This document shows, piece after piece, positions 1 through 64,000 of a stretch of 64,000 nucleotides of DNA. Positions within the stretch are counted from its first letter, which is position 1. Each line of letters starts with the position of its first letter. The DNA is from a virus. Lineage: Duplodnaviria; Caudoviricetes. The translations under genes were made by a program, and so were the position numbers. The DNA is taken from positions 13,903 through 77,902 of IMG/VR virus record IMGVR_UViG_3300047160_018490. One strand, 5' to 3'. The notes under the pieces were generated by a model that saw only the letters and a program-made list of their open reading frames with translations, was not told the DNA's origin and did not search any database.

Positions 1-1075
1 CCTGACCCACGGGGTTGGCGGCTACCCTTCTTACCGCATCACTGAAGCGAGCCAGGGTAAGGGGGTCTCCAGGGTCACCTGGGATGATCCAGCCATGCTT
101 CACGTTGTCTGCAAGGGCCCAGACGGGAGAGCAGATGGGCATGCACCCACACGCCTGGGCCTCCATGCACTGGATGCAGGAGGTCTCAGTGAAGCCAGTA
201 CAGTAGACCCACATTCCCGCGGAGAGCATCTCCCTCCAGAGGTCCGGTTGCCCGAGGCGCCCCCTCCAGGTGATCCCAGGCTGCTCCAGGAGGGGGATGG
301 CCCTTCTCTTGAAGTCTGCCCAGGAGGACTTCGGGTGGTCGCGGACGATCTTGTCGATGTTGTCCCAGCCGTAGCAGACGGAGAGCTTCAGAGAAGGTTC
401 ATACTCCCTGGCCCTCTTGAAGATGTTCAGGAGTGGTAGTAGTCCTCTATCTGGAGAGGAAGCATAGACGATCTTCTTTGGATCACGCTCCAGCCTGCCG
501 CATGGGTCTTTCGTGTTCCCAGGGCAATTGCAGGACGGCCAATTGCAACCAGGAGTCATTGCCCGTGCCAGGTTCTCCACAGCTTCGATCCCGTCCGTGC
601 AGATGCCGTTGCTGGAGACGCACACCTTCTCCGCCACGTCCGGGTAGCGGTAACGCAGGTGGCCGGCGTGCGTCTGGCACAGGGCGATGATACGGTCGAG
701 CTTCTTTCGTCTCGCCTCATTCAGCCCGGCTAGTGGCCCGCTGTCGGGATAGTCTACGTCCTGGCAGATTAACCACAATTGCTGTCCTGGATGTTCCTCA
801 GGGAAGTGATCCAGAGCATCCGGGCAGCGATAGAGAAGCCATACACCTGGCCTGGTGAAGGTGACATCATGGCGGTGCAGCCAGTCTACACCACCAGGAC
901 CTGGAGAAAGGCAATCCTCGGGGATGGGGGCATAGGAGAGTACGTCATGACCGCGATCAGCCAGGCGGCGAGAAAGCTCTACATGGGAGGTTTCACTTCC
1001 CCCAATACCATTCAGAGTGGGGTTTCTCCAATCCCAGTCCTCGAAAGATACTGGACTATAAAGGGTGAACCTCAT
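1..1075 (-). CDS. GT4-family (GT-B fold) glycosyltransferase, C-terminally truncated by the window edge
   Basis: Absent from the ORF track because it has no stop in the window. Manual translation from ATG 1075 (ATGA overlap with the upstream stop) is open to position 1: MRFTLYSPVSFEDWDW...GIGGSETSHVELSRRLA...VSSNGI...IVYASSPDRGLLPLL...FTETSCIQCMEAQACG (E-x7-E motif of GT4). Confidence 0.85.
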   Translation of the reverse strand, partial: MRFTLYSPVSFEDWDWRNPTLNGIGGSETSHVELSRRLADRGHDVLSYAPIPEDCLSPGPGGVDWLHRHDVTFTRPGVWLLYRCPDALDHFPEEHPGQQLWLICQDVDYPDSGPLAGLNEARRKKLDRIIALCQTHAGHLRYRYPDVAEKVCVSSNGICTDGIEAVENLARAMTPGCNWPSCNCPGNTKDPCGRLERDPKKIVYASSPDRGLLPLLNIFKRAREYEPSLKLSVCYGWDNIDKIVRDHPKSSWADFKRRAIPLLEQPGITWRGRLGQPDLWREMLSAGMWVYCTGFTETSCIQCMEAQACGCMPICSPVWALADNVKHGWIIPGDPGDPLTLARFSDAVRRVAANPVGQ

Positions 1076-1632
1076 GGCTCCTCCCCCCGGGAGAGGATGG
1101 TAAGCCCACAGCAGTTCCGGTAGTGCCTCATCACTTTCCACTCGGGATGTGTCTGCAGGAACCTTCCCAGGGCCAGCAAGAGGCCCTCCCTCTTGTCCTC
1201 GCCAATTACCCCCCACTCCTGAGTGTCATGCAGCAAGATCCACTTACTTACCTTCTCGGCATGCAGCTCCAACTCCCTGTGCAGAATGGTTCCTGCATGG
1301 AAGGTGTCGATGAGGAGGAGATCCGTTGGCTCGATCTCTACCTCCCTGGTGTCCCCCTGGATAAAGAGCCAGCAATCCCATGCCAGAGGTCCCAGGGCGG
1401 CCACCGTCTGCGTGCAAGGGTCGCGGTCATAGGAGATGAGGCGCCCGTGTCCCTCCTTGCAGCCCATCAGCAGCGCCACCGTGGAAACCCCATGACGGAC
1501 GCCGAATTCCGTGACGTGGGTACAGCGGGAGGCCAGCTTGCGCAGGAGAGGGCAGTGATCCCGCATGTCCGAAGATGCGACGCACACCTCGGCATAGGCC
1601 GCCTCAAGGTTTGGAGAGGTCAGGTGTGTCAT
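1072..1632 (-). CDS. class I SAM-dependent methyltransferase (Methyltransf_24-like)
   Basis: Motifs VTEFGVRHGVST, LISYDRD, DLLLIDTFH and WILLHDT. Confidence 0.8.
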   Translation of the reverse strand: MTHLTSPNLEAAYAEVCVASSDMRDHCPLLRKLASRCTHVTEFGVRHGVSTVALLMGCKEGHGRLISYDRDPCTQTVAALGPLAWDCWLFIQGDTREVEIEPTDLLLIDTFHAGTILHRELELHAEKVSKWILLHDTQEWGVIGEDKREGLLLALGRFLQTHPEWKVMRHYRNCCGLTILSRGEEP

Positions 1633-2267
1633 CAGTTGAAGTCGTTGAAGATGGCGGAGACCGCGTTGTTGATGTCCGTGTCTGCTTGCGAGGCAGCGAC
1701 ATTGAGCTGGTAGTGGTTGCTGGCTGGGTAGTCCGTCTGGGTTGTACTCAACACCGCCACCGGCAGCAAGTAAAGCTGGGCATAGTTTGACTGGTTCAGG
1801 AGGATCTGCTTGGCCTGAGCCGCTCTTGCTGTGTGATTGACCACAGACACCCCTGCTGTGGTGCGAGACACCGATGGGGTAGGGGTGGAGCCTCCTGTCA
1901 GGCTGTTCGTGCCAATCGTGATGAGATTGAGAGGCAGGTTCCCCAGCGTACCAGCGAAGGTGATCGTGATTGGCGTTCCAGGCAGGGGACCACCTGTGCA
2001 GATCACGTTTCCACTACCAATGGAAGTAAGGTTCTGGAGAGCCGTCTGTACTGTGGCGGCGTTGGCGTTGAAGGCGATGGTGACAGTAGTTTGCCCTGCG
2101 TAGGTGAGGGTGAACGTACCCCCTGTAGGACCACCAGAGATGGAGAGGGTCTGGACCTCATTGGCCACCTCTGTCCCAACGTTCACGGCCGCCTGCACCA
2201 CCGCGGCAGCAACCCTCTGCTGAAAGTCACCTACGGAGGTGATCTGGACTGCATCGGACAGGCTCAT
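1632..2267 (-). CDS. virion/tail-associated structural protein with a TGGTFTLTY..GQTT..IAFNA domain
   Basis: Thr/Gly-rich beta module EVQTLSISGGPTGGTFTLTYAGQTTVTIAFNANAATVQTALQNL..IGSGNV, of a type I recognise from phage tail proteins; located at the distal end of the tail cluster. Confidence 0.55.
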   Translation of the reverse strand: MSLSDAVQITSVGDFQQRVAAAVVQAAVNVGTEVANEVQTLSISGGPTGGTFTLTYAGQTTVTIAFNANAATVQTALQNLTSIGSGNVICTGGPLPGTPITITFAGTLGNLPLNLITIGTNSLTGGSTPTPSVSRTTAGVSVVNHTARAAQAKQILLNQSNYAQLYLLPVAVLSTTQTDYPASNHYQLNVAASQADTDINNAVSAIFNDFN

Positions 2268-2271
2268 GGTA

Positions 2272-3720
2272 TTACCCTCCCGAGATGCCCGTGATTGAAA
2301 CCGTCTTCGTGTAGATGCAGGAAATTTTGGTGGGCGGGCCGGTAAACTGAGGCACGAAGGTAACCCATTCCTCTGTGTCTTGGAAGGCCACTGGGTAGGA
2401 GTAGGTTGTCTGTACCTGCATCACCCAGGGGGCCTCATCATCACTCCAGGGCCCCAGGAGCTGCACCCCCTCGCTTTCGTCCTTGGAGAGAAAGGGCGCC
2501 CAGGGAACCCGTTGGATGGGCGTAAAGGGGCCCTGCTCGTCCTCCAGGGGCATGTTTGCGAGAAGGGTAGAGATCTCCTCGAAGGCGGCTACTGGAGCAT
2601 TCCAGTACCCCTGCGTGGTCCCGGGGGAAAGATACTCCTCCTGCTCCAGGGCAAAGTTCATGAGGAAGGCAGAAGCTCCTACCTCATCGTCTGCAGAAAG
2701 GAGAGGGGTCCAGGGCACCTGCTGCTGGAGGGGAAGGAAACCCTCTTCCTGCTCATAGGGGAAGTTCAGGAGTGGGGAGGTTACTTCCTCAGGAGCGGGA
2801 AGGAAAACACCCCAGGGTACTCGCTGCTGAGGAAGAGATGGCTGGTCCTCCTGATCCACCCCCAAAGTAAACCACATCTCGTCTTCCTTCCCTGGTGAGG
2901 TGTGGACTTCCCCCGGGGGAAGAGGGATAACCTGGATGCCTGGAGGGAAGTAATCCTCGCTCTCCACGTTGATGGGGGTGATGCCCTCGCTTTCATCTCC
3001 TGCGGCAGGAGGAGGAGGAAGGAATGGCCTTTGCATTCCTGGGGGGAAGTAGTCCTCCTGCTCTGGGGTGTAAATCAGGACCTCATCTCCCTGCACTGCG
3101 GTGAGAGGTGGGTAAGGAGTTTGCTGAGTAAGAGGGGGGGAGGGGTTTTCTTCCTGCTCCAAACCGAAGTTCAGGAGGCTGACCCCTTCTTCCTCGCTCA
3201 GAGACGCCATCAGAGGAGGGGTAGGGATGCTCTGTGCAGAGGGAAGAGCAAAGAGGTCATCTTCCCAGCGCAACTGCCCCAGGGTGCCAGACTCCTCGGT
3301 ATCGGGGGGGAGGAAGACCCGGGTGAGGACCTTCTGAACAGGGAAGAGGACCAGCTCGTCTGCATCGATTCCAGGACCTACCAGAGGGATGAGGTCTTCG
3401 TCTACCGGGCTTCCATTGATAGCTGGCAGGGAAGGGGGCAAGGCATAGAGGCTGGAGGGAAGAGGCGGTGGTTCTTCCTGATCCAGACCCAGGAAGTGCA
3501 AGGCGATGCCGGCATCTTCATCAAGGGCTACCGAGGTATTTGTGGGATAAAGAACTGGCGGCTGCGCAGGGGGGAGCCCCTGGCTTGCGTAGAATGCCTC
3601 CTCCTGCTCTATACCAAACTGGATGCCTGCAATACCCTGGGCCTCATCGTCCTGCGCGGCGGCGAGCAGGGAGAGAGTATTCAGGATACGAGGGTTCTGG
3701 ATGGGATAGAGGAGTTGCAA
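2272..3720 (-). CDS. acidic Pro-rich repeat protein, about 12 degenerate 30-40 aa units
   Basis: TTG start with AAGGAGG 9 nt upstream. Recurrent (F/L)G(L/V/I)(E/D)QE(E/D)..P...Q..PW.P units; very few Lys/Arg. Confidence 0.65.
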   Translation of the reverse strand: MQLLYPIQNPRILNTLSLLAAAQDDEAQGIAGIQFGIEQEEAFYASQGLPPAQPPVLYPTNTSVALDEDAGIALHFLGLDQEEPPPLPSSLYALPPSLPAINGSPVDEDLIPLVGPGIDADELVLFPVQKVLTRVFLPPDTEESGTLGQLRWEDDLFALPSAQSIPTPPLMASLSEEEGVSLLNFGLEQEENPSPPLTQQTPYPPLTAVQGDEVLIYTPEQEDYFPPGMQRPFLPPPPAAGDESEGITPINVESEDYFPPGIQVIPLPPGEVHTSPGKEDEMWFTLGVDQEDQPSLPQQRVPWGVFLPAPEEVTSPLLNFPYEQEEGFLPLQQQVPWTPLLSADDEVGASAFLMNFALEQEEYLSPGTTQGYWNAPVAAFEEISTLLANMPLEDEQGPFTPIQRVPWAPFLSKDESEGVQLLGPWSDDEAPWVMQVQTTYSYPVAFQDTEEWVTFVPQFTGPPTKISCIYTKTVSITGISGG

Positions 3721-3721
3721 T

Positions 3722-4507
3722 CTAGGCTGCCTCCTTACCTTTCAGCAGCATCTCGGGGAAGCAGTAAAGAATCTTTCCTGTACCTGGCCTGCGCTCAGGC
3801 TTCCTTCCCGGTCTGCGAAACCAGGTGTAGGAGGGCTGGATTATCAGCCCTTCATCCTCATCCACCATTGGGGCTGCGAGGGCTGCTGAAAACTGTGAGG
3901 CAGACCAGGACACACTCGATCCAGCGGTGTACGCCGCACCCTGAGGCGAGGTGGCACTGAGGAGGTAGGCACCATCAAAGAAGGAAAACGTCTCCTTCAC
4001 CGCACCACCACCTGCTGCTGTGTAACCTCCTGGAGCTGTCATGCTCACGAGCTGGGAGGAAACGGCACAACTGAAGACCGGCTCCCCGCTGGTGAAGGAC
4101 ATGCTCGCAGGGGCGGGGGCCGTACTCGTCCCTGTGAGGCTGGAGGCATTGTCCGTGGAGACAATCCCGTTTACCTCCAGCGTGTCAATGAAAAGGTCCC
4201 CGGTTGTCTCATTGGCTACTGTTACCGTGGCATGAACGCTGCTGCCCACAGTGATGCTGTAGGTGACGAAACAGCAACTCCACGGACCAGACCCAATACC
4301 GTTGTAGCCCAGGCGGGAGTATGAGCTGCTAAGAGTATCTGTGCAGGTAATATCCGTATTTACCCTATGGGAGGATGAGTTGTACCCCCCGCACAGAACC
4401 ACGATGGCATTACCGGAAGTGGTAGTAAGGGAGAAATTGAGGGAGTTCAGAGTGGTAACGGTGGTATTACCCTGAGTAACTGTACTCTGGACAATCGAGG
4501 CAGACAC
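3722..4507 (-). CDS. Ser/Thr-rich beta-rich putative tail fibre/receptor-binding or structural protein
   Basis: Composition (TTTSGNAIVVLCGG, GEPVFSCAVSS) and position downstream of the tail tip genes. Confidence 0.5.
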   Translation of the reverse strand: MSASIVQSTVTQGNTTVTTLNSLNFSLTTTSGNAIVVLCGGYNSSSHRVNTDITCTDTLSSSYSRLGYNGIGSGPWSCCFVTYSITVGSSVHATVTVANETTGDLFIDTLEVNGIVSTDNASSLTGTSTAPAPASMSFTSGEPVFSCAVSSQLVSMTAPGGYTAAGGGAVKETFSFFDGAYLLSATSPQGAAYTAGSSVSWSASQFSAALAAPMVDEDEGLIIQPSYTWFRRPGRKPERRPGTGKILYCFPEMLLKGKEAA

Positions 4508-4536
4508 AGTTACCTCCCCTCACTCCCGAACCCTCT

Positions 4537-4869
4537 TCAGGCGACGGCGTTGACCTCGTCCGAATTGGCCCCCGCAGGATGATCGCTTGCTGCCTTCGGG
4601 AGGGAGGAGAGGATCTCCTTCAGGTCCTCCACATTGACCTGAGGGGAGGTGAAGTGGAGCGTCCAGTGCTCCGCCTCCATCGGCTGGTATACAACACCAC
4701 CCTTCTTGTGAAAGTGCTCTGCCTCCTCGTTCGTGAGGGGCTTGTCGGTCTTGCCGCCCAGGTTGTGCTGGTTGGTGGTCAGGATCCCCAGGAGGAAACC
4801 CTGGAAGGTGGAGGTCCGGCCCTTGTAGACCCGGTAGCCCTCAGGAATCTTGTAGAAGGTGACACTCAT
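4537..4869 (-). CDS. hypothetical protein
   Basis: 110 aa ORF co-directional with the operon; AGGAG upstream. Confidence 0.55.
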   Translation of the reverse strand: MSVTFYKIPEGYRVYKGRTSTFQGFLLGILTTNQHNLGGKTDKPLTNEEAEHFHKKGGVVYQPMEAEHWTLHFTSPQVNVEDLKEILSSLPKAASDHPAGANSDEVNAVA

Positions 4870-5037
4870 GATCTTCTATCTCCTGCGCCTGCGGAGGCGT
4901 CTTCGATACCTGCAAGGGAGGATGACTCGCCTCCGGATGATCTGAAGGCGAGGAGGACGGGGGTACTTGTGATGCACCTCATTCGAGGGATCTTTGTACC
5001 CCCCATTTCTACTGCGAGAACCCAAGCGAGAGGGGTC

Positions 5038-5544
5038 TTACCCTTCCTGATTGTCCCACTCGGCCTCGAAGTTCAGGGAGGCAGTGGGGGAAGCGCTGAA
5101 CAGGTCCATGCTCTTGTTGGCATTGCCATCCAGGAGTGGCACGTCATCGGGGTTGATTGCCACCCAGCCGCCAGGACCGCTCGCACCCATGCTGCCCAGA
5201 CCAACGACGACGGGACCACCCGTACCACTCGTGACCACGGCTGTACCACCACCCGAACCCATCCCTGCGGTGGCCACGCAGGCAGGGGCCAGGTTGTTCT
5301 TCGGCTGAGGCGTCGTTGCCTGTCCTCCTGAGGAGGTGCCAGATGTCCACTGCTTCAGACGGATGACGATACCCGAGAGTGCCGTCAAGCCGCCACCTTT
5401 ACCCTGGACGCGCAGGGCGATCACCGTGGCTGGCCGGGACGCACCTGGCTTGAGGAAGGCGAAGTCAAGCTCCGTATTGGCGCTGCCCGAGGTGGTGTAG
5501 TTCTCGAACACCTGCTTCGTGGCATTTGCGTAGATGAAAGGCAT
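5038..5544 (-). CDS. putative virion structural protein (beta-sandwich-like)
   Basis: Gly/Ser/Thr-rich 168 aa ORF with AGGAG 6 nt upstream; tail-region context. Confidence 0.5.
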   Translation of the reverse strand: MPFIYANATKQVFENYTTSGSANTELDFAFLKPGASRPATVIALRVQGKGGGLTALSGIVIRLKQWTSGTSSGGQATTPQPKNNLAPACVATAGMGSGGGTAVVTSGTGGPVVVGLGSMGASGPGGWVAINPDDVPLLDGNANKSMDLFSASPTASLNFEAEWDNQEG

Positions 5545-5642
5545 GGATTATCTCCTGTTGCCTGGACACTGCTTCTGCTTGGGTTCCGGCCTCCTGCCAA
5601 GTCCTACCATCCTAACGCATCACTCTTTCCCCTGGGAAGGGT

Positions 5643-6146
5643 CTAGGAGGGGACGGGGAAGGGGCTCTCTTTCTCCAGAAGCTCCAGGGCCTTCCCAAGT
5701 TTACCACACTCCTGAAGGGCGAGGAGTTCCTCCCCTGTGAGGTCCCGCCCGAACTTCTTCCTCATCTCCTCCTGCACACTCTTACAGAACTCATCATCCG
5801 GCTGGGCATAGGTGCCTGCAATGGCTCCGTGGGTCTCGAAGCACTTCGCACAGAGCCAGAAAGCGAAGGAGGTGTTGTCCTTGGGGACGTAGCCGAACTC
5901 CTTGCCGCAATTCGCACAGTAGACCATCACACATTCACACCTCACCGTGGTGCCGTCGGGCATGGGCCAGTCCACCATCTGACTCCCGAAGGTGGGGTGA
6001 TGCGTGAGGCGCGAGTCAGGGAGGATGTGGGCATTTCCTGGGTTCATGAGTGCCCCTCGAACGAGGTTACTGTCACGTCTGGGGGAGAATAGTCCGGGCA
6101 GGTCTGGCAGCAGTAAACCCCCTCCAGGGCCCTCTGTGGGGTGCAT
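5643..6146 (-). CDS. hypothetical protein with CxxC pairs
   Basis: VYCANCGKEFG and WLCAKCFE motifs; start position uncertain. Confidence 0.5.
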   Translation of the reverse strand: MHPTEGPGGGLLLPDLPGLFSPRRDSNLVRGALMNPGNAHILPDSRLTHHPTFGSQMVDWPMPDGTTVRCECVMVYCANCGKEFGYVPKDNTSFAFWLCAKCFETHGAIAGTYAQPDDEFCKSVQEEMRKKFGRDLTGEELLALQECGKLGKALELLEKESPFPVPS

Positions 6147-6451
6147 TTCTCATGGAGGGCACAGGCGAAGAGCTTCAGGAGTACCTTCCCTTCGCATGAT
6201 GGGCACTCCTGTACTTCTCCAGTGGCGTCCCCCAGATGCCTGCAATATCTTCCCCGGGGGAAAGGAGGAGAAGGGAGAGGAGGAGTGGAAGAAGGCATCT
6301 TGCTCTCCAAGGGGAGGAGAGGCCCTACCTCGTCCGGCCAGTTCATGAGCTTCCGCCAACATAGCAGACACTGATCGTAGGTGTAGAAGCCCCTTCTGGC
6401 CTCTCTGCCTGGGTGCTTACCGTCACAGATATTGTGGAGGTTATAGCTCAT
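6044..6451 (-). CDS. Cys-rich hypothetical protein
   Basis: Likely start ATG 6451 (TAAGATG coupling to the upstream stop). C-terminal CRHLG...CPSC..K.FACALHEKCT...CCQTCPDY. Confidence 0.55.
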   Translation of the reverse strand: MSYNLHNICDGKHPGREARRGFYTYDQCLLCWRKLMNWPDEVGPLLPLESKMPSSTPPLPSPPFPRGRYCRHLGDATGEVQECPSCEGKVLLKLFACALHEKCTPQRALEGVYCCQTCPDYSPPDVTVTSFEGHS

Positions 6452-6452
6452 C

Positions 6453-7481
6453 TTATAGGGTGATAGTGACCGTGAATGGACTAGGGGGGCAGCCTCCATG
6501 AGGGCAGCAGGTTATCGGGTCCGTACAGGGAATAGTAGCTCCTGAGCATCCTGCGGAAACTCCACTGGGTCCATTGAAGACTCCTGTGAACTGGAGGAAG
6601 GGTGGGTAACAGGTTCCCGTTACGCTGGTGGTAAAGAGCAGGGTAAAGGATGGCACAGTAGGGTAAGGAGGGATAGAAATCGCCTGAAACTGGAAGAAGT
6701 TAGGGAATCCCTCTACGTGTAAGCACTGGAGGAGGAAGGTAGTTGGGTATCCTGTGCAAGGGTCTCTGGTTCCAGGAGGAGAGGCCCAGGAGAATGAACT
6801 CATGTTCAAGAGCAAGGGAACCGTGAAGCCGTTCCAGCAGCCGCAAGGAGAGGTTGTGACAGTAAAGGTAGCATGGAGGATGGTGGGAAGCCCAATCAAT
6901 CCCCCAGCGGCGTCTCCAATAGCTGCACAGGCTCCCTGAATGCAGGAGTTCGTAAATGGGGGAGAGGGGCAGCACCCGGTGGGGTTATTAACACACACTG
7001 GAGAGGCAAAGGTAGGTGGTGCCTCCAGGCCCACGACTGCTGTAATGTATTCGGCACTGATGCCAGTCACCACCTGGATGGTGTGACCTGCGAGATCAGA
7101 TAGTGCTACTCCGAAGGTTGGGCAAACGTTGTCCAGGTACTTCAGGGTCGCATAGAAAGGGGTGTCAGGAGTGGTGGGTGCTGAGAGATCCACCAGGTAG
7201 GTCCAATCCACCACGGGATCGAAGTAAGCTCTGGTGGCTCGGTGGACGCTGTTGATGGTAATGGTCTGACTATTAGCCTCATAGATAGGGTTGTTCCCTA
7301 CACTCCCGAACCTGCCTCCTGGGCGATCCCGGAAGGAAGCTGGCCCCACAGGGTCTTGCTCGCGCCAGGAGTAGAACTTTCCACTCTGGGAGAGGATCTT
7401 GGCCCAGAAGGGCTTGTTGAGTTGCGCCCAACTCTTCTCCTCCCCCACGAAGGTTCCGCCATGTACTTCCTGCTCGTACAT
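6453..7481 (-). CDS. Cys/Pro/Thr-rich minor tail protein
   Basis: Second gene after the tape measure; many Cys pairs (GCCPSP, PCGCW, ITCCPHGGC). Confidence 0.55.
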   Translation of the reverse strand: MYEQEVHGGTFVGEEKSWAQLNKPFWAKILSQSGKFYSWREQDPVGPASFRDRPGGRFGSVGNNPIYEANSQTITINSVHRATRAYFDPVVDWTYLVDLSAPTTPDTPFYATLKYLDNVCPTFGVALSDLAGHTIQVVTGISAEYITAVVGLEAPPTFASPVCVNNPTGCCPSPPFTNSCIQGACAAIGDAAGGLIGLPTILHATFTVTTSPCGCWNGFTVPLLLNMSSFSWASPPGTRDPCTGYPTTFLLQCLHVEGFPNFFQFQAISIPPYPTVPSFTLLFTTSVTGTCYPPFLQFTGVFNGPSGVSAGCSGATIPCTDPITCCPHGGCPPSPFTVTITL

Positions 7482-8759
7482 CTAAATGACTCTGAAGAGA
7501 TCAGTGAAGTCCGCGAACTGGTAGGGGGTGGTGAATGGGCCGGTGTCTCCGCCATTCTCATCCTTCTGGGCTCGCACAGGCGCCCACAGACCGTTGCCTG
7601 ATTGCGGCATGAGGTTGTGCCCACCAGCCCAGAAGGGGATGTTTGGATCTCCTGGTGGGTCGAAAAGATCCCAGTGGAAGGTTACATCATACTGAACCTG
7701 GGAGAGGGCCTCGGCACCCTTGAAGAAGGGAATGCCCATGAGCACCGCTGGCATCTGGAGAGGTTTGGGAGTGAACTCCACGCCTTCCAGGAGGAGGGTG
7801 CCTACAAGCATGTTAAGAAACATCTTGGCAGGATCTTCCTTGTCAGCGATCACTATAGCCAGGTTGTCACCACCAATCTCTGAATTAACACATCCCAGAA
7901 TAGCCTCCCCAGCCTCGTAGATGAAAGGCTCCGTGCTCCCAGCAGCCCCAAAAGTAAGAGGGTTGCTGGTGGGGGTTTGCGTGTAGAGCTGGTTGACTGG
8001 GGGGCCCTGGGGGGAGCCATCCTGGAGCAGGGAGAACAAGCACTGCTCTGGGACCTCATACCAGGTTCTCTTGAGCTTGACGTGGGTGACCTTCTGCCCA
8101 ACGGCGCCAGGGAATCCCCCCAGTCCACCCTGGGTCCATACGAAGGTCTGGCCCTCGCGGGTGAGCATCTGCACGTCTGGCACCCAGGCTCTATCGAAGA
8201 ACCTAAGGTATTCCGCCTGGTAGGTAAGACCTGGAACGGGCTTGCCCGTTTTTGGGTCCGGCATTAAGTCCGGCATGATTACGCTTTGGTCCGAGCGGAC
8301 ATAATAGGGTGGCCGCCAGAACTGGAGAGTAAGTTGAGCGATAGAGTATGCACTCATGGGCCCCAGGTTGTTTAGGGTTCCTCCTGGGGGGAGCTTGAGA
8401 GGGATACCGGAGAAGGTCTTCCCCTCGAAGCGGATACCTTTGACCTCTGTGATGGCTTTCACGAAGAGCTGGTTGGCATAGGGATGCTGCCAGGGGAGAC
8501 TCCTGGAGAGGCGGGGTACTTTGGCTCTCCCTTTTTGCCAGCTAATCGTGTCGCGGAACGAGAAACCTAGAAGCTGCTGTAAGGCAAGGGCCAGGTCTGA
8601 CCAGAAGATATAGATACTCATTCCCAGTCCAACCCCGTCTGGCCCGGCGTGCATGGAGAAAGTACCACCACCGGGTTCCTGGACCTCGGCCCACGGGAAG
8701 GAGAGGCCGGAGAGTAACTGGATATGCAGGTTGGGGAAAGGATGTGAGGGATTGGCCAT
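7482..8759 (-). CDS. minor tail (distal tail/hub-like) protein
   Basis: 425 aa gene immediately after the tape measure; assignment is positional. Confidence 0.5.
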   Translation of the reverse strand: MANPSHPFPNLHIQLLSGLSFPWAEVQEPGGGTFSMHAGPDGVGLGMSIYIFWSDLALALQQLLGFSFRDTISWQKGRAKVPRLSRSLPWQHPYANQLFVKAITEVKGIRFEGKTFSGIPLKLPPGGTLNNLGPMSAYSIAQLTLQFWRPPYYVRSDQSVIMPDLMPDPKTGKPVPGLTYQAEYLRFFDRAWVPDVQMLTREGQTFVWTQGGLGGFPGAVGQKVTHVKLKRTWYEVPEQCLFSLLQDGSPQGPPVNQLYTQTPTSNPLTFGAAGSTEPFIYEAGEAILGCVNSEIGGDNLAIVIADKEDPAKMFLNMLVGTLLLEGVEFTPKPLQMPAVLMGIPFFKGAEALSQVQYDVTFHWDLFDPPGDPNIPFWAGGHNLMPQSGNGLWAPVRAQKDENGGDTGPFTTPYQFADFTDLFRVI

Positions 8760-8766
8760 GTTTTAG

Positions 8767-10635
8767 TCAAGGGTGCGGTACTGACGCCGCTATTGCCACT
8801 CCTCTTCCTGTGGCCAGTATCTTCGCCTTGTTCTCCGCGATGTATGCCTGCTTTTGCTGTTCCAGCTTCTTGTGCTCCCCAGCCCACCACTTCCCGAAGT
8901 TGTACATGCTCGTCCAGGGGAGCAGACCGCCCGATTTCGCCACAGACGCAGCCGCTTCCTTCGTGCCGATTCCTACACCGCTGGCAACCGCCCAGATCTG
9001 CCTGGCCCAGAGGAAGATTTCATCCAGCTTGGGAATGATACCCTTCACGGAGTGCCAGTTGTTCTTCAGGAAGTTACCAGTGTCCTCCCAGAACTTCGCC
9101 ATCGTGTTGTACAGCTTGAGGGCGTCCTCATCGATCTTCTTCATGTCCAGGGCGATCCTCTTCATCTCACCCTGCCAGGTCATCCTTCCTGGCTCCCGGA
9201 AGGCGGCGAGCTGAAGTTGCTTCCCGTACTCGGAGAGGGAGGTCATGGCAGCAGGTTGAGCCCCAGCGCCCTCCTGGCTGCGAAGATCCCCCCTCCTGTT
9301 GAGCCATGACCATATGCCTGATGCCCTACCACCAAAGACCCCACGCAGGGCAGACACCCACATCATCGTTGCTCGCGCTGCCACCGCCAGCCAGTGAGAG
9401 AGCTGCCGGATAGCATCGATGAGGACCTCACGAATCATGGGTCCCACTTCTCGGAGCATCTCCCGCCACTCCTTACCCATCTGGGCGAAGGCTTGACGGA
9501 ACTCGCTCATGGCCCCTCTTACCTCCTCGGAATCGGGGAGGATGTTGGCCATCGTGTCACCGAGTAGCCGAACCCCTTCCCTCATCATCTCCAGCACGGG
9601 AAGGAAGGTTCTACCGATGACACCCTGGAAGTTGGTGAGGGCCACCTCCCACATATGGAATTGCCCTGGAGAGGCAACCTTCGAGAGGGAGACCATCGTG
9701 GTAGTGATGTCCTCCAGAATCCTGGGCAGGCCAACGATGGAATCGAGCAGGGGGCTGAGGACGGTGCCAATGATGGGAATGGACTCGATGATCTTGGCAG
9801 TGGTTCCCAGCGTCACGTTGAGAGCAGCAAAGCCGATCCCCAGAGGACCCAGGGGGCCCTGTATTGCGTGCAAACTGGTGCTGATGAACTCCAGACCGGA
9901 GCCAACAACCTGGAGGGGAATAGAAGCCAGGCCGGTAAGAGAGGTGGCCAGGTTGCTTACCCAGCCGATGACGACGTTGATCTGCATGGGGGAAATGTGT
10001 GGGAGGACCTTCTTGGCTGCTCCTCCAGCCATTGCGCCTACATCTCCCATCGTCTCCATGAACATCCCTAACCAGCTCTGGGGTTTCTTGCCGCCTTTAC
10101 CTCCTGTAGGCGGGCCACCTCCACCTCCTCCTGCTCCTCCTCCAAAGGGACTTACCAGACCAGCCGCCAGGTAGGCACCCTCTACTTTCAGTCGCTCCTT
10201 GGCAAGGGTCTTCTCCTGGGCAACACGCAGGGCCAGAACATCCGGGTCACGGGCCAGCTTCATGGCGAGAAGCTTCTGCTCCTGCTCGACGGCCATGCCC
10301 ATCATGGCGCCATGCTTGGCCTCCTTGAGGACATCCCCATAGCTCGTCGGCATCGTCCGGGCCTTGGTGGCCTCGGCGGTCTGCTTGGTCTGGAAGATGC
10401 TTCCTAGAGTGGCCTCCTGACGAACCGCAGCCCCCAGAGTGGGATTGAGGACACTGGCGAGGGCGTTGGCTGCCTTCAGTTCGGCCTCCAACTGCTCCCG
10501 GTTACGCCTCTGCTGCTCCCCCTGCTGCCTCTGGAGGGCGAGCGTCTGCTCGTTGACCTTGTAGACCTCCTGAAACTTCTTCAGGAGCTGGTCAACGTCA
10601 GAGTCTATCTTCAGCTTGAGGGGATCGTCTGCCAT
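8767..10635 (-). CDS. tail tape measure protein
   Basis: 622 aa, Ala/Leu/Gly-rich helical protein with hydrophobic segments, directly after the chaperone pair with a frameshift site. Confidence 0.85.
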   Translation of the reverse strand: MADDPLKLKIDSDVDQLLKKFQEVYKVNEQTLALQRQQGEQQRRNREQLEAELKAANALASVLNPTLGAAVRQEATLGSIFQTKQTAEATKARTMPTSYGDVLKEAKHGAMMGMAVEQEQKLLAMKLARDPDVLALRVAQEKTLAKERLKVEGAYLAAGLVSPFGGGAGGGGGGPPTGGKGGKKPQSWLGMFMETMGDVGAMAGGAAKKVLPHISPMQINVVIGWVSNLATSLTGLASIPLQVVGSGLEFISTSLHAIQGPLGPLGIGFAALNVTLGTTAKIIESIPIIGTVLSPLLDSIVGLPRILEDITTTMVSLSKVASPGQFHMWEVALTNFQGVIGRTFLPVLEMMREGVRLLGDTMANILPDSEEVRGAMSEFRQAFAQMGKEWREMLREVGPMIREVLIDAIRQLSHWLAVAARATMMWVSALRGVFGGRASGIWSWLNRRGDLRSQEGAGAQPAAMTSLSEYGKQLQLAAFREPGRMTWQGEMKRIALDMKKIDEDALKLYNTMAKFWEDTGNFLKNNWHSVKGIIPKLDEIFLWARQIWAVASGVGIGTKEAAASVAKSGGLLPWTSMYNFGKWWAGEHKKLEQQKQAYIAENKAKILATGRGVAIAASVPHP

Positions 10636-10655
10636 TTACTGTTCAGGAGTGGAGG

Positions 10656-10994
10656 CTAGTCTTCCTCGTTCAGGACCTTGCCGAACTTGGGGTTTGCCTC
10701 CAGGAACATTTGCCAGGCTTCGTCTGCCTGCTCGAAGGGGGCTTTCTGGTGCCTCTTGGTCTGGTAGAACATTCTCTGGTAGGAGACAGGGTGGGAGACC
10801 ACGCGCATTCCCTCCTCATCCACTTCCACCCCAGGAGGAAGTCCCCTGGGTATGCGGATGAGTGCTCCGTATCTGTTTCGAGGGCGCATGAGGACGTAGC
10901 AGGTGATAAGGGGGTCGAAGCCAGCAACCTGCTCCAGGGTTTTACCGGCATGGAGAAGCTCGGCCACGATCTCCGCTGGCCGGAGGGGAGGCAT
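10656..10994 (-). CDS. tail assembly chaperone, C-terminal (gpT-like) portion
   Basis: Its frame is open upstream to the GGGAAAC site at 11123-11129 (45 codons, no stop), so it can be reached by a -1 frameshift. Confidence 0.75.
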   Translation of the reverse strand: MPPLRPAEIVAELLHAGKTLEQVAGFDPLITCYVLMRPRNRYGALIRIPRGLPPGVEVDEEGMRVVSHPVSYQRMFYQTKRHQKAPFEQADEAWQMFLEANPKFGKVLNEED

Positions 10995-11026
10995 CTCCTC
11001 ATCCTCTTCCTCCTCGAACTCCTCTT

Positions 11027-11668
11027 CTAGTCGTCCATACTCATCGGCTTCCTCGTCTTCGCATCCCTCTTCTGAGTCGTCCTCCCGTTGCCCCCCGAAG
11101 CCTCCTCCTCCGGGGACACCTCGTTTCCCTCCGCCCAGTGAATGGCGAAGGTGCAGGCGCTGGCATTCTCCTTCCAGATTGCACGCACCTGGGAGAGGGT
11201 TACCTTGCGGTCACATCTCCTCAGAAGAAGGTAGACGTAGTAGTGAAGGCCAGGAACATCCGTGCGGGCGCTGCGGCAGTGTTTTCCATCCCAGTTGTAG
11301 TGCCCTGCCCCGCAGTCTCCAATGTAGGTGGAGCGCATCTGGTGCGCCTGCTCAGGGTAGCCTTGAAGGTAGACCTCCTCGATCACTTTCAGGGCGCCAG
11401 CGCGGACCCACTCCTCGAACTGAGCCCGGATGCGGTACTCCAGAGGAGCTACCTTCCACTCCCTGCCCAGGGCGAAGAGAGTGTCTCCGGATTGCCTGTC
11501 CTGAGGAGGGTTTCCTGCATGTTCCCCCAGGACATCAGACCATCCGAGGTTAGGCTCTCCTTCCCCCGGGGGAAGAGATTCCTCCTCTTCCTTCTCATCC
11601 ACAACATCCTGGGCCTCCTTTTCGGCCTCTCGGAGTTGCCTCCTGAGTTCTTCAGTCTCCGCGCTCAT
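11027..11668 (-). CDS. tail assembly chaperone (gpG-like)
   Basis: Lies between the tail tube region and tape measure and contains an in-frame slippery heptamer. Confidence 0.75.
   Translation of the reverse strand: MSAETEELRRQLREAEKEAQDVVDEKEEEESLPPGEGEPNLGWSDVLGEHAGNPPQDRQSGDTLFALGREWKVAPLEYRIRAQFEEWVRAGALKVIEEVYLQGYPEQAHQMRSTYIGDCGAGHYNWDGKHCRSARTDVPGLHYYVYLLLRRCDRKVTLSQVRAIWKENASACTFAIHWAEGNEVSPEEEASGGNGRTTQKRDAKTRKPMSMDD
11123..11129 (-). promoter_or_regulatory. programmed -1 ribosomal frameshift heptamer G GGA AAC
   Basis: The minus strand reads GAG GGA AAC in the gpG frame, the canonical X XXY YYZ phase. A -1 slip gives GGG AAA CGA..., in frame with ATG 10994. Confidence 0.8.
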
Positions 11669-12330
11669 GCGCTGCTCCTTTCTTCTGTGCTCGGCTTCGG
11701 GAGTCTCCTCCCATCAGGTCTTGCATCCGTATCCAGGTCCTGGATGACTTCTCCTCTGGGGTCCAGAAGGCGTGGAGGGGTGTAGCAGGAGGCACAGTAG
11801 TACCTTCTTCCAACCATTGCCCCCCTCAGGTAGAGGACCTTTCCCTTTCTGTCTCCCCATACTCCTGATGGTTTACTTCCAAGTTCAGGAGTCACGTCTA
11901 CTTCATCGCTTACCGCCCAGGTGGCCAGGCGGGAGCACTTGCAGCACTTCCGATCCAGGAGAGGGTTCTGAATCCTCTCTACCTTCATTCGGTTACGCTG
12001 ACCTCTCTCCTTGGCTCTGCAAGCTACACAGAGGTCATCTCCAGGCAGGGTGAGGGGCGAGGGGCAAAGGGCACACCTCGGGGCACCCATCGTGATCTTC
12101 AGGTGTCCTTTTCTTCCTTTATCTTCTCGCGGGATGAAGCGAAACCTCCCCTTCGCTCGATAGGTGAGGAAGTTGCCGTTGAGGTCTGGGATTTCTTCTC
12201 CCAGGGCGTTCACCTGGTAGGCTTCCAGTTCCCCTGTGTCTGTGTTGAGCCAGATGACCTTCGGCACTTTCTTGCCGGTGTCCAGGTCGATCACGGTGCC
12301 ACGGAATCCAGACTGAACGTGCAGGAGCAT
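11665..12330 (-). CDS. hypothetical Zn-finger-like protein
   Basis: CALC...CVAC and CCKC...CASC pairs; inserted between tube and chaperone genes. Confidence 0.6.
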   Translation of the reverse strand: MLLHVQSGFRGTVIDLDTGKKVPKVIWLNTDTGELEAYQVNALGEEIPDLNGNFLTYRAKGRFRFIPREDKGRKGHLKITMGAPRCALCPSPLTLPGDDLCVACRAKERGQRNRMKVERIQNPLLDRKCCKCSRLATWAVSDEVDVTPELGSKPSGVWGDRKGKVLYLRGAMVGRRYYCASCYTPPRLLDPRGEVIQDLDTDARPDGRRLPKPSTEERSSA

Positions 12331-12338
12331 CGCCCCAC

Positions 12339-12776
12339 CTAGACAGAGCCCGTGGGGACGGTGAAGGGACCCTGGCTCATGCCACCACAGTCAAAGGCCA
12401 CCTTGCCCTTCACTTCTGCACCGTTGCTGGCCGAACGCAGGCGGACGAAGGGGAAGGCCCAGAACACGTTATCGAGTCTGGAGGTGTAATGGGTGACTCC
12501 GGCCAGGTCATCACGGGGGAAGAGGCCGGGTGGGGCGTTGAGTGGGTTGAGGCCGGCGTCCCAGTCGCCACCAAAGTGCGTATCACACCCAAGGGCGCCC
12601 AGGATGCCTTCATCATAGGACTGCCCGGAGATGACGTTGTAGCTCTCGAAGTTGAGGGTGGGCTGTTCGTCCCCCTTCAGATCGTTCTTCCATGAGGCGT
12701 AGGTCAGAACCTGTGCCCCCACGAGAATGCGGGCGGTCTTACCGCTGCGCTGCTTCCCAGTTCCGATTAACTGCAT
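12339..12776 (-). CDS. major tail tube protein
   Basis: 145 aa beta-rich protein (SGKTARILVG...ASW...FES...EVKGKVAFDCGG) upstream of the chaperone/TMP genes; no sheath gene seen. Confidence 0.65.
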   Translation of the reverse strand: MQLIGTGKQRSGKTARILVGAQVLTYASWKNDLKGDEQPTLNFESYNVISGQSYDEGILGALGCDTHFGGDWDAGLNPLNAPPGLFPRDDLAGVTHYTSRLDNVFWAFPFVRLRSASNGAEVKGKVAFDCGGMSQGPFTVPTGSV

Positions 12777-12788
12777 TTTACACCTCTC

Positions 12789-13601
12789 TTATGTAGTTGC
12801 CGCCACCAGGTCTATTTCCACCGTGGCTGCATTGAGGGGGTCATTGTTTACAATGAGGATCTGCCTGGAGACTGGAGTAATGGGGCAATACCCGGTGCCC
12901 TGCGGGTCTGCATCCAGGCACATATGCACCCCACCCATCTGAAGAAGGAACTGCCCAATCACCACACTGGGCACGGTGGCACCCGAGTATGCCTTCCCCC
13001 CCGCAAGAAGGGTAGCCGTGGTAGGGACTCCTGAAGCATTGGTGGTAATGGCAACCACGCACCCGGAGCCGTACTGCTGGCAGGGTGCCACCAAGAAGGT
13101 ACTGGAAGGAGAGTAGCCGCTGCCCGCTACCCCGATGGCCACCCCGGTAACCGCACCTGCGCCCACTGTGAGGACGAGGGTGAGGCCAGTGCCTCCGTTC
13201 CCAAAATCGAGCTGGGCTGGCATGGACGCCAGATTGTTTGTGATGGCTACCGTGGTGCCAGGGTCAGGAGCTGGTACGATGTTGGGATTGTTCGTGGCGG
13301 AGAGGAGGCGGAACAGGAAGCTCTTGAGGCGAGCAACTACGACTCCTATTTGTCCTAGAAGATCACCCATCGAGTATAGATCCACTGTGGCTTGACCACC
13401 AGATGCAATGCTGACCTGGAAGGAAAAGACCTCGTCGGCGCCAAGGGTTGTTGTGTTCGCCTTCTGGGTTCCGAAGACATACTGTGTCTGAAGAGTAGTA
13501 GCCTCTACAGTAGGCTGGAGGAGTCCACCCGGTTGGGCAAGTTGCACCTGCCAACCGATGGTGGCTGTAACCGTTGCATTAACGCTGGTGGCACCGGGCA
13601 T
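12789..13601 (-). CDS. virion structural protein (tail/neck associated)
   Basis: Thr/Gly/Val-rich 270 aa ORF within the neck-tail cluster. Confidence 0.5.
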   Translation of the reverse strand: MPGATSVNATVTATIGWQVQLAQPGGLLQPTVEATTLQTQYVFGTQKANTTTLGADEVFSFQVSIASGGQATVDLYSMGDLLGQIGVVVARLKSFLFRLLSATNNPNIVPAPDPGTTVAITNNLASMPAQLDFGNGGTGLTLVLTVGAGAVTGVAIGVAGSGYSPSSTFLVAPCQQYGSGCVVAITTNASGVPTTATLLAGGKAYSGATVPSVVIGQFLLQMGGVHMCLDADPQGTGYCPITPVSRQILIVNNDPLNAATVEIDLVAATT

Positions 13602-13603
13602 GG

Positions 13604-14050
13604 TTACCCCTGGGTGGCTTCCTTGGGGTGGTTGAGAGTGAAGCTGTGTGGGGTCTGCCCATCCGGGTCGAAGGAAAGACCCCGATAGAGGAGCGTAACC
13701 CCTGGTACATTCGAGCGGACCTTCAGGTCACAGGTTCCATCTGGGTTCACCTCATCGATTACGGCCTCCAGGAGCCGCTGCGGCCTCAGGTAGGAGATCT
13801 TCTTGAGTTCCTCGCCTGGGATAGGGCTTTTACGGATGGCTTCCAGGTAACGTTCCAGGTCCAGGCCCTCCAGCTCATGAACACTTTCGAGGATATGGAC
13901 CTTTCCCTTCGTAACCTTGGTGTGAGTAACCGTGACACCTATTGCCCAGGGCCTGACCCCTCTCGCGTCCTTCTCGTGAGCATGGCAGAGGTGCGGCACG
14001 TAGAAGACCTTGTCTCCCTCTTTCAGGGCCACTTTAAGTTCTTCAGGCAT
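13604..14050 (-). CDS. hypothetical protein
   Basis: 148 aa ORF tightly packed in the operon. Confidence 0.55.
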   Translation of the reverse strand: MPEELKVALKEGDKVFYVPHLCHAHEKDARGVRPWAIGVTVTHTKVTKGKVHILESVHELEGLDLERYLEAIRKSPIPGEELKKISYLRPQRLLEAVIDEVNPDGTCDLKVRSNVPGVTLLYRGLSFDPDGQTPHSFTLNHPKEATQG

Positions 14051-14053
14051 CTT

Positions 14054-14554
14054 TTATAGGCTCACCAGGGCGCCGTGGAGGTCCACCTTGTAGTCCAGGT
14101 CGGCTCGGTAGAGGAACTCCCCCTGGGCGGTACGTACCCCCTCCTCCTGAATAGAGCACCAGCGCTGGAGGTACATGGAGATCACGTAGTTCGGGTTGGA
14201 GGAGTCTCCTCCCATGAATTTAGAGATGGCTACCCAGTTGCTTGCCTGCTTCAGGAGTGCCCGTATACTCAGACCCAGTGATTCTACCTGGGAGCGGGAA
14301 GAGCCGTAAACCTGGATGAGGATGGTCCCATCATCATCAAAGGGGTCTTCCGTAGTGTCATTGGAGGTGAAGCCACCCTCCGGCATCTTCACGACGATAA
14401 CGGGCCAGGTAGCAGGGAACTTCCCTCCCGATGTAGAGAGGGGATTGATGGGGTTGCCTTGCATGTCATACCTTGGCACCTCCCCATCCCAGCAGGAGGC
14501 TTTGAGCTGCGGCCCAATGAACTTGACCAGGGCCCCGATGATGGGGAGGCACAT
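14054..14554 (-). CDS. tail terminator / tail completion protein
   Basis: Fourth gene of the head-tail joining set; WPVIVV...ILIQVYGSSRSQVESLGLSIRALL...YRADLDY pattern. Confidence 0.65.
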   Translation of the reverse strand: MCLPIIGALVKFIGPQLKASCWDGEVPRYDMQGNPINPLSTSGGKFPATWPVIVVKMPEGGFTSNDTTEDPFDDDGTILIQVYGSSRSQVESLGLSIRALLKQASNWVAISKFMGGDSSNPNYVISMYLQRWCSIQEEGVRTAQGEFLYRADLDYKVDLHGALVSL

Positions 14555-14556
14555 CC

Positions 14557-15039
14557 TTACTTTGCCTCCAGGACCGCATGGACCTTCCTGCCCAGAATCC
14601 TTTTTATCTCCCCAGCGTACTCCTTGAAGACTGGTCCCACAAAGGGGTGCTGCCCACTCCCGGGTTGCCCGTGGTTCACGCTTTCATGATATACAGGATA
14701 GGCAAAGCCCTGAGGGTACTTCCTCGTGGGGGCGCTTCTGGCATCGCTCATGACGAGGATATGGTCTCCCACCACGCGGTAACGTACTCCTGCGCGGGCG
14801 GCTCCTGTAACCCTTCTGAGGGGGGCGCCAGGGATGGCGGTAGAGAGGGCCCCCCTGTTGAGAGGGGCAGGTGTGCTCATCTTCTGCTTCACCTTCTCGA
14901 CCAGAAAGCGGCCCACTTCATCCAGAGCGATGGCCTTGCCGAAGCCCAGTCTCCTCTGGACCTTGGAAACGAAGCGCCAGGCCCAATCTCCGAGTCCATA
15001 AGTGTTCATTGAGAACCTGGCTCCTGGATCACCTCGCAA
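14557..15039 (-). CDS. neck protein (HK97 gp10-like)
   Basis: Basic protein with AYPVYHE..HG and HPFVGP motifs, in the canonical position. Confidence 0.65.
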   Translation of the reverse strand: MRGDPGARFSMNTYGLGDWAWRFVSKVQRRLGFGKAIALDEVGRFLVEKVKQKMSTPAPLNRGALSTAIPGAPLRRVTGAARAGVRYRVVGDHILVMSDARSAPTRKYPQGFAYPVYHESVNHGQPGSGQHPFVGPVFKEYAGEIKRILGRKVHAVLEAK

Positions 15040-15383
15040 TCCAGCGTCCAGGCCACCGCCCTCCCCAGAGGCTGATGCACTCCACGCACCAGGTAGGTCC
15101 TCTGAATGCCCGAGCGGTCGGTGGCCTTGAAGATGTCATTCACTTCAGCGCGAGGGTTTCTATCGAAGGCTATCCTGGTGTTTACGATCACGTTCCGCTG
15201 GGCGTATAGCTCCTGGACTCTCACCCCTGCTTGGGAGATGGAGCAGGGGATGTTTTGTACCATCACCGCCAGTTGAGGAGGAATGGGCACGAAGGGGTCC
15301 TGGGTGGTGCCTCCCGAGGAGTCCTGCCCGATGGTGGCTCTGTAGAGAGTTCCGAAACTCTCCATCATGGTGGCAAAGGACAT
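15006..15383 (-). CDS. head closure / stopper protein (SPP1 gp16-like)
   Basis: LYRATIGQDSSGG...IPCSIS...TRIAF...VNDIF...YLVRGV pattern, directly after the adaptor. Confidence 0.7.
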   Translation of the reverse strand: MSFATMMESFGTLYRATIGQDSSGGTTQDPFVPIPPQLAVMVQNIPCSISQAGVRVQELYAQRNVIVNTRIAFDRNPRAEVNDIFKATDRSGIQRTYLVRGVHQPLGRAVAWTLDCEVIQEPGSQ

Positions 15384-15419
15384 GCTACCTCAGCATGGAT
15401 GCTTGTAGGGCAGGAAGCC

Positions 15420-16367
15420 CTACCAGCTCGGCTCCCTGTAGCGGGCCAAGATTCTACAGATGCTTCCTATCTCCGGGATGGCCTCTCCTTGCCCAAGGAC
15501 GCTGTAGGAGTACCCTCCCAGGCTCTCAGAGGCCAGAGGGGCTCCCGCGGGGTTGTTGCGAGCCATCCAGGCCACCAGTTGCTTGCAGGCGTTCTGGAGG
15601 GGCAGGGGGATCTTCCCCAGTTGATGCCCAGCGGAATAGAGAACTTTGAGGTTGCCATCCCCTCTAGGCCACATGGGAAGCCTGTAGGCACCCAGCTTCC
15701 CACTGTAGAAGTTTTCAGGATAGAAACCGACGAAGCCGGCTCCGCTCCCTCCAATGCGCCTCAGGAGTCCCCTTTCAGAGATTTTCCCTTGCGAGTCATC
15801 GGTGTCTACTACCACCTGCACTCCCAGTACCAGGAGGGTTCCCGGAGCGAAGGCAGAGGGCGCCTGTCCCCAGTAGCCGCCTGGGTCGAAGAACACACAC
15901 GGAGAGAAGCAGTTATTCAGCCCTGTGGCACTGCTCAGGGTGCCTGTGCCTCCAGAGCAGCCAGTAAAAGAGGTAGCGGTAGTGCCCGTGTAGGTGATGA
16001 CCGAGTAGGTGCTCACCCCTGTCTGGAGGGCCACCGAGGGCAATGCCTGAGAGGGATCACTCCCAGTGCCCTGGTGGAAGCCGGAGGTGCTTACCACGTT
16101 CACCGTGGCTTGGGGAAGCACAGCTCCATTGCTTCCTGCGGCTACCTGAGTATTCCCCACCAGGCAAGGCCACTGGCGGAGGATAATATCCCGGGTCTGA
16201 TCCCCTGAGTGAAACTCCGTGTAGGCGGAAAGCTCCAGGGCGCGTTTGCACCATAGCTTGATGCCTGCGTCTGCCTCGCCAAGGAGGTCATTCAACCAGG
16301 CAAGGGGAATGGCAGCCTGGTTCTGGAGACCAGGCATGTTCAGGACTTGCTCGATGGTGCAGAGCAC
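15420..16367 (-). CDS. head-tail adaptor (HK97 gp6/SPP1 gp15-like) with an inserted beta domain
   Basis: N-terminal LCTIEQV...WCKRAL and C-terminal IPLPLQNACKQLVAW...SESLGGYSYS...ILARYR, flanking a Thr/Gly-rich insert. Confidence 0.75.
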   Translation of the reverse strand: MLCTIEQVLNMPGLQNQAAIPLAWLNDLLGEADAGIKLWCKRALELSAYTEFHSGDQTRDIILRQWPCLVGNTQVAAGSNGAVLPQATVNVVSTSGFHQGTGSDPSQALPSVALQTGVSTYSVITYTGTTATSFTGCSGGTGTLSSATGLNNCFSPCVFFDPGGYWGQAPSAFAPGTLLVLGVQVVVDTDDSQGKISERGLLRRIGGSGAGFVGFYPENFYSGKLGAYRLPMWPRGDGNLKVLYSAGHQLGKIPLPLQNACKQLVAWMARNNPAGAPLASESLGGYSYSVLGQGEAIPEIGSICRILARYREPSW

Positions 16368-16370
16368 GCC

Positions 16371-16937
16371 TTAGGCTGCCTCCTCTTCCCCTTCCATCCC
16401 TGGAAGCCTACATGCCGCCAGAGCGTCTGCCAGGCGTGCCTGAATCCACCTCGCGTTCTCAGGCCGGTCAGAGAGAGGCTTCTGGGCCAGGTTCCTCACG
16501 ACCTCGCACAACTGGGAGTGCGTGAGGTGGAGGACATCATACTTCTTCCCCAGGGTGGCGAGCTGCTCCAGGGGAGTGGGGTCTCTCTGCCCCTCCTCCA
16601 GATCGCGCTGCCTCTGCACCAGGACCGCCTCCTCCATTGAGAGGTCCCATGATACAGGCGGTGCATGGAACTGATGCACCACCTCCTTGCCGCCTCCTAC
16701 AGTAGGAAGCTCCACCGCAGGGCGCATCTCCGCCCGCACAGAACCCTTCCCCCTTGGGTCAGCCCAGCGAGAACCTCCCGTCCCGTTGAAGGAAACCATC
16801 TCCCAGCCGTGGGCTGTGAGGTAGCTCTTCCCCTCCTCGAACCAGTTCGGAGCCAGAAGGGGTGGTCCCACAGGGGGAGCAGGAGCCACCACAGGGGGCG
16901 CTTCAGATGTGTCTACGGTCTCGATTGTCTTTGGCAT
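16371..16937 (-). CDS. hypothetical protein
   Basis: Probable start MPKTIE at 16937 with GGAG upstream; Pro-rich N-terminus and coiled-coil C-terminus. Confidence 0.55.
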   Translation of the reverse strand: MPKTIETVDTSEAPPVVAPAPPVGPPLLAPNWFEEGKSYLTAHGWEMVSFNGTGGSRWADPRGKGSVRAEMRPAVELPTVGGGKEVVHQFHAPPVSWDLSMEEAVLVQRQRDLEEGQRDPTPLEQLATLGKKYDVLHLTHSQLCEVVRNLAQKPLSDRPENARWIQARLADALAACRLPGMEGEEEAA

Positions 16938-17071
16938 CTCTTCTCCAACCTTCACACATGAGGTCTGTATCAGCGTCACCCCTGAGGCAGGCACTCTCGT
17001 AGCAGAGCATGGTGCAGGGGTCACCAGGCTCCAGGGCTTCCTTGGGAACCCCATCCTTGAAGGGGCAATCC

Positions 17072-18733
17072 TTACACGCTTCCGGCCGCGAGAACACGGT
17101 CATAGCGCCCGTTCTCCTCTACAGAATACCCGATAGCAGCGAGGGTGCCCACCTGCCTGAGGAGGCGGAAACCACCCTTATCAAGGAACTCCCCCACTGC
17201 CTCGGTGACGCCCCTGTTTTCCTGAGAGGTGGAGAGGTAGTCATGCACCACGATGATGCCTCCTGCACCCAGCCGGCGGGCGCTCTGCTCCAGGTCATGC
17301 ATGACATCTGCTCTCTCATGGGAGCCATCAATGAAGATGACATCGAACTCATCACCGAGGTTTTCCTCCTCCATCTCCCTGAAGAAGTCCTGGGAGGTGC
17401 CCCGGTAGATCCTCACTTTCACCTCGTGGCGGTTGAGATTGCTGCAAAACTCCTCGAAGGTATCTCGGGGGGAAGAAGTACCCCTACCATCAAAGGGGTC
17501 CACGCAAGTGACCCTCTTCGCCACTCGCCCTATCCACACAGTGGAGAGGCCCAGGTAGGAGCCGATCTCCAATACCTCCTTTCCCTCCGCAAGGGTGGTG
17601 AGGAAGCGTCCCTCGGTGTCTGTAAGCCACCCGAAGACGTTGTCTGGGGGCGTGTAGGAGTCCCTCCTCAGGGGGCGCTGTACGGTGCCACCAAAGCGTG
17701 GGCCATCCGCACTCCCGATGGGATGAGGCTGCGTGGGGATGGGGCTTTGAGAGGGTGGAGGCGGGAGGACGACACTGCGGGCGAGGAGAGCACTCTGGGG
17801 TTCAGGAGTCGTTACACTCCTCTGGCCTTCAGGAGTCACCACAGTTTCCTTCTTCACCTCTCCAGGGATGATGGGCTCGTCCGGAGGAGGTGCAGCAGAG
17901 AGGATGTTCTTCCCCTTGTGCTTCACTACCAGGTTGCCATCCTGCTTCATGTCCCCCCAGGGGTGGTTGTTGGGATAGGGGAGAATACCCACATGAGAGA
18001 CCACTACTCTCCTGGAAGCGGCCACCACAGCCCCAGCCCTCTGGATCTGCCTGGAGAAGTTCCAGTCCTCGGGGTCTACCTCCGAGGACCACTCCCCAGG
18101 AGGGAGAAGGTCTCTCTCAGCCAGCCTGGCAGCCTCTTCCTGGAGGAGCCTTCTCCCATCAGGGAGGCGGTAAACGATCCTGTCGTTGATCTCGAAGTGC
18201 CCTCTGAAACGCCAGGGGCGAGTGAAGTGGCATACCCAGCAGCCTGTGTTCACTAGCAGCATCCTGTCCGGATAGGAAGTATCCTTGGCCATGAAGACAG
18301 AAGGAAGATAGAAAACCTCCTCCATTGTGAGCCTTCTCTCCACGCAGAAGGGGTCGCTGGGGTCGTCAATGGCGGTACTTACCAGACCTCTCTGGTCCTT
18401 GATGGGGATGCAGGCACTCACGAGATCTGCTCCGGAATCTCTCAGGTCTTCCAGGAGGGTAGCCAGCCACCCATCGAGAGGCACCACGTCATCATGCAAC
18501 ATCGCAAAGTGAGTGATGTCCCTCCCGTGCTTCTGGTAGTTGAGGGCACCGCACCACGCCTGGTTGAAGGTGTTGGCAAGGAGGCTCCCACCAAAGGAGG
18601 ACATATCCAGTCTTCCCGAGATGGCATGACCAGGAGGGAGAGGGGAATAGAGGAACGCTCTGTGGCTCTCCGGGCGCCCATTCCCGTAAGTGGGCTGGAA
18701 GCAGAAGACCCTTCCTACCTGCATCGTTGCCAT
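17072..18733 (-). CDS. GT-A-like glycosyltransferase domain fused to a class I SAM methyltransferase
   Basis: N-terminal THFAMLHDDVVP and EDWNFSRQI..VSHVG. Pro-rich linker. C-terminal VLEIGSYLGLST, CVDPF, FDVIFIDGSH and IIVVHDY. Confidence 0.8.
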   Translation of the reverse strand: MATMQVGRVFCFQPTYGNGRPESHRAFLYSPLPPGHAISGRLDMSSFGGSLLANTFNQAWCGALNYQKHGRDITHFAMLHDDVVPLDGWLATLLEDLRDSGADLVSACIPIKDQRGLVSTAIDDPSDPFCVERRLTMEEVFYLPSVFMAKDTSYPDRMLLVNTGCWVCHFTRPWRFRGHFEINDRIVYRLPDGRRLLQEEAARLAERDLLPPGEWSSEVDPEDWNFSRQIQRAGAVVAASRRVVVSHVGILPYPNNHPWGDMKQDGNLVVKHKGKNILSAAPPPDEPIIPGEVKKETVVTPEGQRSVTTPEPQSALLARSVVLPPPPSQSPIPTQPHPIGSADGPRFGGTVQRPLRRDSYTPPDNVFGWLTDTEGRFLTTLAEGKEVLEIGSYLGLSTVWIGRVAKRVTCVDPFDGRGTSSPRDTFEEFCSNLNRHEVKVRIYRGTSQDFFREMEEENLGDEFDVIFIDGSHERADVMHDLEQSARRLGAGGIIVVHDYLSTSQENRGVTEAVGEFLDKGGFRLLRQVGTLAAIGYSVEENGRYDRVLAAGSV

Positions 18734-19434
18734 TAGACTCCTACCCTTTCAGCGTGGGGCGCCTCATTGGCATGGTAGAGGACGCAGTGCTCACCCATGA
18801 GAGGAGACCATGCTCTCTCACAGTAGTGCGCTTCCTCAGGATGAGGGTGGTCCGCGAGGTCCTCCAGCAGCCCTTCATAGAGGGAGCGGGGGCGCCTCTT
18901 AATCATCTCTCTGGAGGCAGCGAAGCAGGCGCCTGGGGCGTAGCGGATCTCCCAGGCGTCTCTCAGCTCAATGCCCAACTTCTCCCGGAACCATGCCAGG
19001 AAGGACAGCCCTGCCGGCCGCATGTCCTTGGGATAGCTATAGACTCTATTGATGTTGGGCCAATTAAGATACCCAGAGGGGAGCCACTCTCTGCAATGCG
19101 TGAACCCAGGAAAGAAGGGGATGCAGGAGGGCTGGAGGAGTCCCTTCACGATGGAGAGGCCGAGCATGTGCGGGAAGGGGTCACCCTGCAAGAAACCAGT
19201 CCAGTCTGCGAGGGTGTCCCACCTGGAGAGGAGGTGGATGAGATAGGTGTGAGCTTCTCTACCCACGTTAGGGAGGGTGATGACCCGTGCGCGAGTGTCC
19301 ACAGCGAGAGGAGAGGGCCCCTTGTTGTAGACTGTGACCTCAAACATCCTTCCGAAGCGGATGCTATCTTCGTAGACATCCGTAACCCACGAGAGGTCCT
19401 CTTCATACCTGGCCACTACCAGCTCGATGCTCAC
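18733..19434 (-). CDS. DUF3431-like protein
   Basis: ELVVARYEEDLSWV...YNKG...LPNVGREAHTYLIHL...FLQGDPFPH. Probable GTG start at 19434 (GTGA overlap with the upstream stop). Confidence 0.8.
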   Translation of the reverse strand: MSIELVVARYEEDLSWVTDVYEDSIRFGRMFEVTVYNKGPSPLAVDTRARVITLPNVGREAHTYLIHLLSRWDTLADWTGFLQGDPFPHMLGLSIVKGLLQPSCIPFFPGFTHCREWLPSGYLNWPNINRVYSYPKDMRPAGLSFLAWFREKLGIELRDAWEIRYAPGACFAASREMIKRRPRSLYEGLLEDLADHPHPEEAHYCERAWSPLMGEHCVLYHANEAPHAERVGV

Positions 19435-20432
19435 TTTCCCACTCCTCTGAAAAGGGCGCTCCAGGCACGCAGGCACTCGCCGTAGTGCTTCAAGTAAGGG
19501 TCCTGGGTCCAATGGAGCTTCGTGCCGATCTCGAACAACATCCCCTGTGCCGTATCGCAGAAGAGGTTGATACCGTCTACCTTCTCCCAGAAGGTCTCGT
19601 TGAATTTCATTCCTGGAGCTTCCAGGGCCAGGTTCTTCCTGGCATCAGAAGCCCTATCATGCCGAATGAAGGGCTCGCCAATGGAGATTTGCCACCCTAG
19701 CCTGTCACAGATTTTTTTGGCTATAATGCCCATCCAGATATCATCGAAGCGGTGGTAGGGCACCCCGTCCCCTGAGGGGGCGAAGTACAGGAGTGGGATA
19801 GCTTCCCTCTTCACACAGAGGTTCATCCCGCAGATGGGGGCATACTCTCCCCTGGCGAGGAGTCTCCCCCCGGGGGGAGGTATATAGGGGCAGCTTTTGC
19901 CCTCTGTTTCTTCATCCCTTTCTAGCTCCGTGCGGGCATCGAAGTCGGGGTTCTTGCTCCACAGGCCCATCGACATCATGACATCTTCTCTCACCCCAAT
20001 GCTCTCGTAGGGGAGGCCCCTCACCCGCATGCCAGGCCAGGTGGTGTTCCACTTCGGGGTGCGAGCGAGGACCTCATGGTGCCTCTGCATGAGGGTGCTC
20101 TGGTCGTGAGGGTAGTGAGGGTAGCAGTCATCGTCCAGGGTGAGGACGAAGTCATACCCCTCCTTCCACGCGATGTAGAGCCCGAAGGAGCGGCATGCAC
20201 TGCTCCCCTTGGAGATGGTGAAGGCACTCTCCCCGAGAATGCGGCGGTAGTCTGCCTGGGAGAAGTGGAGGAGGCGCTTCCCGAGAGTAATAGAGCAAGG
20301 GGTGAAAGTAGGCTGTGGACTGTCCTCAACGAGGATGATAGTGTCCCAACCTCCTTTCCCCTCCCACTCCTGAAGGAAGCGGAGGAAGGAGTCTGGGCGG
20401 TTAGATGGGACTACCAGGGCGGCAGAGGCCAC
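19431..20432 (-). CDS. RGP / UDP-arabinopyranose mutase (GT75)-like protein
   Basis: SACRSFG..., LTLDDDCYP, RGLPY, SMGLWSKNPDFDA, PICGMNL, RFDDIWMG..AKKICDRLG and HDRAS..KNL are colinear with motifs of plant RGP/UAM as I recall them. Confidence 0.8.
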   Translation of the reverse strand: MASAALVVPSNRPDSFLRFLQEWEGKGGWDTIILVEDSPQPTFTPCSITLGKRLLHFSQADYRRILGESAFTISKGSSACRSFGLYIAWKEGYDFVLTLDDDCYPHYPHDQSTLMQRHHEVLARTPKWNTTWPGMRVRGLPYESIGVREDVMMSMGLWSKNPDFDARTELERDEETEGKSCPYIPPPGGRLLARGEYAPICGMNLCVKREAIPLLYFAPSGDGVPYHRFDDIWMGIIAKKICDRLGWQISIGEPFIRHDRASDARKNLALEAPGMKFNETFWEKVDGINLFCDTAQGMLFEIGTKLHWTQDPYLKHYGECLRAWSALFRGVGK

Positions 20433-20460
20433 GATTCTGCCCTCCAGGTGAAGGAAGTGT

Positions 20461-20493
20461 TGGGGGAGTACCTCGCGGCAGAGGACTCCCCCA
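20461..20493 (-). terminator. GC-rich hairpin just after the decoration gene
   Basis: TGGGGGAGT(a)CCTC-gcggca-GAGG-ACTCCCCCA forms a 13 bp stem with one bulge; the U-tract is weak. Confidence 0.45.
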
Positions 20494-20499
20494 GTTATG

Positions 20500-20976
20500 C
20501 TACATCACCTGCCGGTTGAGCAGCGAGGTGTTGGTGCTGAAGTCGAACTGGTTGCAGGGCTCGTAGCTTCCATGACCACCAAACAGGCTGCCGGCGATGT
20601 TGACGTTGTTGCCGGCGTTGGTGTTGGTGGTGGTCTGAATGAGCATCTGCACCCAGGTGTTGTTCGCCGGGATCTGGTCCGCCCGCATTTCGATGGTGCC
20701 CTCGGAGTTGCTCGTGTTGAGGGTCACCGTAGCCCCTGAAGGCACATTCGAGAAGGTGCCGTTGTTGGCGTTCGAGGACTGAAACTGGGCTGTGATGTTG
20801 GTCACGTTCGCGCCAATCGTCTGGGCCATGACGTGGCCCATGATGCGGCGGAACTTGGCCATGCTCACCGGCCCCACCAGCGTGTTGACCGTGTTGTTGT
20901 TGCTGTTGGGCGCCGCAGGGTAGCTGGACGCAGCCGGAATGGTGATCGCCTGCGTCATCTGCTCGACAAACTTCAT
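20500..20976 (-). CDS. putative capsid decoration/cement protein
   Basis: 158 aa Asn/Thr-rich beta protein immediately after the capsid genes; AGGAG upstream. Confidence 0.55.
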   Translation of the reverse strand: MKFVEQMTQAITIPAASSYPAAPNSNNNTVNTLVGPVSMAKFRRIMGHVMAQTIGANVTNITAQFQSSNANNGTFSNVPSGATVTLNTSNSEGTIEMRADQIPANNTWVQMLIQTTTNTNAGNNVNIAGSLFGGHGSYEPCNQFDFSTNTSLLNRQVM

Positions 20977-20998
20977 GGTAATCTCCTGTAGGGAGAGG

Positions 20999-21017
20999 AA
21001 AAGGGAGCAATCTCCCT
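20999..21017 (-). terminator. short intrinsic terminator after the second capsid gene
   Basis: Minus strand AGGGAG-ATTG-CTCCCT followed by TTT; overlaps the stop codon. Confidence 0.45.
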
Positions 21018-22170
21018 ACTTGAGGATGATGTAGGGACTCACCATAGTGGTTCCATCCTGTAAGGTTATGGCAGATTGAACCTGGGGCTTGCCATCTGCC
21101 CGCAACCAGACCCTGAAGTCGGTCTGGTTTGTCTTGAAGGCTGGTCCCAGAGTGTCTGCATCAATGAGGACTTCCTGCCTCATACCGACTACGTAAAGCC
21201 AGGGATCGAAGAAGATCAGGTCACCAAGAGAGCCCAGGGTGGACAACTTCTCTGTGATGAAGACCGGCCTGGTGAGGAGGCTCCCCACCTGGCCGCCCTC
21301 ATCGTTGGCCTCCACGTTCAGGAAGAAGTTGGCCACCTGGATGAGCTGGGCAACACACGCAGGGGAAGAGGCCCAGATGGCGTTCTTCCAGGAGAAAGGC
21401 AACATCGCCGCTGCCATGTTGGCGATATCTACCTGGAGGATCTGGCTTGGTGTGTGCCTGGATACTGTCTTGGCTGCGGGGGCGTTGATGATCCCCAGAG
21501 GCATCTGGTTGGAGGTGCCTGTGCCCTGGAGGAAGGCATATTCCAGATACCACGCTGCCGCCATCCCGAAGAGCTTCAGGAGGTGATCCTCGCCCTCCGT
21601 GTTAGCGTCCTCCAACCAGTCATTAGAGACCGTGGCGTAGCCCAGAAGGTCCCACGCTGTGAGGGGGTCACTCCTGAACTTGGGCTCTGTTTCGGAGGGG
21701 GCTTGCGAGGTGCCCCACTTGAAGATGAGCCCACCGAAGAAGGGAGAGGTGGCTGCCGACTGGGCCGTCTCGGCATCCACCTTTGGACACTCAGTGGTGA
21801 GGGAGCGCATGGGGATCACATGCGCTCGCGGGTAAATGAAGCTGTTCTCGCTGATGGCCTGGAGGAGCTGGTTGGTAAAGTCCGTAGGCACCAGGTAGCC
21901 ACCAACGGCACCCGAGGTCTCTCCCATCGCCGCCTTCTGCACCTGGCCGGGAAGGACACGGAAGGGGCTCCGATAGTGCTTCTGGAGGATGTCTTCTCCA
22001 GCCATTCGGGTGGGTTCAGAGAAGGGGTCCCTGGCAGCCCTTACAGCCTTCAGGAAGCCTGTGAAGGACCTCCGGTGGGGAACCTCCAGAGGGGGAGCGC
22101 CAACCGGGCCACCCCCACGAACCAGGGGGGGACGCATGTTTGGCTTCATTGGCAGTGTCGATACGGCCAT
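21016..22170 (-). CDS. second HK97-fold major capsid paralogue
   Basis: KAAMGETSGAVGGYLVPTDF..., GTGTSNQMPLGIINAP, LLTRPVFITEKL..GDLIFFD...RADGKP; colinear with the 517 aa capsid protein. Confidence 0.9.
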   Translation of the reverse strand: MAVSTLPMKPNMRPPLVRGGGPVGAPPLEVPHRRSFTGFLKAVRAARDPFSEPTRMAGEDILQKHYRSPFRVLPGQVQKAAMGETSGAVGGYLVPTDFTNQLLQAISENSFIYPRAHVIPMRSLTTECPKVDAETAQSAATSPFFGGLIFKWGTSQAPSETEPKFRSDPLTAWDLLGYATVSNDWLEDANTEGEDHLLKLFGMAAAWYLEYAFLQGTGTSNQMPLGIINAPAAKTVSRHTPSQILQVDIANMAAAMLPFSWKNAIWASSPACVAQLIQVANFFLNVEANDEGGQVGSLLTRPVFITEKLSTLGSLGDLIFFDPWLYVVGMRQEVLIDADTLGPAFKTNQTDFRVWLRADGKPQVQSAITLQDGTTMVSPYIILK

Positions 22171-22352
22171 CAGTCCTTTTTCTTCTCCCTGCGAGCCTTC
22201 AGTTCCTCCTCTAACTCCTTTTCAGAGAGCTGGGAGAGGAGATGCTGTCTGAGATCGTGGGCCCTATCGAGGAACCTCCGTGCCTCCTCTTCAGAGGGGA
22301 GGGAGTCCTTCGGGGAGTTATCCCTGTCGATGCCAAACTTCGCGTGAGCCAA
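22170..22352 (-). CDS. small charged hypothetical protein
   Basis: 60 aa ORF whose stop abuts the capsid-2 start (TGATG). Confidence 0.45.
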   Translation of the reverse strand: MAHAKFGIDRDNSPKDSLPSEEEARRFLDRAHDLRQHLLSQLSEKELEEELKARREKKKD

Positions 22353-22375
22353 GGAAACCTCTATCAGAAAGGGAG

Positions 22376-22443
22376 GCTGCTGGGGGGCCTGACACCCACC
22401 CTCTCCGTGGGGAATGGCCGGACACCACTCTCCCCCCAGCAGC
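22376..22443 (-). terminator. 12 bp perfect inverted repeat downstream of the major capsid gene
   Basis: GCTGCTGGGGGG (22376-22387) and CCCCCCAGCAGC (22432-22443) with a 44 nt loop; CTCCCTTTCT follows on the minus strand. Confidence 0.45.
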
Positions 22444-22475
22444 GGAGTCCCTTGAATGTACCCCTTGAGAGGTTC

Positions 22476-24029
22476 TCAGTTTAGCACAACAAACGGCGAG
22501 ATCGTCCATCCCGCCTGGTCCGTGATGGCGTTGTTCAGCCAGGGCTTGCCATCGCACCGGGCGATGACCCGCCACGCCAACTGGTTGTTGCGGAAGAGGT
22601 AATGCGGGCTGACATCAATCTGCATGTCCAACCGCATGCCGATGACGTAGCGGCTCCAATCCACCAGCATCACGTCGCCCTTGGTTCCAAGCTGCGGCAG
22701 CTTCTCGGTGAAGAAGACTGGCAAGCCGTTCAAGAAGGCGTTGGGGAGCTTGGAGGCAGCGGGGCCCCTGTCCGTGGTCATCGTGGGATTGACCCACACG
22801 AGGCGGTTGCCGGCCGGGAAGGACGAGGATGGAGAGGCGGCGTTGCCCCAACCTCCATCGACCATCATCAGGAGCTGAGGCAGCACGCTCTGATGCATGA
22901 TCCAGGCGGCGTCATCCCAGGAGCGCACCTGGAGGTGGGCCAGCATGGTGGCCGCGTCCTGGTAGAGGAAGCGCGAGGACTGGAGGCGGCCCTGGGAGAT
23001 GGTGGCCGGGGCGTTGAGGATGCCCAGAGGCATCGAGGAGCCGGCTCCCTTCCCTTGCAGATAGGCAAACTCCTTGTACCAGGTAATCGCCTGGCCAAAC
23101 AACTGCGTCAAAAGGGCGTCCAGCCCGATGCCGTTGTCTGCCAGGAGCTGGTTGCTGGAGACGCTGTAGAGGACCAGGTCCCACGCGGTCCAGACACTCT
23201 GCTTGAAGGCTGGCTCCGTCTCGTTGATGGTGGCCGCTTCAGGCTGCCACTGGGCCAGGATGCCGCCGAAGTACGGAGAGGTGCCGCTGGCCTGGACAGT
23301 GGTGATGTCCAGCATCGGCCACTCAGCCGTGCGGGAATTCATTGGCACCACCTTGGCGCGGGGCTCGATGAAGCCATCCTCGGCCGCGATGGTAAGCAGC
23401 TCCTGCATGAACTGCGGGGGGATCAGGTATCCACCCGTCTGGCCGGAGCCTTCTGCGAGGGCTGTCTTGCGCCTCTCATTCAGGAGTACCTGCCCATTGC
23501 GATAGGTGGGCACCCCCACAGTGGCAGCCTTGGCAACGGTGACGAAGCCGTGCTGCCTCTCAAACTGCTCCATGCCGTAGTTTTCGCCAAACAGTCCCTG
23601 CGACTTGGCGATGGCCTGGGCATCCTTGTTGCCTGAGAGGGCTGCCATCGAGACCAGGGCCGGGCCGATGCCGGAGATGCGAGGTCTGCCACTCTTCCGC
23701 ATCCCGAACAGGTCCACTGCGGCAGGTGAGGTATAGGCCCCACCCAGGGCCTTCAACTGCTCCACCGGCCAATCGCGGTAGGAGGACTGCCGCCACCTCT
23801 CATAGGAGCGGTCGATGTCCCCGATGATGGCACCCGGAGATGGGCCAGCAGGGGTGCGAGCCATCTTCTCAACGGCTTTCTCGATCTGGTCGAGCCGCTG
23901 GAGGGCGAGAAGGTTGATGTCCGCAGGGGGACGAGGGGGCTGCTGGGGCTGGTAGCCAGGACCACCAGGAGGAGCGCCCGCAGGACGGCGCTGGGGCGGA
24001 GGAGGGGTACGAGTTGGGACGGTCGCCAT
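22476..24029 (-). CDS. HK97-family major capsid protein with an N-terminal delta/scaffold domain
   Basis: KTALAEGSGQTGGYLIPPQF, GKGAGSSMPLGILNAP, FLNGLPVFFTEKLP..GDVMLVDWSRY..RCDGKP; about 188 aa N-terminal extension. Confidence 0.92.
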   Translation of the reverse strand: MATVPTRTPPPPQRRPAGAPPGGPGYQPQQPPRPPADINLLALQRLDQIEKAVEKMARTPAGPSPGAIIGDIDRSYERWRQSSYRDWPVEQLKALGGAYTSPAAVDLFGMRKSGRPRISGIGPALVSMAALSGNKDAQAIAKSQGLFGENYGMEQFERQHGFVTVAKAATVGVPTYRNGQVLLNERRKTALAEGSGQTGGYLIPPQFMQELLTIAAEDGFIEPRAKVVPMNSRTAEWPMLDITTVQASGTSPYFGGILAQWQPEAATINETEPAFKQSVWTAWDLVLYSVSSNQLLADNGIGLDALLTQLFGQAITWYKEFAYLQGKGAGSSMPLGILNAPATISQGRLQSSRFLYQDAATMLAHLQVRSWDDAAWIMHQSVLPQLLMMVDGGWGNAASPSSSFPAGNRLVWVNPTMTTDRGPAASKLPNAFLNGLPVFFTEKLPQLGTKGDVMLVDWSRYVIGMRLDMQIDVSPHYLFRNNQLAWRVIARCDGKPWLNNAITDQAGWTISPFVVLN

Positions 24030-24040
24030 GTTCGGTTCTC

Positions 24041-24200
24041 CGGCAGGATGCCTCCCCGAAGGGTCGGCAGGATGCCCCTAAGAGAGGGGCCAAAAAGAGA
24101 ACCCGCGGGCCTGGCAGGGTTGAGGGAACTCTTCGGGAGAAGAAGAGCTTGCCAGGGACCGCGGGTTCATGCCAACTCCTGAGAGCCTTCTCTCAGGTTG
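24041..24200 (-). ncRNA. candidate structured RNA in the capsid-gene leader
   Basis: Nested stems GAACCCGCGG/CCGCGGGTTC, CCTGGCA/TGCCAGG and CTCTTC/GAAGAG (24099-24168); hairpins at 24074-24090 and 24178-24197; direct repeat CGGCAGGATGCC at 24041 and 24065. Confidence 0.4.
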
Positions 24201-24232
24201 AACCGAACACCCGCTTGCGGGATAAAGTTAGA

Positions 24233-24418
24233 CTACTTCTCCTTAGCTTTCAGTGTCACCCACTTTGCCGTCACGCTACCATCCTGGAGGTCCAGTTCCA
24301 GGGTCATCCGGCCTGTCACTTTCCTCTCCCTGGCGCCCATGAGGTGCCGGAGGAGGAGGTTGAGGAGGTCCCGGTCTGCCTGGGTCAGTTCTTCCCTGAG
24401 CGCTGGTGTACTCGCCAT
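24233..24418 (-). CDS. small DUF2292/YezD-like protein
   Basis: KVTGRMTLELDLQDGSVT pattern; probable start MASTP at 24418. Confidence 0.45.
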   Translation of the reverse strand: MASTPALREELTQADRDLLNLLLRHLMGARERKVTGRMTLELDLQDGSVTAKWVTLKAKEK

Positions 24419-24446
24419 ACAGGTTACGGGAGGGAGAGAGCCCTGT

Positions 24447-24893
24447 CTAGACCTCCGAGGGAATGCCAGGACCATCTCCTGAGTGAGCGTCCTCCCGAAG
24501 AGGAGGCTTCTTCACTGCGGCCTTCTCCAGATTGTGAGGATGCCTGGGGTGATCCAGGAAGCGGTTACTGGCGAAGGTGCCTTTCACCAGGTCCTCGATG
24601 CCCTGGGCGCTCATCTCTCCTTCCCTCCTGGCCACCGGCCTGCCATCAACGAAGACCATGATGGTGGGAAGGGCGTGGACGTTGTACTGCGAGGCCACGC
24701 TCTCCTGCGCGTCGGTATCCAGCCTGGCAAAGTGCGCCCTCTCCTTCATGGACTCGGCCGCCTCCTTGAAGGCAGGCTCCAGGTTCTTGCAATGAGGACA
24801 CCATTCCGCGAAAAAGTCCACCACGCAGCAGGGGGGCTCCTTGACTGCTTGCTGGAAGCTGGCGGAGTCCAGTTCTTTGACCAGGTCACTCAT
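24447..24893 (-). CDS. thioredoxin-fold protein with a WCPHC active site
   Basis: VVDFFAEWCPHCKNLEP...FARLDTD...YNVHALPTIMVFVDG. Thioredoxin fold, but the active-site dipeptide is not the canonical GP, so no symbol is given. Confidence 0.92.
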   Translation of the reverse strand: MSDLVKELDSASFQQAVKEPPCCVVDFFAEWCPHCKNLEPAFKEAAESMKERAHFARLDTDAQESVASQYNVHALPTIMVFVDGRPVARREGEMSAQGIEDLVKGTFASNRFLDHPRHPHNLEKAAVKKPPLREDAHSGDGPGIPSEV

Positions 24894-24955
24894 GTCTTCC
24901 TCCTACAATTTCCTGATGCCATCGAAGAAGATACCCGGGAGTATCTTGCTCTCGA

Positions 24956-25384
24956 TCATCTCGGCTCCATTCTGCGAAACATCCATACGGGGGTGGAGTT
25001 GGGCATGACTCCCTCCCAGTAGGCTTTGGCACCCAGGTCCATTCGCAGCATGTTCAGGTCGTTCAGGACAGCCTTCATGTTTCCTGCCTTCATTGCGCTT
25101 TGTGCAGCCTGAAGGTGAAGCCAGGGATACCACCTCTCATACATCTCCAGATACCACTCCTGATAGGAACACCCTTCCCAGACCTCCAGCTCCGGCTTCC
25201 AGTGATTCTCCTTGCAGATCCCATACTCCCAATGTTGGTAGTGAAAGCGAAGTTGCAGGATTACGACCTCAGGGGGTGGAAACCTTCCGAGGTCTTCAAC
25301 CTCTACAGGAGGGAGAGAGGATCCCTCCTCACTCCCGGGGGAAGGGAAGAAACTGAGGGCAAGGATGAGGGCAGTGGAGTTCAT
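24956..25384 (-). CDS. hypothetical protein with an N-terminal hydrophobic signal, Trp/Tyr-rich
   Basis: MNSTALILALSFF; DLGRFPP motif. Confidence 0.55.
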   Translation of the reverse strand: MNSTALILALSFFPSPGSEEGSSLPPVEVEDLGRFPPPEVVILQLRFHYQHWEYGICKENHWKPELEVWEGCSYQEWYLEMYERWYPWLHLQAAQSAMKAGNMKAVLNDLNMLRMDLGAKAYWEGVMPNSTPVWMFRRMEPR

Positions 25385-25605
25385 TCCTCTTTCTTCTCTG
25401 CCTCCCCTTGTGTGGGCCTCGATTGCATGCGCGAGAGGATGCCGGCCACCACAGCGTCATCGAGGTTGATTGCCCTTTGGAGGTCGTGGAGGAGCTGCAT
25501 CTGAGAGGCTGTGAAGATGCTTGCACAGGCCACCGGGCGCCCGAAGAGGGTGTCGAAGAGGGCCACGAGCTGCGTCCTCAGTTCAGCCACGGAAAGGGTT
25601 GGCAC
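25381..25605 (-). CDS. hypothetical protein
   Basis: 74 aa ORF with ATGA coupling to the downstream gene. Confidence 0.5.
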   Translation of the reverse strand: MPTLSVAELRTQLVALFDTLFGRPVACASIFTASQMQLLHDLQRAINLDDAVVAGILSRMQSRPTQGEAEKKEE

Positions 25606-25614
25606 GAGAGGCTC

Positions 25615-25824
25615 CTATTTCACAGGGAAGAAGGCATGTCCGATCAAGACGCCAAGCAAGAGGACGAAGTACAGGAGTAGGAGGGGGTATTTCGCTCCCA
25701 GACTGTGTACGTATCTTGAGAGGGTAGGTGCTCTCTTGGTGGCGTAGGCCCAGCTATCAAAGACCACCAGGAGGGTAATGGCTATCAGGATAATCCAACC
25801 AGTAAGGACCATCCCTATTACCAC
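25615..25824 (-). CDS. small two-TM membrane protein (holin candidate)
   Basis: Two hydrophobic segments in 69 aa with a basic loop. Confidence 0.45.
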   Translation of the reverse strand: MVIGMVLTGWIILIAITLLVVFDSWAYATKRAPTLSRYVHSLGAKYPLLLLYFVLLLGVLIGHAFFPVK

Positions 25825-26085
25825 TCAAGCACGCGCCCGGAAGCTCGCTGCTGGTGGCGTGCCAGCCGTAGCCAACCATGTTTGCACATCAGTCTGGAGC
25901 TGGGAGGCAGCAGCCTGGGTGGCGGTGGCGGCCGTAGTCAGGGCCGCCTGGTCAGCAGCCAGTTGCTGCTGGGCGGCGGTCAGGGCCGCCTGGGCCTGGT
26001 TGACCTGGGCGGCGGCCTGCTGCTGGGCGGTAATCGCTGCGTCGAGTGCAGACAGATCGGTCTGCACGTTAGAGGGTACAGACAT
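25825..26085 (-). CDS. Ala/Gln-rich coiled-coil protein
   Basis: AQQQAAAQVNQAQAALTAAQQQLAADQAAL heptad-like repeats; AGGAGAG upstream. Confidence 0.6.
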   Translation of the reverse strand: MSVPSNVQTDLSALDAAITAQQQAAAQVNQAQAALTAAQQQLAADQAALTTAATATQAAASQLQTDVQTWLATAGTPPAASFRARA

Positions 26086-26290
26086 GGTAATCTCTCCTGT
26101 TGAAGGACCAGTAACTACCTCAGCAGAGGGAAGAGAGGAGAGGTTTCTTGTACCCGGAAGGTTCCCGCACGGTATCCACCTTGCAACCGGGCCCTGAGTC
26201 CTCTCCCTCCCCCAAAAGAGCCAGTACCTCAGATCACGGAACGGAGGATGCCCCCAGGCACTACTCCAACCGAGGTCTGGCCCCTTCTTC

Positions 26291-26707
26291 TCAGCAGCAC
26301 AGGTGTGCCGTGCAGCACTCCACTGCCTTCAGGAGGTGCCCCAGGGTTTCCTGGCAGCACTTCTTGCAGTCGCACTCCTTCTCGCTGCAATGGCACTCGC
26401 AGCACAGGGCGGCGAGAAGGATCTGCCGCTGACAGCAGTGACAGCAGGCATGGCCGTCCTTGCCATCCGGACAGGGGCAGTCGTCCACCATCCCCTGGAG
26501 GTCGGCCTTCGGCGCCGGCTTCAGGTCCCCAATGAGGGCGATGACGAGGTTGACGAAGAGGCTGCCGTACTTGCCAACGAGGGCGAGGACGGCCTGCCAG
26601 TCGATGGCGCCAGTCGGGGTGAGGACTCCGGACTTCAGAAGGTGCTTCTTCTGCGCCTCAGTCAGAGTCAGGGGGACGGCATCAGGCATGATTCGGCTCC
26701 TTTTCAT
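26291..26707 (-). CDS. protein with a Cys-rich C-terminus
   Basis: CPCP...CCHCCQ...LCCECHC...CDCKKCC...ECC. Confidence 0.55.
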   Translation of the reverse strand: MKRSRIMPDAVPLTLTEAQKKHLLKSGVLTPTGAIDWQAVLALVGKYGSLFVNLVIALIGDLKPAPKADLQGMVDDCPCPDGKDGHACCHCCQRQILLAALCCECHCSEKECDCKKCCQETLGHLLKAVECCTAHLCC

Positions 26708-27086
26708 TGCTGGGAAACATCTGGTTGAAGAGGGAACACACCTCTTGCAAGTGGGCGATGCACACAGGCGAGGCTTGTTGCATGGAGGCTTCTGAGGCCA
26801 GAACCTCCCTCTGCTCCTGAAGGGTCATGTGCCCCCACAGGAGCCAGGTATTCTTGAGGCGGGTGAAGTTGGATAGGCTATGCGCCCTCAGGGTATCCGG
26901 ATCGAGGGGGCCAGCACCTTCCAGGCCCAGGTTGGCTGAGGCGATGGCGCGGATCTGCTCCAGGGCCAGGATACGGACTTCCCCCTCCTGCGCGGCAACG
27001 GTGGCGAGACGCAGGATTGCTGTCATTGCCTCTCTCAGATGGTCGAAGTCTACCTCTTCCATCATTCCTCCGTTACCTTCACACAC
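26682..27086 (-). CDS. hypothetical helical protein
   Basis: Co-directional ORF; the start may be MMEEVD. Confidence 0.5.
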   Translation of the reverse strand: MCEGNGGMMEEVDFDHLREAMTAILRLATVAAQEGEVRILALEQIRAIASANLGLEGAGPLDPDTLRAHSLSNFTRLKNTWLLWGHMTLQEQREVLASEASMQQASPVCIAHLQEVCSLFNQMFPSNEKEPNHA

Positions 27087-27217
27087 ACCTCGGCAGCCCC
27101 TTCGTCCCTGAACTCCTGGGCCACCTCCTCTGCTACCTCCCTGGTAAGGAGCTTCATGAGGAGGCGGGGCTCCTCGTCATCAGGCTCCTGCCCCCAGACC
27201 TCGTACCAGGTGCTCAT
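27062..27217 (-). CDS. small acidic hypothetical protein
   Basis: Probable start MSTWYEV at 27217. Confidence 0.45.
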   Translation of the reverse strand: MSTWYEVWGQEPDDEEPRLLMKLLTREVAEEVAQEFRDEGAAEVCVKVTEE

Positions 27218-27400
27218 GGATTTCCCTCGATCAAGGGGAGGACACCCTTCCAGAACATCCAGGAGAACAGGAGGAACATGACGAGGAAGAGGAGAGAGAT
27301 CACGAGCACCCTCAGGCAACCGTTCCCCCTCCTGATCGTCTCGTGCATGGGGAACTTTGGCTTCTGTCTCATGGAGGTAACTACCCCCTAAGGCTCAGTG

Positions 27401-28117
27401 TCAGCCCCCGCATCCACCGCCACCGCAGGAACCACCCGAGCATCCCCCTCCGAAGCTCCCACATCCCCCGAAGGAAGGAGCGCAGCCACCATAGCCACAG
27501 CCTCCAAACGAGGGGGTGAAGGAGGGGTAGAAGGCTGGCGTAAAGGTGGGGACGTAGTAGGTGGGGGTGCAGCTAGAGCAGGAAGGGCAGGAAGGAGCTT
27601 CCAGGGCCTTCTTGATCTCAGGTCCCTGAGGGGCGCCTGGGAGGTCCGCTGCCCTCACAAGGCCACCATTACCATCCGAGACTCCAAGCACCACCCCAGG
27701 GGCGTAGGCACCAGGGTACGCCTTCACATGGACGTGCTCGTACTCCGGCATGCTCCTCTCCAGGGCGGCCTGACGCTTGTTGACCCAGATCACCAGGGGG
27801 ACGTGCCTCTCGACCGCACAGGCCATCGCGTCCTTGAAGTTCCGGTCGCGCGTGAGGGAAGGGCAGTTGGGATCTCCGCACTCCCCCGCCGTGCAGGTGC
27901 AGGAAGGACCACAGCGGCAGGAGAATGCCTTCGGGAAGGTCTTCAAGACCTCGGCAGGAAGAGTAGGTGCCTGTGGGGGCTTCATGGCTTGCGGGGGCAG
28001 CGTGACCTGCGGCAGCGTTCCCGCGGTGAGAGGAAAGGGCTCCACGGCGAGGACAAAGAGGCCAACGAGGAAGAGACAAAAGAAGGTCTTCAATGCTGTC
28101 TTCATGTTACCTCCCAA
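27401..28117 (-). CDS. exported Cys-rich protein with a Gly/Cys tail
   Basis: Signal peptide-like N-terminus, CRCGPSCTC..CGDPNC motif, and C-terminal GGCGYGGC...CGGGGCGG. Confidence 0.6.
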   Translation of the reverse strand: MGGNMKTALKTFFCLFLVGLFVLAVEPFPLTAGTLPQVTLPPQAMKPPQAPTLPAEVLKTFPKAFSCRCGPSCTCTAGECGDPNCPSLTRDRNFKDAMACAVERHVPLVIWVNKRQAALERSMPEYEHVHVKAYPGAYAPGVVLGVSDGNGGLVRAADLPGAPQGPEIKKALEAPSCPSCSSCTPTYYVPTFTPAFYPSFTPSFGGCGYGGCAPSFGGCGSFGGGCSGGSCGGGGCGG

Positions 28118-28279
28118 CGAAGCTGGTAAGGGCAGGACGAGAGGGGTGTGGTGGGTAGTCAGCCCTTTCGCGCACTTTGAAGAGTTGTTCCCACATTCGG
28201 TAAGCGTGACGTACCCGCGACAGGGGGCTCACTCCCTCTGGGGGACGTACTGCTTTCAGGATCTCGCGGCAGTGGCTAC

Positions 28280-29083
28280 TCATGCAGCACTCGCAGTCAC
28301 AGAGATGCAGGCCCAGGCGTCATCCGCGATGAACTTTCTCCACTCCAGGGATCCCATGCCATTTGCACTCCATTTATCTCCCCAGGAGTTCCAGATGCGC
28401 CCCGTCTTCCCAATCTCGACCACATCGACCGCGCATACGGAGTGTGACCACCAGTTATAGTCTACCACAAGGGGCCAGCCCAGGAGCAGGCAGGAGACCA
28501 TCTGCTCTTCCATCTGGGAGGAATCGAGCTGGACCCAGGAAACGTACTTGTGCTTCGCAGCGTTGGCCCAGGTCTGCGGGTTGTCGTTGCTGCGCGAGGC
28601 GCTCTGCTGAGGCCAGAACTGGCTGGTGGGGCATCCCCTCTCCTGCTGGAACTGGATGCCGTCGATGCCGTTCCCACCCTCATCTCTGTAATCTTTGATG
28701 ATGCAGGCCACCGCGTAGGCAGAGAGGTCAGCGTAAGGATCTCCGTCTACAGCCCTGCGGACCAGATGTGCAGACACTCCTGAATGCGCCCAGCAGTACC
28801 CTCTACCATTCTGGTCACGGCTGGGGATGGGCTGGCCGAACATGCCCCTGTTGCGGACATCGGAGAGCAGGCTCTTGCTGGCCACCAGAGCATCCAGACG
28901 AGCCTGCCACTCTCCCTTGGGGATGATGGGGAGGGCCAGCTCCCTATAAGTGCGCATCCCTGTGGGAATGCTTCTGTCCCTGGGAATGAGGCCATGACGC
29001 TGCCTTACACCATCCACTACGGGATTGAAGTGGTCCCGGAAATTGGCGCTGGTGATGAGGACTTCATTGGGCAGGAGCGGCAT
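28280..29083 (-). CDS. papain-like (C1A) cysteine peptidase
   Basis: Oxyanion Gln and catalytic Cys in DQNGRGYCWAHS, His in WSHSVC, Asn in RIWNSWG. Confidence 0.88.
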   Translation of the reverse strand: MPLLPNEVLITSANFRDHFNPVVDGVRQRHGLIPRDRSIPTGMRTYRELALPIIPKGEWQARLDALVASKSLLSDVRNRGMFGQPIPSRDQNGRGYCWAHSGVSAHLVRRAVDGDPYADLSAYAVACIIKDYRDEGGNGIDGIQFQQERGCPTSQFWPQQSASRSNDNPQTWANAAKHKYVSWVQLDSSQMEEQMVSCLLLGWPLVVDYNWWSHSVCAVDVVEIGKTGRIWNSWGDKWSANGMGSLEWRKFIADDAWACISVTASAA

Positions 29084-29273
29084 CGTGGACCTCCATCACT
29101 TCGATCTTGTAGACCTTGCCAATCTCGAAACGCCGCACCGTCACGTCCGGACCTCGTATGGAAACCCAGCCCAGGATTCCATCTGTCCTCTCCAGTTGCA
29201 CCGTAGGACCGTAGTCCTCTGGCCGCCTGGAGATGGCCACACAGAGGTAGGTGGTGAGCAGGGCGCCGTCCAT
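29064..29273 (-). CDS. small hypothetical protein
   Basis: 69 aa ORF between co-directional genes. Confidence 0.4.
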   Translation of the reverse strand: MDGALLTTYLCVAISRRPEDYGPTVQLERTDGILGWVSIRGPDVTVRRFEIGKVYKIEVMEVHDAAPAQ

Positions 29274-29277
29274 ACTC

Positions 29278-29526
29278 TCAGCCTACAGGCTCCTTCCTCT
29301 CCTCTGTAGGGGCGCACCTCTCACTTGTCTCAGGAGGGGGCTTTTCCCCGGGGGGAGGAGAGTAGGGAGTAGGAGGGAGCATAAGCTGGGCTGCAGCCTC
29401 TGCTGCCATGTCGGCAACAATACGCAGCTTCGGGTGGGGTGTAGGCTGAGGCTCGGCTGCGATGGCCTCGATCTGACCAAACACTCTACGGGCATACTCA
29501 ACCTGCTGGTAGACGTTCACGATCAA
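29278..29526 (-). CDS. small hypothetical protein
   Basis: 82 aa ORF with TGAT overlap to the upstream gene. Confidence 0.45.
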   Translation of the reverse strand: MIVNVYQQVEYARRVFGQIEAIAAEPQPTPHPKLRIVADMAAEAAAQLMLPPTPYSPPPGEKPPPETSERCAPTEERKEPVG

Positions 29527-30308
29527 CCCCCCGTGTACTTGGCCAGGAGCGTGAGGGTGTCCTGAGTGTTTGCAGGCAGGACTCCTGAATAGGCCACCTT
29601 GCCATCCTTGGTGGCCAGGACAATCCAGGGCAGAGAGGTGTGGGGCGTCTTGACCAGGGCTTTCCAGAAATCGGTTTCAGCAGAGACATCTACCCCCGCG
29701 TCCCAGATCCTCCAGAGGTGCGTCTTCCCATCGGCATCCAGGGTGGTGTGCCCATCCAGGAAGGTGCGCACGCTCTGGGCATAGAGGATGTCATGCTGAG
29801 GCTGGGGGAGAATTCCCAGGGTGGCGCTATCAAAGAGGATGAGGGCGCCATCGGCCTTCGTGGGAGTAGGCGGCGTGGGGGGTACAGGAGGCACCGGAGG
29901 AGTGGGTGGTGCAGGGGGAGGAGGCGTCCCTACCACCACGTTCGTGACTGCCCGGAGGACGACATCTCCCTGGGCGGCGAAGGCTTCCAGGCGGTACTTC
30001 CCCTCTGTATCAGAGGTGATGAGGACGCTGTTGGGCTTCTTGAGGACCACGTCATCGATGATCTGGAGGTTGTCATCGAGGCTGACCCACTGCACGTTCT
30101 TCGCTGTGGTGGTGGCCGTGACGACGACGTACTTCCCTGCCTTGCACTTCACCTCCGCGGGCAAGGTTAGAGAGGGTGCAGGAGGTGGAGGTGGGGTAGG
30201 GTCCTTGTCCGCGAAGGCAGAGGCGGGTGGCAGCGTCATGAGTCCCAGACCCACCCCTGTGAAGAGGGACAGGAATACCAGGGTCAGGGTGGTGACGAGC
30301 TTTCTCAT
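29523..30308 (-). CDS. membrane-anchored/exported protein: Ig-like domain, Pro-rich linker, C-terminal alpha/beta domain
   Basis: N-terminal TM, TPPPPAPPTPPVPPVPPTPPTPT linker, and SLPWIVL...YSGVLP C-terminus. Confidence 0.65.
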   Translation of the reverse strand: MRKLVTTLTLVFLSLFTGVGLGLMTLPPASAFADKDPTPPPPPAPSLTLPAEVKCKAGKYVVVTATTTAKNVQWVSLDDNLQIIDDVVLKKPNSVLITSDTEGKYRLEAFAAQGDVVLRAVTNVVVGTPPPPAPPTPPVPPVPPTPPTPTKADGALILFDSATLGILPQPQHDILYAQSVRTFLDGHTTLDADGKTHLWRIWDAGVDVSAETDFWKALVKTPHTSLPWIVLATKDGKVAYSGVLPANTQDTLTLLAKYTGG

Positions 30309-30748
30309 GTTGCTCCTTTCATATTTGGAGAGGGAGACGGCGGCGAGGGGGGAGGAGGTGTTTTGCCCTCGATGAGACGAGATAGCCTATCCAGCTCTCC
30401 ATCACAGTGCCTGCTAATCTCTACCGTCACGGCCCGAAACTCGGCGGCGAGGCCCTTGACGGCTTCACGATGATCTGAAGAGAGCTGAGAGATGGCTGCC
30501 CATTTATGTTCAAGGAGAATGGCGAGCTGCTTATCCTTGTCAGCGAGGATTTTGTCCTTGTCCGCGATGAGGGCTTGCAACATCCTGTCATTGGCTGGCA
30601 GCCTCACATAACAGAGCCAGGCGAGCACCGCTCCGAGGAGGCCAGTGCCGACCCAACCAGCACCCCCTGCCAAACTCTCCGCAACGTCCGCGGCGAGGAC
30701 AAGGGGCATGGCGACCAATATAGCTACAGGGATGGTAGCTTGCAACAT
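30305..30748 (-). CDS. membrane protein with a C-terminal coiled coil (holin-like)
   Basis: Two N-terminal hydrophobic segments (WVGTGLLGAVLAWL) followed by heptads. Confidence 0.5.
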   Translation of the reverse strand: MLQATIPVAILVAMPLVLAADVAESLAGGAGWVGTGLLGAVLAWLCYVRLPANDRMLQALIADKDKILADKDKQLAILLEHKWAAISQLSSDHREAVKGLAAEFRAVTVEISRHCDGELDRLSRLIEGKTPPPPSPPSPSPNMKGAT

Positions 30749-30751
30749 CTA

Positions 30752-31093
30752 TCAGGGTTTGGATGGCCACCGCGTATCAAGCATCAACTGAATGTCCTTG
30801 CAGACCCCCTCGATGCGAGTTTGCAGACCCCAGTGCTTCTCCCTCGCCTCCTTGAAATCTAGCCCCAGGGCCTCCAGCTTGTCAGTGATATCCGTGTGGA
30901 CTAACCTACCCTCCAGCAGCTCGCTGTTCATTCGCTGCTGGTTTGTTTCGATCTGCCTGAGCTGGCAGGCTATAGTAATGAAACCACCTGATGCTGTGAG
31001 GAGGCAGCAGAAGATTCCTCCCACCACGAAGTACGCAAGGGGAGTATCCTTCGGTTCCAGGACCGCTACGGCGAGGACCGCCATGCAGGTCAA
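30752..31093 (-). CDS. membrane protein with a coiled coil (holin/anti-holin-like)
   Basis: YFVVGGIFCCLLTASGGFITIA TM segment followed by heptads. Confidence 0.45.
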   Translation of the reverse strand: MTCMAVLAVAVLEPKDTPLAYFVVGGIFCCLLTASGGFITIACQLRQIETNQQRMNSELLEGRLVHTDITDKLEALGLDFKEAREKHWGLQTRIEGVCKDIQLMLDTRWPSKP

Positions 31094-31134
31094 AAACCCA
31101 GAAACGATCAGCCCAAAGCCTGCAAGGTTGTAGT

Positions 31135-33075
31135 TCAGGCTCTTCCCCCTGTGACTTGCATGATCTTCCTCCCCAGGGCCTGGATACGGGCGAGGACTTC
31201 AGGGGCGATCCTTCCCTTCACGGGGCGCCTCCGAGGAAGTGCTCTCCTTCCTGTACCCTTGCAGATGCGGCAGCCAGCTCCCTTGCAGGTGGCGCACTTG
31301 TCCATCTCGCCATCCCCTTCTTCCATGTCCTTCACCTCCTCAGCGAGGTTGGCAGGAGAGGGGCGCCTCTCCCTGGGGTTCATGAGGCCACCAGAGGGCC
31401 ACCCAGGGATGACATCCTTCAGCTCCTCGGGGTTGCCCTCATCTTGCAAGTTTACCCCCGCGCCCATCCCCTGGCGGAGAGCAGCCTCTCCTGGGTCTTC
31501 CAGGTTCTCGCCAGCGCCCATGCCTTGCCTCAGGAGGGCCTCTCCCGGGTTCTGGAGGTGCTCTACCTCCTTCAGCTCATCCGGGTTGCCTTCGTCCTCC
31601 AGGTGGGCTCCTGCACCCATTCCCTGCCTCAGGGCGGCCTCTCCTGGATCGGGGAGGTTCACGCCTGCCCCCTCTCCCTGGCGAAGGGCGGCCTCACCAG
31701 GGTCTTGCAGATGGGCATCCTGCCGGTCTTCGAGGTCCTTGGGGCGCCCTCTGGCTGGAGCGCCACGAGGGGGGGTCTGCCGCATGGGGACTCCTGGGCC
31801 CTTCTGCCTGATGAGGTAGGGCCGCCCATCCTTTCCCCAGCGAATCCTGTGCTTGAGGATGAACCATTGCAGCGTCTTGGGGTTCTGGTAGCGCTCCAGG
31901 ATCTCGTCATCGTCCTCGCTGCCAGGGGCTTCTCCAGCTCCACCTCCTGCGCCACCACCAGGAGGCTGATGCCCTTCCAGAGCTTCCTCTTCAGGAGTCT
32001 CCTCCCCTGCGAAAGGCTGGGCGTCACCGTGACCTCCCTCTCCCTGGTTGGTATCGAGGTCGCTGCTTCCAGGGGGCGCTGCACTTCCCTGTCCTTCAGG
32101 AGTATCTCTTCCTCTCTCCAGCTCCTCGATGGCTGCTCTCTCGATGGCCTCCAGCTCGGCCATCTGCTGCGGGTCCAGGTTACCTGCACCTGCCGCTCCC
32201 TGATCTTCTCCGCCCTGCACCACGCCATCCTGCTCACCAGGAGGAATTTCTGGCTGCCTCCCCGAGATGCCGAGGTCACCAGGAGGGATCTCTCCCTCCT
32301 CCACGCTGCCTTCTTCCCCTGGGTGGGCCTCATGGCCACCCTTCTCAGGATCGACCTCCAGGGCCTTGGAATACTTGCGCGTGTACCCCTTCTTGGCCTC
32401 TCCTCCAGGGGCGCCGATGCCGTGATGTTCAGAGAGGAGATTGCGCAGATGCTGCATGATGCCAGGGAGCTTGTCTACCCCCAGCTTCTGAAGCTCCTGA
32501 GCGATCTTGGGGTGATCCATCATCGGCAGGATATCCCGGATGTAGTCCACTCCTGTACCCAGGTGGTCGTGCAGGTCTCTGAGGACTCGCGCACTCTGCT
32601 TTACAGGAGTGGAGTCCCCTTTTCCTCCCTGAGAGGGGGTTCCTCCCCGGGGGGAAGGAGGGGTAGAAGGAGCAGGGCCCTTGATCTCATCTGGGGAGCC
32701 TACAGCCTTACCGCGGGTTCTGGTGGTCATCTGCTTGCCCTCTCTTACATTCCGGCCGAAGTGCATCAGTTCATGAGGCTCTGCGGTTGTCTCGTCACCC
32801 CACTCATCCCAGGAGCTGCGACGGCGGTTGTAGTGCGTCCTTATCTTGATACCACCTTCATGGGGCGGAACGCTATAGACTTCTCCGTACTCACCCCTGT
32901 AAGGGTGGTTTGTACCATAGCGGATATAGACTACATCTTCAGGGTTAAATTCTTGCCCCCCTGCTTCCTCTTCCTCCGGCTGCTTCTCCTGCTCGGGAGG
33001 CCACCTCTCCTCAGGGACCAGGTAACCTCCTGCGGCTCCTGAACTTTCATTGAGGGCCATCTTATTCTTCTCCAT
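31135..33075 (-). CDS. acidic, low-complexity scaffold/core-like head protein
   Basis: Start at ATG 33075 (MEKNK) or 33060 (MALNE). Begins with ALNESSGAAGGYLVP, and has DPGEAALRQG repeats, CxxCxGxGCxxCxGxG and a C-terminal amphipathic helix. Confidence 0.75.
   Translation of the reverse strand: MEKNKMALNESSGAAGGYLVPEERWPPEQEKQPEEEEAGGQEFNPEDVVYIRYGTNHPYRGEYGEVYSVPPHEGGIKIRTHYNRRRSSWDEWGDETTAEPHELMHFGRNVREGKQMTTRTRGKAVGSPDEIKGPAPSTPPSPRGGTPSQGGKGDSTPVKQSARVLRDLHDHLGTGVDYIRDILPMMDHPKIAQELQKLGVDKLPGIMQHLRNLLSEHHGIGAPGGEAKKGYTRKYSKALEVDPEKGGHEAHPGEEGSVEEGEIPPGDLGISGRQPEIPPGEQDGVVQGGEDQGAAGAGNLDPQQMAELEAIERAAIEELERGRDTPEGQGSAAPPGSSDLDTNQGEGGHGDAQPFAGEETPEEEALEGHQPPGGGAGGGAGEAPGSEDDDEILERYQNPKTLQWFILKHRIRWGKDGRPYLIRQKGPGVPMRQTPPRGAPARGRPKDLEDRQDAHLQDPGEAALRQGEGAGVNLPDPGEAALRQGMGAGAHLEDEGNPDELKEVEHLQNPGEALLRQGMGAGENLEDPGEAALRQGMGAGVNLQDEGNPEELKDVIPGWPSGGLMNPRERRPSPANLAEEVKDMEEGDGEMDKCATCKGAGCRICKGTGRRALPRRRPVKGRIAPEVLARIQALGRKIMQVTGGRA
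31411..31722 (-). repeat. intragenic repeat (A-A-B)x2
   Basis: A = (D/N)PGEA(A/L)LRQG(M/E)GAG, four copies; B = DEGNP(D/E)ELK, two copies. Confidence 0.85.
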
Positions 33076-36000
33076 AAAGATACCCATGAGGCAGGTGCTC
33101 ATAGAATGCAGCAATACTAGTCCTTGCCTCCTGGGTCAACTCATGCCAGGGGCGAGGGTAATTAGGATGGTTGGGGTCCTGAATGGGGTGGGCAGCCCTC
33201 GCGTTCTCCCAGCGAGTCATGGGATCTGGCTCGGCGTCGTTATGATATTCCTCTTCTGGCTGCTTCTCTACATCCCCTTCTAGAGCGTTCTCCTCCTCCT
33301 CTCCTCCCTCACCGAAAAGGGCGCCATGAGGTAGATGAGAGTAGAGGTCTGCTATGTGCCCTCTCTCACCTTGAGGCATCCTGTCCCAGGCAGCTCCGGG
33401 ACCAATCTCTGGGTAATGCTCGGCCAGGTACTCACTGGCTCTTCCATACCTCTCCGAGGGGTCGTTGTAGGGAGTCTCCGCGGGGAGGTGTTCTTCCTCC
33501 TCTTCTCCCTCTGCCTTCTCCCACTCCTCCCAGTAGGGATCTACCTTCTCCCCGGGGGAAGAGGAAGGAGGATGTTCCCACTCCTCCCAGTAGGGCTCGG
33601 AAGTAGGAGGCTTGGGGTTTCTGGCGTCATGCTCCCACGCCTCGTAGTAGGGATCGTGGGCGGCCTTCTCCTCCTCTTCTGGCTCTACCGTATGTTCAGA
33701 AGGATGAGGCCCTGGGTCGCCTACCATCTGGAAATACTGGCGGTTGGATTGTCTCTCTCCCTGAGACAAACCTTCCCAGGGAGTAAGAGGATGTTGAGGA
33801 TGCTGCTCTTCCCAGTAGCGCCTGTGAGACTCCCACCTCTCTTCAGGAGACCTGGGAGGGGGGTTAGAAGACTGCTTCTCCTCGTCTTCCACTCCCTCGT
33901 AGTATTCCTCACGCTCAAACGGCCCTGGGGTATGCTCCTCCCATTCGGGGTATTCCTCGTCCTCTGAGGCTTCAGAATGGTGCCTGGGGGTTGGTAGAGG
34001 GTGTCTGCAGCCTTCATGGTATCCCTGAGACATCTCGCTCCAGGTGGGGCGCACATGGACCCCTGGATTCAGCGCCTCCCGGTCTATGTCATGACGCCTG
34101 TGAGTTTCCCATACCTCATCCGGGGTGATACTGGCTTTTCCCTCCTCCAGAAATCTCTCATGCTCGCCTGGTTGATATTCCTCCCACTCAGGATACTCCA
34201 GGTGAGAGGGGTGTTCGGAGTGGTGGGCGGGTTCTGGATGAAAACCAGTCTCCGGGCTAACCCCTTGCAGGACATCTCTACCAGTTTGGGAAATTTCCTC
34301 CCAGGGCTCGCGGGGGCCGAAGTAGCCTATAGGATGGCGTCTTCGGAAGGATTCATACCAGTCATCGAGAGAACGGGGTGCCTTCTCCTCCTCAAAGTCC
34401 GAGACTACAGTAGCCTCCGCCCTGTGAGGACCCTCGTCCTCCTCGTGCGCGTACCTTGTAGCCTGACGGTCGCGGGTAGACTGCGAGAGTCCTTCCCAGG
34501 GCCTACCCTCTGACCCAGTCCTTCCATACCTCTCCTGGCTCTGATGGCGGGAGGTCTGGTAGCGCTCATCAGGAGTGCGGGGAGCTTTCTCTTCCTCTTC
34601 AGGGTATGCCCACTCAGGAGGCTCATTCTCTCCCAGAGGGCTTCCCCTCTCCCCTTCTCCTTCTTCCTCTTCTGGGGGGGTGTCCTCATCGTAGGGGTCC
34701 ACGTAGCCAGTATGCTGTCTCAGTCCAGCGTAATAGTCCCGCAAGTTTTGGTTGAGGTCACGCCAGTGGAGGCCGGTGGTTCCCCTTCTCCTGGCAGATT
34801 CCCACGCCTCGTCATGGGATCGGGGAGCTTTCTCTTCCTCAAGTGGCTCCCACTCAGGGTACTCCTGAATTTCGCTTTGCTCTGAGGGGTGGAAGCCAGG
34901 GTCCCTTACCATACCAGGCACGAGATCCCTCTGACCCTGGGTGAGATTCTCCCATTTTCTACCGCTGCCACTGCCTCTATCCTCTCTATATCTCCTCTCA
35001 GACTCCCACACCTCATCAGGAGCACGGCGGAAGGGCTGGCCTTCTTCCTTCCTCCTCTCCAGCCTCGCCTTCAGCCTCCTGTATTGCGGAGCTACCTTCT
35101 CCCCGATACCAGGTATCTGCTCGTTGATGCCAGGGCGAATATGAGCGGGAGGGCGAAGAGGAGCATCCTCTGCCTCGTTGATGGTCCTACCACGATTAAG
35201 CTCATCAGCATGTGCCTGAGCCTCCGCAAGAGTGTCGTGGTCCCCAGCGGAGCCAAAGAAGTAGGGGTGTTCCGGGTCAAATGTCCCCTCGGGGCCGAAG
35301 TGGGGGTGGAACTCGGTGGGGTAGACTCCATATCTCCCTGGCTGCTCGTGGTGTGGGCGAGCTTCATAGTAGGGGGCGCCTGGGTTGGCTGTAATGGCAG
35401 GATTCCCCTCTGGCTGCTTCTGTACCCCCTTCTCTGCGTCCAGCCTCCTGTAGCCAGCAGAGTGGGCCAGTTGGTAGTGCATGTCCCCAATCCAGTCATT
35501 GGCCTCATCAATGTTTTGGGCAACGAAGACGGGATCATGGGTCATCCCTGCTGGGTGCTGGGGAGAGCGGTGGACATCAAAGGTGCCTGGCTCATCCTCT
35601 CTCTCTACCATGTGATACCAGGTCGCCGGCCTGCCTGTGCGGAGGTCGTGGATGGCCTTCCCCTCGATGCCAGGGAGCTGCTCATTCCTCGCCGGTCTGT
35701 TCTGGACCCCTCTTCCACGCCTGGCCCTCGCAGTCCCTGTCATCGTGGCCCACATTCCCTCCTGGAGCCTCCGGGCATGGGCATGGGCCTCCTCGGCAGT
35801 CTGATGCGGTGGGAGCGGGTTCTGCGGGTTTTCTATGTTACGGCGAAGAGGATGGTGCTCGGAGGGGGTGACAGCATGAGCCCCTTCCTCAGTGGGCTCA
35901 ACATCCCAGTAAGGGTGCCCAGGGTTGGCCGTTACTACCGCGCCCTGCTCCTCCTCTCCTTCCACCTTGGGGGCCTTTTCCACCCCTTCTTCCAGAGCGT

Positions 36001-39000
36001 TTTCCTCTTCTTCAGGGGGTAAATGGAGATCGGGGTCCTCGTACATGCTTTCGTAATTACGCGCAATACCACCAGCATACTCTTCCGTCATGGGGCCAGT
36101 AACTGGGCCTTCTCCGTGGGAATGAAACGCTGGGTGTTCCCGCGTTCGATAGACGCTGTAGCGCCCTGGGCGAACTGGTGATAGCCTGGTCTCGTAGAAC
36201 CTGAGTTCTCCTGTCTTGGGGTCCGCCTTCTCTTCCACCCCCTCCAGACCCTTGTTGGGCTTCTCCCCTGCCTCCTCCAGCGAGGAGTAGCACACGCGAT
36301 GGGCTTTCCCCGCGTCTGCACCCTCTGCTTCCAGATCAGCGATGCAGCGCTCCATCCTCTCCGTGTGGTAGTGGTGGGGGTGCTCCACGTTGGGCTTCCG
36401 GATCTCTTCCCCTTCGAGGTCTTTCTCTTCCTCTGCTGGGTTGAGAGGAGTGCAGTTAGGAGAGAGGTGCGCCATCCGGTTGATGGACTCCTGGGCCCGC
36501 TGGTTCTGCCTCTCTGCCTCCTCTTCTGCCTCTGCCTGCGTGCAGTGGAGAGACCACCCCACTCCTGTACGGCGGGATGCTACCTGGTAAAGCTCCGGCT
36601 GCTCCTCGCTGGGGCGGACGTAGAAGTGTCCTGGGCTCTCTTCTCCTCCTTCTGCCTTCTCCCGGGGAATAGGAGATACCCTGTTCTCGTAGGGGTGGTT
36701 GAGGTCAGGGTTGTGACCCACCAGGAAGCGGTACGCAACACCTTGGACGCGCTTCCCTGTCTTGGGATCTACTGCTTTCTCCTCCTTACCCTGATCCCAC
36801 GCCTGGAAATACTGCTCGCCAGTCCAATGCCCTCTACCAGGATTGTCTGTATAGCGGTCAGCATGGGCATTCAACTCATCCGCTCGCTGCTGGGCTTCTT
36901 CGAGTTCATATCGGCCCACGTCGCGGTTTCCATCTGGATCGACAAGGGAGTGCGTGCCATCCTCATTGGGCACAACCCTCCAGTGGAGTGATTGCTTCCT
37001 TCTCTGCAAGCGGTCCCACAGCCTCTTGCACTTCTTCTCCGCGATGGTGCCACTCTCATCCTCTGGCACCTCCGTCTGATCTCCCCACTTCTCGAACTCC
37101 CTGACCTTCTCTGCTTCTGCCTCCGCCTCCGCCTGCGTCTGGTGAGAAGAGGTAAACCACACCTCCCCGTTGGCCCGTGTGTGCCGCACCAGGTAGGGAT
37201 ACACCGTCCTCCCTGGGCGGTAGATGACATCTACCTTCTTCTCCACTTCCAGTTCAGGAGTGTCCCCAGTTTCGATGTCCGAGCCCTCTCCAGGGTTAGT
37301 CTCGGGAGGGATGCCTGTTCTATCAATCTCTCCAGGAGTGCCCCTTCCTGCTTCCATGTCGGCCTGGTTGGCGTCCTTCTCAGAGGGGTGAGGTGTCTCG
37401 TCTACTACTCCCATACTCCCGTGCCGCCAATTCAATTGGCTTGTGCAGTACCTTACCTCCTCTGGGGTGGCAGCGTAGTAGACATGCCTACCAGTGCGGG
37501 CATGAACGATCTCATAAGGGAGGTGCTCTATACCCGTTCTCCTGGCCTCGTAGAGGGGCTCGTCCTGGCCTGTAAGGGGGTCTTCTGTACTGTCCTTCTC
37601 TTCAGGAGCAGGGAGGTTGACTCTCGGGTTATCGGGCCCTTGCAGCTCGCCACTCATGATCCTCTGGTGGGCAGCCTCCTGGTAATCGCGGGCCATATCC
37701 TCCGCTTCCCAGTGGGGGTGGAGGTGAGATGCCAGGCGCCCTCTACCGCCCTCTGGATGAGATCCAGTCCTATATAGAGCGTCGAAGTCCTCAATGCTGG
37801 GATGCTCCCGCAGTTCATAGAAGGGCTCCATCTTCTCCCCCGTCTTGGGGTCCAGGGCCTTCTCCTCCCTCTCCGGCTCCATCTGGTACCGCGGTGGCGT
37901 GCCTTCGGTATCCCGGACCCACTGGCGGTTTTCCTCTGCATGCCTGTCCTGCATTGCCAGCTCGTCCAGGGAGTTCTCGGCAAACTGCTCTACCTGCCTG
38001 TGGGCCTCTTCAGGAGTACGGAACCCCCCTGTGCGCAATCCAGCCTGTCCTAGAGGGTGCTGCTCCGTGCGGACGATCTGGTAGGCGCCAGGGATGTGTG
38101 GGTCCTCCTCCACGCGCCACCAGGGATGATTCTGCTTCTTCATCTCCTTGTTAGGCGCCCAGATCGTCTCCAGCAGGTTCTCCTCCGCAATGTGAGCAAT
38201 CGTCTCCGCCTCGTGCTGCGTCCTGTAGCCAGTCAGGCTTCTCGCATCCCTGCCCTCGGGGTGGAACATGGTAGGGATGACATCGAAGGTCCCTGGGTTC
38301 TCCTCGCTCTCCTGGACGTGGTAGAAGGACTTTTCCACTGCTCCTGAGAGAGCATTCTCCTCCTCTGCAGGGATGTTGGCCGCCTCCGTCCTCTGCTGGC
38401 TTACCAGATTGGCGTAGTGCCTCCTGGTGGCTTCCTGCTGCCTGGCGTGCTGAGTGGCCCATCTCGCTCCGGCGGCGGCCTCCTCATGAGATGTGTAGCC
38501 ACCAAAGCCTGAGTAGCGCCCTGCCCTGCCATGAGGATGGTGCTCCGAGTAGTGAAGGTCATACCTCTCAGGGTCGTCCTCGTTCTGCTGCACCGTGAAC
38601 CAGGGAGGAGAGGTGTCTTTACTCACACTACCTCCTGCAACCTTCTGGCTCTCTTCCCAGGTAGCCTGATCCATACGGGACTGGACGGTGTCCTCGTGCA
38701 TATCTCTGGCAAGTTCCCTGGCCTCTTCCGGAGTGAGGTGTCTGTGCGGTACTCGGTCTGAGGGATATTGGTGGATATTGGGGTGGTCAGGGGTCCGAAA
38801 GATCCGTGGGCGCCCGTTTTCGTCCCTGACTCCGTAGTAGGGCTTATCGTGGAAGCCCTTCTCCTCCTCATTCCTTCTGTGGATGTCCTCTGTCCTCAGA
38901 GAGACATTCTCTGCGAGCTGTGCCTGGATGCGGTCTATGACTTCCTGGGCCTCCTGAGTGGAGGTGTAAGGGCCACCACCCCAGATGGGCTTGCCCTGAT

Positions 39001-42000
39001 GGTCTCTGCCACCCAAGGGGTGCTCGTCCGTCCTCCAGATGTCATGGGTGCCTGGTACGTTGGGGCGCTCCACAATCTTGTACCAGGGCGGGCGGTCTTT
39101 TCTCACTCCTGAAGAGAGGGCATCCTCGTGGTGCTGTGGGGCATCCCACTGCTCGGGGTCTTCATTTCTAGACCATTCCAGTTGCCGTAACCCGGCTTCG
39201 GCACTGGCTTCCTCCCTGGAGTCACGGGTTGTGAGGGGGTAAGACATCAGTCCAGGAGTGGCGTAGGGATGGTGCTCACTCCTGTAGACTCCCCATCTCC
39301 CTTCAGGGGTCTGGCGGACGTGGAAGTAGCGGTATCCTTTCTCCACTCCTTCGGAGAGGGCATGTGTAACAGGAAGACCATGTCCATGACCGAGGTCATC
39401 CGTTCTTACCTTCTCCAGGTCCTGTGCGCCATCCAGGGCGTCTTCCTCGGTGTCATAGCGGGTGGGTCCCACGGGAATGGTTTGATCCCCAGACTGGAAG
39501 AAGGGATGAGACTCAGTGCGGAAGATTCCATAACCCTCCTGATAGGGCTTGACCTCGAAGAAACCCTTCTCCACTCCTGAAGAGAGAGCAGCCTGCAAGT
39601 ATTGAGGTGGGGGATGGTGTAGCGCCCTATCTTTGATACTCTCCGTTGTATCTTCCACCAGAGACTGAGCCTCTTCCCTGCTTCCCAGGAGGTAAGTGTT
39701 TACCCGCATTCCAGGTCTTCCCCAGGGATGGTGTGCAGTACGGTAAACACTCCAAAAAGTCGGGTGGTCCTCGTCTTCCCGTGCCTCGTACCACGGGCCT
39801 TGCTTCTCCACCCTCTCCTCTAACCCCCTTGCTATCCTTTCCCCCGGGGGAAGCATGGAGAATGGATGCTCTCTGGGGTTGCCTGTGCCTCTGGGGGCGT
39901 CATCATACTCCGGGCCCAAAGACTCCATGTGCCTGGCCCAGTCTCTGGCCTCTCCGTGATCCAGGAAGGAGAGATGAGAGTGCCTCACTCCTGAAGGGGA
40001 GACAACCTGGAAGTGACCCATATCCGGGTCATGCTCCACGCTCCACTTACCGGATGGTTTGTCTTCTATTGGAGGGACGTAGGGGGCGGTGGCGCCTGTG
40101 CTCTCTTCTTCCTTTCCTTTCTCCACACCTCCAGAGAGGGAGTTCTCCTCGACCTGGAGAGGGATGTCACTGATCCCTGGTTCTTCTTCACCGCGCCACA
40201 GGTCGTACTGTCTCTGCCCAGCAGCGATCCAGGCATCCTCGTGGCTGGCATGGGTGGAGAGAGGCGCCTCATCAGGCCCATGAGGGCCGTATGGGTGGCG
40301 CCCACTTCGGTAGACTCCATACCCTCCTTCTGGGGTTGGGAGGACCAGGTAGTGGCTGTAGTTCTTCTCCACCTCTTCTCCCTGATAGACGATGGAGCCG
40401 TATGTGCCCTCAGAAGGCTCCGTCTGGCCGCCGAGGGAGTTCTCCTCGATGTCCGGAACATTCACGCCCCTGTTTTTTCCCTCCTTGTACCAACCATCTA
40501 CTGCGTCCTGGAGTCTGTCTGCTCTCTCCTGCTGCTCTTCCAGAGTGTTGGGACGGAAGGGGGTTATTCCCTCTCCCATAGGATGGTGCTCAGTACGATA
40601 TAGCAGGTACAGCTTACCACCTGGGTTCTGTACAATCCGGTAGTAGGGCCTCTGGAGGGCTTTCTCCACTCCCTCCAGGGCGTCCTCCAGATCCATCCTC
40701 TCCATGAGGGTCCTGTGTGTCTGATCGTGCAGCCTCTGGGCTTCTTCCTCGGCAAGACCCTGGGTGGTATGGTCTGGAGACTCGGGAGAGGAGAGTCTTC
40801 CCTTGGGGTGGTAGGAAGACCTCCATACGTCGTAGTTCCCAGCCGGGCGCTGGTGGACCTCGTAGAAGTAGTGTGGGGATAGGTCCTTCTCCACACTGCC
40901 TTCCAGGGCATTCTCCTCATAGGCTGGAAGGCCCTGCCCCATGCCCAATCTCTCTGTCTGCATCCTCACCTCGCTAGCCGTTAGCTCGCGTGCCATGTCG
41001 TGGGCAGAACCCTCCTCAAGGCCTCCGATGATAACCATTCCTGCGTCACCACCTGGGTGGGTGGCAGAGCGGCGGACCTCGAACTGACCCTGGCGCCGGC
41101 CTTCGTGGACCTCATAGTAAGAAGGTGGTTCAGGAGTACCCTCATCTTTCTGCACACCTCCCTCCAGAGCGTGCTGCACAGGAGGGGTGTAGGGGAGGCC
41201 CTGACTCTGGCCTGCCCAGTCTGTCTCTATGCTACGAGAGCGTGCAAACCTTCTCGTCCTCTCCTGTGCGTCTGCCTCTGCCTGCTCTGGATCCTGGAAG
41301 TGGGTGATCCTGGCCTCTCCATAAGGGTGCTGGGAGGTACGCCACACCTCATGCCTCTCCCCTCTGGAGCGGACCTCGTAAAGGGGAGGAACTCCGGTGT
41401 CTTTCTCCACCCACCCAGAGAGGGAGTGCTGCACAAGGGGTGTAGGTGGTAGACCCTGCTCTCTTCCCAGTCTGGACGTGTCCATGTTCTGGTAGCGAGT
41501 GGCCCCCAGACGGTAAATATCACTTATAGTCCTGGCACGTTCGCCTGCCTCTTCCTGGGTTGAGTAAGGACCCATACCAAGGTCCTCCCCACGAGAGGGA
41601 GCGTAGGGGTGCTCCTGAGAGCGGCGAACACGCCATCCTTCTCCCTCCACCTCGTAGGGCTCATAGAACTGGGGGAGCTTCTCCAGGGCGGTGGCTACCT
41701 CCTCAGGAGTGGCACCAGCTTTCTCTATACTTCCTTCCAGGGAGTATTGCTGTATGTGAGGGGGTTGGTTGACTGGTAGACCCTGGTTTTGCCCCAGTTC
41801 GTCTGTCAGTCTCCGCTCCCACCTTCCTGCGTAGTGCCTGGCATCCTCTTCCAGGTGAAACCTGGCCAGGGGGGAGTCTCCGTGTTCGCCAACCATCGAG
41901 GTTGCATTCCAGGGGTGGTTTGCTGTCCGGAAGACGCCATAGCCGCCCGCATGCGGGCGGACCTCGTAGAAGGACTTTTCCACGCTGCCTTCCAGGGCGT

Positions 42001-42229
42001 TCTCCTCTGGAGCTGGTGTCCTCCGGTGGCCGCCTTGGTTCACGTTTGCCTTGTCCTCATCCTCGTAGCTCTCATCGAGCTGCCTGGCTGCTTCCCTTGC
42101 AGCATCCTGCCCCCAGCGTGCAGGAAAGACCATGCTCTCCCCCATATAATGCAGGGCCGTCCTCCAGACCTCCCAGCGCCCTGCTTCCTGGTTGTAACGA
42201 GGCTCATAGGTAGGAGATGCTTCACTCAT
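33062..42229 (-). CDS. giant 3055 aa modular repeat protein, putative internal-head polyprotein
   Basis: Single uninterrupted ORF. About 25 modules of YEVR..x..YGVYR(T/S)..HP...T.EEA...A and about 8 modules of P(D/E)E.W.....W..L.Q..R, joined by ..(A/S)LEG.VEK or EEEK linkers. Confidence 0.9.
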   Translation of the reverse strand: MSEASPTYEPRYNQEAGRWEVWRTALHYMGESMVFPARWGQDAAREAARQLDESYEDEDKANVNQGGHRRTPAPEENALEGSVEKSFYEVRPHAGGYGVFRTANHPWNATSMVGEHGDSPLARFHLEEDARHYAGRWERRLTDELGQNQGLPVNQPPHIQQYSLEGSIEKAGATPEEVATALEKLPQFYEPYEVEGEGWRVRRSQEHPYAPSRGEDLGMGPYSTQEEAGERARTISDIYRLGATRYQNMDTSRLGREQGLPPTPLVQHSLSGWVEKDTGVPPLYEVRSRGERHEVWRTSQHPYGEARITHFQDPEQAEADAQERTRRFARSRSIETDWAGQSQGLPYTPPVQHALEGGVQKDEGTPEPPSYYEVHEGRRQGQFEVRRSATHPGGDAGMVIIGGLEEGSAHDMARELTASEVRMQTERLGMGQGLPAYEENALEGSVEKDLSPHYFYEVHQRPAGNYDVWRSSYHPKGRLSSPESPDHTTQGLAEEEAQRLHDQTHRTLMERMDLEDALEGVEKALQRPYYRIVQNPGGKLYLLYRTEHHPMGEGITPFRPNTLEEQQERADRLQDAVDGWYKEGKNRGVNVPDIEENSLGGQTEPSEGTYGSIVYQGEEVEKNYSHYLVLPTPEGGYGVYRSGRHPYGPHGPDEAPLSTHASHEDAWIAAGQRQYDLWRGEEEPGISDIPLQVEENSLSGGVEKGKEEESTGATAPYVPPIEDKPSGKWSVEHDPDMGHFQVVSPSGVRHSHLSFLDHGEARDWARHMESLGPEYDDAPRGTGNPREHPFSMLPPGERIARGLEERVEKQGPWYEAREDEDHPTFWSVYRTAHHPWGRPGMRVNTYLLGSREEAQSLVEDTTESIKDRALHHPPPQYLQAALSSGVEKGFFEVKPYQEGYGIFRTESHPFFQSGDQTIPVGPTRYDTEEDALDGAQDLEKVRTDDLGHGHGLPVTHALSEGVEKGYRYFHVRQTPEGRWGVYRSEHHPYATPGLMSYPLTTRDSREEASAEAGLRQLEWSRNEDPEQWDAPQHHEDALSSGVRKDRPPWYKIVERPNVPGTHDIWRTDEHPLGGRDHQGKPIWGGGPYTSTQEAQEVIDRIQAQLAENVSLRTEDIHRRNEEEKGFHDKPYYGVRDENGRPRIFRTPDHPNIHQYPSDRVPHRHLTPEEARELARDMHEDTVQSRMDQATWEESQKVAGGSVSKDTSPPWFTVQQNEDDPERYDLHYSEHHPHGRAGRYSGFGGYTSHEEAAAGARWATQHARQQEATRRHYANLVSQQRTEAANIPAEEENALSGAVEKSFYHVQESEENPGTFDVIPTMFHPEGRDARSLTGYRTQHEAETIAHIAEENLLETIWAPNKEMKKQNHPWWRVEEDPHIPGAYQIVRTEQHPLGQAGLRTGGFRTPEEAHRQVEQFAENSLDELAMQDRHAEENRQWVRDTEGTPPRYQMEPEREEKALDPKTGEKMEPFYELREHPSIEDFDALYRTGSHPEGGRGRLASHLHPHWEAEDMARDYQEAAHQRIMSGELQGPDNPRVNLPAPEEKDSTEDPLTGQDEPLYEARRTGIEHLPYEIVHARTGRHVYYAATPEEVRYCTSQLNWRHGSMGVVDETPHPSEKDANQADMEAGRGTPGEIDRTGIPPETNPGEGSDIETGDTPELEVEKKVDVIYRPGRTVYPYLVRHTRANGEVWFTSSHQTQAEAEAEAEKVREFEKWGDQTEVPEDESGTIAEKKCKRLWDRLQRRKQSLHWRVVPNEDGTHSLVDPDGNRDVGRYELEEAQQRADELNAHADRYTDNPGRGHWTGEQYFQAWDQGKEEKAVDPKTGKRVQGVAYRFLVGHNPDLNHPYENRVSPIPREKAEGGEESPGHFYVRPSEEQPELYQVASRRTGVGWSLHCTQAEAEEEAERQNQRAQESINRMAHLSPNCTPLNPAEEEKDLEGEEIRKPNVEHPHHYHTERMERCIADLEAEGADAGKAHRVCYSSLEEAGEKPNKGLEGVEEKADPKTGELRFYETRLSPVRPGRYSVYRTREHPAFHSHGEGPVTGPMTEEYAGGIARNYESMYEDPDLHLPPEEEENALEEGVEKAPKVEGEEEQGAVVTANPGHPYWDVEPTEEGAHAVTPSEHHPLRRNIENPQNPLPPHQTAEEAHAHARRLQEGMWATMTGTARARRGRGVQNRPARNEQLPGIEGKAIHDLRTGRPATWYHMVEREDEPGTFDVHRSPQHPAGMTHDPVFVAQNIDEANDWIGDMHYQLAHSAGYRRLDAEKGVQKQPEGNPAITANPGAPYYEARPHHEQPGRYGVYPTEFHPHFGPEGTFDPEHPYFFGSAGDHDTLAEAQAHADELNRGRTINEAEDAPLRPPAHIRPGINEQIPGIGEKVAPQYRRLKARLERRKEEGQPFRRAPDEVWESERRYREDRGSGSGRKWENLTQGQRDLVPGMVRDPGFHPSEQSEIQEYPEWEPLEEEKAPRSHDEAWESARRRGTTGLHWRDLNQNLRDYYAGLRQHTGYVDPYDEDTPPEEEEGEGERGSPLGENEPPEWAYPEEEEKAPRTPDERYQTSRHQSQERYGRTGSEGRPWEGLSQSTRDRQATRYAHEEDEGPHRAEATVVSDFEEEKAPRSLDDWYESFRRRHPIGYFGPREPWEEISQTGRDVLQGVSPETGFHPEPAHHSEHPSHLEYPEWEEYQPGEHERFLEEGKASITPDEVWETHRRHDIDREALNPGVHVRPTWSEMSQGYHEGCRHPLPTPRHHSEASEDEEYPEWEEHTPGPFEREEYYEGVEDEEKQSSNPPPRSPEERWESHRRYWEEQHPQHPLTPWEGLSQGERQSNRQYFQMVGDPGPHPSEHTVEPEEEEKAAHDPYYEAWEHDARNPKPPTSEPYWEEWEHPPSSSPGEKVDPYWEEWEKAEGEEEEEHLPAETPYNDPSERYGRASEYLAEHYPEIGPGAAWDRMPQGERGHIADLYSHLPHGALFGEGGEEEENALEGDVEKQPEEEYHNDAEPDPMTRWENARAAHPIQDPNHPNYPRPWHELTQEARTSIAAFYEHLPHGYLYGEE

Positions 42230-45200
42230 ACCCCTATCCTCCTTGCGAGGGCCTCGATGCGATGGAGGAGTTCAGGAGAGAAGGCTTTATCAGATGGCTT
42301 TGGGGTTTCTCTGTACTGCCGGTTGTGACGCTCCACCCAGTCCAGGAGCCCACCCAGGTGACTCGACTGTGACCACAAGGCTTCACCACTGGGCCTGTGG
42401 ATGATCTGGTAGAGGCCACTCAGGTGAGACTCCTCATGGGGACGCACCTCGTAAATGTCCTCTGGGTCCTCTACCCAGGTAATATCTTTGGGGTCCACCT
42501 TCTCTATGCTCTTCTCCTCCTCCACCTCTCTCTGAAGGCTCCTGATGGTTGCGCCTGGGCCCTGGGGGATTTCCTCTGCCCGCAGAGGTCTCCTTCTTGG
42601 GGCGCCTCCTCCTGCTTGCGGTAGAGGAGGAGGAAGAGAAGCAGGAGAAGGAGGTGGAGTCTTCTCTGGGGCGCGCCTATTCGTGTGCAGGAGGAGGTTA
42701 CTCGCTGCCTGGTTGTGCAAGTGGCTTACGTAGGAGTTGGCCCTATCCAGGGTGTCAGTCCTTACAGCCGGCTCATCACTGGCGCCCATAGGGTGATGTT
42801 CACTCCGGTGAATCCCGTACCCACCTTCTGGGTGGTCCCTTACCTCGTAGTAGGGCATCTCCGGTGGCCCTGGCTTCGATGCTGTGGACGGTTGTGGAGG
42901 CTCTTCTCCCTGACCCGCGCCCACGTCAAAGGGCGCGTCCTCAGGGTTCTGATGCACGAGCGCTGTGGGCTTGGCTGGACGGCGGGGTAGTGGTGGCGGT
43001 CCCTTCTGCAAGCTCTTCATGGTCTCTGCCTCTGTAGTGAGCTTGTTTGCCAGGGCCCTCTGGAGGCGGTCCCTGTTCTCTTCTGCTCTGTACCAGTCCG
43101 TCCACGCTCCTACGGGTGGGCCACCAGTAGGGGGTGCTCCTGAAGGGTGATTGGAGGTCCTGAAGACCCCGAAGCGGTCGTTCTCCGTGGGATGGGGGAG
43201 GACCTCATAGAGGGCGGGGAAGTCCTTCTGGATGGCCTTGTGGTACTCGGCGGTATCGGCTGTCTCATCAACGTAATTGGCATGGAGTCCCCTGGCAAAT
43301 CGGTGAGCCTCCTCTTCCGTTCCCGTATCTAGGATCGGATACCCCTCTCCAACACCGTAGGGGTGGCTTTCCGTGCGGTAGACACCAAACTTACCATTCT
43401 TCATAGGGCGGACCTCATAGTAGAGGGCCTTCCTGGCTGCCTTATGCTCTTCCTCCCGGACAGTGCGCAGGTTCATGTAACGGGCGTGCATTGCGCGGGC
43501 ATACTCTGCAGCCTGTGCCTCATGATCCGTCTGATAGACCGGCGCCTCTTCAGGACCCCAAGGGTGAGTGTCTGTACGATAAACTCCATACAGGGGAGGG
43601 TCATCATTGGTAGAGCGGACCTCGTAGATGAGTTTCTTCCTCACTCCCTTTTCAGGAGTAGACTCTCCTCCCTCCCATGCCCGCAGAGTGCCTGGGGCGT
43701 CCCAGTAGGCACAGCAATTCCTCTTGTTGACTGGCTGACCCTTGATGCGCTTCTCCTGGCAGATGCCGCCCTGGTTGTACTGGCAGTTACCGCAGTTGCT
43801 GCCCTCCACTCCTTCCCCGTAGGTGATGAAGTCCGCCGCCTGTAGAGCTTCAGAGGAGACCTGGGGAAGCTCGCCACCCTGGGTATCGAGGGCCTTCCTC
43901 GTTTCACTTGGAGAGCCTTCGGCGGACTTCCCGATCTCGTCAAGGATAGCGTGTGTATCTAGATAGCGAGCATGAAGACGCCTGGCTTCTGCGTAGGCTT
44001 CCTCCTCCGAGTGTGTTTCATAGATGGCATAAGGGTACTGCTGCTGCTGCGGGTGGCTTGGCGAGCGGTGGACTCTGTAAAGGGTAGAGCCCTCATCAGG
44101 AGGCCGCACCTCGTAGATGAGGGCCTTCTCCACCACATCCTTCTTGCAAGGGCATGCCTTCCCCCTGGAGCAATTCTTGCAGCCGCAGGAGCCCTTGAAA
44201 TGTTTTGGAATGCGGTGGAGGAACCCTGGATTGTTCTCTGAGTGCTCTCCTACAGGGTCCTCGCTCTCTTCAGGATGGGGAATAAGATCCTCTGGAGGGT
44301 CTATACCCTGAAGTGCTTCCCCAAACGTGGGAGACCTTGTGTCACCTTCCAGCCTGGCCAGTTCCCGAGAACGCCGAGCTATCCTAGCCTCCTCGGATGC
44401 AGAGGTATACTGAGGATCATATACCCAGTCTCTTGGGTGTCCGGACCCGAAAGCCCATTCCCTTTCATCTGTGGCAAAACCTTCTGGGGTGTATTCGTTA
44501 TGATGAGGTCCCACCCCTTCTGGCCTGTCTGCCTTTCTTAAACCTTTCTTGTCCTCTCCAGAAGTAGGAGGGTCCACATCACCTTCCAGCACCTCTCTCG
44601 CTTGCATCTCCCGAGAACGCTGATTGATGCGAGCCCTTTCACTAGCCATGCTGATTGGGGGAATATCGTGGCGCCATTCCTCTGGATTGGGGCCATAGGG
44701 AGGGTGCCAGTCCCAATCTTCCTCATGCTCACCAACAGTGCCCCATTCCGGGTCGTGCTCTGGCCTCCCTATCTCGTTGGGGTCTGGCTCAGGCTCAGAG
44801 GCCGCCTTCTCCTCGGGACCCTCTATCTTGTCCAGGTCCTCGGCCCTTCGGTTGATCCTCTCCATCTCCTCTTCAGGAGTACCCTTGGGATCACGCTGCC
44901 ACTGGTGAGAAGAGGACTCTCCGTAATCCCTGCTGGCCCGATCTGCGGTTGCCTGTGCCTGCTCCAGAGTAGTGCCAGGTGGCTGAGGTATGTCGTGTCC
45001 ATACTCAGTGTGTCTGATGTAGGTCCCGCCATTTGGGTACTGCCCCGCAGCCCAGCGCCCCTTCTGGAGGTCCTTCTCCTCCTCCTCGATGGGTCTCCCC
45101 TGCTCGTCTGTATCTTCCACAGCCCTCAGTGTCCCTGAGAGACGGTTTATCCTCTCCGTCTCTGCTTCATGAGTGGTGGGTGGTGCATTCCCCCCAATGA

Positions 45201-48200
45201 ACTCGAATGCTCCAGCCATGTGCCTCTGGTTCCCGCGATCTGCCTGCTGTTCTGCGGCTTCCTGGTTGGCAATGCCCTCATGGACTCGATTGCCAGTGTA
45301 GGTGTCCTGTATGTACCACTGGCCGGTGCCATCGTTGTAGGGTTGAGCCCTGTAGCGAGGAGCCTTTCTCACAGCCTTCTCCTCGGGCTCACTTTCATCC
45401 AGCTCCTCTGAGTGGCGTGCAACCCTCTCTGCCTCCTCCTGGGGACTACTCAATGGCTCTCCCTGCCAGGAGGAGGCCGGGTGAGATTCCATCTCGTGGA
45501 GCTTGTTAGCCCTGTCTGCACTGGCCTGGGCTGCCTCTCTCCCTCCTGGGTGAGGGTGGTTCCAACCTGTGTGTGAGTCATGGATGACAGTCCCGTGCCG
45601 CGGGTGGTCCTGAACTATGTAACGCTGCTTCTCTACCACCCCTCTCTCAAAAGGGGAGGGGCCCTCTCTTCTCCCTCTCTTCAGGCCCTTCGCCATCACC
45701 CCAGGGTAGCCCAGCCTTCCTCTCTCCCCGCGAGAGCGAAGGGGGTTGTAGTTGCTGCCCTCCAGTTGCAGCCTCGTGATGAGTTCCTTCTGCTCCTCCA
45801 CCTTCTTGAGGGCCTCCATGAGGGCCTTCTCAGGAGGTAGCCCATCGTGCTCTGAGAGGGACTCAGCAAACTTGGCAAGCTCGTAGCAGTGTGCTCCGGA
45901 ATAGCCTTCCGTCTTCGCCACCGCATGAGAGAGATGTTTAGGTGTGACCTTGGGCAGCCACTTCCTCAGCATCTCACTCCTGGCCTTCACCGTGGGGAGC
46001 CCAAACTCCAGCACGTCATGGAACCTCCCAGGGCGGTCAATGAGGGCATCTGGAAGGGACTCAGGGAAGTTGGTCGTTAGTACGGTAAGGACACCCTTGC
46101 TCCTTGCAATACCGTCCATCTCCGTCTTGAGGAGGTCGATGGTGGTGGGGTGAAGCCAGTTGTCAACGTCCTCCATGCAGATGATGGCCGGTGCCAGTTC
46201 CTTCGCCATCTCGAAGGCACTACCAATACCACCTACACTCCCAGCGGCGTGGAAGTCCCTGCTAGAGATCCAGATGAACGTGCCCTTGCTCTTGTTGCGC
46301 AGCACCCGCGAGGACATCGTCTTGCCAGTGCCTGGAGGGCCGGTAAGGATCACGCCTCTGTTGGCAAAGAGGATGCCCTTCTCATTGAAGAGATCCAATG
46401 TCCTTCTAAGGGAGGTCTTGTTGTGCTCCTCCAGGAAGACATCGTCCCAACCCTCCTCCGTGCGGGGGAGAAACTCCCCTGAAAGAGAGAAGGCTTCTCC
46501 TTTGAGGAAGTTATTCTCCCTCGCCCAGGTCCATGCTTTATCAATCACCTCCTGAGAGATGGGAGCTTCCTGAAGTCTGGTAAAGGCAGTCACCTTCAGC
46601 CCGTTCCAGGTGGGCTCGAACTTCAGGACGAACTTCTCTCCACTACCTCGAAAGGCGTTGTGAGGCCCTCTACCTTTCTCCTGGTAGAGAGGGCTTCTTC
46701 CCAGGATGCCCTTCCTGATCTGCAATGGCATGCCCCTCTTGATAGGAAGCATCCCCTCGAAGAAGGCTGTCCCCTGCACGAGGAAGGTATCTCTTTGGGT
46801 GGAGTTGAGCTGGATGGTCTCGTAGACAGGGGGCGCCTCCATGCCCTTGCTCTGGTAGCCCTCCTGGAAGTTCCTCACCTCTACCAGCTTGTACCCAGAG
46901 ACTGCGTGCTTGAGGCCAGTGAGGAAGGAGCCCAGTCTGGGAGAGGGAATGAGGGCGGTGTTCTGGACGAGGTCCTTTATCTCACATCCCAGGTACTTGG
47001 CCGCCACCCGGTAGATGACAGAAGCACCCACAGGAGGGGCATCCTCCATCTCCACTCCTGTATCGAAGGAGTCGAAGATAGAAGGGAGGGCCTTGTTCCA
47101 GCGCTCCCTTTTCCTTACCTCTCTCCCGGGGGAAATAGCATGCTCATGGTGTGGCTCATCACCCCAGTTGTACTCCTCTTCCTCCTCGGGGTCGAAGTGA
47201 GACATCCCCCCTTCCATTGCATCACTGGCACAGTCGTCACAGAAGTGCGCCTGGTCACTGGGCTCATCGTACTGGGGGTTGTACATGCGGGTGGTAGCAG
47301 GCCGGGTGCAGGCTCCTGAATGGTGGGGGCAGCCTGGGTCGTCACACTCGCAGGTTCCGAGGTTCTCATGTTCAGGAGTGTGTTGACCTCTGGAGCGCAG
47401 GAGTTGCTCCTCACCCTCGATGGGGATGGCGCCCTTCTCTACCTGCTTCTGAATGCAGGAAGAGGGGGAAGACTCCTGACCTTTCGTAACGATGGTGCTG
47501 CAAGGGACGCAGACGCCGCTGGGAGTCTCGCACCATCCATTCCAGCAACCAGATGCCTTTGCACAGTAGGGGAGCCACGCCTTCTGAAGCCTGGGAGACA
47601 TCCAGACCTTCTCCTGGTCATAAGCGTCCCTGATGGCTCCCTGGTTGCTTCCTACCCCTACCACAGACCATTCTGTAACGTCATACCTCTTGAAGAGCCA
47701 CCCAGGCGGCATGAGAGGAGGATGCTGCGGGTGGGCCTTCCCGCTATCGAAGTCCTTCAGACCATAGTGCTCTCCTCGCTCCCTCCTGTAGGCTTCGATG
47801 GGCACGAAGGCGATGCTGGCAGCGGAGAGTATCCTTCTCTTCACCTTGCCATAGATGAAGTCCGCATCCGGATCAGCGCGATCAAAGTAGCCTACTGCAC
47901 GTATCCGGTTCTCTTCAGGATAGACAGTGATGCGCCCATCGGGGGAGCGAGATACTCCAATAGGGATCTCCCACCCCTGCTGCTGGTGGCCGAAGAAGAT
48001 GACCGGGTTGCGTGCGTAGTTCTCCAGTTGGGCGCCCAGAGGCACCACCACGTCACCATCCCTATCCTCATCCAGGTTGGTGATGACGAAGGGGATGCTG
48101 CCTTCGTCATCGTTTGCTTCCCCTGGGAGAGCAGCTCCTGGAGTAACGAGGCCGAGGGTGTTTTCCTTCCCAAGCTGGACCCAGGAGTAGGCGGAGAGGG

Positions 48201-48333
48201 CCTTGGGAAGGGAAATGACCCCCCTCCGCGTCATCTCCTGGAGGGAGGTGTAGCGGTCCTGAACCTTGTCAATGACTGGGTGGAGGATAATAGGAGAGCC
48301 CTCAAGGAGAAAAGTGGGCAAAGAGGCTCGCAC
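42226..48333 (-). CDS. HK97-type prohead serine protease fused to an AAA+ ATPase and repeat modules (2035 aa)
   Basis: Protease: DRDGDVVVP, NPVIFFGH (His), LSAASIAF (Ser), EWSVVGVGSNQGA. ATPase: GVILTGPPGTGKT, IICMEDVD, TTNFPESLPDALIDRPGRF. The C-terminal region carries YEVR..YRT..HP modules. Confidence 0.9.
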   Translation of the reverse strand: MRASLPTFLLEGSPIILHPVIDKVQDRYTSLQEMTRRGVISLPKALSAYSWVQLGKENTLGLVTPGAALPGEANDDEGSIPFVITNLDEDRDGDVVVPLGAQLENYARNPVIFFGHQQQGWEIPIGVSRSPDGRITVYPEENRIRAVGYFDRADPDADFIYGKVKRRILSAASIAFVPIEAYRRERGEHYGLKDFDSGKAHPQHPPLMPPGWLFKRYDVTEWSVVGVGSNQGAIRDAYDQEKVWMSPRLQKAWLPYCAKASGCWNGWCETPSGVCVPCSTIVTKGQESSPSSCIQKQVEKGAIPIEGEEQLLRSRGQHTPEHENLGTCECDDPGCPHHSGACTRPATTRMYNPQYDEPSDQAHFCDDCASDAMEGGMSHFDPEEEEEYNWGDEPHHEHAISPGREVRKRERWNKALPSIFDSFDTGVEMEDAPPVGASVIYRVAAKYLGCEIKDLVQNTALIPSPRLGSFLTGLKHAVSGYKLVEVRNFQEGYQSKGMEAPPVYETIQLNSTQRDTFLVQGTAFFEGMLPIKRGMPLQIRKGILGRSPLYQEKGRGPHNAFRGSGEKFVLKFEPTWNGLKVTAFTRLQEAPISQEVIDKAWTWARENNFLKGEAFSLSGEFLPRTEEGWDDVFLEEHNKTSLRRTLDLFNEKGILFANRGVILTGPPGTGKTMSSRVLRNKSKGTFIWISSRDFHAAGSVGGIGSAFEMAKELAPAIICMEDVDNWLHPTTIDLLKTEMDGIARSKGVLTVLTTNFPESLPDALIDRPGRFHDVLEFGLPTVKARSEMLRKWLPKVTPKHLSHAVAKTEGYSGAHCYELAKFAESLSEHDGLPPEKALMEALKKVEEQKELITRLQLEGSNYNPLRSRGERGRLGYPGVMAKGLKRGRREGPSPFERGVVEKQRYIVQDHPRHGTVIHDSHTGWNHPHPGGREAAQASADRANKLHEMESHPASSWQGEPLSSPQEEAERVARHSEELDESEPEEKAVRKAPRYRAQPYNDGTGQWYIQDTYTGNRVHEGIANQEAAEQQADRGNQRHMAGAFEFIGGNAPPTTHEAETERINRLSGTLRAVEDTDEQGRPIEEEEKDLQKGRWAAGQYPNGGTYIRHTEYGHDIPQPPGTTLEQAQATADRASRDYGESSSHQWQRDPKGTPEEEMERINRRAEDLDKIEGPEEKAASEPEPDPNEIGRPEHDPEWGTVGEHEEDWDWHPPYGPNPEEWRHDIPPISMASERARINQRSREMQAREVLEGDVDPPTSGEDKKGLRKADRPEGVGPHHNEYTPEGFATDEREWAFGSGHPRDWVYDPQYTSASEEARIARRSRELARLEGDTRSPTFGEALQGIDPPEDLIPHPEESEDPVGEHSENNPGFLHRIPKHFKGSCGCKNCSRGKACPCKKDVVEKALIYEVRPPDEGSTLYRVHRSPSHPQQQQYPYAIYETHSEEEAYAEARRLHARYLDTHAILDEIGKSAEGSPSETRKALDTQGGELPQVSSEALQAADFITYGEGVEGSNCGNCQYNQGGICQEKRIKGQPVNKRNCCAYWDAPGTLRAWEGGESTPEKGVRKKLIYEVRSTNDDPPLYGVYRTDTHPWGPEEAPVYQTDHEAQAAEYARAMHARYMNLRTVREEEHKAARKALYYEVRPMKNGKFGVYRTESHPYGVGEGYPILDTGTEEEAHRFARGLHANYVDETADTAEYHKAIQKDFPALYEVLPHPTENDRFGVFRTSNHPSGAPPTGGPPVGAWTDWYRAEENRDRLQRALANKLTTEAETMKSLQKGPPPLPRRPAKPTALVHQNPEDAPFDVGAGQGEEPPQPSTASKPGPPEMPYYEVRDHPEGGYGIHRSEHHPMGASDEPAVRTDTLDRANSYVSHLHNQAASNLLLHTNRRAPEKTPPPSPASLPPPLPQAGGGAPRRRPLRAEEIPQGPGATIRSLQREVEEEKSIEKVDPKDITWVEDPEDIYEVRPHEESHLSGLYQIIHRPSGEALWSQSSHLGGLLDWVERHNRQYRETPKPSDKAFSPELLHRIEALARRIGV

Positions 48334-48390
48334 GGACGCAGGCGAGCGCAGCGAGGCTCTATCACTCTACGGGCTGAAGATGGGTGGCGT

Positions 48391-48630
48391 CTACGCTTTC
48401 TTCCTCATCACCACCTTGGGCCCACTCTTGCTGGGAGATCTCTCTTTGCAAGAAGGGCACTCAGCGTAGGGGCATCCCTCCCAGAAGGGCATATCTTTTC
48501 CTTGCTGAGGAGTGGGCGCAGGAGTCACCTCCCTCCTGGGGAGGAAGAAGGTTTGCTTGCAGACGTGGCAGACCCCGAAGAGGATCTCCTCAGGGTCTGC
48601 ATCTTCAGGAGGTTTGCGTGGGAGGAGCAA
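48391..48630 (-). CDS. small Zn-ribbon protein
   Basis: CHVC...CPYAECPSC. Confidence 0.5.
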   Translation of the reverse strand: MLLPRKPPEDADPEEILFGVCHVCKQTFFLPRREVTPAPTPQQGKDMPFWEGCPYAECPSCKERSPSKSGPKVVMRKKA

Positions 48631-48820
48631 AGATGTGATCCTTGAAGTGCTCGTCCAGATAGGTAGAAGCCTGCTCCTTTACACGCACTCTCTCTGTCTC
48701 CGTCAGGATTCTCCCACACTCTCCACAGGAGAAGTGGTCAATGAGAATGACACTCCTGGCGGCCTGGAAACACTTGCAGTAAGGACAGTAGAAGTAGGTG
48801 GTCATAACGCCTCCCCACAA
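48605..48820 (-). CDS. small Zn-ribbon protein
   Basis: YCPYCKC...FSCGECG; probable start MTTY. Confidence 0.5.
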   Translation of the reverse strand: MWGGVMTTYFYCPYCKCFQAARSVILIDHFSCGECGRILTETERVRVKEQASTYLDEHFKDHIFAPPTQTS

Positions 48821-49083
48821 GGGTCTGCGAGAGGGTATGCCTTCAGGAAGCGTAGGGCGTCATTCACACTCTCGAAGTATCGCAGCTTGGGACCATCGAA
48901 TACCAGCCCATTCTCCATGCCCAGGGAGACGAACCAGCGGGGCTTCTCACCTTCTTCCATCTTCTTCTTCCTGCGGCCTACCTTGCTCTGGAAGATAACC
49001 GGACCCTGGAGCCTGTAGGGCCCAGGACAGAGCCAGTAGGTGCCATAGGCGTCTGGTTCAGGAGTGGCGTTAGGTAGAAGCAC
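48802..49083 (-). CDS. hypothetical protein
   Basis: Co-directional 93 aa ORF overlapping its neighbours. Confidence 0.4.
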   Translation of the reverse strand: MLLPNATPEPDAYGTYWLCPGPYRLQGPVIFQSKVGRRKKKMEEGEKPRWFVSLGMENGLVFDGPKLRYFESVNDALRFLKAYPLADPCGEAL

Positions 49084-49720
49084 TGGTGCCCCCTGACAGC
49101 GTCTTGAACTGGATGGCGATGTGAGCCCACTTGCTCATAGTGGCCTTTGCTGGGGTGAAGAGGTAGCGGCAATCCTTCAGGAAGGCGAGGGCCTTCAGAC
49201 AAATCTCCTCCTTCTTCTTGCAATCCTCCAGGATGGCCTCGCTCTCTCTTTTCCCCTGGGCCAGCATATCCTCCAGCACGTTCTGTGCCTCGCCCTTCAC
49301 CAGGAAGCGGTTCTGGGCTCTCATGATGGCGTCGATGGAAGCCTTGCAGGAGCCTTTATTTTCCCTGATGGCATCGAGGGAGGCTTGTACTTTCCTCCTC
49401 ATCCAGTCTACGAGGTCAATCTCCTCCGGCTTGCCATATCCCTTGGCACACTCCTGAATGCACGCCCCCAAGGTGTTGTTCAGGATGACCACCACCTGTA
49501 AGAAGGAGTTGTCAGCCTGGGCGCCGAGGTCCCCTGTGCGGTCATAGTTCGCCCTTCTCTCCTCATCTGAAAGGACATCGTAGGCGAGCTGCACCTCCTG
49601 GAAGACCTTCACATCCCCTCCCCTATCGGGATGGGACTTCATGGCCTTCTTGCGATAGGCTTTCTTCACCTGCTCAGGGGTAGCCTCTTTGGGGATACCC
49701 AGTACCACATACGGGTTCAC
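49070..49720 (-). CDS. J-domain (Hsp40 class C-like) protein
   Basis: MNPYVVLGIPKEAT.EQVKKAYRKKAMKSHPDRGG...FQEVQLAYDVLSDEERRANYD with an intact HPD; helical C-terminal domain. Confidence 0.92.
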   Translation of the reverse strand: MNPYVVLGIPKEATPEQVKKAYRKKAMKSHPDRGGDVKVFQEVQLAYDVLSDEERRANYDRTGDLGAQADNSFLQVVVILNNTLGACIQECAKGYGKPEEIDLVDWMRRKVQASLDAIRENKGSCKASIDAIMRAQNRFLVKGEAQNVLEDMLAQGKRESEAILEDCKKKEEICLKALAFLKDCRYLFTPAKATMSKWAHIAIQFKTLSGGTSAST

Positions 49721-49722
49721 GG

Positions 49723-50994
49723 TTACCGCTTTCTGTAAAGGGGAGACTTACGGAGGATGCTCTTGCTTTCCTCAGGAGGGGGAGGAAAAGCGGGCTCTTC
49801 CTTCCCGGGACGCAGCCTAATGCGAGACATACCCGCCGCTGTCCTTCCCTGGTCAGAGTCCGGGTTGTTTGACCCTCTGGACCCTTCTGTACCTGCTGGA
49901 GACCGAGCCCTTTCACCTTCCAGGAGCATGTCCTCTTCGATCTGGGTAAGCGGGTCAGGAGTATGCTCTGGTTGCTTCTCCACTTCTTCCTCTGGAGGGG
50001 CTTCCTCTTCCAGATCCCTTTGCATACGCTGACCCTCTGGGGAATTCCAGAACCGTAACCTCTCCTGCTCTATACTCCCCTCCGAGCGTCCCGCTGAGGA
50101 GGCCGGGTTGTTGGTCCCACGGGCACCTCTTGTACCAGCACGGGACGGTCTCTGCTCGTGCTCTCGCTGAGAACCAGGCACCAGAGGAGGCTGCTTCTCC
50201 ACTTCACCTCCCATCAGCTTCCTTACAGTGGCAAGGGGTATGCCCTTTCTCACAGCCTGACGCATGAGGTTACTGAGCTGCTTCTTCAGCTCCTTCACGG
50301 CATCGGTATCTGTTACCACTTTCCCCTCCCCATTACCAGCAGCAGTACCCTCTTTCCTCATCATGAACTCGATGCGTGAAGCCTTCTTGTGGGCCTCATC
50401 ATAGCCCATCCCTCCCTGCATGAGCTTCCTCTCCGCTGTCTCGTGCATGAGGGTATACTCCTTCTCGTTCTCCGAGAGGGTGTCCTCCAGCCAAATCTCA
50501 TCGCGGGGAACCCAGGGGTAAACTTCCCCATTGCCGCCCTCCACAAAATCAGTCTTGTAGAGGTCCCTCACCTTGTGGCCGTCCACCAGGTAAACCTTCA
50601 GCCCCTCCTCGGGAAGCTCCTTCCAAAGGGATGTCCTCACGTCACTCAGAGCAGGGCCGCCTTCCTCGCCCTCGCCTGGTTGCCGGCCGCCAGAAGATAG
50701 GCCCTCTTTCTCTCTCTCAGCCCGTTCTACACTCTGGCCTCTCTCATAGGCGTCATCCTCTGAGAGACCACCCTTCTGTGCCCTCTCCACAGCCAGGGCG
50801 CCATCTACCAGGATGCGCCTCTCCTCTGGCTCTACATTCTCGTCTAACCACACCTCTCCGGGGGGAATAAGGGAGGGAAAGTCAGAATGCAGCCCCACCA
50901 CGCCGAACTCCTGGTTGGTAAGGCCAGAGGAGCGTATCTTCTCCGCGTTTACCAGGTGGACGCGGGTGCTCTTTCTGTACTCAGGAATGGGCAT
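49723..50994 (-). CDS. head-associated protein with a duplicated domain (one HExxE...H copy) and C-terminal VEKQP repeats
   Basis: IPPGEVWLDENV / VPRDEIWLEDTL duplication, LMHETAERKLM...YDEAH motif, and two VEKQP...RG.NNP.S..GR units; directly after the portal gene. Confidence 0.7.
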   Translation of the reverse strand: MPIPEYRKSTRVHLVNAEKIRSSGLTNQEFGVVGLHSDFPSLIPPGEVWLDENVEPEERRILVDGALAVERAQKGGLSEDDAYERGQSVERAEREKEGLSSGGRQPGEGEEGGPALSDVRTSLWKELPEEGLKVYLVDGHKVRDLYKTDFVEGGNGEVYPWVPRDEIWLEDTLSENEKEYTLMHETAERKLMQGGMGYDEAHKKASRIEFMMRKEGTAAGNGEGKVVTDTDAVKELKKQLSNLMRQAVRKGIPLATVRKLMGGEVEKQPPLVPGSQREHEQRPSRAGTRGARGTNNPASSAGRSEGSIEQERLRFWNSPEGQRMQRDLEEEAPPEEEVEKQPEHTPDPLTQIEEDMLLEGERARSPAGTEGSRGSNNPDSDQGRTAAGMSRIRLRPGKEEPAFPPPPEESKSILRKSPLYRKR

Positions 50995-53317
50995 ACGCCT
51001 TCCCGTTACTCTTCTCAGGTTGCAGGTGAAGCCTGTTCAGGAGTGTGGTGTAGTCTCTTCCCAGCGTCCTGGAGAAGGTGGAGAAGACCTCCCTCGCCTT
51101 CTTCCACGAGAAGGGAAGGATCTCATCCCTTACCATCGTCCCCTTCAGCGTCTCACCTACGCCCAGCACACATTCTGCAAGGGCGGCACCAGGGAGCGAG
51201 CCCCAGAGGCTATTAAAGCTCGCCCCTGATGACCACCCCGCGGTCCCCAACAGGAGACCAGCACCAGGCGCACTCCACAACGCCTGCCCCGACATGAGGA
51301 CCATCATGGCACCAGGAGAGCCATACTCCTTCACCAGGTTGGTGGTAAAGCCCTCCGCTCGCTTCTCCAGGAAATGAGAGGCTGCATCTAACTGCTCCAG
51401 CGTCTTTCTGTCTTTGATGGCTCTGAGGGCTTGCTGGTGTTTCAGGAGTGTGCTCCCTGCTCTGTGAAGAGATCTGGACAGGCGTGCAGAGAAGCTCCTA
51501 TCGAGGCTTCTCCTATCTACCCTTTCCCCCGGGAAGGACTTGAGGAACTTTCTGGGAGGTCCAGCCTGCATGGCCTGGGAGTTGGGGTTTTCCACCTCGC
51601 CACCACCGGCTTCCATCTGCTGGCCGTTTCCGCCTCCCTCTTCTTCCTCGCCCTCTGCACCTTCTTCCCCTTCTGGAGGCAGCATGGGCTGAGGCATCAT
51701 GGCCTCCAGGTATTCCCCCATCGCCAGGTAGGGCTCGATGGGCTCCTGAGCGTTCACAGCCCAGGGGGTGAGGCCACCTGGCCCTGCAATCATGGGGTTG
51801 TCGCCACCGAAGCGATAGGGCTTGCGTCCTCGCAGGGCGCGGACCTCGTTGGGCGTGATGGCATAGAACGCCCCGTCTACCTGGAGGTCTGCGTTCACCT
51901 GCTGGGGATCTGCGGGGACACAATCATCCCACCAGAGCCGTACATAGCGAGCGCCATAAGTGCCTCCAGCACTACCATCCCCGAGGGCCCAAGCAGATCG
52001 GGTTGAGGCAGGCTCGTCCCACTTCTTCGCAAGGTGCTTGGTAAGAGTCTGCCCCCTCTGCGCCAGCCTTGGATTGAAGCAGTTGCTGCACAGGGCGGCC
52101 AGCACGGCAAGAACACTGCCATACGTCATGCCCTCACTGATACCGATGGCGGTCTTGGGGACGTGGAAGGCAGCCAGGATCATGTCACGGATCTGCTCCT
52201 CCGATTGGAAATAGGCCATCTCCGTGGGGGAGAAGGAGAGAGGTGTGATCTTCGCCCCAGGAGGGGTGATGACTGGCTTACCGTAGTTGTATTCTCCCTG
52301 GATCTTGCTCATGAACTTCGCCTCCAGACGAGCTATCCTGTTGTCGTCTGGATCTTCGTAGCCCTCGCCCAGCTCCACCCAAAATTCTGGGCGGGCCTGG
52401 TTCATGAACTGGGACCATCTGGACTTGGAGATGGACTCCTCGCTGTCGATCCACTGCGCCACCGCGGCGAGCTTGGCATAGCCATCAATCTTGTTGATGG
52501 GGCTCTTCCACCGGGTCATGATGACTTCATCAGGGGGAAGGCGCAGGATACCCGCACTCCCCATCCCACCCCAGGGGCGTACCTCGTAATACTGGATGAG
52601 TTCATCGAAGTGAGGGTTATCAGGAGGTACATAGGAGTATCTGTAACGGAGGTAATCACCAACCTCTTGCCCCTCGTCGTAGCGCCTCAACTTGTCGTAG
52701 TCGATCCTGTTGCCGCTTCCTCCTGTGCGTGGCCATACCCAGTGGCTCGGGATGACCCACAGCTCGCATGGGATGCCCCACCTATTGGGGACCATCCAGA
52801 TGTAATCTACCCCGCAAAGCTCAGAAAACATCTGAGCTTCGTAGGCAAAATCAAAGGCTGTGTCGTGCTTGTTGGGGTTCTCGATCAGCTCGCGGAGGGT
52901 GTGGTCTCTCTCCAGTGGCTCCAGCTCCTCGTGGGGCTTCACCACAGAGAGGGCCTTACTCCTGTATGCCCCCATCGTGAGCCAGGAGTATCCACCCTCA
53001 GTCACCCAGGAATCCTGCCCAAAGCCACCACCCATGAAGCGATGAGCAGCCTTCTGGGTATTGGGACCTGGCATGTCTGAGACGTATGCCATGTTGGGCA
53101 TCATGCCAGCCATCTTGCTGCAGATGAGGTCTATGGCAACGAAGCACCAGTTCCTCATGTGGAGGACTTGTTCCAGGCGATCTTGTGACCATCCCCCAGG
53201 CCAACCCGTTCCCCTGTTGGGGAAGAGGGAGGCCATGATGCGCTCGCCCTTGGCTGCACGCTTCTCCCTCAGGCCCCTGATGGACCTGAGTGCTGGGAGG
53301 TATTTGTCTACGCGCAT
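50981..53317 (-). CDS. HK97-family portal protein with a C-terminal extension
   Basis: NWCFVAIDLICSKMA, ELIENPN, LWVIPSHWV, LPPDEVIMTRW..P...DGY, PTEMAYF, AAFHVP and ITPNEVRALRG.KP motifs. Confidence 0.9.
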   Translation of the reverse strand: MRVDKYLPALRSIRGLREKRAAKGERIMASLFPNRGTGWPGGWSQDRLEQVLHMRNWCFVAIDLICSKMAGMMPNMAYVSDMPGPNTQKAAHRFMGGGFGQDSWVTEGGYSWLTMGAYRSKALSVVKPHEELEPLERDHTLRELIENPNKHDTAFDFAYEAQMFSELCGVDYIWMVPNRWGIPCELWVIPSHWVWPRTGGSGNRIDYDKLRRYDEGQEVGDYLRYRYSYVPPDNPHFDELIQYYEVRPWGGMGSAGILRLPPDEVIMTRWKSPINKIDGYAKLAAVAQWIDSEESISKSRWSQFMNQARPEFWVELGEGYEDPDDNRIARLEAKFMSKIQGEYNYGKPVITPPGAKITPLSFSPTEMAYFQSEEQIRDMILAAFHVPKTAIGISEGMTYGSVLAVLAALCSNCFNPRLAQRGQTLTKHLAKKWDEPASTRSAWALGDGSAGGTYGARYVRLWWDDCVPADPQQVNADLQVDGAFYAITPNEVRALRGRKPYRFGGDNPMIAGPGGLTPWAVNAQEPIEPYLAMGEYLEAMMPQPMLPPEGEEGAEGEEEEGGGNGQQMEAGGGEVENPNSQAMQAGPPRKFLKSFPGERVDRRSLDRSFSARLSRSLHRAGSTLLKHQQALRAIKDRKTLEQLDAASHFLEKRAEGFTTNLVKEYGSPGAMMVLMSGQALWSAPGAGLLLGTAGWSSGASFNSLWGSLPGAALAECVLGVGETLKGTMVRDEILPFSWKKAREVFSTFSRTLGRDYTTLLNRLHLQPEKSNGKAYAHS

Positions 53318-53356
53318 GAGGAGAGAAGAGAGAAAAAGAGGGTAGCCACGCCCCTA

Positions 53357-53650
53357 CTATCCCAGGCCGTTCCTCCTGAGGGAAGAGGCTTGCTCCCTGA
53401 GGACGTTGGCCACGAGAGGATGGTCTGGGAAGTCGAGGGCCCTCTTCTCAAGCCTGCAAGCTACTTCCTCCAGAGCCCAGCAGACCGCTTTGCCCATAGC
53501 CTTCCTGGCTACCTGGGTGAGCTGCTCTCCGAAGTGGGGGATGAGGGAGCGGATGAACTCGTGCGTGAGGTCTGTGCTGGCTTTCAGGATTCCATCCATC
53601 TCTTCCACCGCTCTCCTATGGTATCCATGAGGGTGAAGAAGTAGGCGCAC
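53357..53650 (-). CDS. hypothetical protein
   Basis: 97 aa co-directional ORF. Confidence 0.45.
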   Translation of the reverse strand: MRLLLHPHGYHRRAVEEMDGILKASTDLTHEFIRSLIPHFGEQLTQVARKAMGKAVCWALEEVACRLEKRALDFPDHPLVANVLREQASSLRRNGLG

Positions 53651-53736
53651 ACTATCAGGGCAGCAGTAACAGGGATCACGACGGCTATGGACAGGAAGAG
53701 GCCGACGAGGTCACTCAGCTCTGATAGAACACGCAT
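53584..53736 (-). CDS. small single-TM protein
   Basis: Probable start MRVLSE at 53736; one hydrophobic segment. Confidence 0.35.
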   Translation of the reverse strand: MRVLSELSDLVGLFLSIAVVIPVTAALIVCAYFFTLMDTIGERWKRWMES

Positions 53737-54014
53737 GCGATGGCCGTGAGCAAGATAAGGAAGAGGACGGCGCCCAGCACGCAGAAGGCATACCAGACGA
53801 TCTGGGAGAGAAGGGAGATGGCGCGCAGGAGGGGGGTGAGGAGCCTCTCCAGAAGAGGAGGAGGAAGTGGGGCCTCCTCGTACCAGCCATACTCCTGAGG
53901 AGGTTGCTTCACCTCGCTCAGGAGCTTCAATACGTACTCCACCATTTCCATGTGAGCCGTGTTCTGAGGGGGCATCAGGCACCTGTCATGGATTTGATCT
54001 GGGCTGACAGCCAC
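53715..54014 (-). CDS. small membrane protein
   Basis: C-terminal TM segment IVWYAFCVLGAVLFLILLTAIACVF. Confidence 0.45.
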   Translation of the reverse strand: MAVSPDQIHDRCLMPPQNTAHMEMVEYVLKLLSEVKQPPQEYGWYEEAPLPPPLLERLLTPLLRAISLLSQIVWYAFCVLGAVLFLILLTAIACVFYQS

Positions 54015-54172
54015 ACGAACACAGGCGTGAGGATGACCACCACTCCCACGACGATAGCGGCTATTCCGATCCAGAAAACCAGCTCCTTCAGGAGTGGGTA
54101 ACGAAGCTGTCCTGAGTAGGCCGCCATCAGGATGCCGGCGAGGATGATGCCTAGAAGGATGAGGAAGTACAT
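53975..54172 (-). CDS. small two-TM membrane protein
   Basis: Two hydrophobic helices; GAGG upstream. Confidence 0.6.
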   Translation of the reverse strand: MYFLILLGIILAGILMAAYSGQLRYPLLKELVFWIGIAAIVVGVVVILTPVFVWLSAQIKSMTGA

Positions 54173-54176
54173 GGTC

Positions 54177-54395
54177 TTACCCTCTCTGTTTCATGGCCTT
54201 TTCCTGCTCTCCCCTCTCTACAGGCTCACCGATGGCTGTCTTGAGGAACTCGGCCAGGGTCTCATCTACTTTATCAAGGTTGGCCTCCAGCTTCGCTACT
54301 TTCCACCACAGAAAGGGGATCGCCCCCAGGCAGAGCCCTGTGGTTATCGAGAGGACAACAAGGGAGCAAGACAGTGCCACAACCGCCGTCTCCAT
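54177..54395 (-). CDS. small membrane protein with a coiled coil
   Basis: Probable start METAVV at 54395, just after the upstream stop. Confidence 0.5.
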   Translation of the reverse strand: METAVVALSCSLVVLSITTGLCLGAIPFLWWKVAKLEANLDKVDETLAEFLKTAIGEPVERGEQEKAMKQRG

Positions 54396-54397
54396 CC

Positions 54398-55132
54398 CTA
54401 GATGGCGTTTCTCCTGGGGCCAGAAGAGCCGGTGTTCAACCTCGGGATGCGGCGCAAGAGGTCTTCCGCAACCTGGTTGGGGTTCTGGCTTTGGGAGATC
54501 ATCAGGCAGAGCATGTCCACGAGATCGCGCGGGCAAGCCTGCCTCGCAATCGTCACGGCGGTTGGGTACTGCTGCTCAGGAGGCCGGCGAGGAGAGACCT
54601 TCCTCACTGCCCCCACACCCTCATCCACGAGTAGCTGCCTCACTTCCTGGATGTCCATACTCTCTTTGATGGCCCTCTCATAAAGAGGACGCACCTTCTC
54701 GTCCGTAAGTTCATACCTTTCGGCCTGGGAGGGGAGGAGTTTTCCTTCTTCAGGAGTCCCCCCAGCATTCCGATAGACGAGGCCCCTTCCTCTACGCCTC
54801 CTTACGAACCTCTGAAAGTACCTTACTGCCCCGTAGGTGAGTGGTCCTGGAGGTCCCAGGATTACCACAACCCCAGCAGTCCGGATAAGGGCTTGAACCA
54901 TTTCCTTGGAAATGTCAAGACCCTCGGCAGCATTCTTGATACCCTCTCGCCGCGTAAGTTTCAAGCGCCTTCTCTCGCCTTCGGGGAGAAAGTCACCCTT
55001 TTTCAGGTGCTCTATAAGGTAACGCAAGAGGAGATCTCCGGCCTCGATGTAGGCGTCTCTTCCCCTCTTCAGGCAGACTTTCACCCGGTTAAGAAGTGGC
55101 TGCGCCCCTTTGTCCTTCAGGAGTGTGCTCAC
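54398..55132 (-). CDS. basic helical hypothetical protein, possibly nucleic-acid binding
   Basis: 244 aa Arg/Lys-rich ORF; no family recognised. Confidence 0.6.
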   Translation of the reverse strand: MSTLLKDKGAQPLLNRVKVCLKRGRDAYIEAGDLLLRYLIEHLKKGDFLPEGERRRLKLTRREGIKNAAEGLDISKEMVQALIRTAGVVVILGPPGPLTYGAVRYFQRFVRRRRGRGLVYRNAGGTPEEGKLLPSQAERYELTDEKVRPLYERAIKESMDIQEVRQLLVDEGVGAVRKVSPRRPPEQQYPTAVTIARQACPRDLVDMLCLMISQSQNPNQVAEDLLRRIPRLNTGSSGPRRNAI

Positions 55133-55612
55133 CTACCAGTTTCCTGGGTCCTGGGCGATGAAGAAAGTGTAAGTGCCTGGCTTATCAGGGGTAACGACCA
55201 CACCAGCTCCTGAGGGGTGGGGGTCGTGGATTACCCTTTCTCCCAGGGAAACTACGCAATGCTGGAAGGGCTCCCCATCGGTGGCACGAGGAGAGAGGGC
55301 TGTGAAGATATTCCAGATGTCTGGGAGGGCATCAGCGAGGGGCGCCCTCACCTCCAGCATCCACAGGCCCCTCTCTGCACAGGCATCCTGCGTTCGCTTC
55401 CAGAGTTCCGCCCAGCTTCTATGAAGACGCCACCTTGTGGGAGCCATGTCCCACTTCACCGGGCCGTGCTCCTTTCTCAGCTCCTTGATGATCTCCACCT
55501 CATCAGGGAGGTCGGAGAGGTCGCACTCGATGATAGAGGCCGCGCAGGCGCTGAAGCAGTTGCCTGGAGAGAGGGGAGTGTGCTCAGTACGTGTCTGGAA
55601 GACCTTACGCAG
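55133..55612 (-). CDS. small papain-fold (C39-like) hydrolase, probably longer than the track ORF
   Basis: The frame is open to 55621 and adds LRKVFQTR...GNCFSACAASIIECDLSDLPD ahead of the listed ORF. Putative Cys (GNC), His (FQHCVV) and Asp (IHDPHP). Confidence 0.55.
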   Translation of the reverse strand: MRKVFQTRTEHTPLSPGNCFSACAASIIECDLSDLPDEVEIIKELRKEHGPVKWDMAPTRWRLHRSWAELWKRTQDACAERGLWMLEVRAPLADALPDIWNIFTALSPRATDGEPFQHCVVSLGERVIHDPHPSGAGVVVTPDKPGTYTFFIAQDPGNW

Positions 55613-55859
55613 GGGGAAGCCCTATGGAGGCAAGGAAGTCAGGACAGGAGACCAGCACCCTATCAGTACCTCTGAACACATCTTCAGGAACACCGAGGCG
55701 GGCGTAGTCATCCTCCTGAGGTGCGTACTCCTGCCCCCTCTTGCACTCGGGGCAGAGGTAATGCCCAACGCAGGTGAGCACGACCTCTTTCCCGCAGCAG
55801 TCACAGTAGGCACAGCCCACCCTCTGATGGATAGGCCAGCCGTCTTTATCCCACGTCAT
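55605..55859 (-). CDS. small Zn-finger protein
   Basis: CAYCDCC...HYLCPEC. Confidence 0.5.
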   Translation of the reverse strand: MTWDKDGWPIHQRVGCAYCDCCGKEVVLTCVGHYLCPECKRGQEYAPQEDDYARLGVPEDVFRGTDRVLVSCPDFLASIGLPPA

Positions 55860-56205
55860 CCGGGGCCTCCACCTTGGCGAGGATGTCGCTCTCCACCATC
55901 ATGCGAAACTCCGGCTCCTTGCCCTTCACCTTCTCCTCCTTCTTGAGGATGTAGGCGGTGCAGCACTCAGGAGGGACGCTGCTGCCTGCGTAAGCAGGGA
56001 AAAGCACCACGTCCCCCACAGCCAGGCCCATCGGCACTCTCTGCCTGTCGTAGTGATCGAGGCGCCCGGGTCCAATCTCCACGATGAGGCCCTTGCAGGG
56101 GCGGTCCTTCGCTGCATCAGGGAGCAGGATGCCACCTTTCGTGATGCCCTGGGTGTCCAGGATCTTGACGAGGACACGATCATTGCGAGGGTGGACGCGC
56201 GGCAT
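55846..56205 (-). CDS. groES: co-chaperonin GroES (Cpn10) homologue
   Basis: VHPRNDRVLVK...TKGGILLPDAAKDRP..G.IVEIGPG...VGDVVLFPAYAG...ESDILAKV. Confidence 0.93.
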   Translation of the reverse strand: MPRVHPRNDRVLVKILDTQGITKGGILLPDAAKDRPCKGLIVEIGPGRLDHYDRQRVPMGLAVGDVVLFPAYAGSSVPPECCTAYILKKEEKVKGKEPEFRMMVESDILAKVEAPDDVG

Positions 56206-56214
56206 GGGAAGCTC

Positions 56215-56436
56215 CTAAAGAGAGGTATAGGTCAGGTAGATGGCGACAATGAGCAGGGCGAGCATGACCCCCACCAGAAAGGAGATGCAGAAGGTGAGGA
56301 TGACAGCAATCCAGTCACCTCCTCTTCGTGGAGGGTCGTACCATTCTTTCCTTCTCTGTGGGGGGTGGTTGCAGCTCATGAAAGAAAAAGGTGGCGGTGT
56401 TGCCTGGTGGTAACCCAGCGGGTTTGCACTGTCCAC
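56215..56436 (-). CDS. small membrane protein
   Basis: C-terminal TM segment; start uncertain. Confidence 0.4.
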   Translation of the reverse strand: MDSANPLGYHQATPPPFSFMSCNHPPQRRKEWYDPPRRGGDWIAVILTFCISFLVGVMLALLIVAIYLTYTSL

Positions 56437-56468
56437 CTGGCACCAGGCAGCATCGCCATAGGTGCCCT

Positions 56469-56765
56469 TTACTGGTTATCAACCAGCTTCTGGAGGTCGG
56501 TAATCCGCTTCTCCATCTCACCCATATGGGCTTCAAGGTTCTTGCAGCGCTGCTCGGACTCCCTGAGCTTCTCCTCGTAATGGCCACGCAGGATGTTCTG
56601 CCTATCCAGCTCCTTCAGGAGGTCCCCCACGTCCTGGGCGTACTCAGCGTTCTTGCAATTGCCGTAGCCGAAGCCAGCGTCCTTGCACCTGTTGCGGATC
56701 TCCTTCTCCCGCTTCTCGGAGAGGGGAGGCATGGGGATCACGACGGGGGTCTCACTCGCTGGCAC
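56469..56765 (-). CDS. coiled-coil hypothetical protein
   Basis: AEYAQDVGDLLKELDR followed by heptads. Confidence 0.55.
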   Translation of the reverse strand: MPASETPVVIPMPPLSEKREKEIRNRCKDAGFGYGNCKNAEYAQDVGDLLKELDRQNILRGHYEEKLRESEQRCKNLEAHMGEMEKRITDLQKLVDNQ

Positions 56766-56886
56766 AGCTCACCATTCCCTTTCAGGAGTAGCTCCACGAT
56801 GAGGAGGAGGTCCCACACGGCATCGAAGACGATGAGTATGATCTCCAGAACGTCTTCGGTGTCCGTACCTTGCGCCCTCCTCCATT

Positions 56887-57123
56887 CTAGATGGCCCTGG
56901 CAAAGGCGAGGGCAGAGACCAGAGCATTCCAGTCCTCCAGAGGCACTACCATGACCTCGTTCGGGCCTCTTTTGGAGTGCTTGGAGGAGGCGACTACCTT
57001 CTGCACAGCGCGGGTGAGGCGATCCAGCGAGAGGGCCTTCTTCTGGAGGGCTTTCTCCTCCCTGCCCTCCACTGCCTTCTTATATGCCCCGCCACCCAGT
57101 CTTCTTTCCTTTTCCTCAGCCAT
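56887..57123 (-). CDS. basic hypothetical protein
   Basis: 78 aa ORF whose ATG lies 6 nt after a putative -10 box. Confidence 0.5.
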   Translation of the reverse strand: MAEEKERRLGGGAYKKAVEGREEKALQKKALSLDRLTRAVQKVVASSKHSKRGPNEVMVVPLEDWNALVSALAFARAI

Positions 57124-57129
57124 GCCCTC

Positions 57130-57158
57130 TCTATACCTTTCCCCCGGGAGGGAATCAA
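57130..57158 (-). promoter_or_regulatory. putative sigma70-type promoter
   Basis: TTGATT-17 nt-TATAGA; the spacer holds a degenerate copy of the C5G5 palindrome. Confidence 0.4.
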
Positions 57159-57177
57159 GCGGAGTTTTTCCTTTTCC

Positions 57178-58578
57178 CTATCTTATCCAGAACTCCTTCT
57201 GAACCCCTCTCAGGTGGGAGATGATATATCTTAGCGCATCTAGCCGGTGATAATCCTCCTTGTCTTCGATGTCCTCAGTGGGATTGCTGGCGTCATCCAG
57301 CTCGCGGGAGTAGTTCTGGAACTCATCAATCAGGCCGGTGCAAGAAGAGAACACCCTGAGCTGGTCCTGCTTCAAGGTGGCGGTGACTCTGTTGATGCCT
57401 ACCTCCACGTCCTTGATGGGTGGCGCGTTCACGAAGAGGCCGCCTACCCTAAACTCTTCTCTCCACTGGTCTTCGGAGTGGGAGCCACCATAAGCCTTCG
57501 GGCGCCTGGTAGCTCCGGCTGGACCTAGAGGGTCCTCACACACTTCACCCTTCAGGAGTGCCTCCACATGCTTCTTCGCCGTCTGGGAGACCCATCTCCC
57601 CTCTTTGGGATATTCCCTGTAGCAATAGAGCTTGCCCGTCTTGTTGCCGTTGGCATCCAGTTCGGCTGCAAGGAAGACTCCTGCTGTATGCACTCCTCCA
57701 AAGTCCAGCCCTAGATAGCGTGGCCAGGAGTGGGGAATAGAAAAGGGAGCACACACATGCCTCTCAGTGAGGAAGTCCTCATAGATGATGCCAGCCGGTC
57801 GCTCGAACTCCCCGTCATAGAACATCTTATGCTTCCAGGTGGGGAGGATGGCCTTCGTCCTTTCATACTCCTCCCGGGGGAAACAGGGATTCTCGATACT
57901 CCGAAATTGCACCACGTCGATGTAGGGGTGGGAGTGGTCTGGCTCATCTTTATCCTTGCAGGAGCACAGCCTCCTCTGGCACCTTCTCCACGGCTCGAAG
58001 AGGAGGTTACGCAACCATCCCAGGGTATAGGGGGTGGTGGTGATGAGGACGCGCCCCTGGTGGATGGAGAGGCGCCGCTGGACTGCTTCCCAGGTCTCCA
58101 GCTTGAACTTCTTCTGTCCGGCCTCATCCAACCAGGCTGCCTTCGCAGTGGCACTCTCGATGGAGTCCGGGTCCATTGCGTGACCGAAGAAGACCTGGGT
58201 GTCTTCCGAAGTCACATGGCCATAAAGACTTCTGGCACCATGCGCGTTGAAGAGGAAGCGACTCTGAAAAGAGCCCCTCCCCGTGAAGTCACCCCAGCGG
58301 CACTGGGTGCGAAAGAGCCTAAGGAACTCCGGAAAAAGCTTGAGGGAGAGGAGGCGGAAAGTGGGGGCTACCACCAGGTAGTCTCCTGGCCCCTTTTCCT
58401 GCACCTCTCTGGATAGCCAATAGGGCCCAAATGAGGTTTTTCCCGATTGCGCCCCAGAGAGGACCAGTATTATCCTCTTCCTGGAGTTCCATGCCCTCCA
58501 CTGCCCTCGGTGGAAGTTGAGGTGCATCACTCCTGATGAGTCTACGTAACTCAGTGGCCGTACTAGAGTTGCAACCAT
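57178..58578 (-). CDS. terL: terminase large subunit
   Basis: Walker A SGAQSGKTS, Walker B AAWLDEAG, coupling motif TTTP, nuclease GLDFGG and C-terminal YHRLDALRY. Confidence 0.95.
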   Translation of the reverse strand: MVATLVRPLSYVDSSGVMHLNFHRGQWRAWNSRKRIILVLSGAQSGKTSFGPYWLSREVQEKGPGDYLVVAPTFRLLSLKLFPEFLRLFRTQCRWGDFTGRGSFQSRFLFNAHGARSLYGHVTSEDTQVFFGHAMDPDSIESATAKAAWLDEAGQKKFKLETWEAVQRRLSIHQGRVLITTTPYTLGWLRNLLFEPWRRCQRRLCSCKDKDEPDHSHPYIDVVQFRSIENPCFPREEYERTKAILPTWKHKMFYDGEFERPAGIIYEDFLTERHVCAPFSIPHSWPRYLGLDFGGVHTAGVFLAAELDANGNKTGKLYCYREYPKEGRWVSQTAKKHVEALLKGEVCEDPLGPAGATRRPKAYGGSHSEDQWREEFRVGGLFVNAPPIKDVEVGINRVTATLKQDQLRVFSSCTGLIDEFQNYSRELDDASNPTEDIEDKEDYHRLDALRYIISHLRGVQKEFWIR

Positions 58579-59042
58579 TCTTCTATAGCCCGCACGCAGT
58601 TCTCCCAGCCAGGAGATGGGTCATCTCTCGGTGGGTAGTTCCTCTGGGGTAGTGGGTCTTCTGGGTCATAGGAGAGGTGCGAGCAATGTGGCCTGGACCC
58701 ACTTCCTACATCACTCCTGCACAGGAGGCAACACTCATAGCGGTTACTGAGGAAAACCCTCTCGCAGCGGACGCAAACCTTCAGGTGGTAGAGGCCCATG
58801 ACTCCTGAATGGCGGCATGGCGTACAGAGGCCAACAATCTGATCGTAGCGCCTCTTCCTGCACCCCCTGCACAGTGAGGGATCAGGACCCAGGTAGAGCT
58901 TGAGTGGTGGTAGCTCAAAGGGTATCCGATACTTCCTCGCATTCACTACCCGCTTACAGAGGTCCTCTATCGGCAACTGATCCCAGGGAGTCCATACCTC
59001 TAGCACCATCTGCTTACCCTTAGCAAACGTCTTAACTTTCAC
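58563..59042 (-). CDS. Cys-rich hypothetical protein upstream of terL
   Basis: CRGC, CTPC, CVRC and CCLLC pairs; no terminase small subunit motif recognised. Confidence 0.5.
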   Translation of the reverse strand: MKVKTFAKGKQMVLEVWTPWDQLPIEDLCKRVVNARKYRIPFELPPLKLYLGPDPSLCRGCRKRRYDQIVGLCTPCRHSGVMGLYHLKVCVRCERVFLSNRYECCLLCRSDVGSGSRPHCSHLSYDPEDPLPQRNYPPRDDPSPGWENCVRAIEEWLQL

Positions 59043-59060
59043 CTCTGACTCAGGCAGTGC

Positions 59061-59462
59061 TCATGGCCTGTTTCCGAAGACGGCGCCCTCAGCGAGGGAG
59101 GCTGGCAGCGAGTCTCTGAGGGTCTGCATCCTCCTTCTATGCAACCTATCTTCTGCCATCTGCGCGCTGACCTCGACCACCGCCTGCCACTCATCCTTGA
59201 TGATGGCCTTCAGAGTCATGGACTCGCTGGCCTCCAGCTTGGGGGCGTCCAGGGCCTTCAGGGCATTCTCCACGTTCAGGATGGACTGCTCGCAGGTCTT
59301 GATGAGATTGGAGAGGTACTCATCCCCGAAGGCAATCTGGCCCTGCGTCTGTGCTTCTCTGGAGGCGATGCGATAGGCGCACAGAGCATCCCTGAAGTCC
59401 TCCCTCAGGTCGTGGAGAAGGGAGAGGGCCTGCTGCGCCATCTCTTTGGTGTCTTCTGTCAT
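59061..59462 (-). CDS. helical hypothetical protein
   Basis: 133 aa ORF with AAGGAG upstream. Confidence 0.6.
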   Translation of the reverse strand: MTEDTKEMAQQALSLLHDLREDFRDALCAYRIASREAQTQGQIAFGDEYLSNLIKTCEQSILNVENALKALDAPKLEASESMTLKAIIKDEWQAVVEVSAQMAEDRLHRRRMQTLRDSLPASLAEGAVFGNRP

Positions 59463-59465
59463 GCG

Positions 59466-59651
59466 TTACTCCTTGCATACCTCGGGTGAACAGGGAACCA
59501 TCTCGGTCACCTCGCTGCACTTGAAGAGGCAGCGCCCGCACACCAGCCTTCCATCGACCAGCATCACGGGTTGAGGGTGCTCGCAGCCATCGGGGCAATG
59601 GGCGTGGTCGCAACCCCTCTCCGCGCACCACTCTGTGTAATAGTCCCTCAC
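59466..59651 (-). CDS. small Cys/His-rich protein, first gene of the leftward arm
   Basis: Probable GTG start at 59651 (VRDYYTEWC..CDHAHCPDGCEHPQP...VCGRC). Confidence 0.5.
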   Translation of the reverse strand: MRDYYTEWCAERGCDHAHCPDGCEHPQPVMLVDGRLVCGRCLFKCSEVTEMVPCSPEVCKE

Positions 59652-59718
59652 TCCTGAACTTTCCTCTTCTCTTTTCCTGGAGACCGTAGATAATGACCCC
59701 TGGGAGGAGCCCTGGTTT

Positions 59719-59746
59719 ATCCTACTTCCCCCGGGGGAAGAAACAA
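59719..59746 (-). promoter_or_regulatory. putative leftward promoter with a palindromic operator as its spacer
   Basis: Minus strand TTGTTT-CTTCCCCCGGGGGAAG-TAGGAT, located in the divergent intergenic region. Confidence 0.5.
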
Positions 59747-59757
59747 GAGGGGGGAGC

Positions 59758-60045
59758 GTGAGATACAAGATCATTTACCGGGTCTGGTACACCTCCGAAG
59801 GAGTTTTCCGCGAGGGCTGGTGCCCTTATGACTCACTGGATGAACTCGTGGTGGGTATCGAGCACTGCTGCCCGGCCGACGCCAGCATTATCTGCAACTA
59901 CCTGAACGAGCGCTACGAGCCGGAGGACGAGTTAGTGCAGAGGTTTAGAAGGTGGTTCACCTGCCAGCGGCTCTTCGGGCTACCAATCCTCGGGGTACAG
60001 GATACTCCGGTCTGGATACATGGCACCGAGGGAGCAGACCCATGA
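59758..60045 (+). CDS. MRY-family small protein 1
   Basis: GTG start MRYKIIYRVWY..EG.F.EGW..YDSL. Confidence 0.65.
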   Translation: MRYKIIYRVWYTSEGVFREGWCPYDSLDELVVGIEHCCPADASIICNYLNERYEPEDELVQRFRRWFTCQRLFGLPILGVQDTPVWIHGTEGADP

Positions 60046-60275
60046 GATACCAGGTACTCCTGAAGACTTGCTACGAAGGTGAATGCCTCTTCTTCTGGTG
60101 GGCCGCCTACGACTCCCTGAAAGACGTGGAGTGCGGGTGGTTCCACAGGCGCGAGGACGCCATCGATCAATGCAACATCAGGGAGACAGGTAAAAACAGT
60201 GCCTCCTCGATACAGCGTGCTTTCTACCGTCATATAGAGGAGTTTGGAGAGTGGGGTGTGTGGTATATTTTATGA
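60042..60275 (+). CDS. MRY-family small protein 2
   Basis: ATG at 60042 (ATGA overlap); MRYQVLLKTCYEGEC...AYDSL. Confidence 0.65.
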   Translation: MRYQVLLKTCYEGECLFFWWAAYDSLKDVECGWFHRREDAIDQCNIRETGKNSASSIQRAFYRHIEEFGEWGVWYIL

Positions 60276-60511
60276 GATACCGCCTCACCTACATCGTGGA
60301 GTATACCTGTGACGGCACCTTCGAGGATGGCTATGGCATCTGGGACGAGGTCGTAAGGTTCTGGTACTGGGTCTTCCCTGCCGACCATTACGGGGAGGCC
60401 AGGGCCATGTGCAACTTCCTGAACGATGCCTTCCCCTCTCCAGGATACTATGAGGGATGGAGCATCCTCGTGCGCAACCGCTTCCTGTTTCGGATGTATG
60501 AGGAGTCCTGA
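60272..60511 (+). CDS. MRY-family small protein 3
   Basis: ATG at 60272 (ATGA overlap); MRYRLTYIVEYTCDGTFEDGY. Confidence 0.65.
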   Translation: MRYRLTYIVEYTCDGTFEDGYGIWDEVVRFWYWVFPADHYGEARAMCNFLNDAFPSPGYYEGWSILVRNRFLFRMYEES

Positions 60512-60759
60512 TGAGGTACACACCTGTTTACCGCCTGTGCTATGACCAGGAAACAGACTCCTTTGTGGAGGGCTGGCTGGTGGAAGATAGCCTCACGGGT
60601 GGGATCTTCTGCTCTGCCTGCGGGTGGTTTGGGGCCCAGCAGGAAGCCCACTATCAAAACCGGGTGTGGCAATCAGGCCAGGGGAGCATGTGGTGGGTGA
60701 GGCACTGCCTGAAGATGTGGACTGGCTATGACCTCGTTATCCCCAACCCTCCGGAGTAG
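60511..60759 (+). CDS. MRY-family small protein 4
   Basis: TGATG overlap; MRYTPVYRLCY...SFVEGW..EDSL. Confidence 0.65.
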   Translation: MRYTPVYRLCYDQETDSFVEGWLVEDSLTGGIFCSACGWFGAQQEAHYQNRVWQSGQGSMWWVRHCLKMWTGYDLVIPNPPE

Positions 60760-60762
60760 CAG

Positions 60763-61011
60763 ATGGAGCACTGCGCTGATTGCGGGAGGCTTATCCCCAC
60801 CGTCGTCTCGGCCGGGATGGTGCTTTCTGACTTCTCCTTCCTCTGCGTAGGCTGCATACACGGTGGCGCCTTCCTGTGCAGGGACTGCGGCGACAAGTAC
60901 GCCAAGCAGCACCCCAACGCCGCAGATGAGGGTGACTACCGCTGCTCGCGCTGCCTGGCCTCAGGGCGGAACCCCTTCTACGAGCGCCTGGCTTCCTCCC
61001 CCCACTCCTGA
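60763..61011 (+). CDS. small Zn-finger protein
   Basis: CADC, CVGC, CRDC and CSRC pairs. Confidence 0.55.
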   Translation: MEHCADCGRLIPTVVSAGMVLSDFSFLCVGCIHGGAFLCRDCGDKYAKQHPNAADEGDYRCSRCLASGRNPFYERLASSPHS

Positions 61012-61040
61012 ATTCCTGAAAATTCTTCCCCCCCCGCTCC

Positions 61041-61069
61041 TTGCCTATGATGTCGGTGGTGTCTAGACT
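61041..61069 (+). promoter_or_regulatory. putative sigma70 promoter for the rightward small-gene cluster
   Basis: TTGCCT-17 nt-TAGACT, then a small hairpin CTCCC-acgc-GGGAG and the SD AAAGGAGG before ATG 61125. Confidence 0.55.
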
Positions 61070-61124
61070 GTAGATAAGACCTCCCACGCGGGAGGGAAGA
61101 GAAAGCCTGAAAGGAGGCGTAACT

Positions 61125-61433
61125 ATGGACGTACACGAGACTTACAGAAGCTGGGCGCGGAGGAAGCAGGAGGCGGAGCGGCTGATCGATACCCTGAAGA
61201 TCGGCCAGAGCCTCACCTACATCGTGGGTGGGGTGGAGTTCTCGGTGGAGCGCGTCGCCTCTCCCTTCTCGGATGGGCCGCGCTACGCCTGCTACCGCGA
61301 TGGCGTGCGCCTGCGGGTGGGGTTGCCTGGGGCCTACGAGAGCGACCTGCTTACCCACGGGGAAGCAGCCTCCATGCTCTGCATCTGCACCCCCCTCCCC
61401 ATCCACCACAACCCCGAAGGCAACCAGTATTAG
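61125..61433 (+). CDS. hypothetical early protein
   Basis: Strong SD AAAGGAGG. Confidence 0.65.
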   Translation: MDVHETYRSWARRKQEAERLIDTLKIGQSLTYIVGGVEFSVERVASPFSDGPRYACYRDGVRLRVGLPGAYESDLLTHGEAASMLCICTPLPIHHNPEGNQY

Positions 61434-61447
61434 AGAGGAGGTGCGCC

Positions 61448-61978
61448 ATGAACGATACCACCTTGCAAGCGAGCGCCCTCCGTGGCCTGGTGCGCGACGC
61501 CATCGAGCACCCCGAGTTGCTGGGGGTGCTGGCCGATTGGATTGCCGAGAACTACCCCGCGGCCCGTGACGCTGAGGCGATGGTCCGCACTGGCAGCGCC
61601 ACCATCCCCTACCTCCTGGAGTGGGTTCTGGGTGAGTTCGGGGTGAAGGGGGATGCCTCCCTCGCGCTGAAGGGCCTCAAGATCTTCAAGGAGGGGGTGA
61701 AGCGCATCTACCAGCCCAGGAAGGCACGCCAGGTCCACCCCTCAGGCACCTTCGACAAGCAGGGGCGCTGGTATCCCGATGGAGACGAGCGCTGCGGATG
61801 CTGCCGCTCGATCAGGTCCCCCTCCTCGGCCTGGCCTTACTCCTGCATGGTGCATTGCCGCACCCGCACCCACTGTGAGGTCCTCCTCTCCGCCGGCATC
61901 TGGGGAGAGGACGTGGCCGCGGACGCCAGGGGGGTCGCGGAGACCGTGAGGAAAGAGCTGCTGGAGCTGCTGGCCTAA
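61448..61978 (+). CDS. hypothetical protein with a TIGR02996-like N-terminus and a Cys/His C-terminal domain
   Basis: LLGVLADWIAENY..RDAEAM; HPSGTFDKQGRWYP..E.CGCCRSIRSPS.AWPYS..HCRT..H; SD GAGGAGGT. Confidence 0.6.
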   Translation: MNDTTLQASALRGLVRDAIEHPELLGVLADWIAENYPAARDAEAMVRTGSATIPYLLEWVLGEFGVKGDASLALKGLKIFKEGVKRIYQPRKARQVHPSGTFDKQGRWYPDGDERCGCCRSIRSPSSAWPYSCMVHCRTRTHCEVLLSAGIWGEDVAADARGVAETVRKELLELLA

Positions 61979-62013
61979 CCTACTTTCACCATCGCCCCGA
62001 GAAGGAGACTGCC

Positions 62014-62241
62014 ATGAGCAACAACACCACCCCCACCACCGTCAACTTCACGGACGAAATCCGCAAGAAGCTGGTGGACGCCACCGCCCGCTGCGAGGCT
62101 GTGCCCGTGTGGCAGAGGGCGCCCATCCTGGAGGAGATCGGGGACATCCTCAAGGAGGCTGGCGTCCCGGAGCCCCTCTGGCGCTCCTGGTACGAGGCTG
62201 CGGAGTGGGTCCGCACCACCTACCTCTACCAGGCTGGTTAG
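62014..62241 (+). CDS. hypothetical early protein
   Basis: SD AAGGAG. Confidence 0.6.
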   Translation: MSNNTTPTTVNFTDEIRKKLVDATARCEAVPVWQRAPILEEIGDILKEAGVPEPLWRSWYEAAEWVRTTYLYQAG

Positions 62242-62254
62242 AAAGGAGGCTGAC

Positions 62255-62488
62255 ATGGACCCCGTGGCGTGCTGGAGGGAGCTGTGCGATGCCCTCCTGA
62301 ATGGAGATCCCGAGGTGGCCGCCCATCGCGCTCGGGATCTTCATATGTGGTTCCGCAAGGGGGGCTTCCTGCCCAGGGAGGTCCCCTACGTGGTGTGGCA
62401 GGATGGCGCCCTGCTTCCCTTCGCCCAGCTCTGCGAGGCCGTCGTCTTTTCCGTGAAGAGGAGTAATCCCGAGAAGAAAGGAACCTAA
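62255..62488 (+). CDS. hypothetical early protein
   Basis: SD AAAGGAGG; MDPVACWREL...LHMWFRKGGFLP. Confidence 0.6.
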   Translation: MDPVACWRELCDALLNGDPEVAAHRARDLHMWFRKGGFLPREVPYVVWQDGALLPFAQLCEAVVFSVKRSNPEKKGT

Positions 62489-62490
62489 CC

Positions 62491-62880
62491 ATGAAGCAAC
62501 CCGATTGGGCCCTGTTACCCTTCCCTACTACGCGAGAGGACTGGATGGGCTATGCAGAGACGGAGAGCCCCCAGGAGACGATTTGTCTGCTCCAGGGGGC
62601 CACCGCCCCTACCCCTGTCTACATCCATCACAAGGCCCTGGTGGCGTTTGCACAGGCCGCCGGGATCGCCCTGGGAAGGGCCCTCATCGAGCTGGGATCG
62701 GGCATCCTGAGGTGGAAGGAGAGCGAGCGGCCTGGAGAGAAGGGCTACGCAGTCCGCCTGAGGGGGGCGCCCAACCTCCCCCTGGTGTTTGGTTATCTGG
62801 ATGGGTGCTTGCTGGTACATCACCTCCCCGAGGGGATGAAGGACCCCAACGAGGGCAAGACCTTCGAGAAAGGAGAGTAG
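62491..62880 (+). CDS. hypothetical early protein
   Basis: Co-directional and tightly packed. Confidence 0.55.
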   Translation: MKQPDWALLPFPTTREDWMGYAETESPQETICLLQGATAPTPVYIHHKALVAFAQAAGIALGRALIELGSGILRWKESERPGEKGYAVRLRGAPNLPLVFGYLDGCLLVHHLPEGMKDPNEGKTFEKGE

Positions 62881-62882
62881 CC

Positions 62883-63161
62883 ATGAAGACCCCATTCCCT
62901 AGCGTGAGAGACCTGGCCGCCAACCTCATCTTCACCAAGGTGGAGCTGAGGAACTACCCCAGGGGAGAGGTGGAGGAGATCGAGGTGCGTCTCCAGGTCA
63001 CGGAGGAGGGGTGGTGGCTGTGGACGGGTGACCCCCAGTATGACACCGACCATCGCGGTTGGTGGGGTTCAGGAGTCATCACCCGTACCACCAACTGCGC
63101 CGAGCTGGCAAAGGAGCTGCTGGCGGAGGCGAGGTGCGATCAGTCCATGTGCGGAAGCTAG
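62883..63161 (+). CDS. hypothetical early protein
   Basis: ATG at 62883 with AAAGGAG upstream; EVRLQV...WWLWTGDPQYDTDHRGWWG. Confidence 0.6.
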   Translation: MKTPFPSVRDLAANLIFTKVELRNYPRGEVEEIEVRLQVTEEGWWLWTGDPQYDTDHRGWWGSGVITRTTNCAELAKELLAEARCDQSMCGS

Positions 63162-63174
63162 AAGGGAGGAGACC

Positions 63175-63405
63175 ATGAAGACAGGCATTGACCACGAGAT
63201 GGACGCCATCCAGAGCATGATGGCCATTGCCCAGGGCGCCCGTGCGCTGGCCGTCCAGGTAGACACCACCAGGCAGAAATTCGTCCAGGACAGCGTGGGC
63301 AGTCTCCGCCTCATCACGCAGAACCTGGTGAGGGACGTAGATACCCTTAAGAGGGGAGTGGAAGCCCTGGTGGCGTGGTTGGAGAAGAACTACTTACCCG
63401 ATTAA
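63175..63405 (+). CDS. hypothetical helical early protein
   Basis: ATG at 63175 with GGAGG upstream. Confidence 0.6.
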   Translation: MKTGIDHEMDAIQSMMAIAQGARALAVQVDTTRQKFVQDSVGSLRLITQNLVRDVDTLKRGVEALVAWLEKNYLPD

Positions 63406-63416
63406 GGAGGTGACTC

Positions 63417-63689
63417 ATGAAGCCCAGCACTAACCCGAGAACCATCCCCCAGGAGCCGCACTGGATCAGGTGGCTGCATGACGCCGTCCGGGTGCTGAAG
63501 GAAGGCGGGATGCTCGTCATGCCCGGCCCCATGCTCATCTACCGGGTGAGCCACCAGGAGAAGACCTTGACCCTCGTCAACGCCCCGCCGGGATACGACA
63601 AGGAAGAGAAGGTCACCGTCATTACGGAGAGGTGCGCCGAGGTCCTGGGGTATCGCGTGATCTACCCCGAGGCGCCCAAGCAGAGCTAG
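63417..63689 (+). CDS. hypothetical early protein
   Basis: SD AAGGAGGT. Confidence 0.6.
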   Translation: MKPSTNPRTIPQEPHWIRWLHDAVRVLKEGGMLVMPGPMLIYRVSHQEKTLTLVNAPPGYDKEEKVTVITERCAEVLGYRVIYPEAPKQS

Positions 63690-63704
63690 AAAGGATAATG
63701 TGCC

Positions 63705-63932
63705 ATGAGCGAAGAGCTGCATCCCTTCCACCTCACCCGGGAGACCCACTCGATGGGGAAGACCCTGGTGACCGGCCTCTTCCCAGGAGAGAAGTGGCAG
63801 ACCTGGTTGGTGGCCCCCAAGAAGAAGGAAGATGACCCTGAGGCGAGGATGCTGAGGGAGTGGCCCGACGAGGATGCTGCCTTCCTGGGGCACGAGCTGC
63901 AATCCAGGGAGGTCTTCGAGAAGAGGCGGTAG
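63705..63932 (+). CDS. hypothetical early protein
   Basis: Co-directional 75 aa ORF. Confidence 0.55.
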   Translation: MSEELHPFHLTRETHSMGKTLVTGLFPGEKWQTWLVAPKKKEDDPEARMLREWPDEDAAFLGHELQSREVFEKRR

Positions 63933-63945
63933 AAGTGGCCTCCTC

Positions 63946-64000
63946 TCTTCTTACAGGCTACCGGAAGCTCCCAGAGGGCCGCCGGTAGCCTGTAAGAAGA
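63946..64000. repeat. 19 bp perfect inverted repeat (hairpin), possibly longer beyond the window
   Basis: TCTTCTTACAGGCTACCGG (63946-63964), 17 nt loop, CCGGTAGCCTGTAAGAAGA (63982-64000). Confidence 0.85.

Follow-up and report, generated by a model that had tools for sequence, protein, structure and literature searches.

Genes and copies of the word in the window

The window analysed here, a stretch of 64,000 nt, belongs to IMG/VR record IMGVR_UViG_3300047160_018490, whose whole contig is 77,902 bp long and about 77% complete. It encodes a major capsid protein, a second capsid-fold protein, a portal protein and a large terminase, together with a 3055-aa protein and a protease-AAA+ fusion protein; most of the early ORFs have no recognisable family. 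Spread through these genes are exact copies of a 9-mer, ACTCCTGAA (TTCAGGAGT in the other orientation), of which the window has 41 and the whole contig 49, counting both orientations, a density of one per 1.59 kb. The preliminary description had reported at least 35 copies; all 35 coordinates are exact and the true window total is higher, the additional copies being ACTCCTGAA on the plus strand at 20366, 21670, 39987, 49450 and 60056 and TTCAGGAGT on the plus strand at 32095. In the following, (+) after the coordinates of a copy marks TTCAGGAGT on the plus strand and (-) marks ACTCCTGAA there, and the peptide is the one encoded at the site.

Sense copies spelling PLLN lie at 426-434(+), in a minus-strand gene, and at 2765-2773(+), in gene 2272-3720(-). 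They are followed by an antisense copy at 5708-5716(-) (LQEC, gene 5643-6047(-)), a sense copy at 6174-6182(+) (VLLK, gene 6044-6451(-)) and an intergenic copy at 10642-10650(+), between a gene end at 10635 and the next gene start at 10656. The copy at 11884-11892(+) is sense and spells TPE in gene 11665-12330(-), that at 13027-13035(-) is antisense to ASGV in gene 12789-13601(-), where the relative L125 spells SGV as TCAGGCGTA, and that at 14250-14258(+) is sense in gene 14054-14554(-), spelling ALLK where relatives have ALFA or TLCA. The glycosyltransferase-methyltransferase fusion gene 17072-18733(-) contains two sense TPE copies, at 17801-17809(+) and, 27 nt away, at 17828-17836(+). Antisense copies are found at 20366-20374(-) (LQEW, gene 19431-20432(-); LKEW in relative L001) and at 21670-21678(-) in the second capsid-fold gene 21016-22170(-) (FRS; FRA, FRN, FRG or FRQ in relatives), and the major capsid gene 22476-24029(-) has a sense copy at 23479-23487(+) spelling VLLN, which L125 spells as GTGCTACTCAAT. 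Two antisense copies, at 28776-28784(-) (HSGV, gene 28280-29083(-)) and 29581-29589(-) (YSGV, gene 29523-30308(-)), precede two sense TPE copies in gene 31135-33114(-), at 31990-31998(+) and 32095-32103(+).

The 3055-aa gene 33062-42229(-) contains sense TPE copies at 37253-37261(+), 38009-38017(+) and 41129-41137(+), and copies antisense to IQEY (34861-34869(-)), SSGV (39105-39113(-) and 39573-39581(-)) and PSGV (39987-39995(-)). Three sense TPE copies occupy the protease-AAA+ fusion gene 42226-48321(-), at 43651-43659(+), 44872-44880(+) and 47371-47379(+), the last corresponding to KPS in L001. Beyond it lie a sense TPE copy at 49057-49065(+) in gene 48802-49083(-), an antisense copy at 49450-49458(-) in the DnaJ-domain gene 49070-49720(-) (IQEC), two sense copies in the portal gene 50981-53317(-), at 51036-51044(+) (TLLN) and 51441-51449(+) (TLLK), a sense copy at 54087-54095(+) (PLLK, gene 53975-54172(-)) and two sense copies in gene 54398-55132(-), at 54749-54757(+) (TPE) and 55116-55124(+) (TLLK). 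The copy at 56781-56789(+) is intergenic and precedes the start of gene 56469-56765(-) by 16 nt, and the large terminase gene 57178-58527(-) contains a sense copy at 57551-57559(+) (ALLK). A further copy, at 58801-58809(-), lies within a poorly coding stretch between the terminase gene and gene 59061-59462, and another, at 59650-59658(-), lies at the margin of the divergent intergenic region and overlaps the start called for gene 59466-59651(-). Among plus-strand genes, the copy at 60056-60064(-) is sense in gene 60042-60275 (VLLK), that at 61004-61012(-) overlaps the stop of gene 60763-61011 and that at 63068-63076(+) is antisense in gene 62883-63161 (GSGV).

The enrichment is a DNA-level signal

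The word is sharply bounded, and the flanks of its copies are unrelated and not conserved. Positions 2-7 of ACTCCTGAA (CTCCTG) are almost without variation, within a near-invariant core of 7-8 nt, CTCCTGA(A), in which A is favoured over T at position 8. Two edge positions are also informative: at position 1 A is preferred far above G and C, and the base preceding the word is never A (0 of 49 copies). One-off variants of the core occur at chance level (18 versus 16.9 expected).

By count, ACTCCTGAA is the top 9-mer of the contig and CTCCTGAA the top 8-mer, and the runners-up overlap ACTCCTGAA. Dinucleotide shuffles predict 0.89 copies (s.d. 0.98, maximum 5) and Markov models of orders 1-3 predict 1.0-1.5. 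A synonymous-codon shuffle that preserves every protein sequence and the codon usage of each gene leaves 9.1 ± 1.5 copies (maximum 15 in 300 shuffles), of which approximately 7 are in DNA that is not shuffled, giving a coding expectation of approximately 2 versus 42 observed. Under this shuffle ACTCCTGAA is the strongest outlier at each k from 6 to 9, with z of about 12-13; a second word, CCCGGGGGAA, is also over-represented in the contig but more weakly. The preliminary description had claimed selection at the DNA level and proposed a shuffle preserving codons and dipeptides as its test; the claim is upheld by a stricter shuffle in which whole proteins are kept. The enrichment of ACTCCTGAA is genuine and arises at the level of DNA, independently of protein and codon composition.

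Inside genes lie 42 of the 49 copies (86%), and the other 7 are intergenic or at gene boundaries; non-coding DNA makes up roughly 4% of the contig, yet its 7 copies are approximately 3.5 times the expected share. The coding copies use all five stop-free frames (TPE 13, xLLK/N 14, xSGV 9, xQEx 5, FRS 1), and the sixth frame, which would hold TGA, is unused. The earlier remark that copies differ in frame and orientation holds for five frames, two orientations and intergenic DNA as well. Peptides compatible with the word occur at 72 sites, of which 42 (58%) carry it, even though ACT, CCT and GAA are minority codons, and the realised fraction is alike on the two strands (27/45 sense, 60%; 15/27 antisense, 56%). 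The 30:19 strand split is fully accounted for by coding constraints, and along the genome the two orientations follow each other at random. Given the equal realisation in sense and antisense and this random order, we infer that the reader of the word can approach double-stranded DNA from both sides, independently of transcription. The copies are spread evenly, and with both strands combined their spacing deviates slightly from random towards evenness (CV 0.76, P about 0.03); spacing per strand is irregular (CV 0.93 and 0.74; longest gaps 11.8 kb and 8.5 kb), and adding degenerate variants does not make it regular. The nearest inverted pair of copies is separated by 147 nt, and we detected neither terminator-forming inverted pairs nor AT tracts in the flanks of the copies.

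Relatives, other carriers and gene content

Seven relatives that share the structural module (capsid 64-76% identical, other G+C contents) have zero or one copy of ACTCCTGAA each, and no comparable 8-10-mer or dialect of the word was found in them. In the closest relative, L124, CGGCGCACC was considered as a comparable word and rejected, being only about 3-fold over the synonymous shuffle. Homologous positions in the relatives hold other codons or other residues, and several copies needed at least two substitutions relative to their homologues, amino-acid changes among them. Because the relatives lack the word and differ in codons or residues at homologous positions, it was written in within this lineage, and recently. 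Such a sporadic distribution is as expected if the word belongs to the particular host of the phage.

The search for a host could reach two cellular lineages through distant relatives, Chloroflexota and Gemmatimonadota. The background frequency of the word in the cellular genomes examined is about one per 100-200 kb, and two genomes holding distant terminase relatives (G001 and G002) are at background, with 23 and 40 copies per 4.6-4.9 Mb. No dense carrier was present among 401 Chloroflexota genomes, in which a two-word pattern gave at most 2 pairs per genome, and the word was not dense in one Gemmatimonadota genome. Two pair-pattern scans of IMG/VR returned, among the matches listed, only random matches or tandem protein repeats in low-GC contigs, and a scan with a stricter pattern, run through to the end with a sensitivity of only about 20-25% per carrier genome, returned no dispersed carrier. 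Three proteins that might lead to other phages of the same host (the early one of 610 aa, one of 998 aa and the lectin-domain tail protein) have no close relatives, the nearest Atlas clusters of the phage GroES gene are viral and give no host hint, and literature matches to the sequence of the word are primers only.

Among the approximately 60 ORFs of this incomplete contig, we recognised no recombinase, exonuclease or Gam/Abc2-like inhibitor, no helix-turn-helix, zinc-finger or other DNA-binding family or repressor, and no primase, helicase or nickase. The ORFs also include no integrase, there is no sign of lysogeny, and no methyltransferase/Vsr pair was seen in the contig. The fold model of the 610-aa early protein has a pLDDT of 40 and is unusable for the idea of a primase. 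The terminase is at most 26% identical to that of any cultured phage and gives no indication of the packaging mode.

Candidate readers of the word

Chi sites are defined by host RecBCD/AddAB recognition, which turns degradation into recombination, and by over-representation in the host chromosome with a replication-linked orientation skew. As a positive control, we computed the same statistics for Chi (GCTGGTGG) in phage P1, whose first 48 kb contain 26 sites (14+/12-) in all six frames, occupying 26 of 58 compatible peptide sites, with a synonymous-shuffle expectation of 3.2 and with 46 one-off variants versus 47.5 expected. In orientation balance, realised fraction (45% in P1, 58% here) and chance-level one-off variants, ACTCCTGAA is statistically identical to Chi of P1, but any strongly selected DNA word would also give rise to such statistics. 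Phages lacking a Rec module hoard Chi, with 23 sites in LLS (1 per 1.86 kb) and 50 in P1 (1 per 1.90 kb), in both of which Chi is the top octamer with an overlapping runner-up, and with 32 Pseudomonas Chi sites in Pseudomonas phage MD8; in LLS and MD8, which are cos phages, Chi is strongly biased in orientation and clusters terminally (Zheng et al. 2025, PMC12315714). Chi hoarding by phages without their own recombination module was also described by Bobay et al. 2013 (PMC3784561). Like these Chi-rich phages, the present phage has a short asymmetric word that is its top k-mer, occurs once per 1.6-1.9 kb, lies in genes in all frames and against codon preference, and is absent from related phages. 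Unlike LLS and MD8, it shows neither orientation bias nor terminal clustering, and headful P1 is likewise unbiased (14:12). Known Chi sequences are 5-8 nt long; ACTCCTGAA is unrelated to them in sequence and has 9-10 informative positions, and with its ninth and tenth it would be the longest known Chi.

ACTCCTGAA is a double-stranded-DNA recognition word, kept in the phage lineage by selection on the DNA itself. Based on these comparisons, we tentatively posit (probability of about 0.38) that its reader is an end-processing helicase-nuclease of the host, of RecBCD or AddAB type. A Chi-like sequence of the host is, at that same probability, the best of the readings weighed. A phage without its own recombination or anti-nuclease module would accumulate the Chi-like word of its host; the host helicase-nuclease, on meeting the word, would stop degrading linear or rolling-circle phage DNA, and the same enzyme may then promote recombination for circularisation and concatemer formation. 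This mechanism is as conditional as the reader from which it follows. Among the analogues listed in the preliminary description, Chi thus fits best, given the likeness to the P1 control, and stoperators fail in orientation and intergenic placement. Stoperators are 13-14 bp long, lie mostly between genes, point one way relative to transcription and block elongating RNA polymerase. Those of Cluster A mycobacteriophages (L5 gp71 and relatives) are similar to the present word in having dozens of asymmetric copies, one per 1.5-2 kb, but ACTCCTGAA has 9-10 bp, lies in genes in 86% of cases and is oriented independently of transcription once coding constraints are considered. A stoperator function is not supported, given that orientation is not linked to transcription (60% sense versus 56% antisense) and that 42 of 49 copies are inside genes; no homologue of a stoperator-type immunity repressor was found in the ORFs of the incomplete genome.

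The main rival, which we consider doubtful, is that the word is an asymmetric 9-10-bp site of a phage-encoded sequence-specific DNA-binding protein acting as a monomer, for instance a repressor or silencer acting genome-wide, a self-marker that protects phage DNA against a nuclease of the phage, or a factor that packages or condenses DNA. The sharp boundaries of the word, its length of about one helical turn and the tolerance of variation only at its edges are consistent with such a site, as are the 7 copies in the small non-coding fraction, one of them at the divergent early/late control region, and an early arm packed with small unknown ORFs, some of them Cys-rich. However, no DNA-binding family was recognised in the ORFs of the contig, the seven relatives without word or dialect imply that such a reader would be the product of a recent accessory gene, and the prevalence of copies in genes with an orientation unrelated to transcription is unlike stoperators. 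A more specific version, which we regard as rather improbable, is that the word serves as a "self" mark on duplex DNA for a factor encoded by the phage; marked DNA might, for example, be cleared for packaging or escape a phage nuclease directed against host DNA. Such a system would be the counterpart of Chi-type self-recognition carried by a phage, and a single lineage within a widespread family of uncultured phages would have gained it recently. We assign a small chance to a site of a phage DNA-processing enzyme, either a start for a sequence-specific primase or primase-polymerase or a nicking-enzyme site that yields localised single-strand interruptions. On average the sites recur every 1.6 kb, within the size range of Okazaki fragments, and the combined spacing is slightly even, but the supply per strand is not regular, no primase, helicase or nickase was recognised among the ORFs, the seven relatives, which share the structural module, have no dialect, and nick motifs do not require over-representation.

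Two further explanations are very unlikely, to a similar degree. USS of Pasteurellaceae and DUS of Neisseriaceae are features of bacterial chromosomes driven by uptake bias, saturating the genomes of naturally competent hosts, with inverted-pair terminators in DUS and AT-rich flanks in USS. A DNA-uptake signal of this kind, from a competent host and carried by a temperate phage residing in the host chromosome, would match the 9-12-nt asymmetric word, both orientations, all frames, a typical density of about one per 1-1.5 or 1.6 kb, and the origin of copies by synonymous and non-synonymous changes; its 3' half, CCTGAA, presumably coincides with the 3' terminus seen in several DUS dialects of Neisseriaceae, a resemblance that we treat as a lead only. 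The carrier here is instead a phage without sign of lysogeny, in whose ORFs no integrase or repressor was found; terminator-forming pairs and AT-rich flanks are absent, decayed one-off copies are not enriched, and an uptake bias has no obvious advantage for a phage. Directional mutation or repair (VSP repair or HIP1-like near-cognate conversion), which would produce the word without a function of its own, could account for the very high realised fraction and for the weaker second word CCCGGGGGAA. Conversion should deplete one-off variants, though these are at expectation, several copies took at least two substitutions including amino-acid changes, and the contig showed no methyltransferase/Vsr pair. 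Finally, the word might have arisen secondarily, from repeats in proteins, from the usage of codons or codon pairs, or from an anti-Shine-Dalgarno effect at the RNA level; in line with this, TPE recurs in linkers of the two giant proteins and the complement of the word contains AGGAG. We reject this origin as having a negligible probability given the enrichment that outlasts the protein-preserving shuffle, the use of minority codons, the spread over five frames, both strands and intergenic DNA, and the equal realisation in sense and antisense.

The realised-fraction test, combined with the P1/Chi control, is reusable for separating selected DNA words from coding by-products. If the reader is phage-encoded, the word would be a compact genome-wide self-mark that overrides codon choice and even amino acids of capsid, portal and terminase. 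If ACTCCTGAA is the Chi of the host, the phage genome alone would reveal which sequence acts as the recombination hotspot in an uncultured bacterium, and the word could be used to trace that host via metagenome bins rich in it. In that case, the strategy of having no Rec module and many Chi sites, demonstrated to date in phages of enterobacteria and Pseudomonas, would extend to a very distant family of uncultured phages.

Abundance of the word and its independence from coding

The asymmetric nine-base word ACTCCTGAA occurs 41 times in the window and 49 times in the contig (1 per 1.59 kb), against 0.9 copies expected from dinucleotide shuffles and 1.0–1.5 from Markov models of order 1–3. The 35 positions listed in the preliminary description are all exact matches, but that list was incomplete, six copies having been missed. 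ACTCCTGAA is the commonest 9-mer, CTCCTGAA is the commonest 8-mer (74 copies), and the next-ranked frequent words overlap ACTCCTGAA. The edges of the word are sharp, and its positions 2–7 hardly vary; A predominates at position 1 (49 copies, vs 11 with G, 10 with C, and 4 with T), T is tolerated at position 8 (10 copies), and the base preceding the word is A in 0 of 49 copies. The flanking sequences are unrelated, and therefore the copies are not pieces of a longer repeated element.

Selection at the DNA level, as initially proposed from the occurrence of copies in different reading frames and both orientations, is upheld by a stricter null than the codon- and dipeptide-preserving shuffle suggested at the time: synonymous codons were permuted within each gene with protein sequences and per-gene codon usage fixed. 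This shuffle yields a mean of 9.1 ± 1.5 copies, about 7 of which lie in unshuffled DNA, so that about 2 coding copies are expected versus 42 observed; measured against this null, no other words at k = 6–9 deviate as strongly as this word family (z of about 12–13). All five stop-free frames are used, spelling TPE (13 copies), xLLK/N (14), xSGV (9), xQEx (5), and FRS (1), and seven further copies lie at intergenic or boundary positions. The word is spelt at 42 of the 72 peptide positions able to encode it (58%), with ACT, CCT, and GAA used at such sites although they are minority codons; for other frequent words, CCCGGGGGAA included, the realised fraction is only 11–27%.

Copies are oriented with transcription in 34 of 49 cases; the realised fractions are alike in the two orientations (sense 27/45, antisense 15/27), and this bias therefore reflects only the available peptides. 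Along the genome, the two orientations follow each other in random order. These results make an RNA-level role, a promoter, a polar roadblock, or any strictly polar signal less likely, and we are nearly certain in excluding a coding or RNA artefact as the source of the word.

The second word, CCCGGGGGAA, is also over-represented (19 contig copies vs about 4.8 after the synonymous shuffle), and its copies lie mostly within genes. Four times it forms a perfect palindrome, TTCCCCCGGGGGAA (window 2908–2921, 11561–11574, 39839–39852, and 59726–59739), and there are about 11 half-copies, for example at window positions 2620, 6253, 25334, 33551, 47125, 51524, 57139, and 57873. One TTCCCCCGGGGGAA palindrome is a candidate operator because it lies within the divergent intergenic region separating the two gene arms.

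The phage and its relatives

The window comprises bases 13,903–77,902 of a single IMG/VR contig. This contig (77,902 bp, 59% G+C, classed linear, and about 77% complete by the CheckV estimate) belongs to a tailed phage with no cultured relatives, the top cultured matches of its capsid and terminase being 34% and 26% identical, respectively. With our own codon model we called 107 genes, which together take up 96% of the contig, with structural genes on a long minus-strand arm and small unknown ORFs on a plus-strand arm that reaches across both contig ends. Recognised genes encode the large terminase, the portal, a protease of HK97 type fused to an AAA+ ATPase, two capsid-fold proteins, and one glycosyltransferase–methyltransferase fusion. 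Nowhere in the contig did we recognise a polymerase, primase, helicase, integrase, or repressor; given the CheckV estimate and the 76–99 kb size of related phages, the replication module may sit in the missing part of the genome. The head-gene region has an unusually full chaperone set, in which GroES (Cpn10, E 1e-20; window 55846–56205, minus strand) and a DnaJ-domain protein (E 3e-20; 49070–49720, minus strand) are joined by the AAA+ ATPase/prohead protease fusion (42226–48321, minus strand). Smaller matches, in contig bases 1–13902 (L005, preceding the window) and window 59758–63932, are a KGG stress-protein repeat (L005:3136–3483), a 78-aa member of a PHROG 'DNA ligase' family (L005:5240–5476), and a weak HNH match at window 62255–62488. 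The main arginine codons are AGG and AGA (823/1574) at 59% G+C, ribosome sites are strong, with a Shine–Dalgarno sequence of AGGAGG type in 79% of genes, and the proteome composition suggests a mesophile; these features offer hints to the host.

Seven relatives (capsid 64–76% identical, G+C 42–62%, 8–21 kb each) contain 0–1 copy of the word, and neither a comparable 8–10-mer of their own nor a dialect of the word was found in them. At homologous positions the relatives retain SGV and VLLN with other codons, or have other residues: LFA/LCA vs LLK, LKEW vs LQEW, FRA/FRN/FRG/FRQ vs FRS, and KPS/ESK/LAE vs TPE. The copies therefore arose within the present lineage, and the substitutions creating them were both synonymous and amino-acid-changing, the capsid included. 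The portal and terminase genes bear copies too. In the closest relative (L124, capsid 76% identical), CGGCGCACC and GGCGCACC are mildly enriched, with 7 and 10 copies in 10.5 kb; at only about 3-fold above the synonymous shuffle, their strength is not comparable, and we rejected them as an equivalent word. In relatives of this phage family, the head genes are preceded upstream by very large genes (L240:1–2775 and L127:1–639) that encode ADP-ribosyltransferase (PF03496/PF01129) or PI3/PI4-kinase-like domains and occupy the place of the 2031- and 3055-aa proteins of the present phage, which suggests that the capsid of this family carries diverse enzyme cargo.

Possible readers of the word

By analogy, the single most likely reading, with a probability of roughly 0.38, is that ACTCCTGAA would be a Chi-like word of the host. 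Phages without a Rec module accumulate Chi: LLS and P1 carry 23 and 50 copies (1 per 1.86 and 1.90 kb), Pseudomonas phage MD8 carries 32 copies of the Pseudomonas Chi, and in LLS and P1 the commonest octamer is Chi and the second-ranked overlaps it (PMC12315714). As a positive control, we computed the same statistics for Chi within the first 48 kb of the P1 genome; they gave 26 sites (14 and 12 on the two strands) distributed over all six frames, a realised fraction of 45% (26 of 58 compatible peptide positions), a synonymous-shuffle expectation of 3.2, and 46 one-off variants vs 47.5 expected. P1 Chi thus has the same signature as ACTCCTGAA, whose density of 1 per 1.59 kb is close to that of Chi; P1-like statistics would follow from any DNA word under strong selection. 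To our knowledge, ACTCCTGAA exceeds every known Chi in length, and it shows neither the orientation bias nor the terminal clustering of Chi in cos phages. Chi is defined by host recognition and host abundance, and our searches found no host for this phage. Among about 60 ORFs we recognised no recombinase, exonuclease, or Gam/Abc2-like protein, which is weak evidence given that the contig is incomplete and most ORFs belong to no family.

The lack of dialects in the seven relatives shifts weight from a core phage enzyme to a host-specific or accessory reader. The main rival to a host Chi, which we consider unlikely, is that ACTCCTGAA is the genome-wide site of a recently acquired phage-encoded DNA-binding protein, as might fit the approximately 3.5-fold enrichment of copies in non-coding DNA and the one copy at the divergent control region. 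With both strands pooled, the copies are spaced a little more evenly than chance would give (CV 0.76, P of about 0.03); neither strand by itself shows this, and gaps on one strand extend to 8.5 and 11.8 kb, which argues against obligatory lagging-strand priming sites. A priming or nick site, for which at least one tested expectation failed, is improbable. Core one-off variants number 18 vs 16.9 expected, with no cloud of decaying copies among them and none of the depletion that a conversion-type repair drive would leave; that the word is a by-product of repair is more improbable still, at least one tested expectation having failed, and an uptake signal, for which the same holds, is equally so.

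A phage genome saturated by one short asymmetric recognition word is of a known kind, and no new principle is demonstrated; what is new is ACTCCTGAA itself, in the present uncultured lineage. The signal is unusually clean and, judging from the homologue comparison, strong enough to alter capsid residues, and ACTCCTGAA could help to track down the host.

Follow-up and report, generated by a model that had tools for sequence, protein, structure and literature searches.

Results

Organization of the locus

The window, i.e. the whole stretch of 64,000 nucleotides that was analyzed, belongs to an IMG/VR phage contig, whose record of 77.9 kb is about 77% complete. Glycosyltransferase (GT) genes are embedded there in the virion structural operon, with the capsid genes on one side and the head-tail adaptor gene on the other, all on the minus strand. 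A gene of the RGP (reversibly glycosylated polypeptide) family, a DUF3431 gene and a GT-methyltransferase fusion gene, hereafter named the cassette, come after two HK97 capsid genes and one gene for a small head-module protein. The features are, in order of transcription:

22476..24029, minus strand: HK97-type capsid protein, 517 aa (PF05065, E 1.2e-31; phrog_10)
21016..22170, minus strand: HK97-type capsid protein, 384 aa (PF05065, E 8.4e-27; phrog_10, major head protein)
20500..20976, minus strand: small Asn/Thr-rich head-module protein, 158 aa (same place in phage L002, 29% identity)
20461..20493, minus strand: 13-bp RNA hairpin without U tract, separating the 158-aa gene from the mutase gene
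20441..20445, minus strand: Shine-Dalgarno-like GGAGG, read from the sequence, 8 nt 5' of the GTG that opens the mutase gene
19431..20432, minus strand: predicted NDP-sugar pyranose-furanose mutase of the GT75/RGP family, 333 aa (PF03214, E 1.4e-31)
18733..19434, minus strand: DUF3431 protein, 233 aa, candidate furanosyl-transferase (PF11913, E 5e-10)
17072..18733, minus strand: GT-methyltransferase fusion, 553 aa (PF13578, E 9.8e-20; AF2 fold of the N-domain)
15420..16367, minus strand: head-tail adaptor gene, downstream edge of the head module (phrog_442, E 1.6e-9)

Within the cassette, the GTG start of the DUF3431 gene lies on the mutase stop codon (GTGA), and the ATG of the fusion gene on the DUF3431 stop codon (TAATG). 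These overlapping start and stop codons predict translational coupling of the three genes. For the DUF3431 start, the source's own gene call agrees (233 aa, P0121). No protein of the cassette showed a transmembrane segment (highest Kyte-Doolittle value of a 19-mer, 1.37). The hairpin upstream of the mutase gene folds with a minimum free energy of -32.8 kcal/mol over an 81-nt stretch (z -2.2). The related phage L002 is syntenic over the whole region (capsid-capsid-small protein-RGP-DUF3431-GT/MT-p227-adaptor, 29-65% identity). Further GT4 and GT2 genes are present on the phage under study, near a fibre-like gene.

Concerning the host, the RGP clade contains two Pirellulales MAGs, and capsid homologues with about 30% identity were found in 31/401 genomes of Planctomycetota, the only phylum compared. 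Tentatively, the host would not be an actinobacterium, and may be a planctomycete. DUF3431 is present in 3/301 Planctomycetota genomes, and GT75 in 10/301.

The mutase gene encodes a full-length GT75 protein

The mutase frame begins with GTG and is open over 333 aa, without internal stop. Searched with PF03214, it gave a significant full-length match (110.4 bits for a cut-off of 23.8, model positions 9-339 of 342), and when all six frames of the record were searched, this was again the single match (109.5 bits). The record's own gene call is shorter (199 aa, P0001). Since homologues align across 97-99% of the 333 aa, and since the Pfam match begins at residue 7, the longer version is the real one. 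The motifs listed by the initial annotation are all present and in the order claimed: SACRSFG (78-84), TLDDDC (98-103), RGLPY (138-142), GLW..NPDFDA (156-166), PICGMNL (199-205), RFDDIWMG..AKKICDRLG (228-246) and HDRAS..KNL (258-268). A profile built from 35 relatives and searched against the PDB retrieved a UDP-arabinopyranose mutase (8cid, E 1.5e-36) and MtdL (7yua/7xpr, E 6e-34); in PHROGs, no family was found for RGP. By its sequence, the phage protein is thus assigned as a true member of the GT75/RGP family.

Its relatives place it away from plants. A contig scan with a single protein query gave no matches, and an alignment-based scan yielded homologues at 79 viral and 80 bacterial loci. 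The closest proteins are bacterial and viral, with 37-51% identity, so that the description of the gene as a homologue of plant RGPs holds for family membership and fails for nearest kinship. Viral and bacterial branches are interleaved on a tree of the viral and bacterial sequences, and with so many loci on both sides this phage copy says little about the origin of the family, on which it had been expected to bear. Phage GT75 genes are common in metagenomes and the present one is not unique: soil virome papers already list GT75, and viral GT75 has been classed as a cell-wall auxiliary gene (PMC11032446). Around the bacterial homologues, our own ORF calls and Pfam tallies revealed envelope-glycan clusters with GT2, SDR epimerase/dehydratase, Wzy_C and PMT_2 genes.

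The active site is intact and its specificity positions are mixed

The catalytic residues of MtdL are found in the phage protein: R81 corresponds to R90, D100-102 to D109-111, R138 to R159, D163 to D195, R228 to R257, D231 to D260, H258 to H287 and R260 to R289. Among these, R81, D163, R228, D231 and R260 stand for the phosphate and sugar ligands R90, D195, R257, D260 and R289. The DDD motif (D100-D102) is conserved in 108-124 of 133 relatives, and H258 in 116/133. R138 belongs to the RGLPY motif, whose counterparts are PRGFPF in MtdL (with R159) and VRGYPF in 8cid. This conserved Arg (plant R158, MtdL R159) is autoglycosylated and essential for mutase activity. Mutations abolishing MtdL activity include D109, R159, D195, R257 and D260 (PMC9937993). 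All activity-essential residues of MtdL are kept in the phage mutase except D87, replaced by Ser as in active plant RGPs, and Q229, replaced by Met, which is also found in the plant chain 8cid and in 115/133 aligned relatives.

We then considered the positions that distinguish substrate classes, as mapped in MtdL, for which UDP-sugar enzymes have the replacements T13 to P, S86 to D, D87 to S and Q229 to M. The phage residues P9, S78 and M203 are plant-like and S77 is MtdL-like; at the S77 position, the five closest clade members have Asp instead. Of the MtdL/Hyg20-type set T13, N42, S86, D87 and Q229, only S86 (S77) is common to the phage protein, the alignment being without confidence at the N42 equivalent. 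A UDP-sugar is a more probable donor than a GDP-sugar. UDP-arabinose as the substrate does not follow from such a mixed set.

The partner proteins have predicted GT-A folds

The AF2 model of the DUF3431 protein (pLDDT 85.9) was compared with known structures. Foldseek retrieved GpgS, ArnC, GT6 and GlfT2 (E about 1e-4, probability about 1.0), and VIA gave Z scores of 9.8 for GtrB, 9.7 for ArnC and 9.6 for DPMS (9.8-9.0 over residues 1-218). Sugar nucleotidyl-transferases of the same superfold scored Z 8-9. The model thus indicates a GT-A / nucleotide-diphospho-sugar transferase fold. An invariant DxD metal motif is absent among 39 aligned members, in which the invariant residues are V6, A8, Y10, Y36, K38, N56, G58, R59, E60, F81, E206 and W209. 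Since metal-independent GT-A families exist, the missing DxD does not exclude transferase activity. PHROGs holds no family for DUF3431 either.

The fusion protein comprises an N-terminal GT-A domain (about residues 1-275), a Pro-rich linker and a C-terminal SAM methyltransferase (Methyltransf_24, 388-499). Its N-domain had no match in Pfam, nor in the PDB by sequence profile. The AF2 model of this domain (pLDDT 93.6) matched LH3 (Z 16.8), STIV A197 (Z 16.7, rmsd 2.8 over 173 residues), COLGALT1 (Z 15.2) and mimivirus R699 (Z 14.5), which points to a GT-A glycosyltransferase; these best structural matches are protein-glycosylating or viral transferases.

DUF3431 is linked to two unrelated mutases in viral genomes

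A DUF3431 gene lies within 3 genes of RGP at 11-13 of the 79 viral RGP loci, vs none of the 80 bacterial ones. The two genes are on the same strand in 10/11 pairs, with -4 overlaps in L002 and in a second locus, L075, and on the RGP tree the linkage is scattered over at least 9 distinct positions. The FAD-dependent mutase Glf (PF03275, verified) was found within 3 genes of DUF3431 at 33/80 viral DUF3431 loci, mostly adjacent and overlapping, including one fusion in a single ORF (L223), and is the commonest neighbour family of DUF3431 (15/142 neighbours). No Glf was detected in the 159 RGP loci. As DUF3431 adjoins either Glf or RGP while Glf is absent from RGP loci, DUF3431 is probably a furanosyl-transferase using the furanose donor. 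Given its nucleotidyl-transferase-like modelled fold, it could also act upstream of the mutase. This DUF3431-mutase link is the new lead, phage GT75 itself being already known.

DUF3431 occurs in phages, giant viruses, bacteria, algae and filamentous fungi. Among the latter, galactofuranose biosynthesis of Aspergillus is of medical interest. DUF3431 in Aspergillus is a Golgi-type membrane protein (PMC5519750).

Possible acceptors in the virion

The 158-aa protein comes from a family with 74 representatives around 150 aa long. It has no Pfam match, and its family profile gave nothing significant against the PDB. Its atlas look-alikes are viral, and 12-16% of them carry PF21190 (Bbp16). The protein is, very tentatively, a possible capsid cement or decoration protein and a possible glycan acceptor. 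An enrichment in N-glycosylation sequons was looked for and rejected: it has 7 N-x-S/T, vs 4.6 +/- 1.8 in shuffled sequences (302/2000 as high), and its L002 homologue has 1. Ser/Thr acceptor tags were sought at the capsid C-termini, and none was seen (ends ...YIILK and ...FVVLN).

Discussion

A putative virion glycosylation cassette

Our preferred reading, somewhat likelier to be right than wrong, is that the gene encodes a Mn-dependent NDP-pyranose/furanose mutase that feeds a virion glycosylation cassette. A soluble, Mn2+-dependent GT75 mutase would interconvert an NDP-pyranose of the host pool and its furanose form, by means of a DDD/His metal site and of the conserved Arg138. Two transferases would be co-translated with it. 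The first, the divergent GT-A-fold protein DUF3431, would most likely consume the furanose donor, and the second, the GT-A-methyltransferase fusion, may attach another sugar, methylate the glycan, or both. The target would be a virion protein, i.e. a capsid protein or the 158-aa head-module protein. This target appears the likeliest from the position of the three genes within the late head operon, after the capsid genes and before the head-tail adaptor; we infer it nonetheless as the weakest step of the proposal. The suggestion of a furanose donor for a virion glycan, made in the initial annotation, is thus favoured by gene context.

No SDR epimerase/dehydratase gene was found on the 77.9-kb record, and the pyranose substrate would therefore come from the host or from genes in the missing part of the record. 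The hairpin that stands between the structural genes and the cassette speaks against the proposal. So do, for a virion target, the envelope-glycan clusters to which the bacterial homologues belong, and the fact that no acceptor tag is recognisable on the capsid proteins or on the 158-aa protein.

Alternatives concern both the protein itself and the destination of the sugar. A mainly self-glycosylated primer or carrier of a glycan would make use of the autoglycosylated Arg of plant RGPs, conserved as R138. This same Arg is required for mutase activity in characterized enzymes (PMC9937993), and the complete set of metal, phosphate and sugar ligands for turnover is kept. Nothing favours a primer over a mutase, and we regard this role, also raised initially, as very unlikely. 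We know of no GT75 for which it has been demonstrated. That the gene would be an inactive or decaying passenger, without role for the phage, might be read from the 199-aa ORF, the only one given by the source gene caller. It is extremely improbable in view of the open 333-aa frame, the good Shine-Dalgarno site and the catalytic residues, all present, as well as of the 45-47% identity kept in the syntenic phage L002 next to the same partner genes.

If the protein is a mutase, its product could alternatively reach phage DNA or the host surface. Attachment of the furanose to a modified base of phage DNA, against restriction, would render the position in the head operon incidental. Arabinofuranose on phage DNA is established, though with UDP-Araf made by a different route (PMC13326640), and genes for DNA modification or sugar activation may lie in the part of the genome that the record, about 77% complete, does not cover. 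We nevertheless rate this as quite unlikely: no thymidylate-synthase-like gene (PF00303) was found on the record, in a search whose controls worked, the coupled GT-A partners resemble protein or glycan transferases rather than BGT-like GT-B enzymes, and in L002 the cassette keeps its place beside the capsid genes. Searches for a T4-type glucosyltransferase (PF09198) and for Tet/JBP (PF12851) had no match on the record and were silent on both positive controls too. As to the host surface, the cassette might alter an envelope glycan during infection or lysogeny, e.g. for a superinfection block, in the manner of O-antigen-modifying phage genes. The GT2, SDR, Wzy_C and PMT_2 surroundings of the bacterial relatives, the classification of viral GT75 in virome papers as a cell-wall auxiliary gene (PMC11032446) and the extra GT4 and GT2 genes near the fibre-like gene are consistent with this. 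Such a function is nonetheless unlikely, because the three proteins are soluble, without transmembrane segment, and no flippase, polymerase or lipid-carrier transferase is present among the Pfam-searched ORFs. Moreover, the genes are predicted to be coupled within a late structural operon, and few genomes of the likely host phylum contain DUF3431 (3/301).

Glycosylation of the virion thus remains our preferred reading. A more ambitious version of it is that DUF3431 constitutes a new furanosyl-transferase family fed by a neighbouring mutase, either Glf or GT75, and that this phage lineage coats its capsid with a methylated, furanose-containing glycan; we propose it tentatively, as it is less likely to be true than false. 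Mammals lack furanose sugars, which are strongly antigenic. If phage particles do carry them, this would bear on how phages and hosts recognize each other and on how the immune system recognizes phages.

Comparison with known systems

To our knowledge, GT75 is the sole metal-dependent route to NDP-furanoses, and its characterized enzymes are limited to those of plants and to two from actinomycetes, the A201A-pathway enzyme MtdL of Marinactinospora thermotolerans and the hygromycin A enzyme Hyg20. We know of no other characterized bacterial GT75 mutase. The present gene belongs to a large bacterial and viral GT75 branch outside of these. It shares with MtdL the DDD/His Mn2+ site, the catalytic Arg (R159 = R138), D195, R257 and D260, and the predicted role of a soluble enzyme supplying a furanose donor to a downstream transferase. 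It differs in carrying Pro at the T13 position, Ser at D87 and Met at Q229, like plant UDP-sugar enzymes, in a phmmer alignment limited to residues 73-126 and 149-279, and in its location in a phage head operon rather than an antibiotic cluster. The substrates of MtdL (structures 7xpr/7yua) are GDP-L-Gal and GDP-L-Fuc (PMC9937993).

With plant class-1 RGPs (rice UAM1, AtRGP1-3; 8cid), the phage protein shares colinear motifs over its whole length, and at three of the four specificity positions its residue is of the plant type. The Pfam model, which derives from such plant proteins, is matched at positions 9-339 of 342. The relationship is distant (single-sequence phmmer E 4.2e-17, vs 37-51% identity to prokaryotic and viral relatives), and a Ser is present where plants have Asp (MtdL-S86 position).

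Mycobacteriophages Che8, Corndog and Myrna reportedly harbour virion glycosylation cassettes (Freeman et al. 2023, Cell Host Microbe, cited in PMC11256854). Those also place phage glycosyltransferases, with methyltransferases, among structural genes, and their targets are said to be capsid or tail proteins. However, they have neither a pyranose-furanose mutase nor DUF3431, and their acceptors bear C-terminal tags, of which none was found here.

Finally, the FAD-dependent Glf/UGM performs the same net reaction type, NDP-pyranose to furanose, with an unrelated fold and cofactor, and never occurs together with RGP in the 159 RGP loci. It occupies the equivalent place beside DUF3431 in viral contigs. 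That two unrelated mutases adjoin the same GT-A-fold DUF3431, one of them even fused to it, provides a concrete candidate function for DUF3431.

A GT75 mutase gene inside the head module of a phage

The mutase gene is a 333-aa ORF (window 19431-20432, minus strand) starting with GTG, with GGAGG 8 nt upstream. In its translation, all seven motifs reported by the initial annotation were found, in the order listed. The PF03214 profile, proposed there as a check, matched with E 1.4e-31 (110 bits, model positions 9-339 of 342), and a six-frame search of the entire record with this profile matched a single place, the mutase ORF, which has no internal stop. The source gene call (P0001) is only 199 aa long, starting near Met135, so that the first 134 residues, with the DDD motif and the half that binds the nucleotide, are missed. 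Homologues span 97-99% of the full 333 residues, so the gene is the long version. Every sequence-level test supports the assignment to the GT75/RGP family.

The window corresponds to bases 13903-77902 of a linear 77.9-kb IMG/VR record, with a completeness estimate of 77%. On the minus strand, genes follow each other in the order below.

Genes of the head region in minus-strand order (terminase, portal, capsid and adaptor genes are given as context)
57178-58578 (-): terminase
50981-53317 (-): portal
between portal and capsid genes (-): two giant ORFs
22476-24029 (-): HK97-type capsid gene, 517 aa
21016-22170 (-): HK97-type capsid gene, 384 aa
20500-20976 (-): Asn/Thr-rich gene, 158 aa
19431-20432 (-): mutase (RGP) gene
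18733-19434 (-): DUF3431 gene
17072-18733 (-): 553-aa glycosyltransferase-methyltransferase gene
after the 553-aa gene, before the adaptor (-): 227-aa gene
15420-16367 (-): head-tail adaptor

The order of the terminase, portal, capsid and adaptor genes indicates that the record is a phage, and that the RGP gene lies inside its head module. The RGP stop overlaps the GTG start of the DUF3431 gene (aaGTGAgc), which gives a 233-aa protein identical to source call P0121, and the ATG of the 553-aa gene overlaps the DUF3431 stop (TAATG). Given these overlaps, the three genes are translationally coupled. No hydrophobic segment was found in any of the three proteins. A stable 13-bp hairpin devoid of U tract (20461-20493, minus strand) separates the 158-aa gene from RGP, and may act as an attenuator or RNA-stability element.

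The region has other features. A hairpin resembling a terminator, with a run of T, lies 3' of the 384-aa capsid gene (21002-21017). The tandem HK97-fold capsid genes (21016-24029, minus strand) are some 40% identical over their common part, and both are kept in L002, a related viral locus (IMGVR_UViG_3300039002_000011). A thioredoxin-like protein (phrog_22; 24447-24893, minus strand) is encoded directly upstream of the capsid genes, and a DnaJ J-domain protein (49070-49720, minus strand; E 3e-20) adjoins the portal region. At the tail-fibre end, a second sugar-gene group (window 2-1216, minus strand; contig C1:9295-15118, locus L161) comprises GT4 (442 aa) and GT2 (244 aa) genes, beside a 605-aa protein with two Laminin_G_3/concanavalin-like domains.

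The mutase is predicted to be active

Searched against the PDB, the single mutase sequence matched the bacterial GT75 mutase MtdL (7yua/7xpr, E 2e-18) and the UDP-arabinopyranose mutase 8cid (E 4e-17); with a profile of 35 relatives, E values reached 6e-34 and 1.5e-36, respectively. In MtdL, Mn2+ is bound by D111 and H287, phosphate by R257, R289 and H292, and ribose by R90, while D87, D109, R159, D195, Q229 and D260 are essential (PMC9937993). HMMER alignments place D102, H258, R228, R260, S262 and R81, then S78, D100, R138, D163, M203 and D231 of the phage protein at these respective positions, so that 9 of the 12 functional residues are identical, the exceptions being S78, M203 and S262. 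S262 presumably fits the plant-type pattern, judging by the plant motif. S78 and M203 are as in the plant enzymes acting on UDP-sugars (PMC9937993 or 8cid alignment). The catalytic positions are kept in 108 to 126 of 133 relatives. With these residues kept, the phage mutase should be active, and from its sequence we consider an NDP-pyranose/furanose mutase activity very likely. Among proposed base-selecting positions, P9 (T13 in MtdL) is plant-like and S77 (S86 in MtdL) is MtdL-like, with an Asp at the latter position in the five nearest clade members. A UDP-sugar is predicted as a more likely donor than a GDP-sugar.

GT75 is widespread in uncultured phages and bacteria

At least 262 relatives (E <= 0.001) were found in a collection of 5.8 billion proteins; the best 120 of them share 36-50% identity with the phage protein, and many were named RGP or UDP-arabinopyranose mutase by JGI. 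Alignment-based searches gave 79 RGP loci in IMG/VR, and 90 in species-representative bacterial genomes (80 kept), from Solirubrobacterales, Planctomycetota, Acidobacteriota, Patescibacteria, Chloroflexota and Proteobacteria. In Planctomycetota, the family is patchy (10/301 genomes). Among deposited phage genomes, one uncultured phage of 595 kb has a homologue (40.6% identity), and cultured Synechococcus phages gave distant matches. The latter phages, S-T4, Sf-CH5 and Sf-CH8 (NC_048049.1 77092-77733; PV340852.1; PV340853.1), carry a GT75-like ORF, around 25% identical over residues 68-279 (E 2e-5) and annotated as hypothetical or 'putative membrane protein'. No PHROGs family matched the RGP protein. 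Automated CAZyme annotation of soil viromes has already placed GT75 among viral auxiliary genes (PMC11032446, PMC12016548).

In a FastTree phylogeny of 134 sequences, viral branches are mixed with bacterial ones, and starred branches require the viral label to change 10 times or more. The window's protein groups with those of four viral loci (L002, L003, L004 and L006) and two Pirellulales MAG sequences (96% support). It adds one more member to a known enzyme family: the plant RGP homology proposed by the initial annotation holds, but its presence in a phage is less surprising than was first thought, given how widespread the family is in uncultured phages and bacteria.

Bacterial RGP neighbours include SDR epimerase/dehydratases (12/112), GT2 (12/112), methyltransferases and Wzy_C; viral ones include GT2 (12/134), epimerases (6), Methyltransf_24 (6) and DUF3431 (3). 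These neighbourhoods fit a mutase supplying donors to glycan pathways. In the Pirellulales locus holding the bacterial homologue nearest to the phage clade (L093:3899-7059, MAG DASSFG010000318.1), RGP overlaps the stop codon of a gene for a PMT_2 membrane glycosyltransferase (GT-C type, 698 aa), itself preceded by GT2. This arrangement points to a pathway that furanosylates the envelope of planctomycetes.

DUF3431 is linked to two unrelated mutases

In L002, the whole region is in the same order (two capsid genes, small protein, RGP, DUF3431, 553-aa type gene, 227-aa type gene, adaptor), at 29-65% identity. Among the 79 viral RGP loci, DUF3431 was found at most three genes away from RGP in 11 by HMM and in 13 by tblastn; it was there in 0/80 bacterial loci. 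The two genes are co-oriented in 10 of the 11 linked loci, with 4-nt overlaps in L002 and in another viral locus, L075. Linked loci are scattered over the RGP tree, which forces at least 9 changes.

We then considered DUF3431 itself, using 80 viral loci (145 matches in all, including giant-virus bins). The top Pfam family among its neighbours was GLF (PF03275), the FAD-dependent UDP-galactopyranose mutase (15/142; two genes on each side, 40 dereplicated loci). BLAST and HMM searches placed a Glf gene no more than three genes from DUF3431 in 33/80 loci, usually adjacent and co-stranded with a 4-11 nt overlap; six such genes were verified as GLF (E 1e-47 to 1e-75). In one locus (L223:4977-6860, IMGVR_UViG_3300035670_009930), DUF3431 (residues 9-89) is joined to an FAD/NAD-binding domain (217-285) and a UDP-galactopyranose mutase (361-563) within one ORF of 627 aa, a Rosetta-stone link of DUF3431 to furanose supply. 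As a control, Glf was searched in RGP loci (2.1 Mb in total), and found in 0/79 viral and 0/80 bacterial ones. Two unrelated NDP-furanose enzymes thus share a GT-A-fold neighbour and exclude each other.

Published work on DUF3431 is confined to Aspergillus, whose uncharacterised member is predicted to span the membrane once. Its AF2 model (pLDDT 85.9) resembles GT-A transferases, by Foldseek (GpgS, ArnC, chondroitin synthase, GT6 and GlfT2; E around 1e-4, probability around 1) and by an independent all-against-all aligner (Z 9.8 for GtrB, 9.7 for ArnC, 9.6 for DPMS). Scores are a little lower for nucleotidyl-transferases sharing the superfold (Z 8-9), and a DUF3431 acting upstream of the mutase as a nucleotidyl-transferase would be compatible with the modelled fold; the luminal or extracellular topology predicted for the fungal member fits poorly with such a role. 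That two unrelated mutases share this neighbour is most simply read as DUF3431 consuming a furanose donor, and we somewhat favour its use of the mutase product. The capsid-operon cassette, and above all this link, which provides a testable function for a widespread unknown domain, are the parts worth following.

The acceptor may be a virion protein

In the 553-aa protein, the N-terminal 275 residues had no Pfam or PDB sequence match. They model as a GT-A domain (pLDDT 93.6), and the nearest structures are enzymes that glycosylate proteins or come from viruses: LH3 (Z 16.8), STIV A197 (Z 16.7), COLGALT1 (Z 15.2) and mimivirus R699 (Z 14.5). The family of this domain includes standalone forms and fusions to Methyltransf_24, as here (C-terminal domain, E 9.8e-20).

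The 158-aa protein (14.6% Asn, 12% Thr) belongs to a viral family of proteins of about 150 aa. A role in cementing or decorating the capsid is possible for it: 12-16% of its Atlas look-alikes carry the family of Bbp16, which cements the capsid of Bordetella phage BPP-1, a resemblance that we take as a lead only.

That the acceptor is a virion protein is the weakest step, and we propose it tentatively. Neither an acceptor tag on the capsid proteins nor a sequon excess in the 158-aa protein was found, which counts against it, as do the incompleteness of the record (about 77% complete) and the known furanosylation of phage DNA (PMC13326640). On this 77.9-kb record, no thymidylate-synthase homologue was found; BGT and Tet/JBP searches gave no match either, but the controls for both were silent too. 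In favour of a virion protein, the cassette sits, coupled, inside the head operon and is syntenic with capsid genes in L002, its enzymes are soluble, its second glycosyltransferase resembles protein glycosyltransferases, and the opposite end of the record has more GT4/GT2 genes, next to the fibre-like Laminin_G_3 gene. A precedent, cited in PMC11256854, exists in mycobacteriophages, whose virions are reportedly glycosylated, as described by Freeman and colleagues in 2023.

Follow-up and report, generated by a model that had tools for sequence, protein, structure and literature searches.

In phage HK97 the 103-residue scaffold domain of the capsid protein gp5 is removed by a cut after K103 (PMC10275583). 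The cuts measured for the Staphylococcus phage phi12 capsid protein / SaPIbov5 Ccm, R128|L129 and K87|Q88, likewise have a basic residue at P1 (PMC8569155). Glu takes this position elsewhere: T4 internal proteins and Alt are cut by gp21 after L/I-x-E, and the inner-body/ejection proteins of phiKZ and SPN3US after S/A/G-x-E (PMC10052503, PMC7411985). Peptidases also occur within the polyvalent proteins of phages and conjugative elements, where an embedded peptidase has been proposed to free the modules and the peptidases listed include assemblin-like ones (Iyer et al. 2017, PMC5512222); the assemblin-like peptidase is there always C-terminal, and the work defines no cleavage motif (PMC5512222). 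Nothing on the specificity of the HK97 or T5 protease beyond K103 was found in the literature searched.

The window analysed here is a stretch of 64,000 nt, positions 13,903-77,902 of IMG/VR record IMGVR_UViG_3300047160_018490, from an uncultured tailed phage (Caudoviricetes) whose genome has a G+C content of 59%. It holds the head-assembly module of the phage, in the order portal, 423-aa protein, DnaJ, 2035-aa protein, 3055-aa protein, 659-aa protein and then both capsid genes; coordinates are those of the window and all the features described lie on its minus strand. The module starts with the portal protein (778 aa, 50981..53317; PF04860, E=8.6e-30, and PHROG portal families). This is followed by the 423-aa protein (49723..50994), whose sequence contains two EVEK|QP sites and to which no function is assigned, and, between it and the 2035-aa gene, by a J-domain (DnaJ) protein (216 aa, 49070..49720; PF00226, E=3.2e-20). 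No close cultured relatives were found, the best protease match being 29% identical and the best capsid match 34%.

The system would be a variant of protease-processed head cargo. With HK97 gp4/gp5 it shares the protease family and its catalytic His and Ser, and HK97-fold capsid proteins bearing an N-terminal scaffold-like extension with a boundary Lys within one residue of K103. Unlike HK97, it has two capsid paralogues, its protease is N-terminal in a 2035-aa polyprotein with an additional AAA+ domain, and there are some 5,000 residues of extra modular candidate substrate in which the site appears about 50 times; HK97 packages no such cargo. The combination of an HK97-like head module with a herpesvirus-like protease is found in phi12/SaPIbov5 too, although there Arg is accepted at P1 and there is no polyprotein cargo. 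As in T4 and phiKZ/SPN3US, a single prohead protease is predicted to process, through a short motif, the capsid protein together with many head-internal proteins encoded in the head module. Lys, however, takes the place of Glu as the predicted P1 residue, and instead of products of separate genes the substrates would be two giant arrays in which one small orphan domain is repeated in tandem. Lack of the P1 residue marks the products predicted to survive, whose packaging is likewise a prediction. Polyvalent proteins are similar in that they too are phage proteins of great length that combine many modules and embed a peptidase. In contrast to them, the peptidase is N-terminal, here and in nearly all of the best 150 homologues, and in place of several enzymatic or effector domains two small, non-enzymatic orphan domains recur in some 30 copies. 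Pfam gave no match in the 3055-aa protein, and the 2035-aa protein contains only protease, AAA and modules.

The prohead serine protease domain spans approximately residues 60-260 of the 2035-aa protein (47554..48156), with His116 in the sequence FFGH and Ser173 in AASIAF. PF04586 did not match residues 1-300 even at E<=10, nor did a PF04586 profile search of the virus record yield a match. Homologues of the domain number 2580 at E<=0.001, and 22 of the 39 that were aligned match PF04586 (best E=2.6e-8). Comparison of the protease profile with HK97 gp4 by hhalign gave a probability of 95.9% (E=6.2e-9, 117 columns) and paired H116/S173 with gp4 H65/S114, in FFNH(65) and GMS(114)VGF; across the 39 aligned sequences H116 is invariant and S173 is conserved in at least 90%. 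The AF2 model of the domain (pLDDT 75.7) has the assemblin/prohead-protease fold, superimposing on T4 gp21 (5jbl_B) with Z=10.7 and an rmsd of 3.0 Å over 143/164 residues, compared with Z=5.0 for the next unrelated match and Z=4.8 for the EBV protease. Sequence searches of the PDB with the domain or its profile returned nothing meaningful. Candidates for residues lining the modelled S1 pocket are D90 and E221. By family and by modelled fold, then, the 2035-aa protein begins with a divergent prohead protease of the HK97-gp4 type (S78), its activity predicted; an earlier note on this DNA, which had cited the HK97 gp4 precedent, had inferred a Lys-directed protease, and an enzyme of the gp4 family is indeed encoded.

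The remainder of the 2035-aa polyprotein (42226..48333) is made up of Cys-rich spacers, an AAA+ ATPase, about 14 Lys-free modules and a conserved C-terminal tail; the position at which homologues begin, about 15 codons past the GTG, may be its true start. The AAA+ core comprises residues 661-778 (46000..46353; PF00004, E=4.8e-16), and the homologous part is a separate gene in the related locus L003. In the module-rich C-terminal part, residues 880-2035 (42229..45696), five copies of module A and other Lys-free blocks are delimited by sites such as VVEK|Q, VRK|A, VVEK|A, ARK|A and IQK|D, and 14 Lys-free segments of at least 40 aa cover 896 of the 1156 residues. The following 3055-aa protein (33062..42229) is a bead-string of 21 copies of module A, about seven of module B and further Lys-free blocks; 2506 of its 3055 residues fall in 35 Lys-free segments, each at least 40 aa long. 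The 2035-aa protein and the translationally coupled 3055-aa protein are thus strings of about 49-50 small, Lys-free folded modules with unstructured stretches between them. One Lys or a few are found in every such linker, usually in V/E-E/Q/R-K contexts, and the linker consensus in the 3055-aa protein is EENALEGxVEK or EEEK|APR. An AF2 model of one unit (pLDDT 80) shows strand-strand-strand-helix and then the unstructured linker.

The modules carry no enzymatic signature or known fold. For module A, no Foldseek match reached E<=0.001, the best Z in an all-against-all structural comparison was 5.1, with generic small beta/alpha matches, and scores against the ESM Atlas were below 0.9. Pfam and PHROG scans gave no matches for the 3055-, 423- and 659-aa proteins, and the 423-aa protein has no homologue in related loci. 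Neither module A nor module B is present in 151 protease homologues. The module arrays as such found no homologues in two protein-database searches, nor in viral and metagenome contigs searched at the protein level and with a degenerate DNA pattern for the linker, where the phage's own record may be masked.

From visual inspection, the earlier note had described Lys as rare inside modules and clustered at their junctions, and counting bears this out. Within the HMM-defined module cores of the 3055-aa protein 9 of 1567 residues are Lys (0.57%), against 69 of 1488 (4.64%) outside them (OR 0.12, p=1e-13), a skew stronger than that of any other of the 20 amino acids. The ratio K/(K+R) is 0.055 in the cores, whereas 27-30 other proteins of the window give 0.414 (p=7e-26). 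Counts made over homologous proteins and tandem repeats fall short of full independence. The pattern [VE][EQ]K occurs 26 times compared with 2.8±1.6 in shuffled sequence, and 42% of the Lys in the 3055-aa protein are in the context V/E-x-K as against 6% of background Lys. A Lys lies at most 8 residues upstream of 27 of 32 module cores (expected 19%, p=1.6e-15), a stretch in which R, E, D, A, G and S are not enriched. The individual junctions quoted in the note are all present: VEK|S (K85), IEK|A (K170), VEK|D (K276 and K448), VQK|D (K361) and EEK|A (K2467, K2548 and K2616) in the 3055-aa protein, VVEK|A (K1403), ARK|A (K1635) and VRK|A (K990) in the 2035-aa protein, and the two EVEK|QP sites of the 423-aa protein, K267 (codon 50194-50196) and K340 (codon 49975-49977). 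Since both of the latter are within an internal duplication, they do not count as independent.

That duplication, the homology of the modules to one another and a G+C content that favours Arg over Lys might together suggest that the Lys pattern arose as a side effect of tandem duplication and composition, the copies having inherited it from an ancestral unit that chanced to carry one Lys in the linker and to lack it in the core. We regard such an origin as very improbable. The modules are on average only ~27% identical and the linker codons vary synonymously, from which it follows that the pattern reflects selection at the protein level. In other proteins of the same phage K/(K+R) is 0.41. Unrelated module types obey the same rule, and three unrelated types of linker all retain Lys. 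At alignment columns where a basic residue appears only sporadically, K/(K+R) is still 0.063 (p=7e-17), such gains being 94% Arg, even though 55% of the Arg codons are AGA/AGG, a single transition from Lys codons. The avoidance of Lys within modules is actively maintained. To this extent the proposal that modules were selected to avoid Lys holds; its second half, that they do so in order to survive, needs a protease that takes Lys and not Arg, a specificity that we infer.

The same code appears where the capsid proteins would be matured. Major capsid protein 1 (517 aa, 22476..24029; PF05065, E=1.2e-31, from residue 199) has a 188-residue N-terminal scaffold-like extension, and alignment with HK97 gp5 predicts its maturation site at RRK188|TALAEGSG (K codon 23466-23468). 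For capsid paralogue 2 (384 aa, 21016..22170; PF05065, E=8.4e-27) the corresponding prediction is VQK79|AAMGETSG (K codon 21934-21936). Both sites are at the Lys that the earlier note had given; the context, directly before the N-arm, is V/R-x-K, then a small residue and often Leu after it, and V/E-x-K likewise marks the array linkers. In the clade to which these proteins belong the Lys directly before the N-arm is kept in 17 of 17 capsid proteins, from 9 loci whose cognate proteases are 33-62% identical to that of this phage, and it falls within one residue of HK97 K103. Four capsid relatives that are paired with ClpP- or S49-type proteases lack it.

A third boundary of this kind had been proposed for the scaffold-like 659-aa protein (31135..33060), as K|MALNESSG, and here the cleavage site proves to be an artefact of an over-extended reading frame. 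The K belongs to a TTG-started extension overlapping the end of the 3055-aa gene and probably forms no part of the translated 659-aa protein. The start of this protein is most likely the Met of MALNESSG (M-ALNESSGAAGGYLVP; ATG 33058-33060); a GGAG is found 9 nt upstream of this ATG, which follows the preceding stop codon at a distance of 1 nt. Its N-terminus (33013..33060) is a mimic of the mature capsid N-arm, and by tblastn the protein is homologous to the C-terminal half of the protease-fusion proteins of relatives (the L001 and L002 fusions). In 36 of 92 such homologues the N-arm motif is internal and has Lys where the 659-aa protein has its initiator Met; conservation in these internal mimics begins exactly at a Lys, at -7 in 28 of 36 and at -7/-8 in 34 of 36. 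The Met of the 659-aa protein thus stands at the Lys position of its relatives, which supports K| as a protein boundary.

These data also bear on whether the enzyme might cut a different linker bond, for instance after Glu in ALE|G, the alternative site named in the earlier note, with Lys retained for another reason such as exosite contact or later trimming. The commonest linker, EENALEGxVEK, does resemble the start of the capsid N-arm (TALAEGS, ALNESS), a Glu is conserved 5 residues into the N-arm of most capsid proteins, and the protease fold is common to T4 gp21, which cuts after Glu. An ALEG-like motif is found, however, at only 10 of 32 junctions, while Lys is found at 31 of 32, and the 659-aa protein naturally begins in register with K|, not E|. 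By sequence the enzyme belongs to the HK97 gp4 family, in which P1 is Lys (HK97) or Lys/Arg (phi12). Glu, finally, makes up 13% of the residues of the module cores, and exclusion of Lys would gain a Glu-directed enzyme nothing. We accordingly think a Glu cut improbable, and return to cleavage after Lys.

Support for cleavage after Lys extends to the wider family. Among 92 protease-fusion homologues K[SA]L was counted 288 times where 57±7 would be expected (5-fold), and V.K[SA] 177 times where the expectation is again 57±7 (3-fold); R[SA]L and V.R[SA] are as frequent as expected. The over-represented motif, V-x-K-[SA]-L, is Lys-specific and not Arg-specific. Lys-free blocks, a separate matter, appeared general in the fusions of relatives in a first test, but with composition-scaled controls Lys was no more clustered than Arg or Glu.

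It is also conceivable that the giant proteins are never cut, remaining as intact bead-strings that serve as scaffold, filler or chaperone client, with the linker Lys a docking or modification motif and Lys excluded from the modules for some other reason. Lys-directed modification, cross-linking and a host defence that targets Lys are the reasons suggested, and exclusion of Lys as an escape from Lys-directed modification is known in other systems. The J-domain protein and AAA+ domain of the same operon hint at the handling of long unfolded chains, and the absence of enzymatic signature or known fold from the modules fits this idea. So does the make-up of the C-termini. The 2035-aa protein ends in an amphipathic tail (…LLHRIEALARRIGV; 42229..42288), a candidate capsid-targeting signal whose pattern also ends the 659-aa protein (…VLARIQALGRKIMQVTG…; 31138..31212) and most of the homologous fusion proteins; the 3055-aa protein, unlike these two, has no recognisable tail of the sort. 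Nevertheless, we consider intact strings unlikely. They would leave unexplained why the context of the linker Lys is that of the capsid maturation site, present in 17/17 capsid proteins, why homologous fusions show a Lys-specific excess of V-x-K-[SA]-L, and why in this phage a gene boundary takes the place of K|; in addition, one of the arrays is part of the same polypeptide as the protease.

The explanation that we favour, with moderate confidence in it as a whole, is that the HK97-type protease cuts both capsid proteins and both giant precursors after Lys and that the modules survive. The protease would cut after the exposed Lys of linkers and capsid sites, so removing the N-terminal scaffold extensions of the capsid proteins, at the position of the HK97 gp4 cut in gp5, and dicing the two precursors into dozens of modules of 5-12 kDa; these would persist because selection has swapped nearly every internal Lys for Arg. 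Judged from the sequence patterns, cleavage after the linker Lys is probable. The precursors would be packaged in the prohead and the modules may have a cargo role. The arrays, as head-internal substrates should be, are encoded in the head module and share the motif of the capsid maturation site. Arg is presumably not accepted at P1: were it accepted, as it is in phi12, the Arg-rich modules would not be protected by their lack of Lys. The protease, AAA+ and mature capsid domains all contain many Lys, and Lys alone is therefore insufficient for cutting; context or accessibility must also matter. Seven Lys of the 3055-aa protein precede Pro, a poor P1' residue for most serine proteases. It also counts against this scheme that the 3055-aa protein, devoid of a recognisable targeting tail, would have to reach a protease confined to the prohead.

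Should this prediction prove right, sequence would give the cleavage specificity of a widespread and unstudied branch of HK97-type prohead proteases. Lack of the P1 residue would become a simple genomic marker of proteins meant to survive inside the capsid, and one operon could be equipping a phage head with dozens of small proteins. A broader reading, which we put forward tentatively and hold somewhat short of an even chance, is that of a large uncultured clade (>2,500 protease homologues) with an N-terminally fused HK97-type protease and a Lys-specific V-x-K|[S/A]-L code, of which this phage would be an extreme case, dicing two precursors of together ~5,000 residues into ~50 Lys-free mini-proteins that would survive by P1 exclusion, be loaded into the capsid and be delivered to the host, possibly against its defences. 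Should this reading be true, residue exclusion would be a readable signature separating surviving cargo from disposable scaffold. For proteomics on these particles it is relevant that tryptic or Lys-C digestion would mask exactly the K| termini.

As regards expression of the arrays, the junctions of the three consecutive genes for the 2035-, 3055- and 659-aa proteins consist of an ATGA overlap and of TAAGATG with a Shine-Dalgarno sequence. Frameshifting or read-through that would fuse the three products is unsupported, and the arrangement fits translational coupling.

The window is taken from an IMG/VR virus record of 77.9 kb, and the head-module genes under study are all encoded on its minus strand. 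The portal (50981-53317) and a 423-aa protein of unassigned function (49723-50994) are followed by a J-domain (DnaJ) protein (49070-49720), the 2035-aa protein (42226-48333) and the 3055-aa protein (33062-42229), whose gene has an ATGA overlap with the 2035-aa gene before it. Then come the 659-aa ORF (31135-33114 as listed), several small genes and two HK97-fold capsid proteins (PF05065) of 517 aa (22476-24029) and 384 aa (21016-22170). The position of the J-domain gene within the head module, adjoining that of the protease polyprotein, suggests recruitment of host Hsp70 for assembly or for handling of the giant precursors.

Small repeated domains make up much of the two largest proteins. Module A, about 55 residues long and defined by an HMM iterated from one unit, has 21 copies in the 3055-aa protein and five in the 2035-aa protein, while about seven copies of module B, found by a second HMM, lie in the last fifth of the former. 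The earlier note had described Lys as rare inside modules and clustered at their junctions, and counting bears this out: Lys occupies 9 of 1567 core positions against 69 of 1488 outside (odds ratio 0.12, p=1e-13), the strongest such skew among all amino acids, with Arg, His, Tyr and Phe skewed the opposite way. K/(K+R) is 0.055 in the cores, compared to 0.414 across some 30 further proteins encoded in the window (p=7e-26). The motifs quoted in that note were all located; [VE][EQ]K occurs 26 times against 2.8±1.6 in shuffles, and in the 3055-aa protein 42% of Lys residues have the context V/I/R/E-E/Q/R/T/L-K, as do 6% of background Lys. A Lys lies no more than 8 residues upstream of the core in 27 of the 32 modules (p=1.6e-15) and no more than 16 upstream in 31; R, E, D, A, G and S are not enriched just upstream of these 32 cores. 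Lys-free segments of at least 40 aa number 35 in the 3055-aa protein and 14 in the 2035-aa protein. The AF2 model of a single unit, for which 26 module copies served as alignment, has a mini-domain of three strands plus a helix (core pLDDT ~90), then an unstructured linker ending in Lys. Module A matched no fold or family. It contains an invariant His-Pro in the 3055-aa protein (33062-42229), and module cores have unusually high contents of His (7%), Arg (10%) and Glu (13%); metal binding by module A is a speculative idea.

That the Lys pattern was merely inherited from the duplicated unit can be rejected. Pairwise identity between modules is 27% on average, and the conserved linker is encoded by codons that differ at synonymous positions. 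Furthermore, a basic residue found sporadically in an alignment column must have been gained after duplication, and such columns hold 104 Arg but 7 Lys (K/(K+R)=0.063, p=7e-17), despite AGA/AGG, one transition from AAA/AAG, making up 55% of Arg codons. Selection is therefore excluding Lys from the modules, as originally proposed.

No direct Pfam match was obtained for residues 1-300 of the 2035-aa protein, yet they have 2580 homologues, nearly all N-terminal in proteins of 600-2100 aa. Of 39 homologues aligned, 22 match Peptidase_S78; comparison of the profile with HK97 gp4 gives 95.9% probability, placing FFGH(116) and AAS(173)IAF onto gp4 H65 and S114, with H116 invariant among the aligned homologues; and the AF2 model matches T4 gp21 with Z=10.7, far above the next match. 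The S78-matching homologues and the gp4 and gp21 matches together place a divergent HK97-type prohead protease at the head of one of the two arrays. An AAA+ ATPase domain (46000-46353, residues 661-778) sits between protease and modules, an apparent pairing of unfoldase with protease as in Lon/FtsH. Related locus L003 (3786-7418) encodes protease and AAA protein by separate genes, and distant homologues in L015 and L016 also have the AAA domain. A minimal element adjoining groES/groEL in a bacterial chromosome (L005, 7996-15832 of a 577-kb ENA scaffold) encodes a capsid protein, which also bears REK|SAMGETSG, a 292-aa protein, a stand-alone 408-aa protease homologue and then a pair of serine recombinases; the element is possibly a satellite or a degraded prophage.

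In both window capsid proteins, as anticipated, and in 15 from 8-9 related loci (L001-L003, L005, L007, L013-L016; protease identity 33-62%), the conserved N-arm start is directly preceded by Lys, for example RRK|T, VQK|A, VRK|T, VTK|A, VEK|A, VSK|S and IHK|A. Aligned with MAFFT, this Lys lies a single residue away from HK97 K103, which closes the removed 103-residue scaffold domain (PMC10275583). At this site Lys is lacking from four capsid relatives whose partner protease is of ClpP or S49 type, so the residue tracks protease type, not capsid fold. In phi12, also HK97-like, measured cuts follow R128 and K87 (PMC8569155); this acceptance of Arg at P1 is a weak point for Lys cutting and for the supposed discrimination against Arg. 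Two HK97-fold capsid paralogues are kept clade-wide (window, L001, L002, L003, L007, L013, L014), with N-terminal extensions of ~150-190 residues in the long form and ~65-95 in the short, and the two may divide hexon and penton roles. An Endonuclease_7 gene lies between the two capsid genes in L013 and L014. Some relatives' portals have added enzyme domains, 2',5' RNA ligase-like (L006, 2014-5085) or NUDIX (L014, 806-4270), and the portal may thus also be a carrier for packaged enzymes.

The Lys ahead of MALNESSG, formerly read as a cut site in a scaffold-like protein, proves to be an artefact of ORF calling. The listed 659-aa ORF takes as its start a TTG within the last part of the 3055-aa gene, and since the ATG of M-ALNESSG lies 1 nt past that gene's stop, with GGAG 9 nt upstream, the Lys is most probably outside the protein. 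The 659-aa protein corresponds by homology to the C-terminal half of protease-fusion proteins in relatives and starts with a mimic of the mature capsid N-arm, ALNESSG..GGY.VP (33013-33060), which is internal in 36 of 92 long homologues (e.g. residue 516 of P0007, residue 783 of P0021). Conservation in these 36 starts exactly at Lys, at -7 in 28 and at -7 or -8 in 34, and there is none upstream of it. The initiator Met occupies the position of the relatives' Lys, and the N-terminus left by Met removal would match the relatives' post-Lys product. The predicted cut thus falls on a natural gene boundary, which favours cutting after Lys over cutting after Glu. The mimic may dock proteins into capsomers, replacing a capsid N-arm. 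An amphipathic C-terminal tail (…F..LKR.F.Q.TG…) ends the 2035-aa protein (42229-42288), the 659-aa protein (31138-31212) and most homologous fusion proteins, and is a candidate capsid-targeting signal.

Across the non-protease parts of the 92 homologues (73,390 residues), K[SA]L is observed 288 times and V.K[SA] 177 times, each against 57±7 expected, although these are not independent events because conserved homologous sites inflate the counts. R[SA]L and V.R[SA] show no excess over expectation in the same set, a clear contrast of Lys with Arg at the sequence level. ALE|G, raised in the earlier note as an alternative site, does not hold up: just 10 of the 32 junctions have a similar motif, and the module-B and 2035-aa linkers have none, so that ALE|G cannot be the common denominator, while Lys can. 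Lys-free blocks as a general trait of relatives were ruled out by Arg and Glu controls. The relatives' fusion proteins are Lys-rich (6-10%), as expected of scaffold destined for degradation, and none contains module A or B. Homologues of the arrays were found in no database or contig set searched, and a search for cultured relatives of the phage found none.

On balance we think it fairly likely that exposed Lys in a V/E-x-K context are the cutting sites of the N-terminal S78 protease, which in this way trims the N-terminal extensions of the capsid proteins and dices the two precursors into ~49 small modules, which would persist because they lack the P1 residue. The proposal of one Lys-directed protease for all these proteins is upheld in part: the sequences establish the Lys composition, the common motif, the protease family and the conservation across relatives, while cutting, the exact bond, discrimination against Arg, packaging and any role of the modules are putative. 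Weak points are the missing amphipathic tail of the 3055-aa protein, seven K-P bonds and the many Lys inside folded domains, the last meaning that accessibility must matter.

In T4 (L/I-x-E) and phiKZ/SPN3US (A/S/G-x-E), similarly, a single prohead protease with a single short motif matures both capsid and head-internal proteins (PMC10052503). Embedded peptidases have also been proposed to free the modules of giant polyvalent phage proteins, in which enzymes form the modules and the assemblin-like peptidase sits at the C-terminus (PMC5512222), whereas here the peptidase is N-terminal and the modules are orphan mini-domains. What appears new is a Lys code for an HK97-type enzyme that is itself fused to the N-terminal side of its predicted substrate, the scale (~5,000 residues and ~50 copies of orphan mini-domains) and the almost complete exclusion of the P1 residue from predicted products.

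Finally, a Cys knuckle, C.CK.C….K.C.C, at ~44125-44190 (residues 1382-1403 of the 2035-aa protein) recurs directly upstream of Lys sites in several relatives (L001_1025 residues 296-311, P0061, L003_1210, L006 15105-16520) and may be a small zinc-binding spacer.
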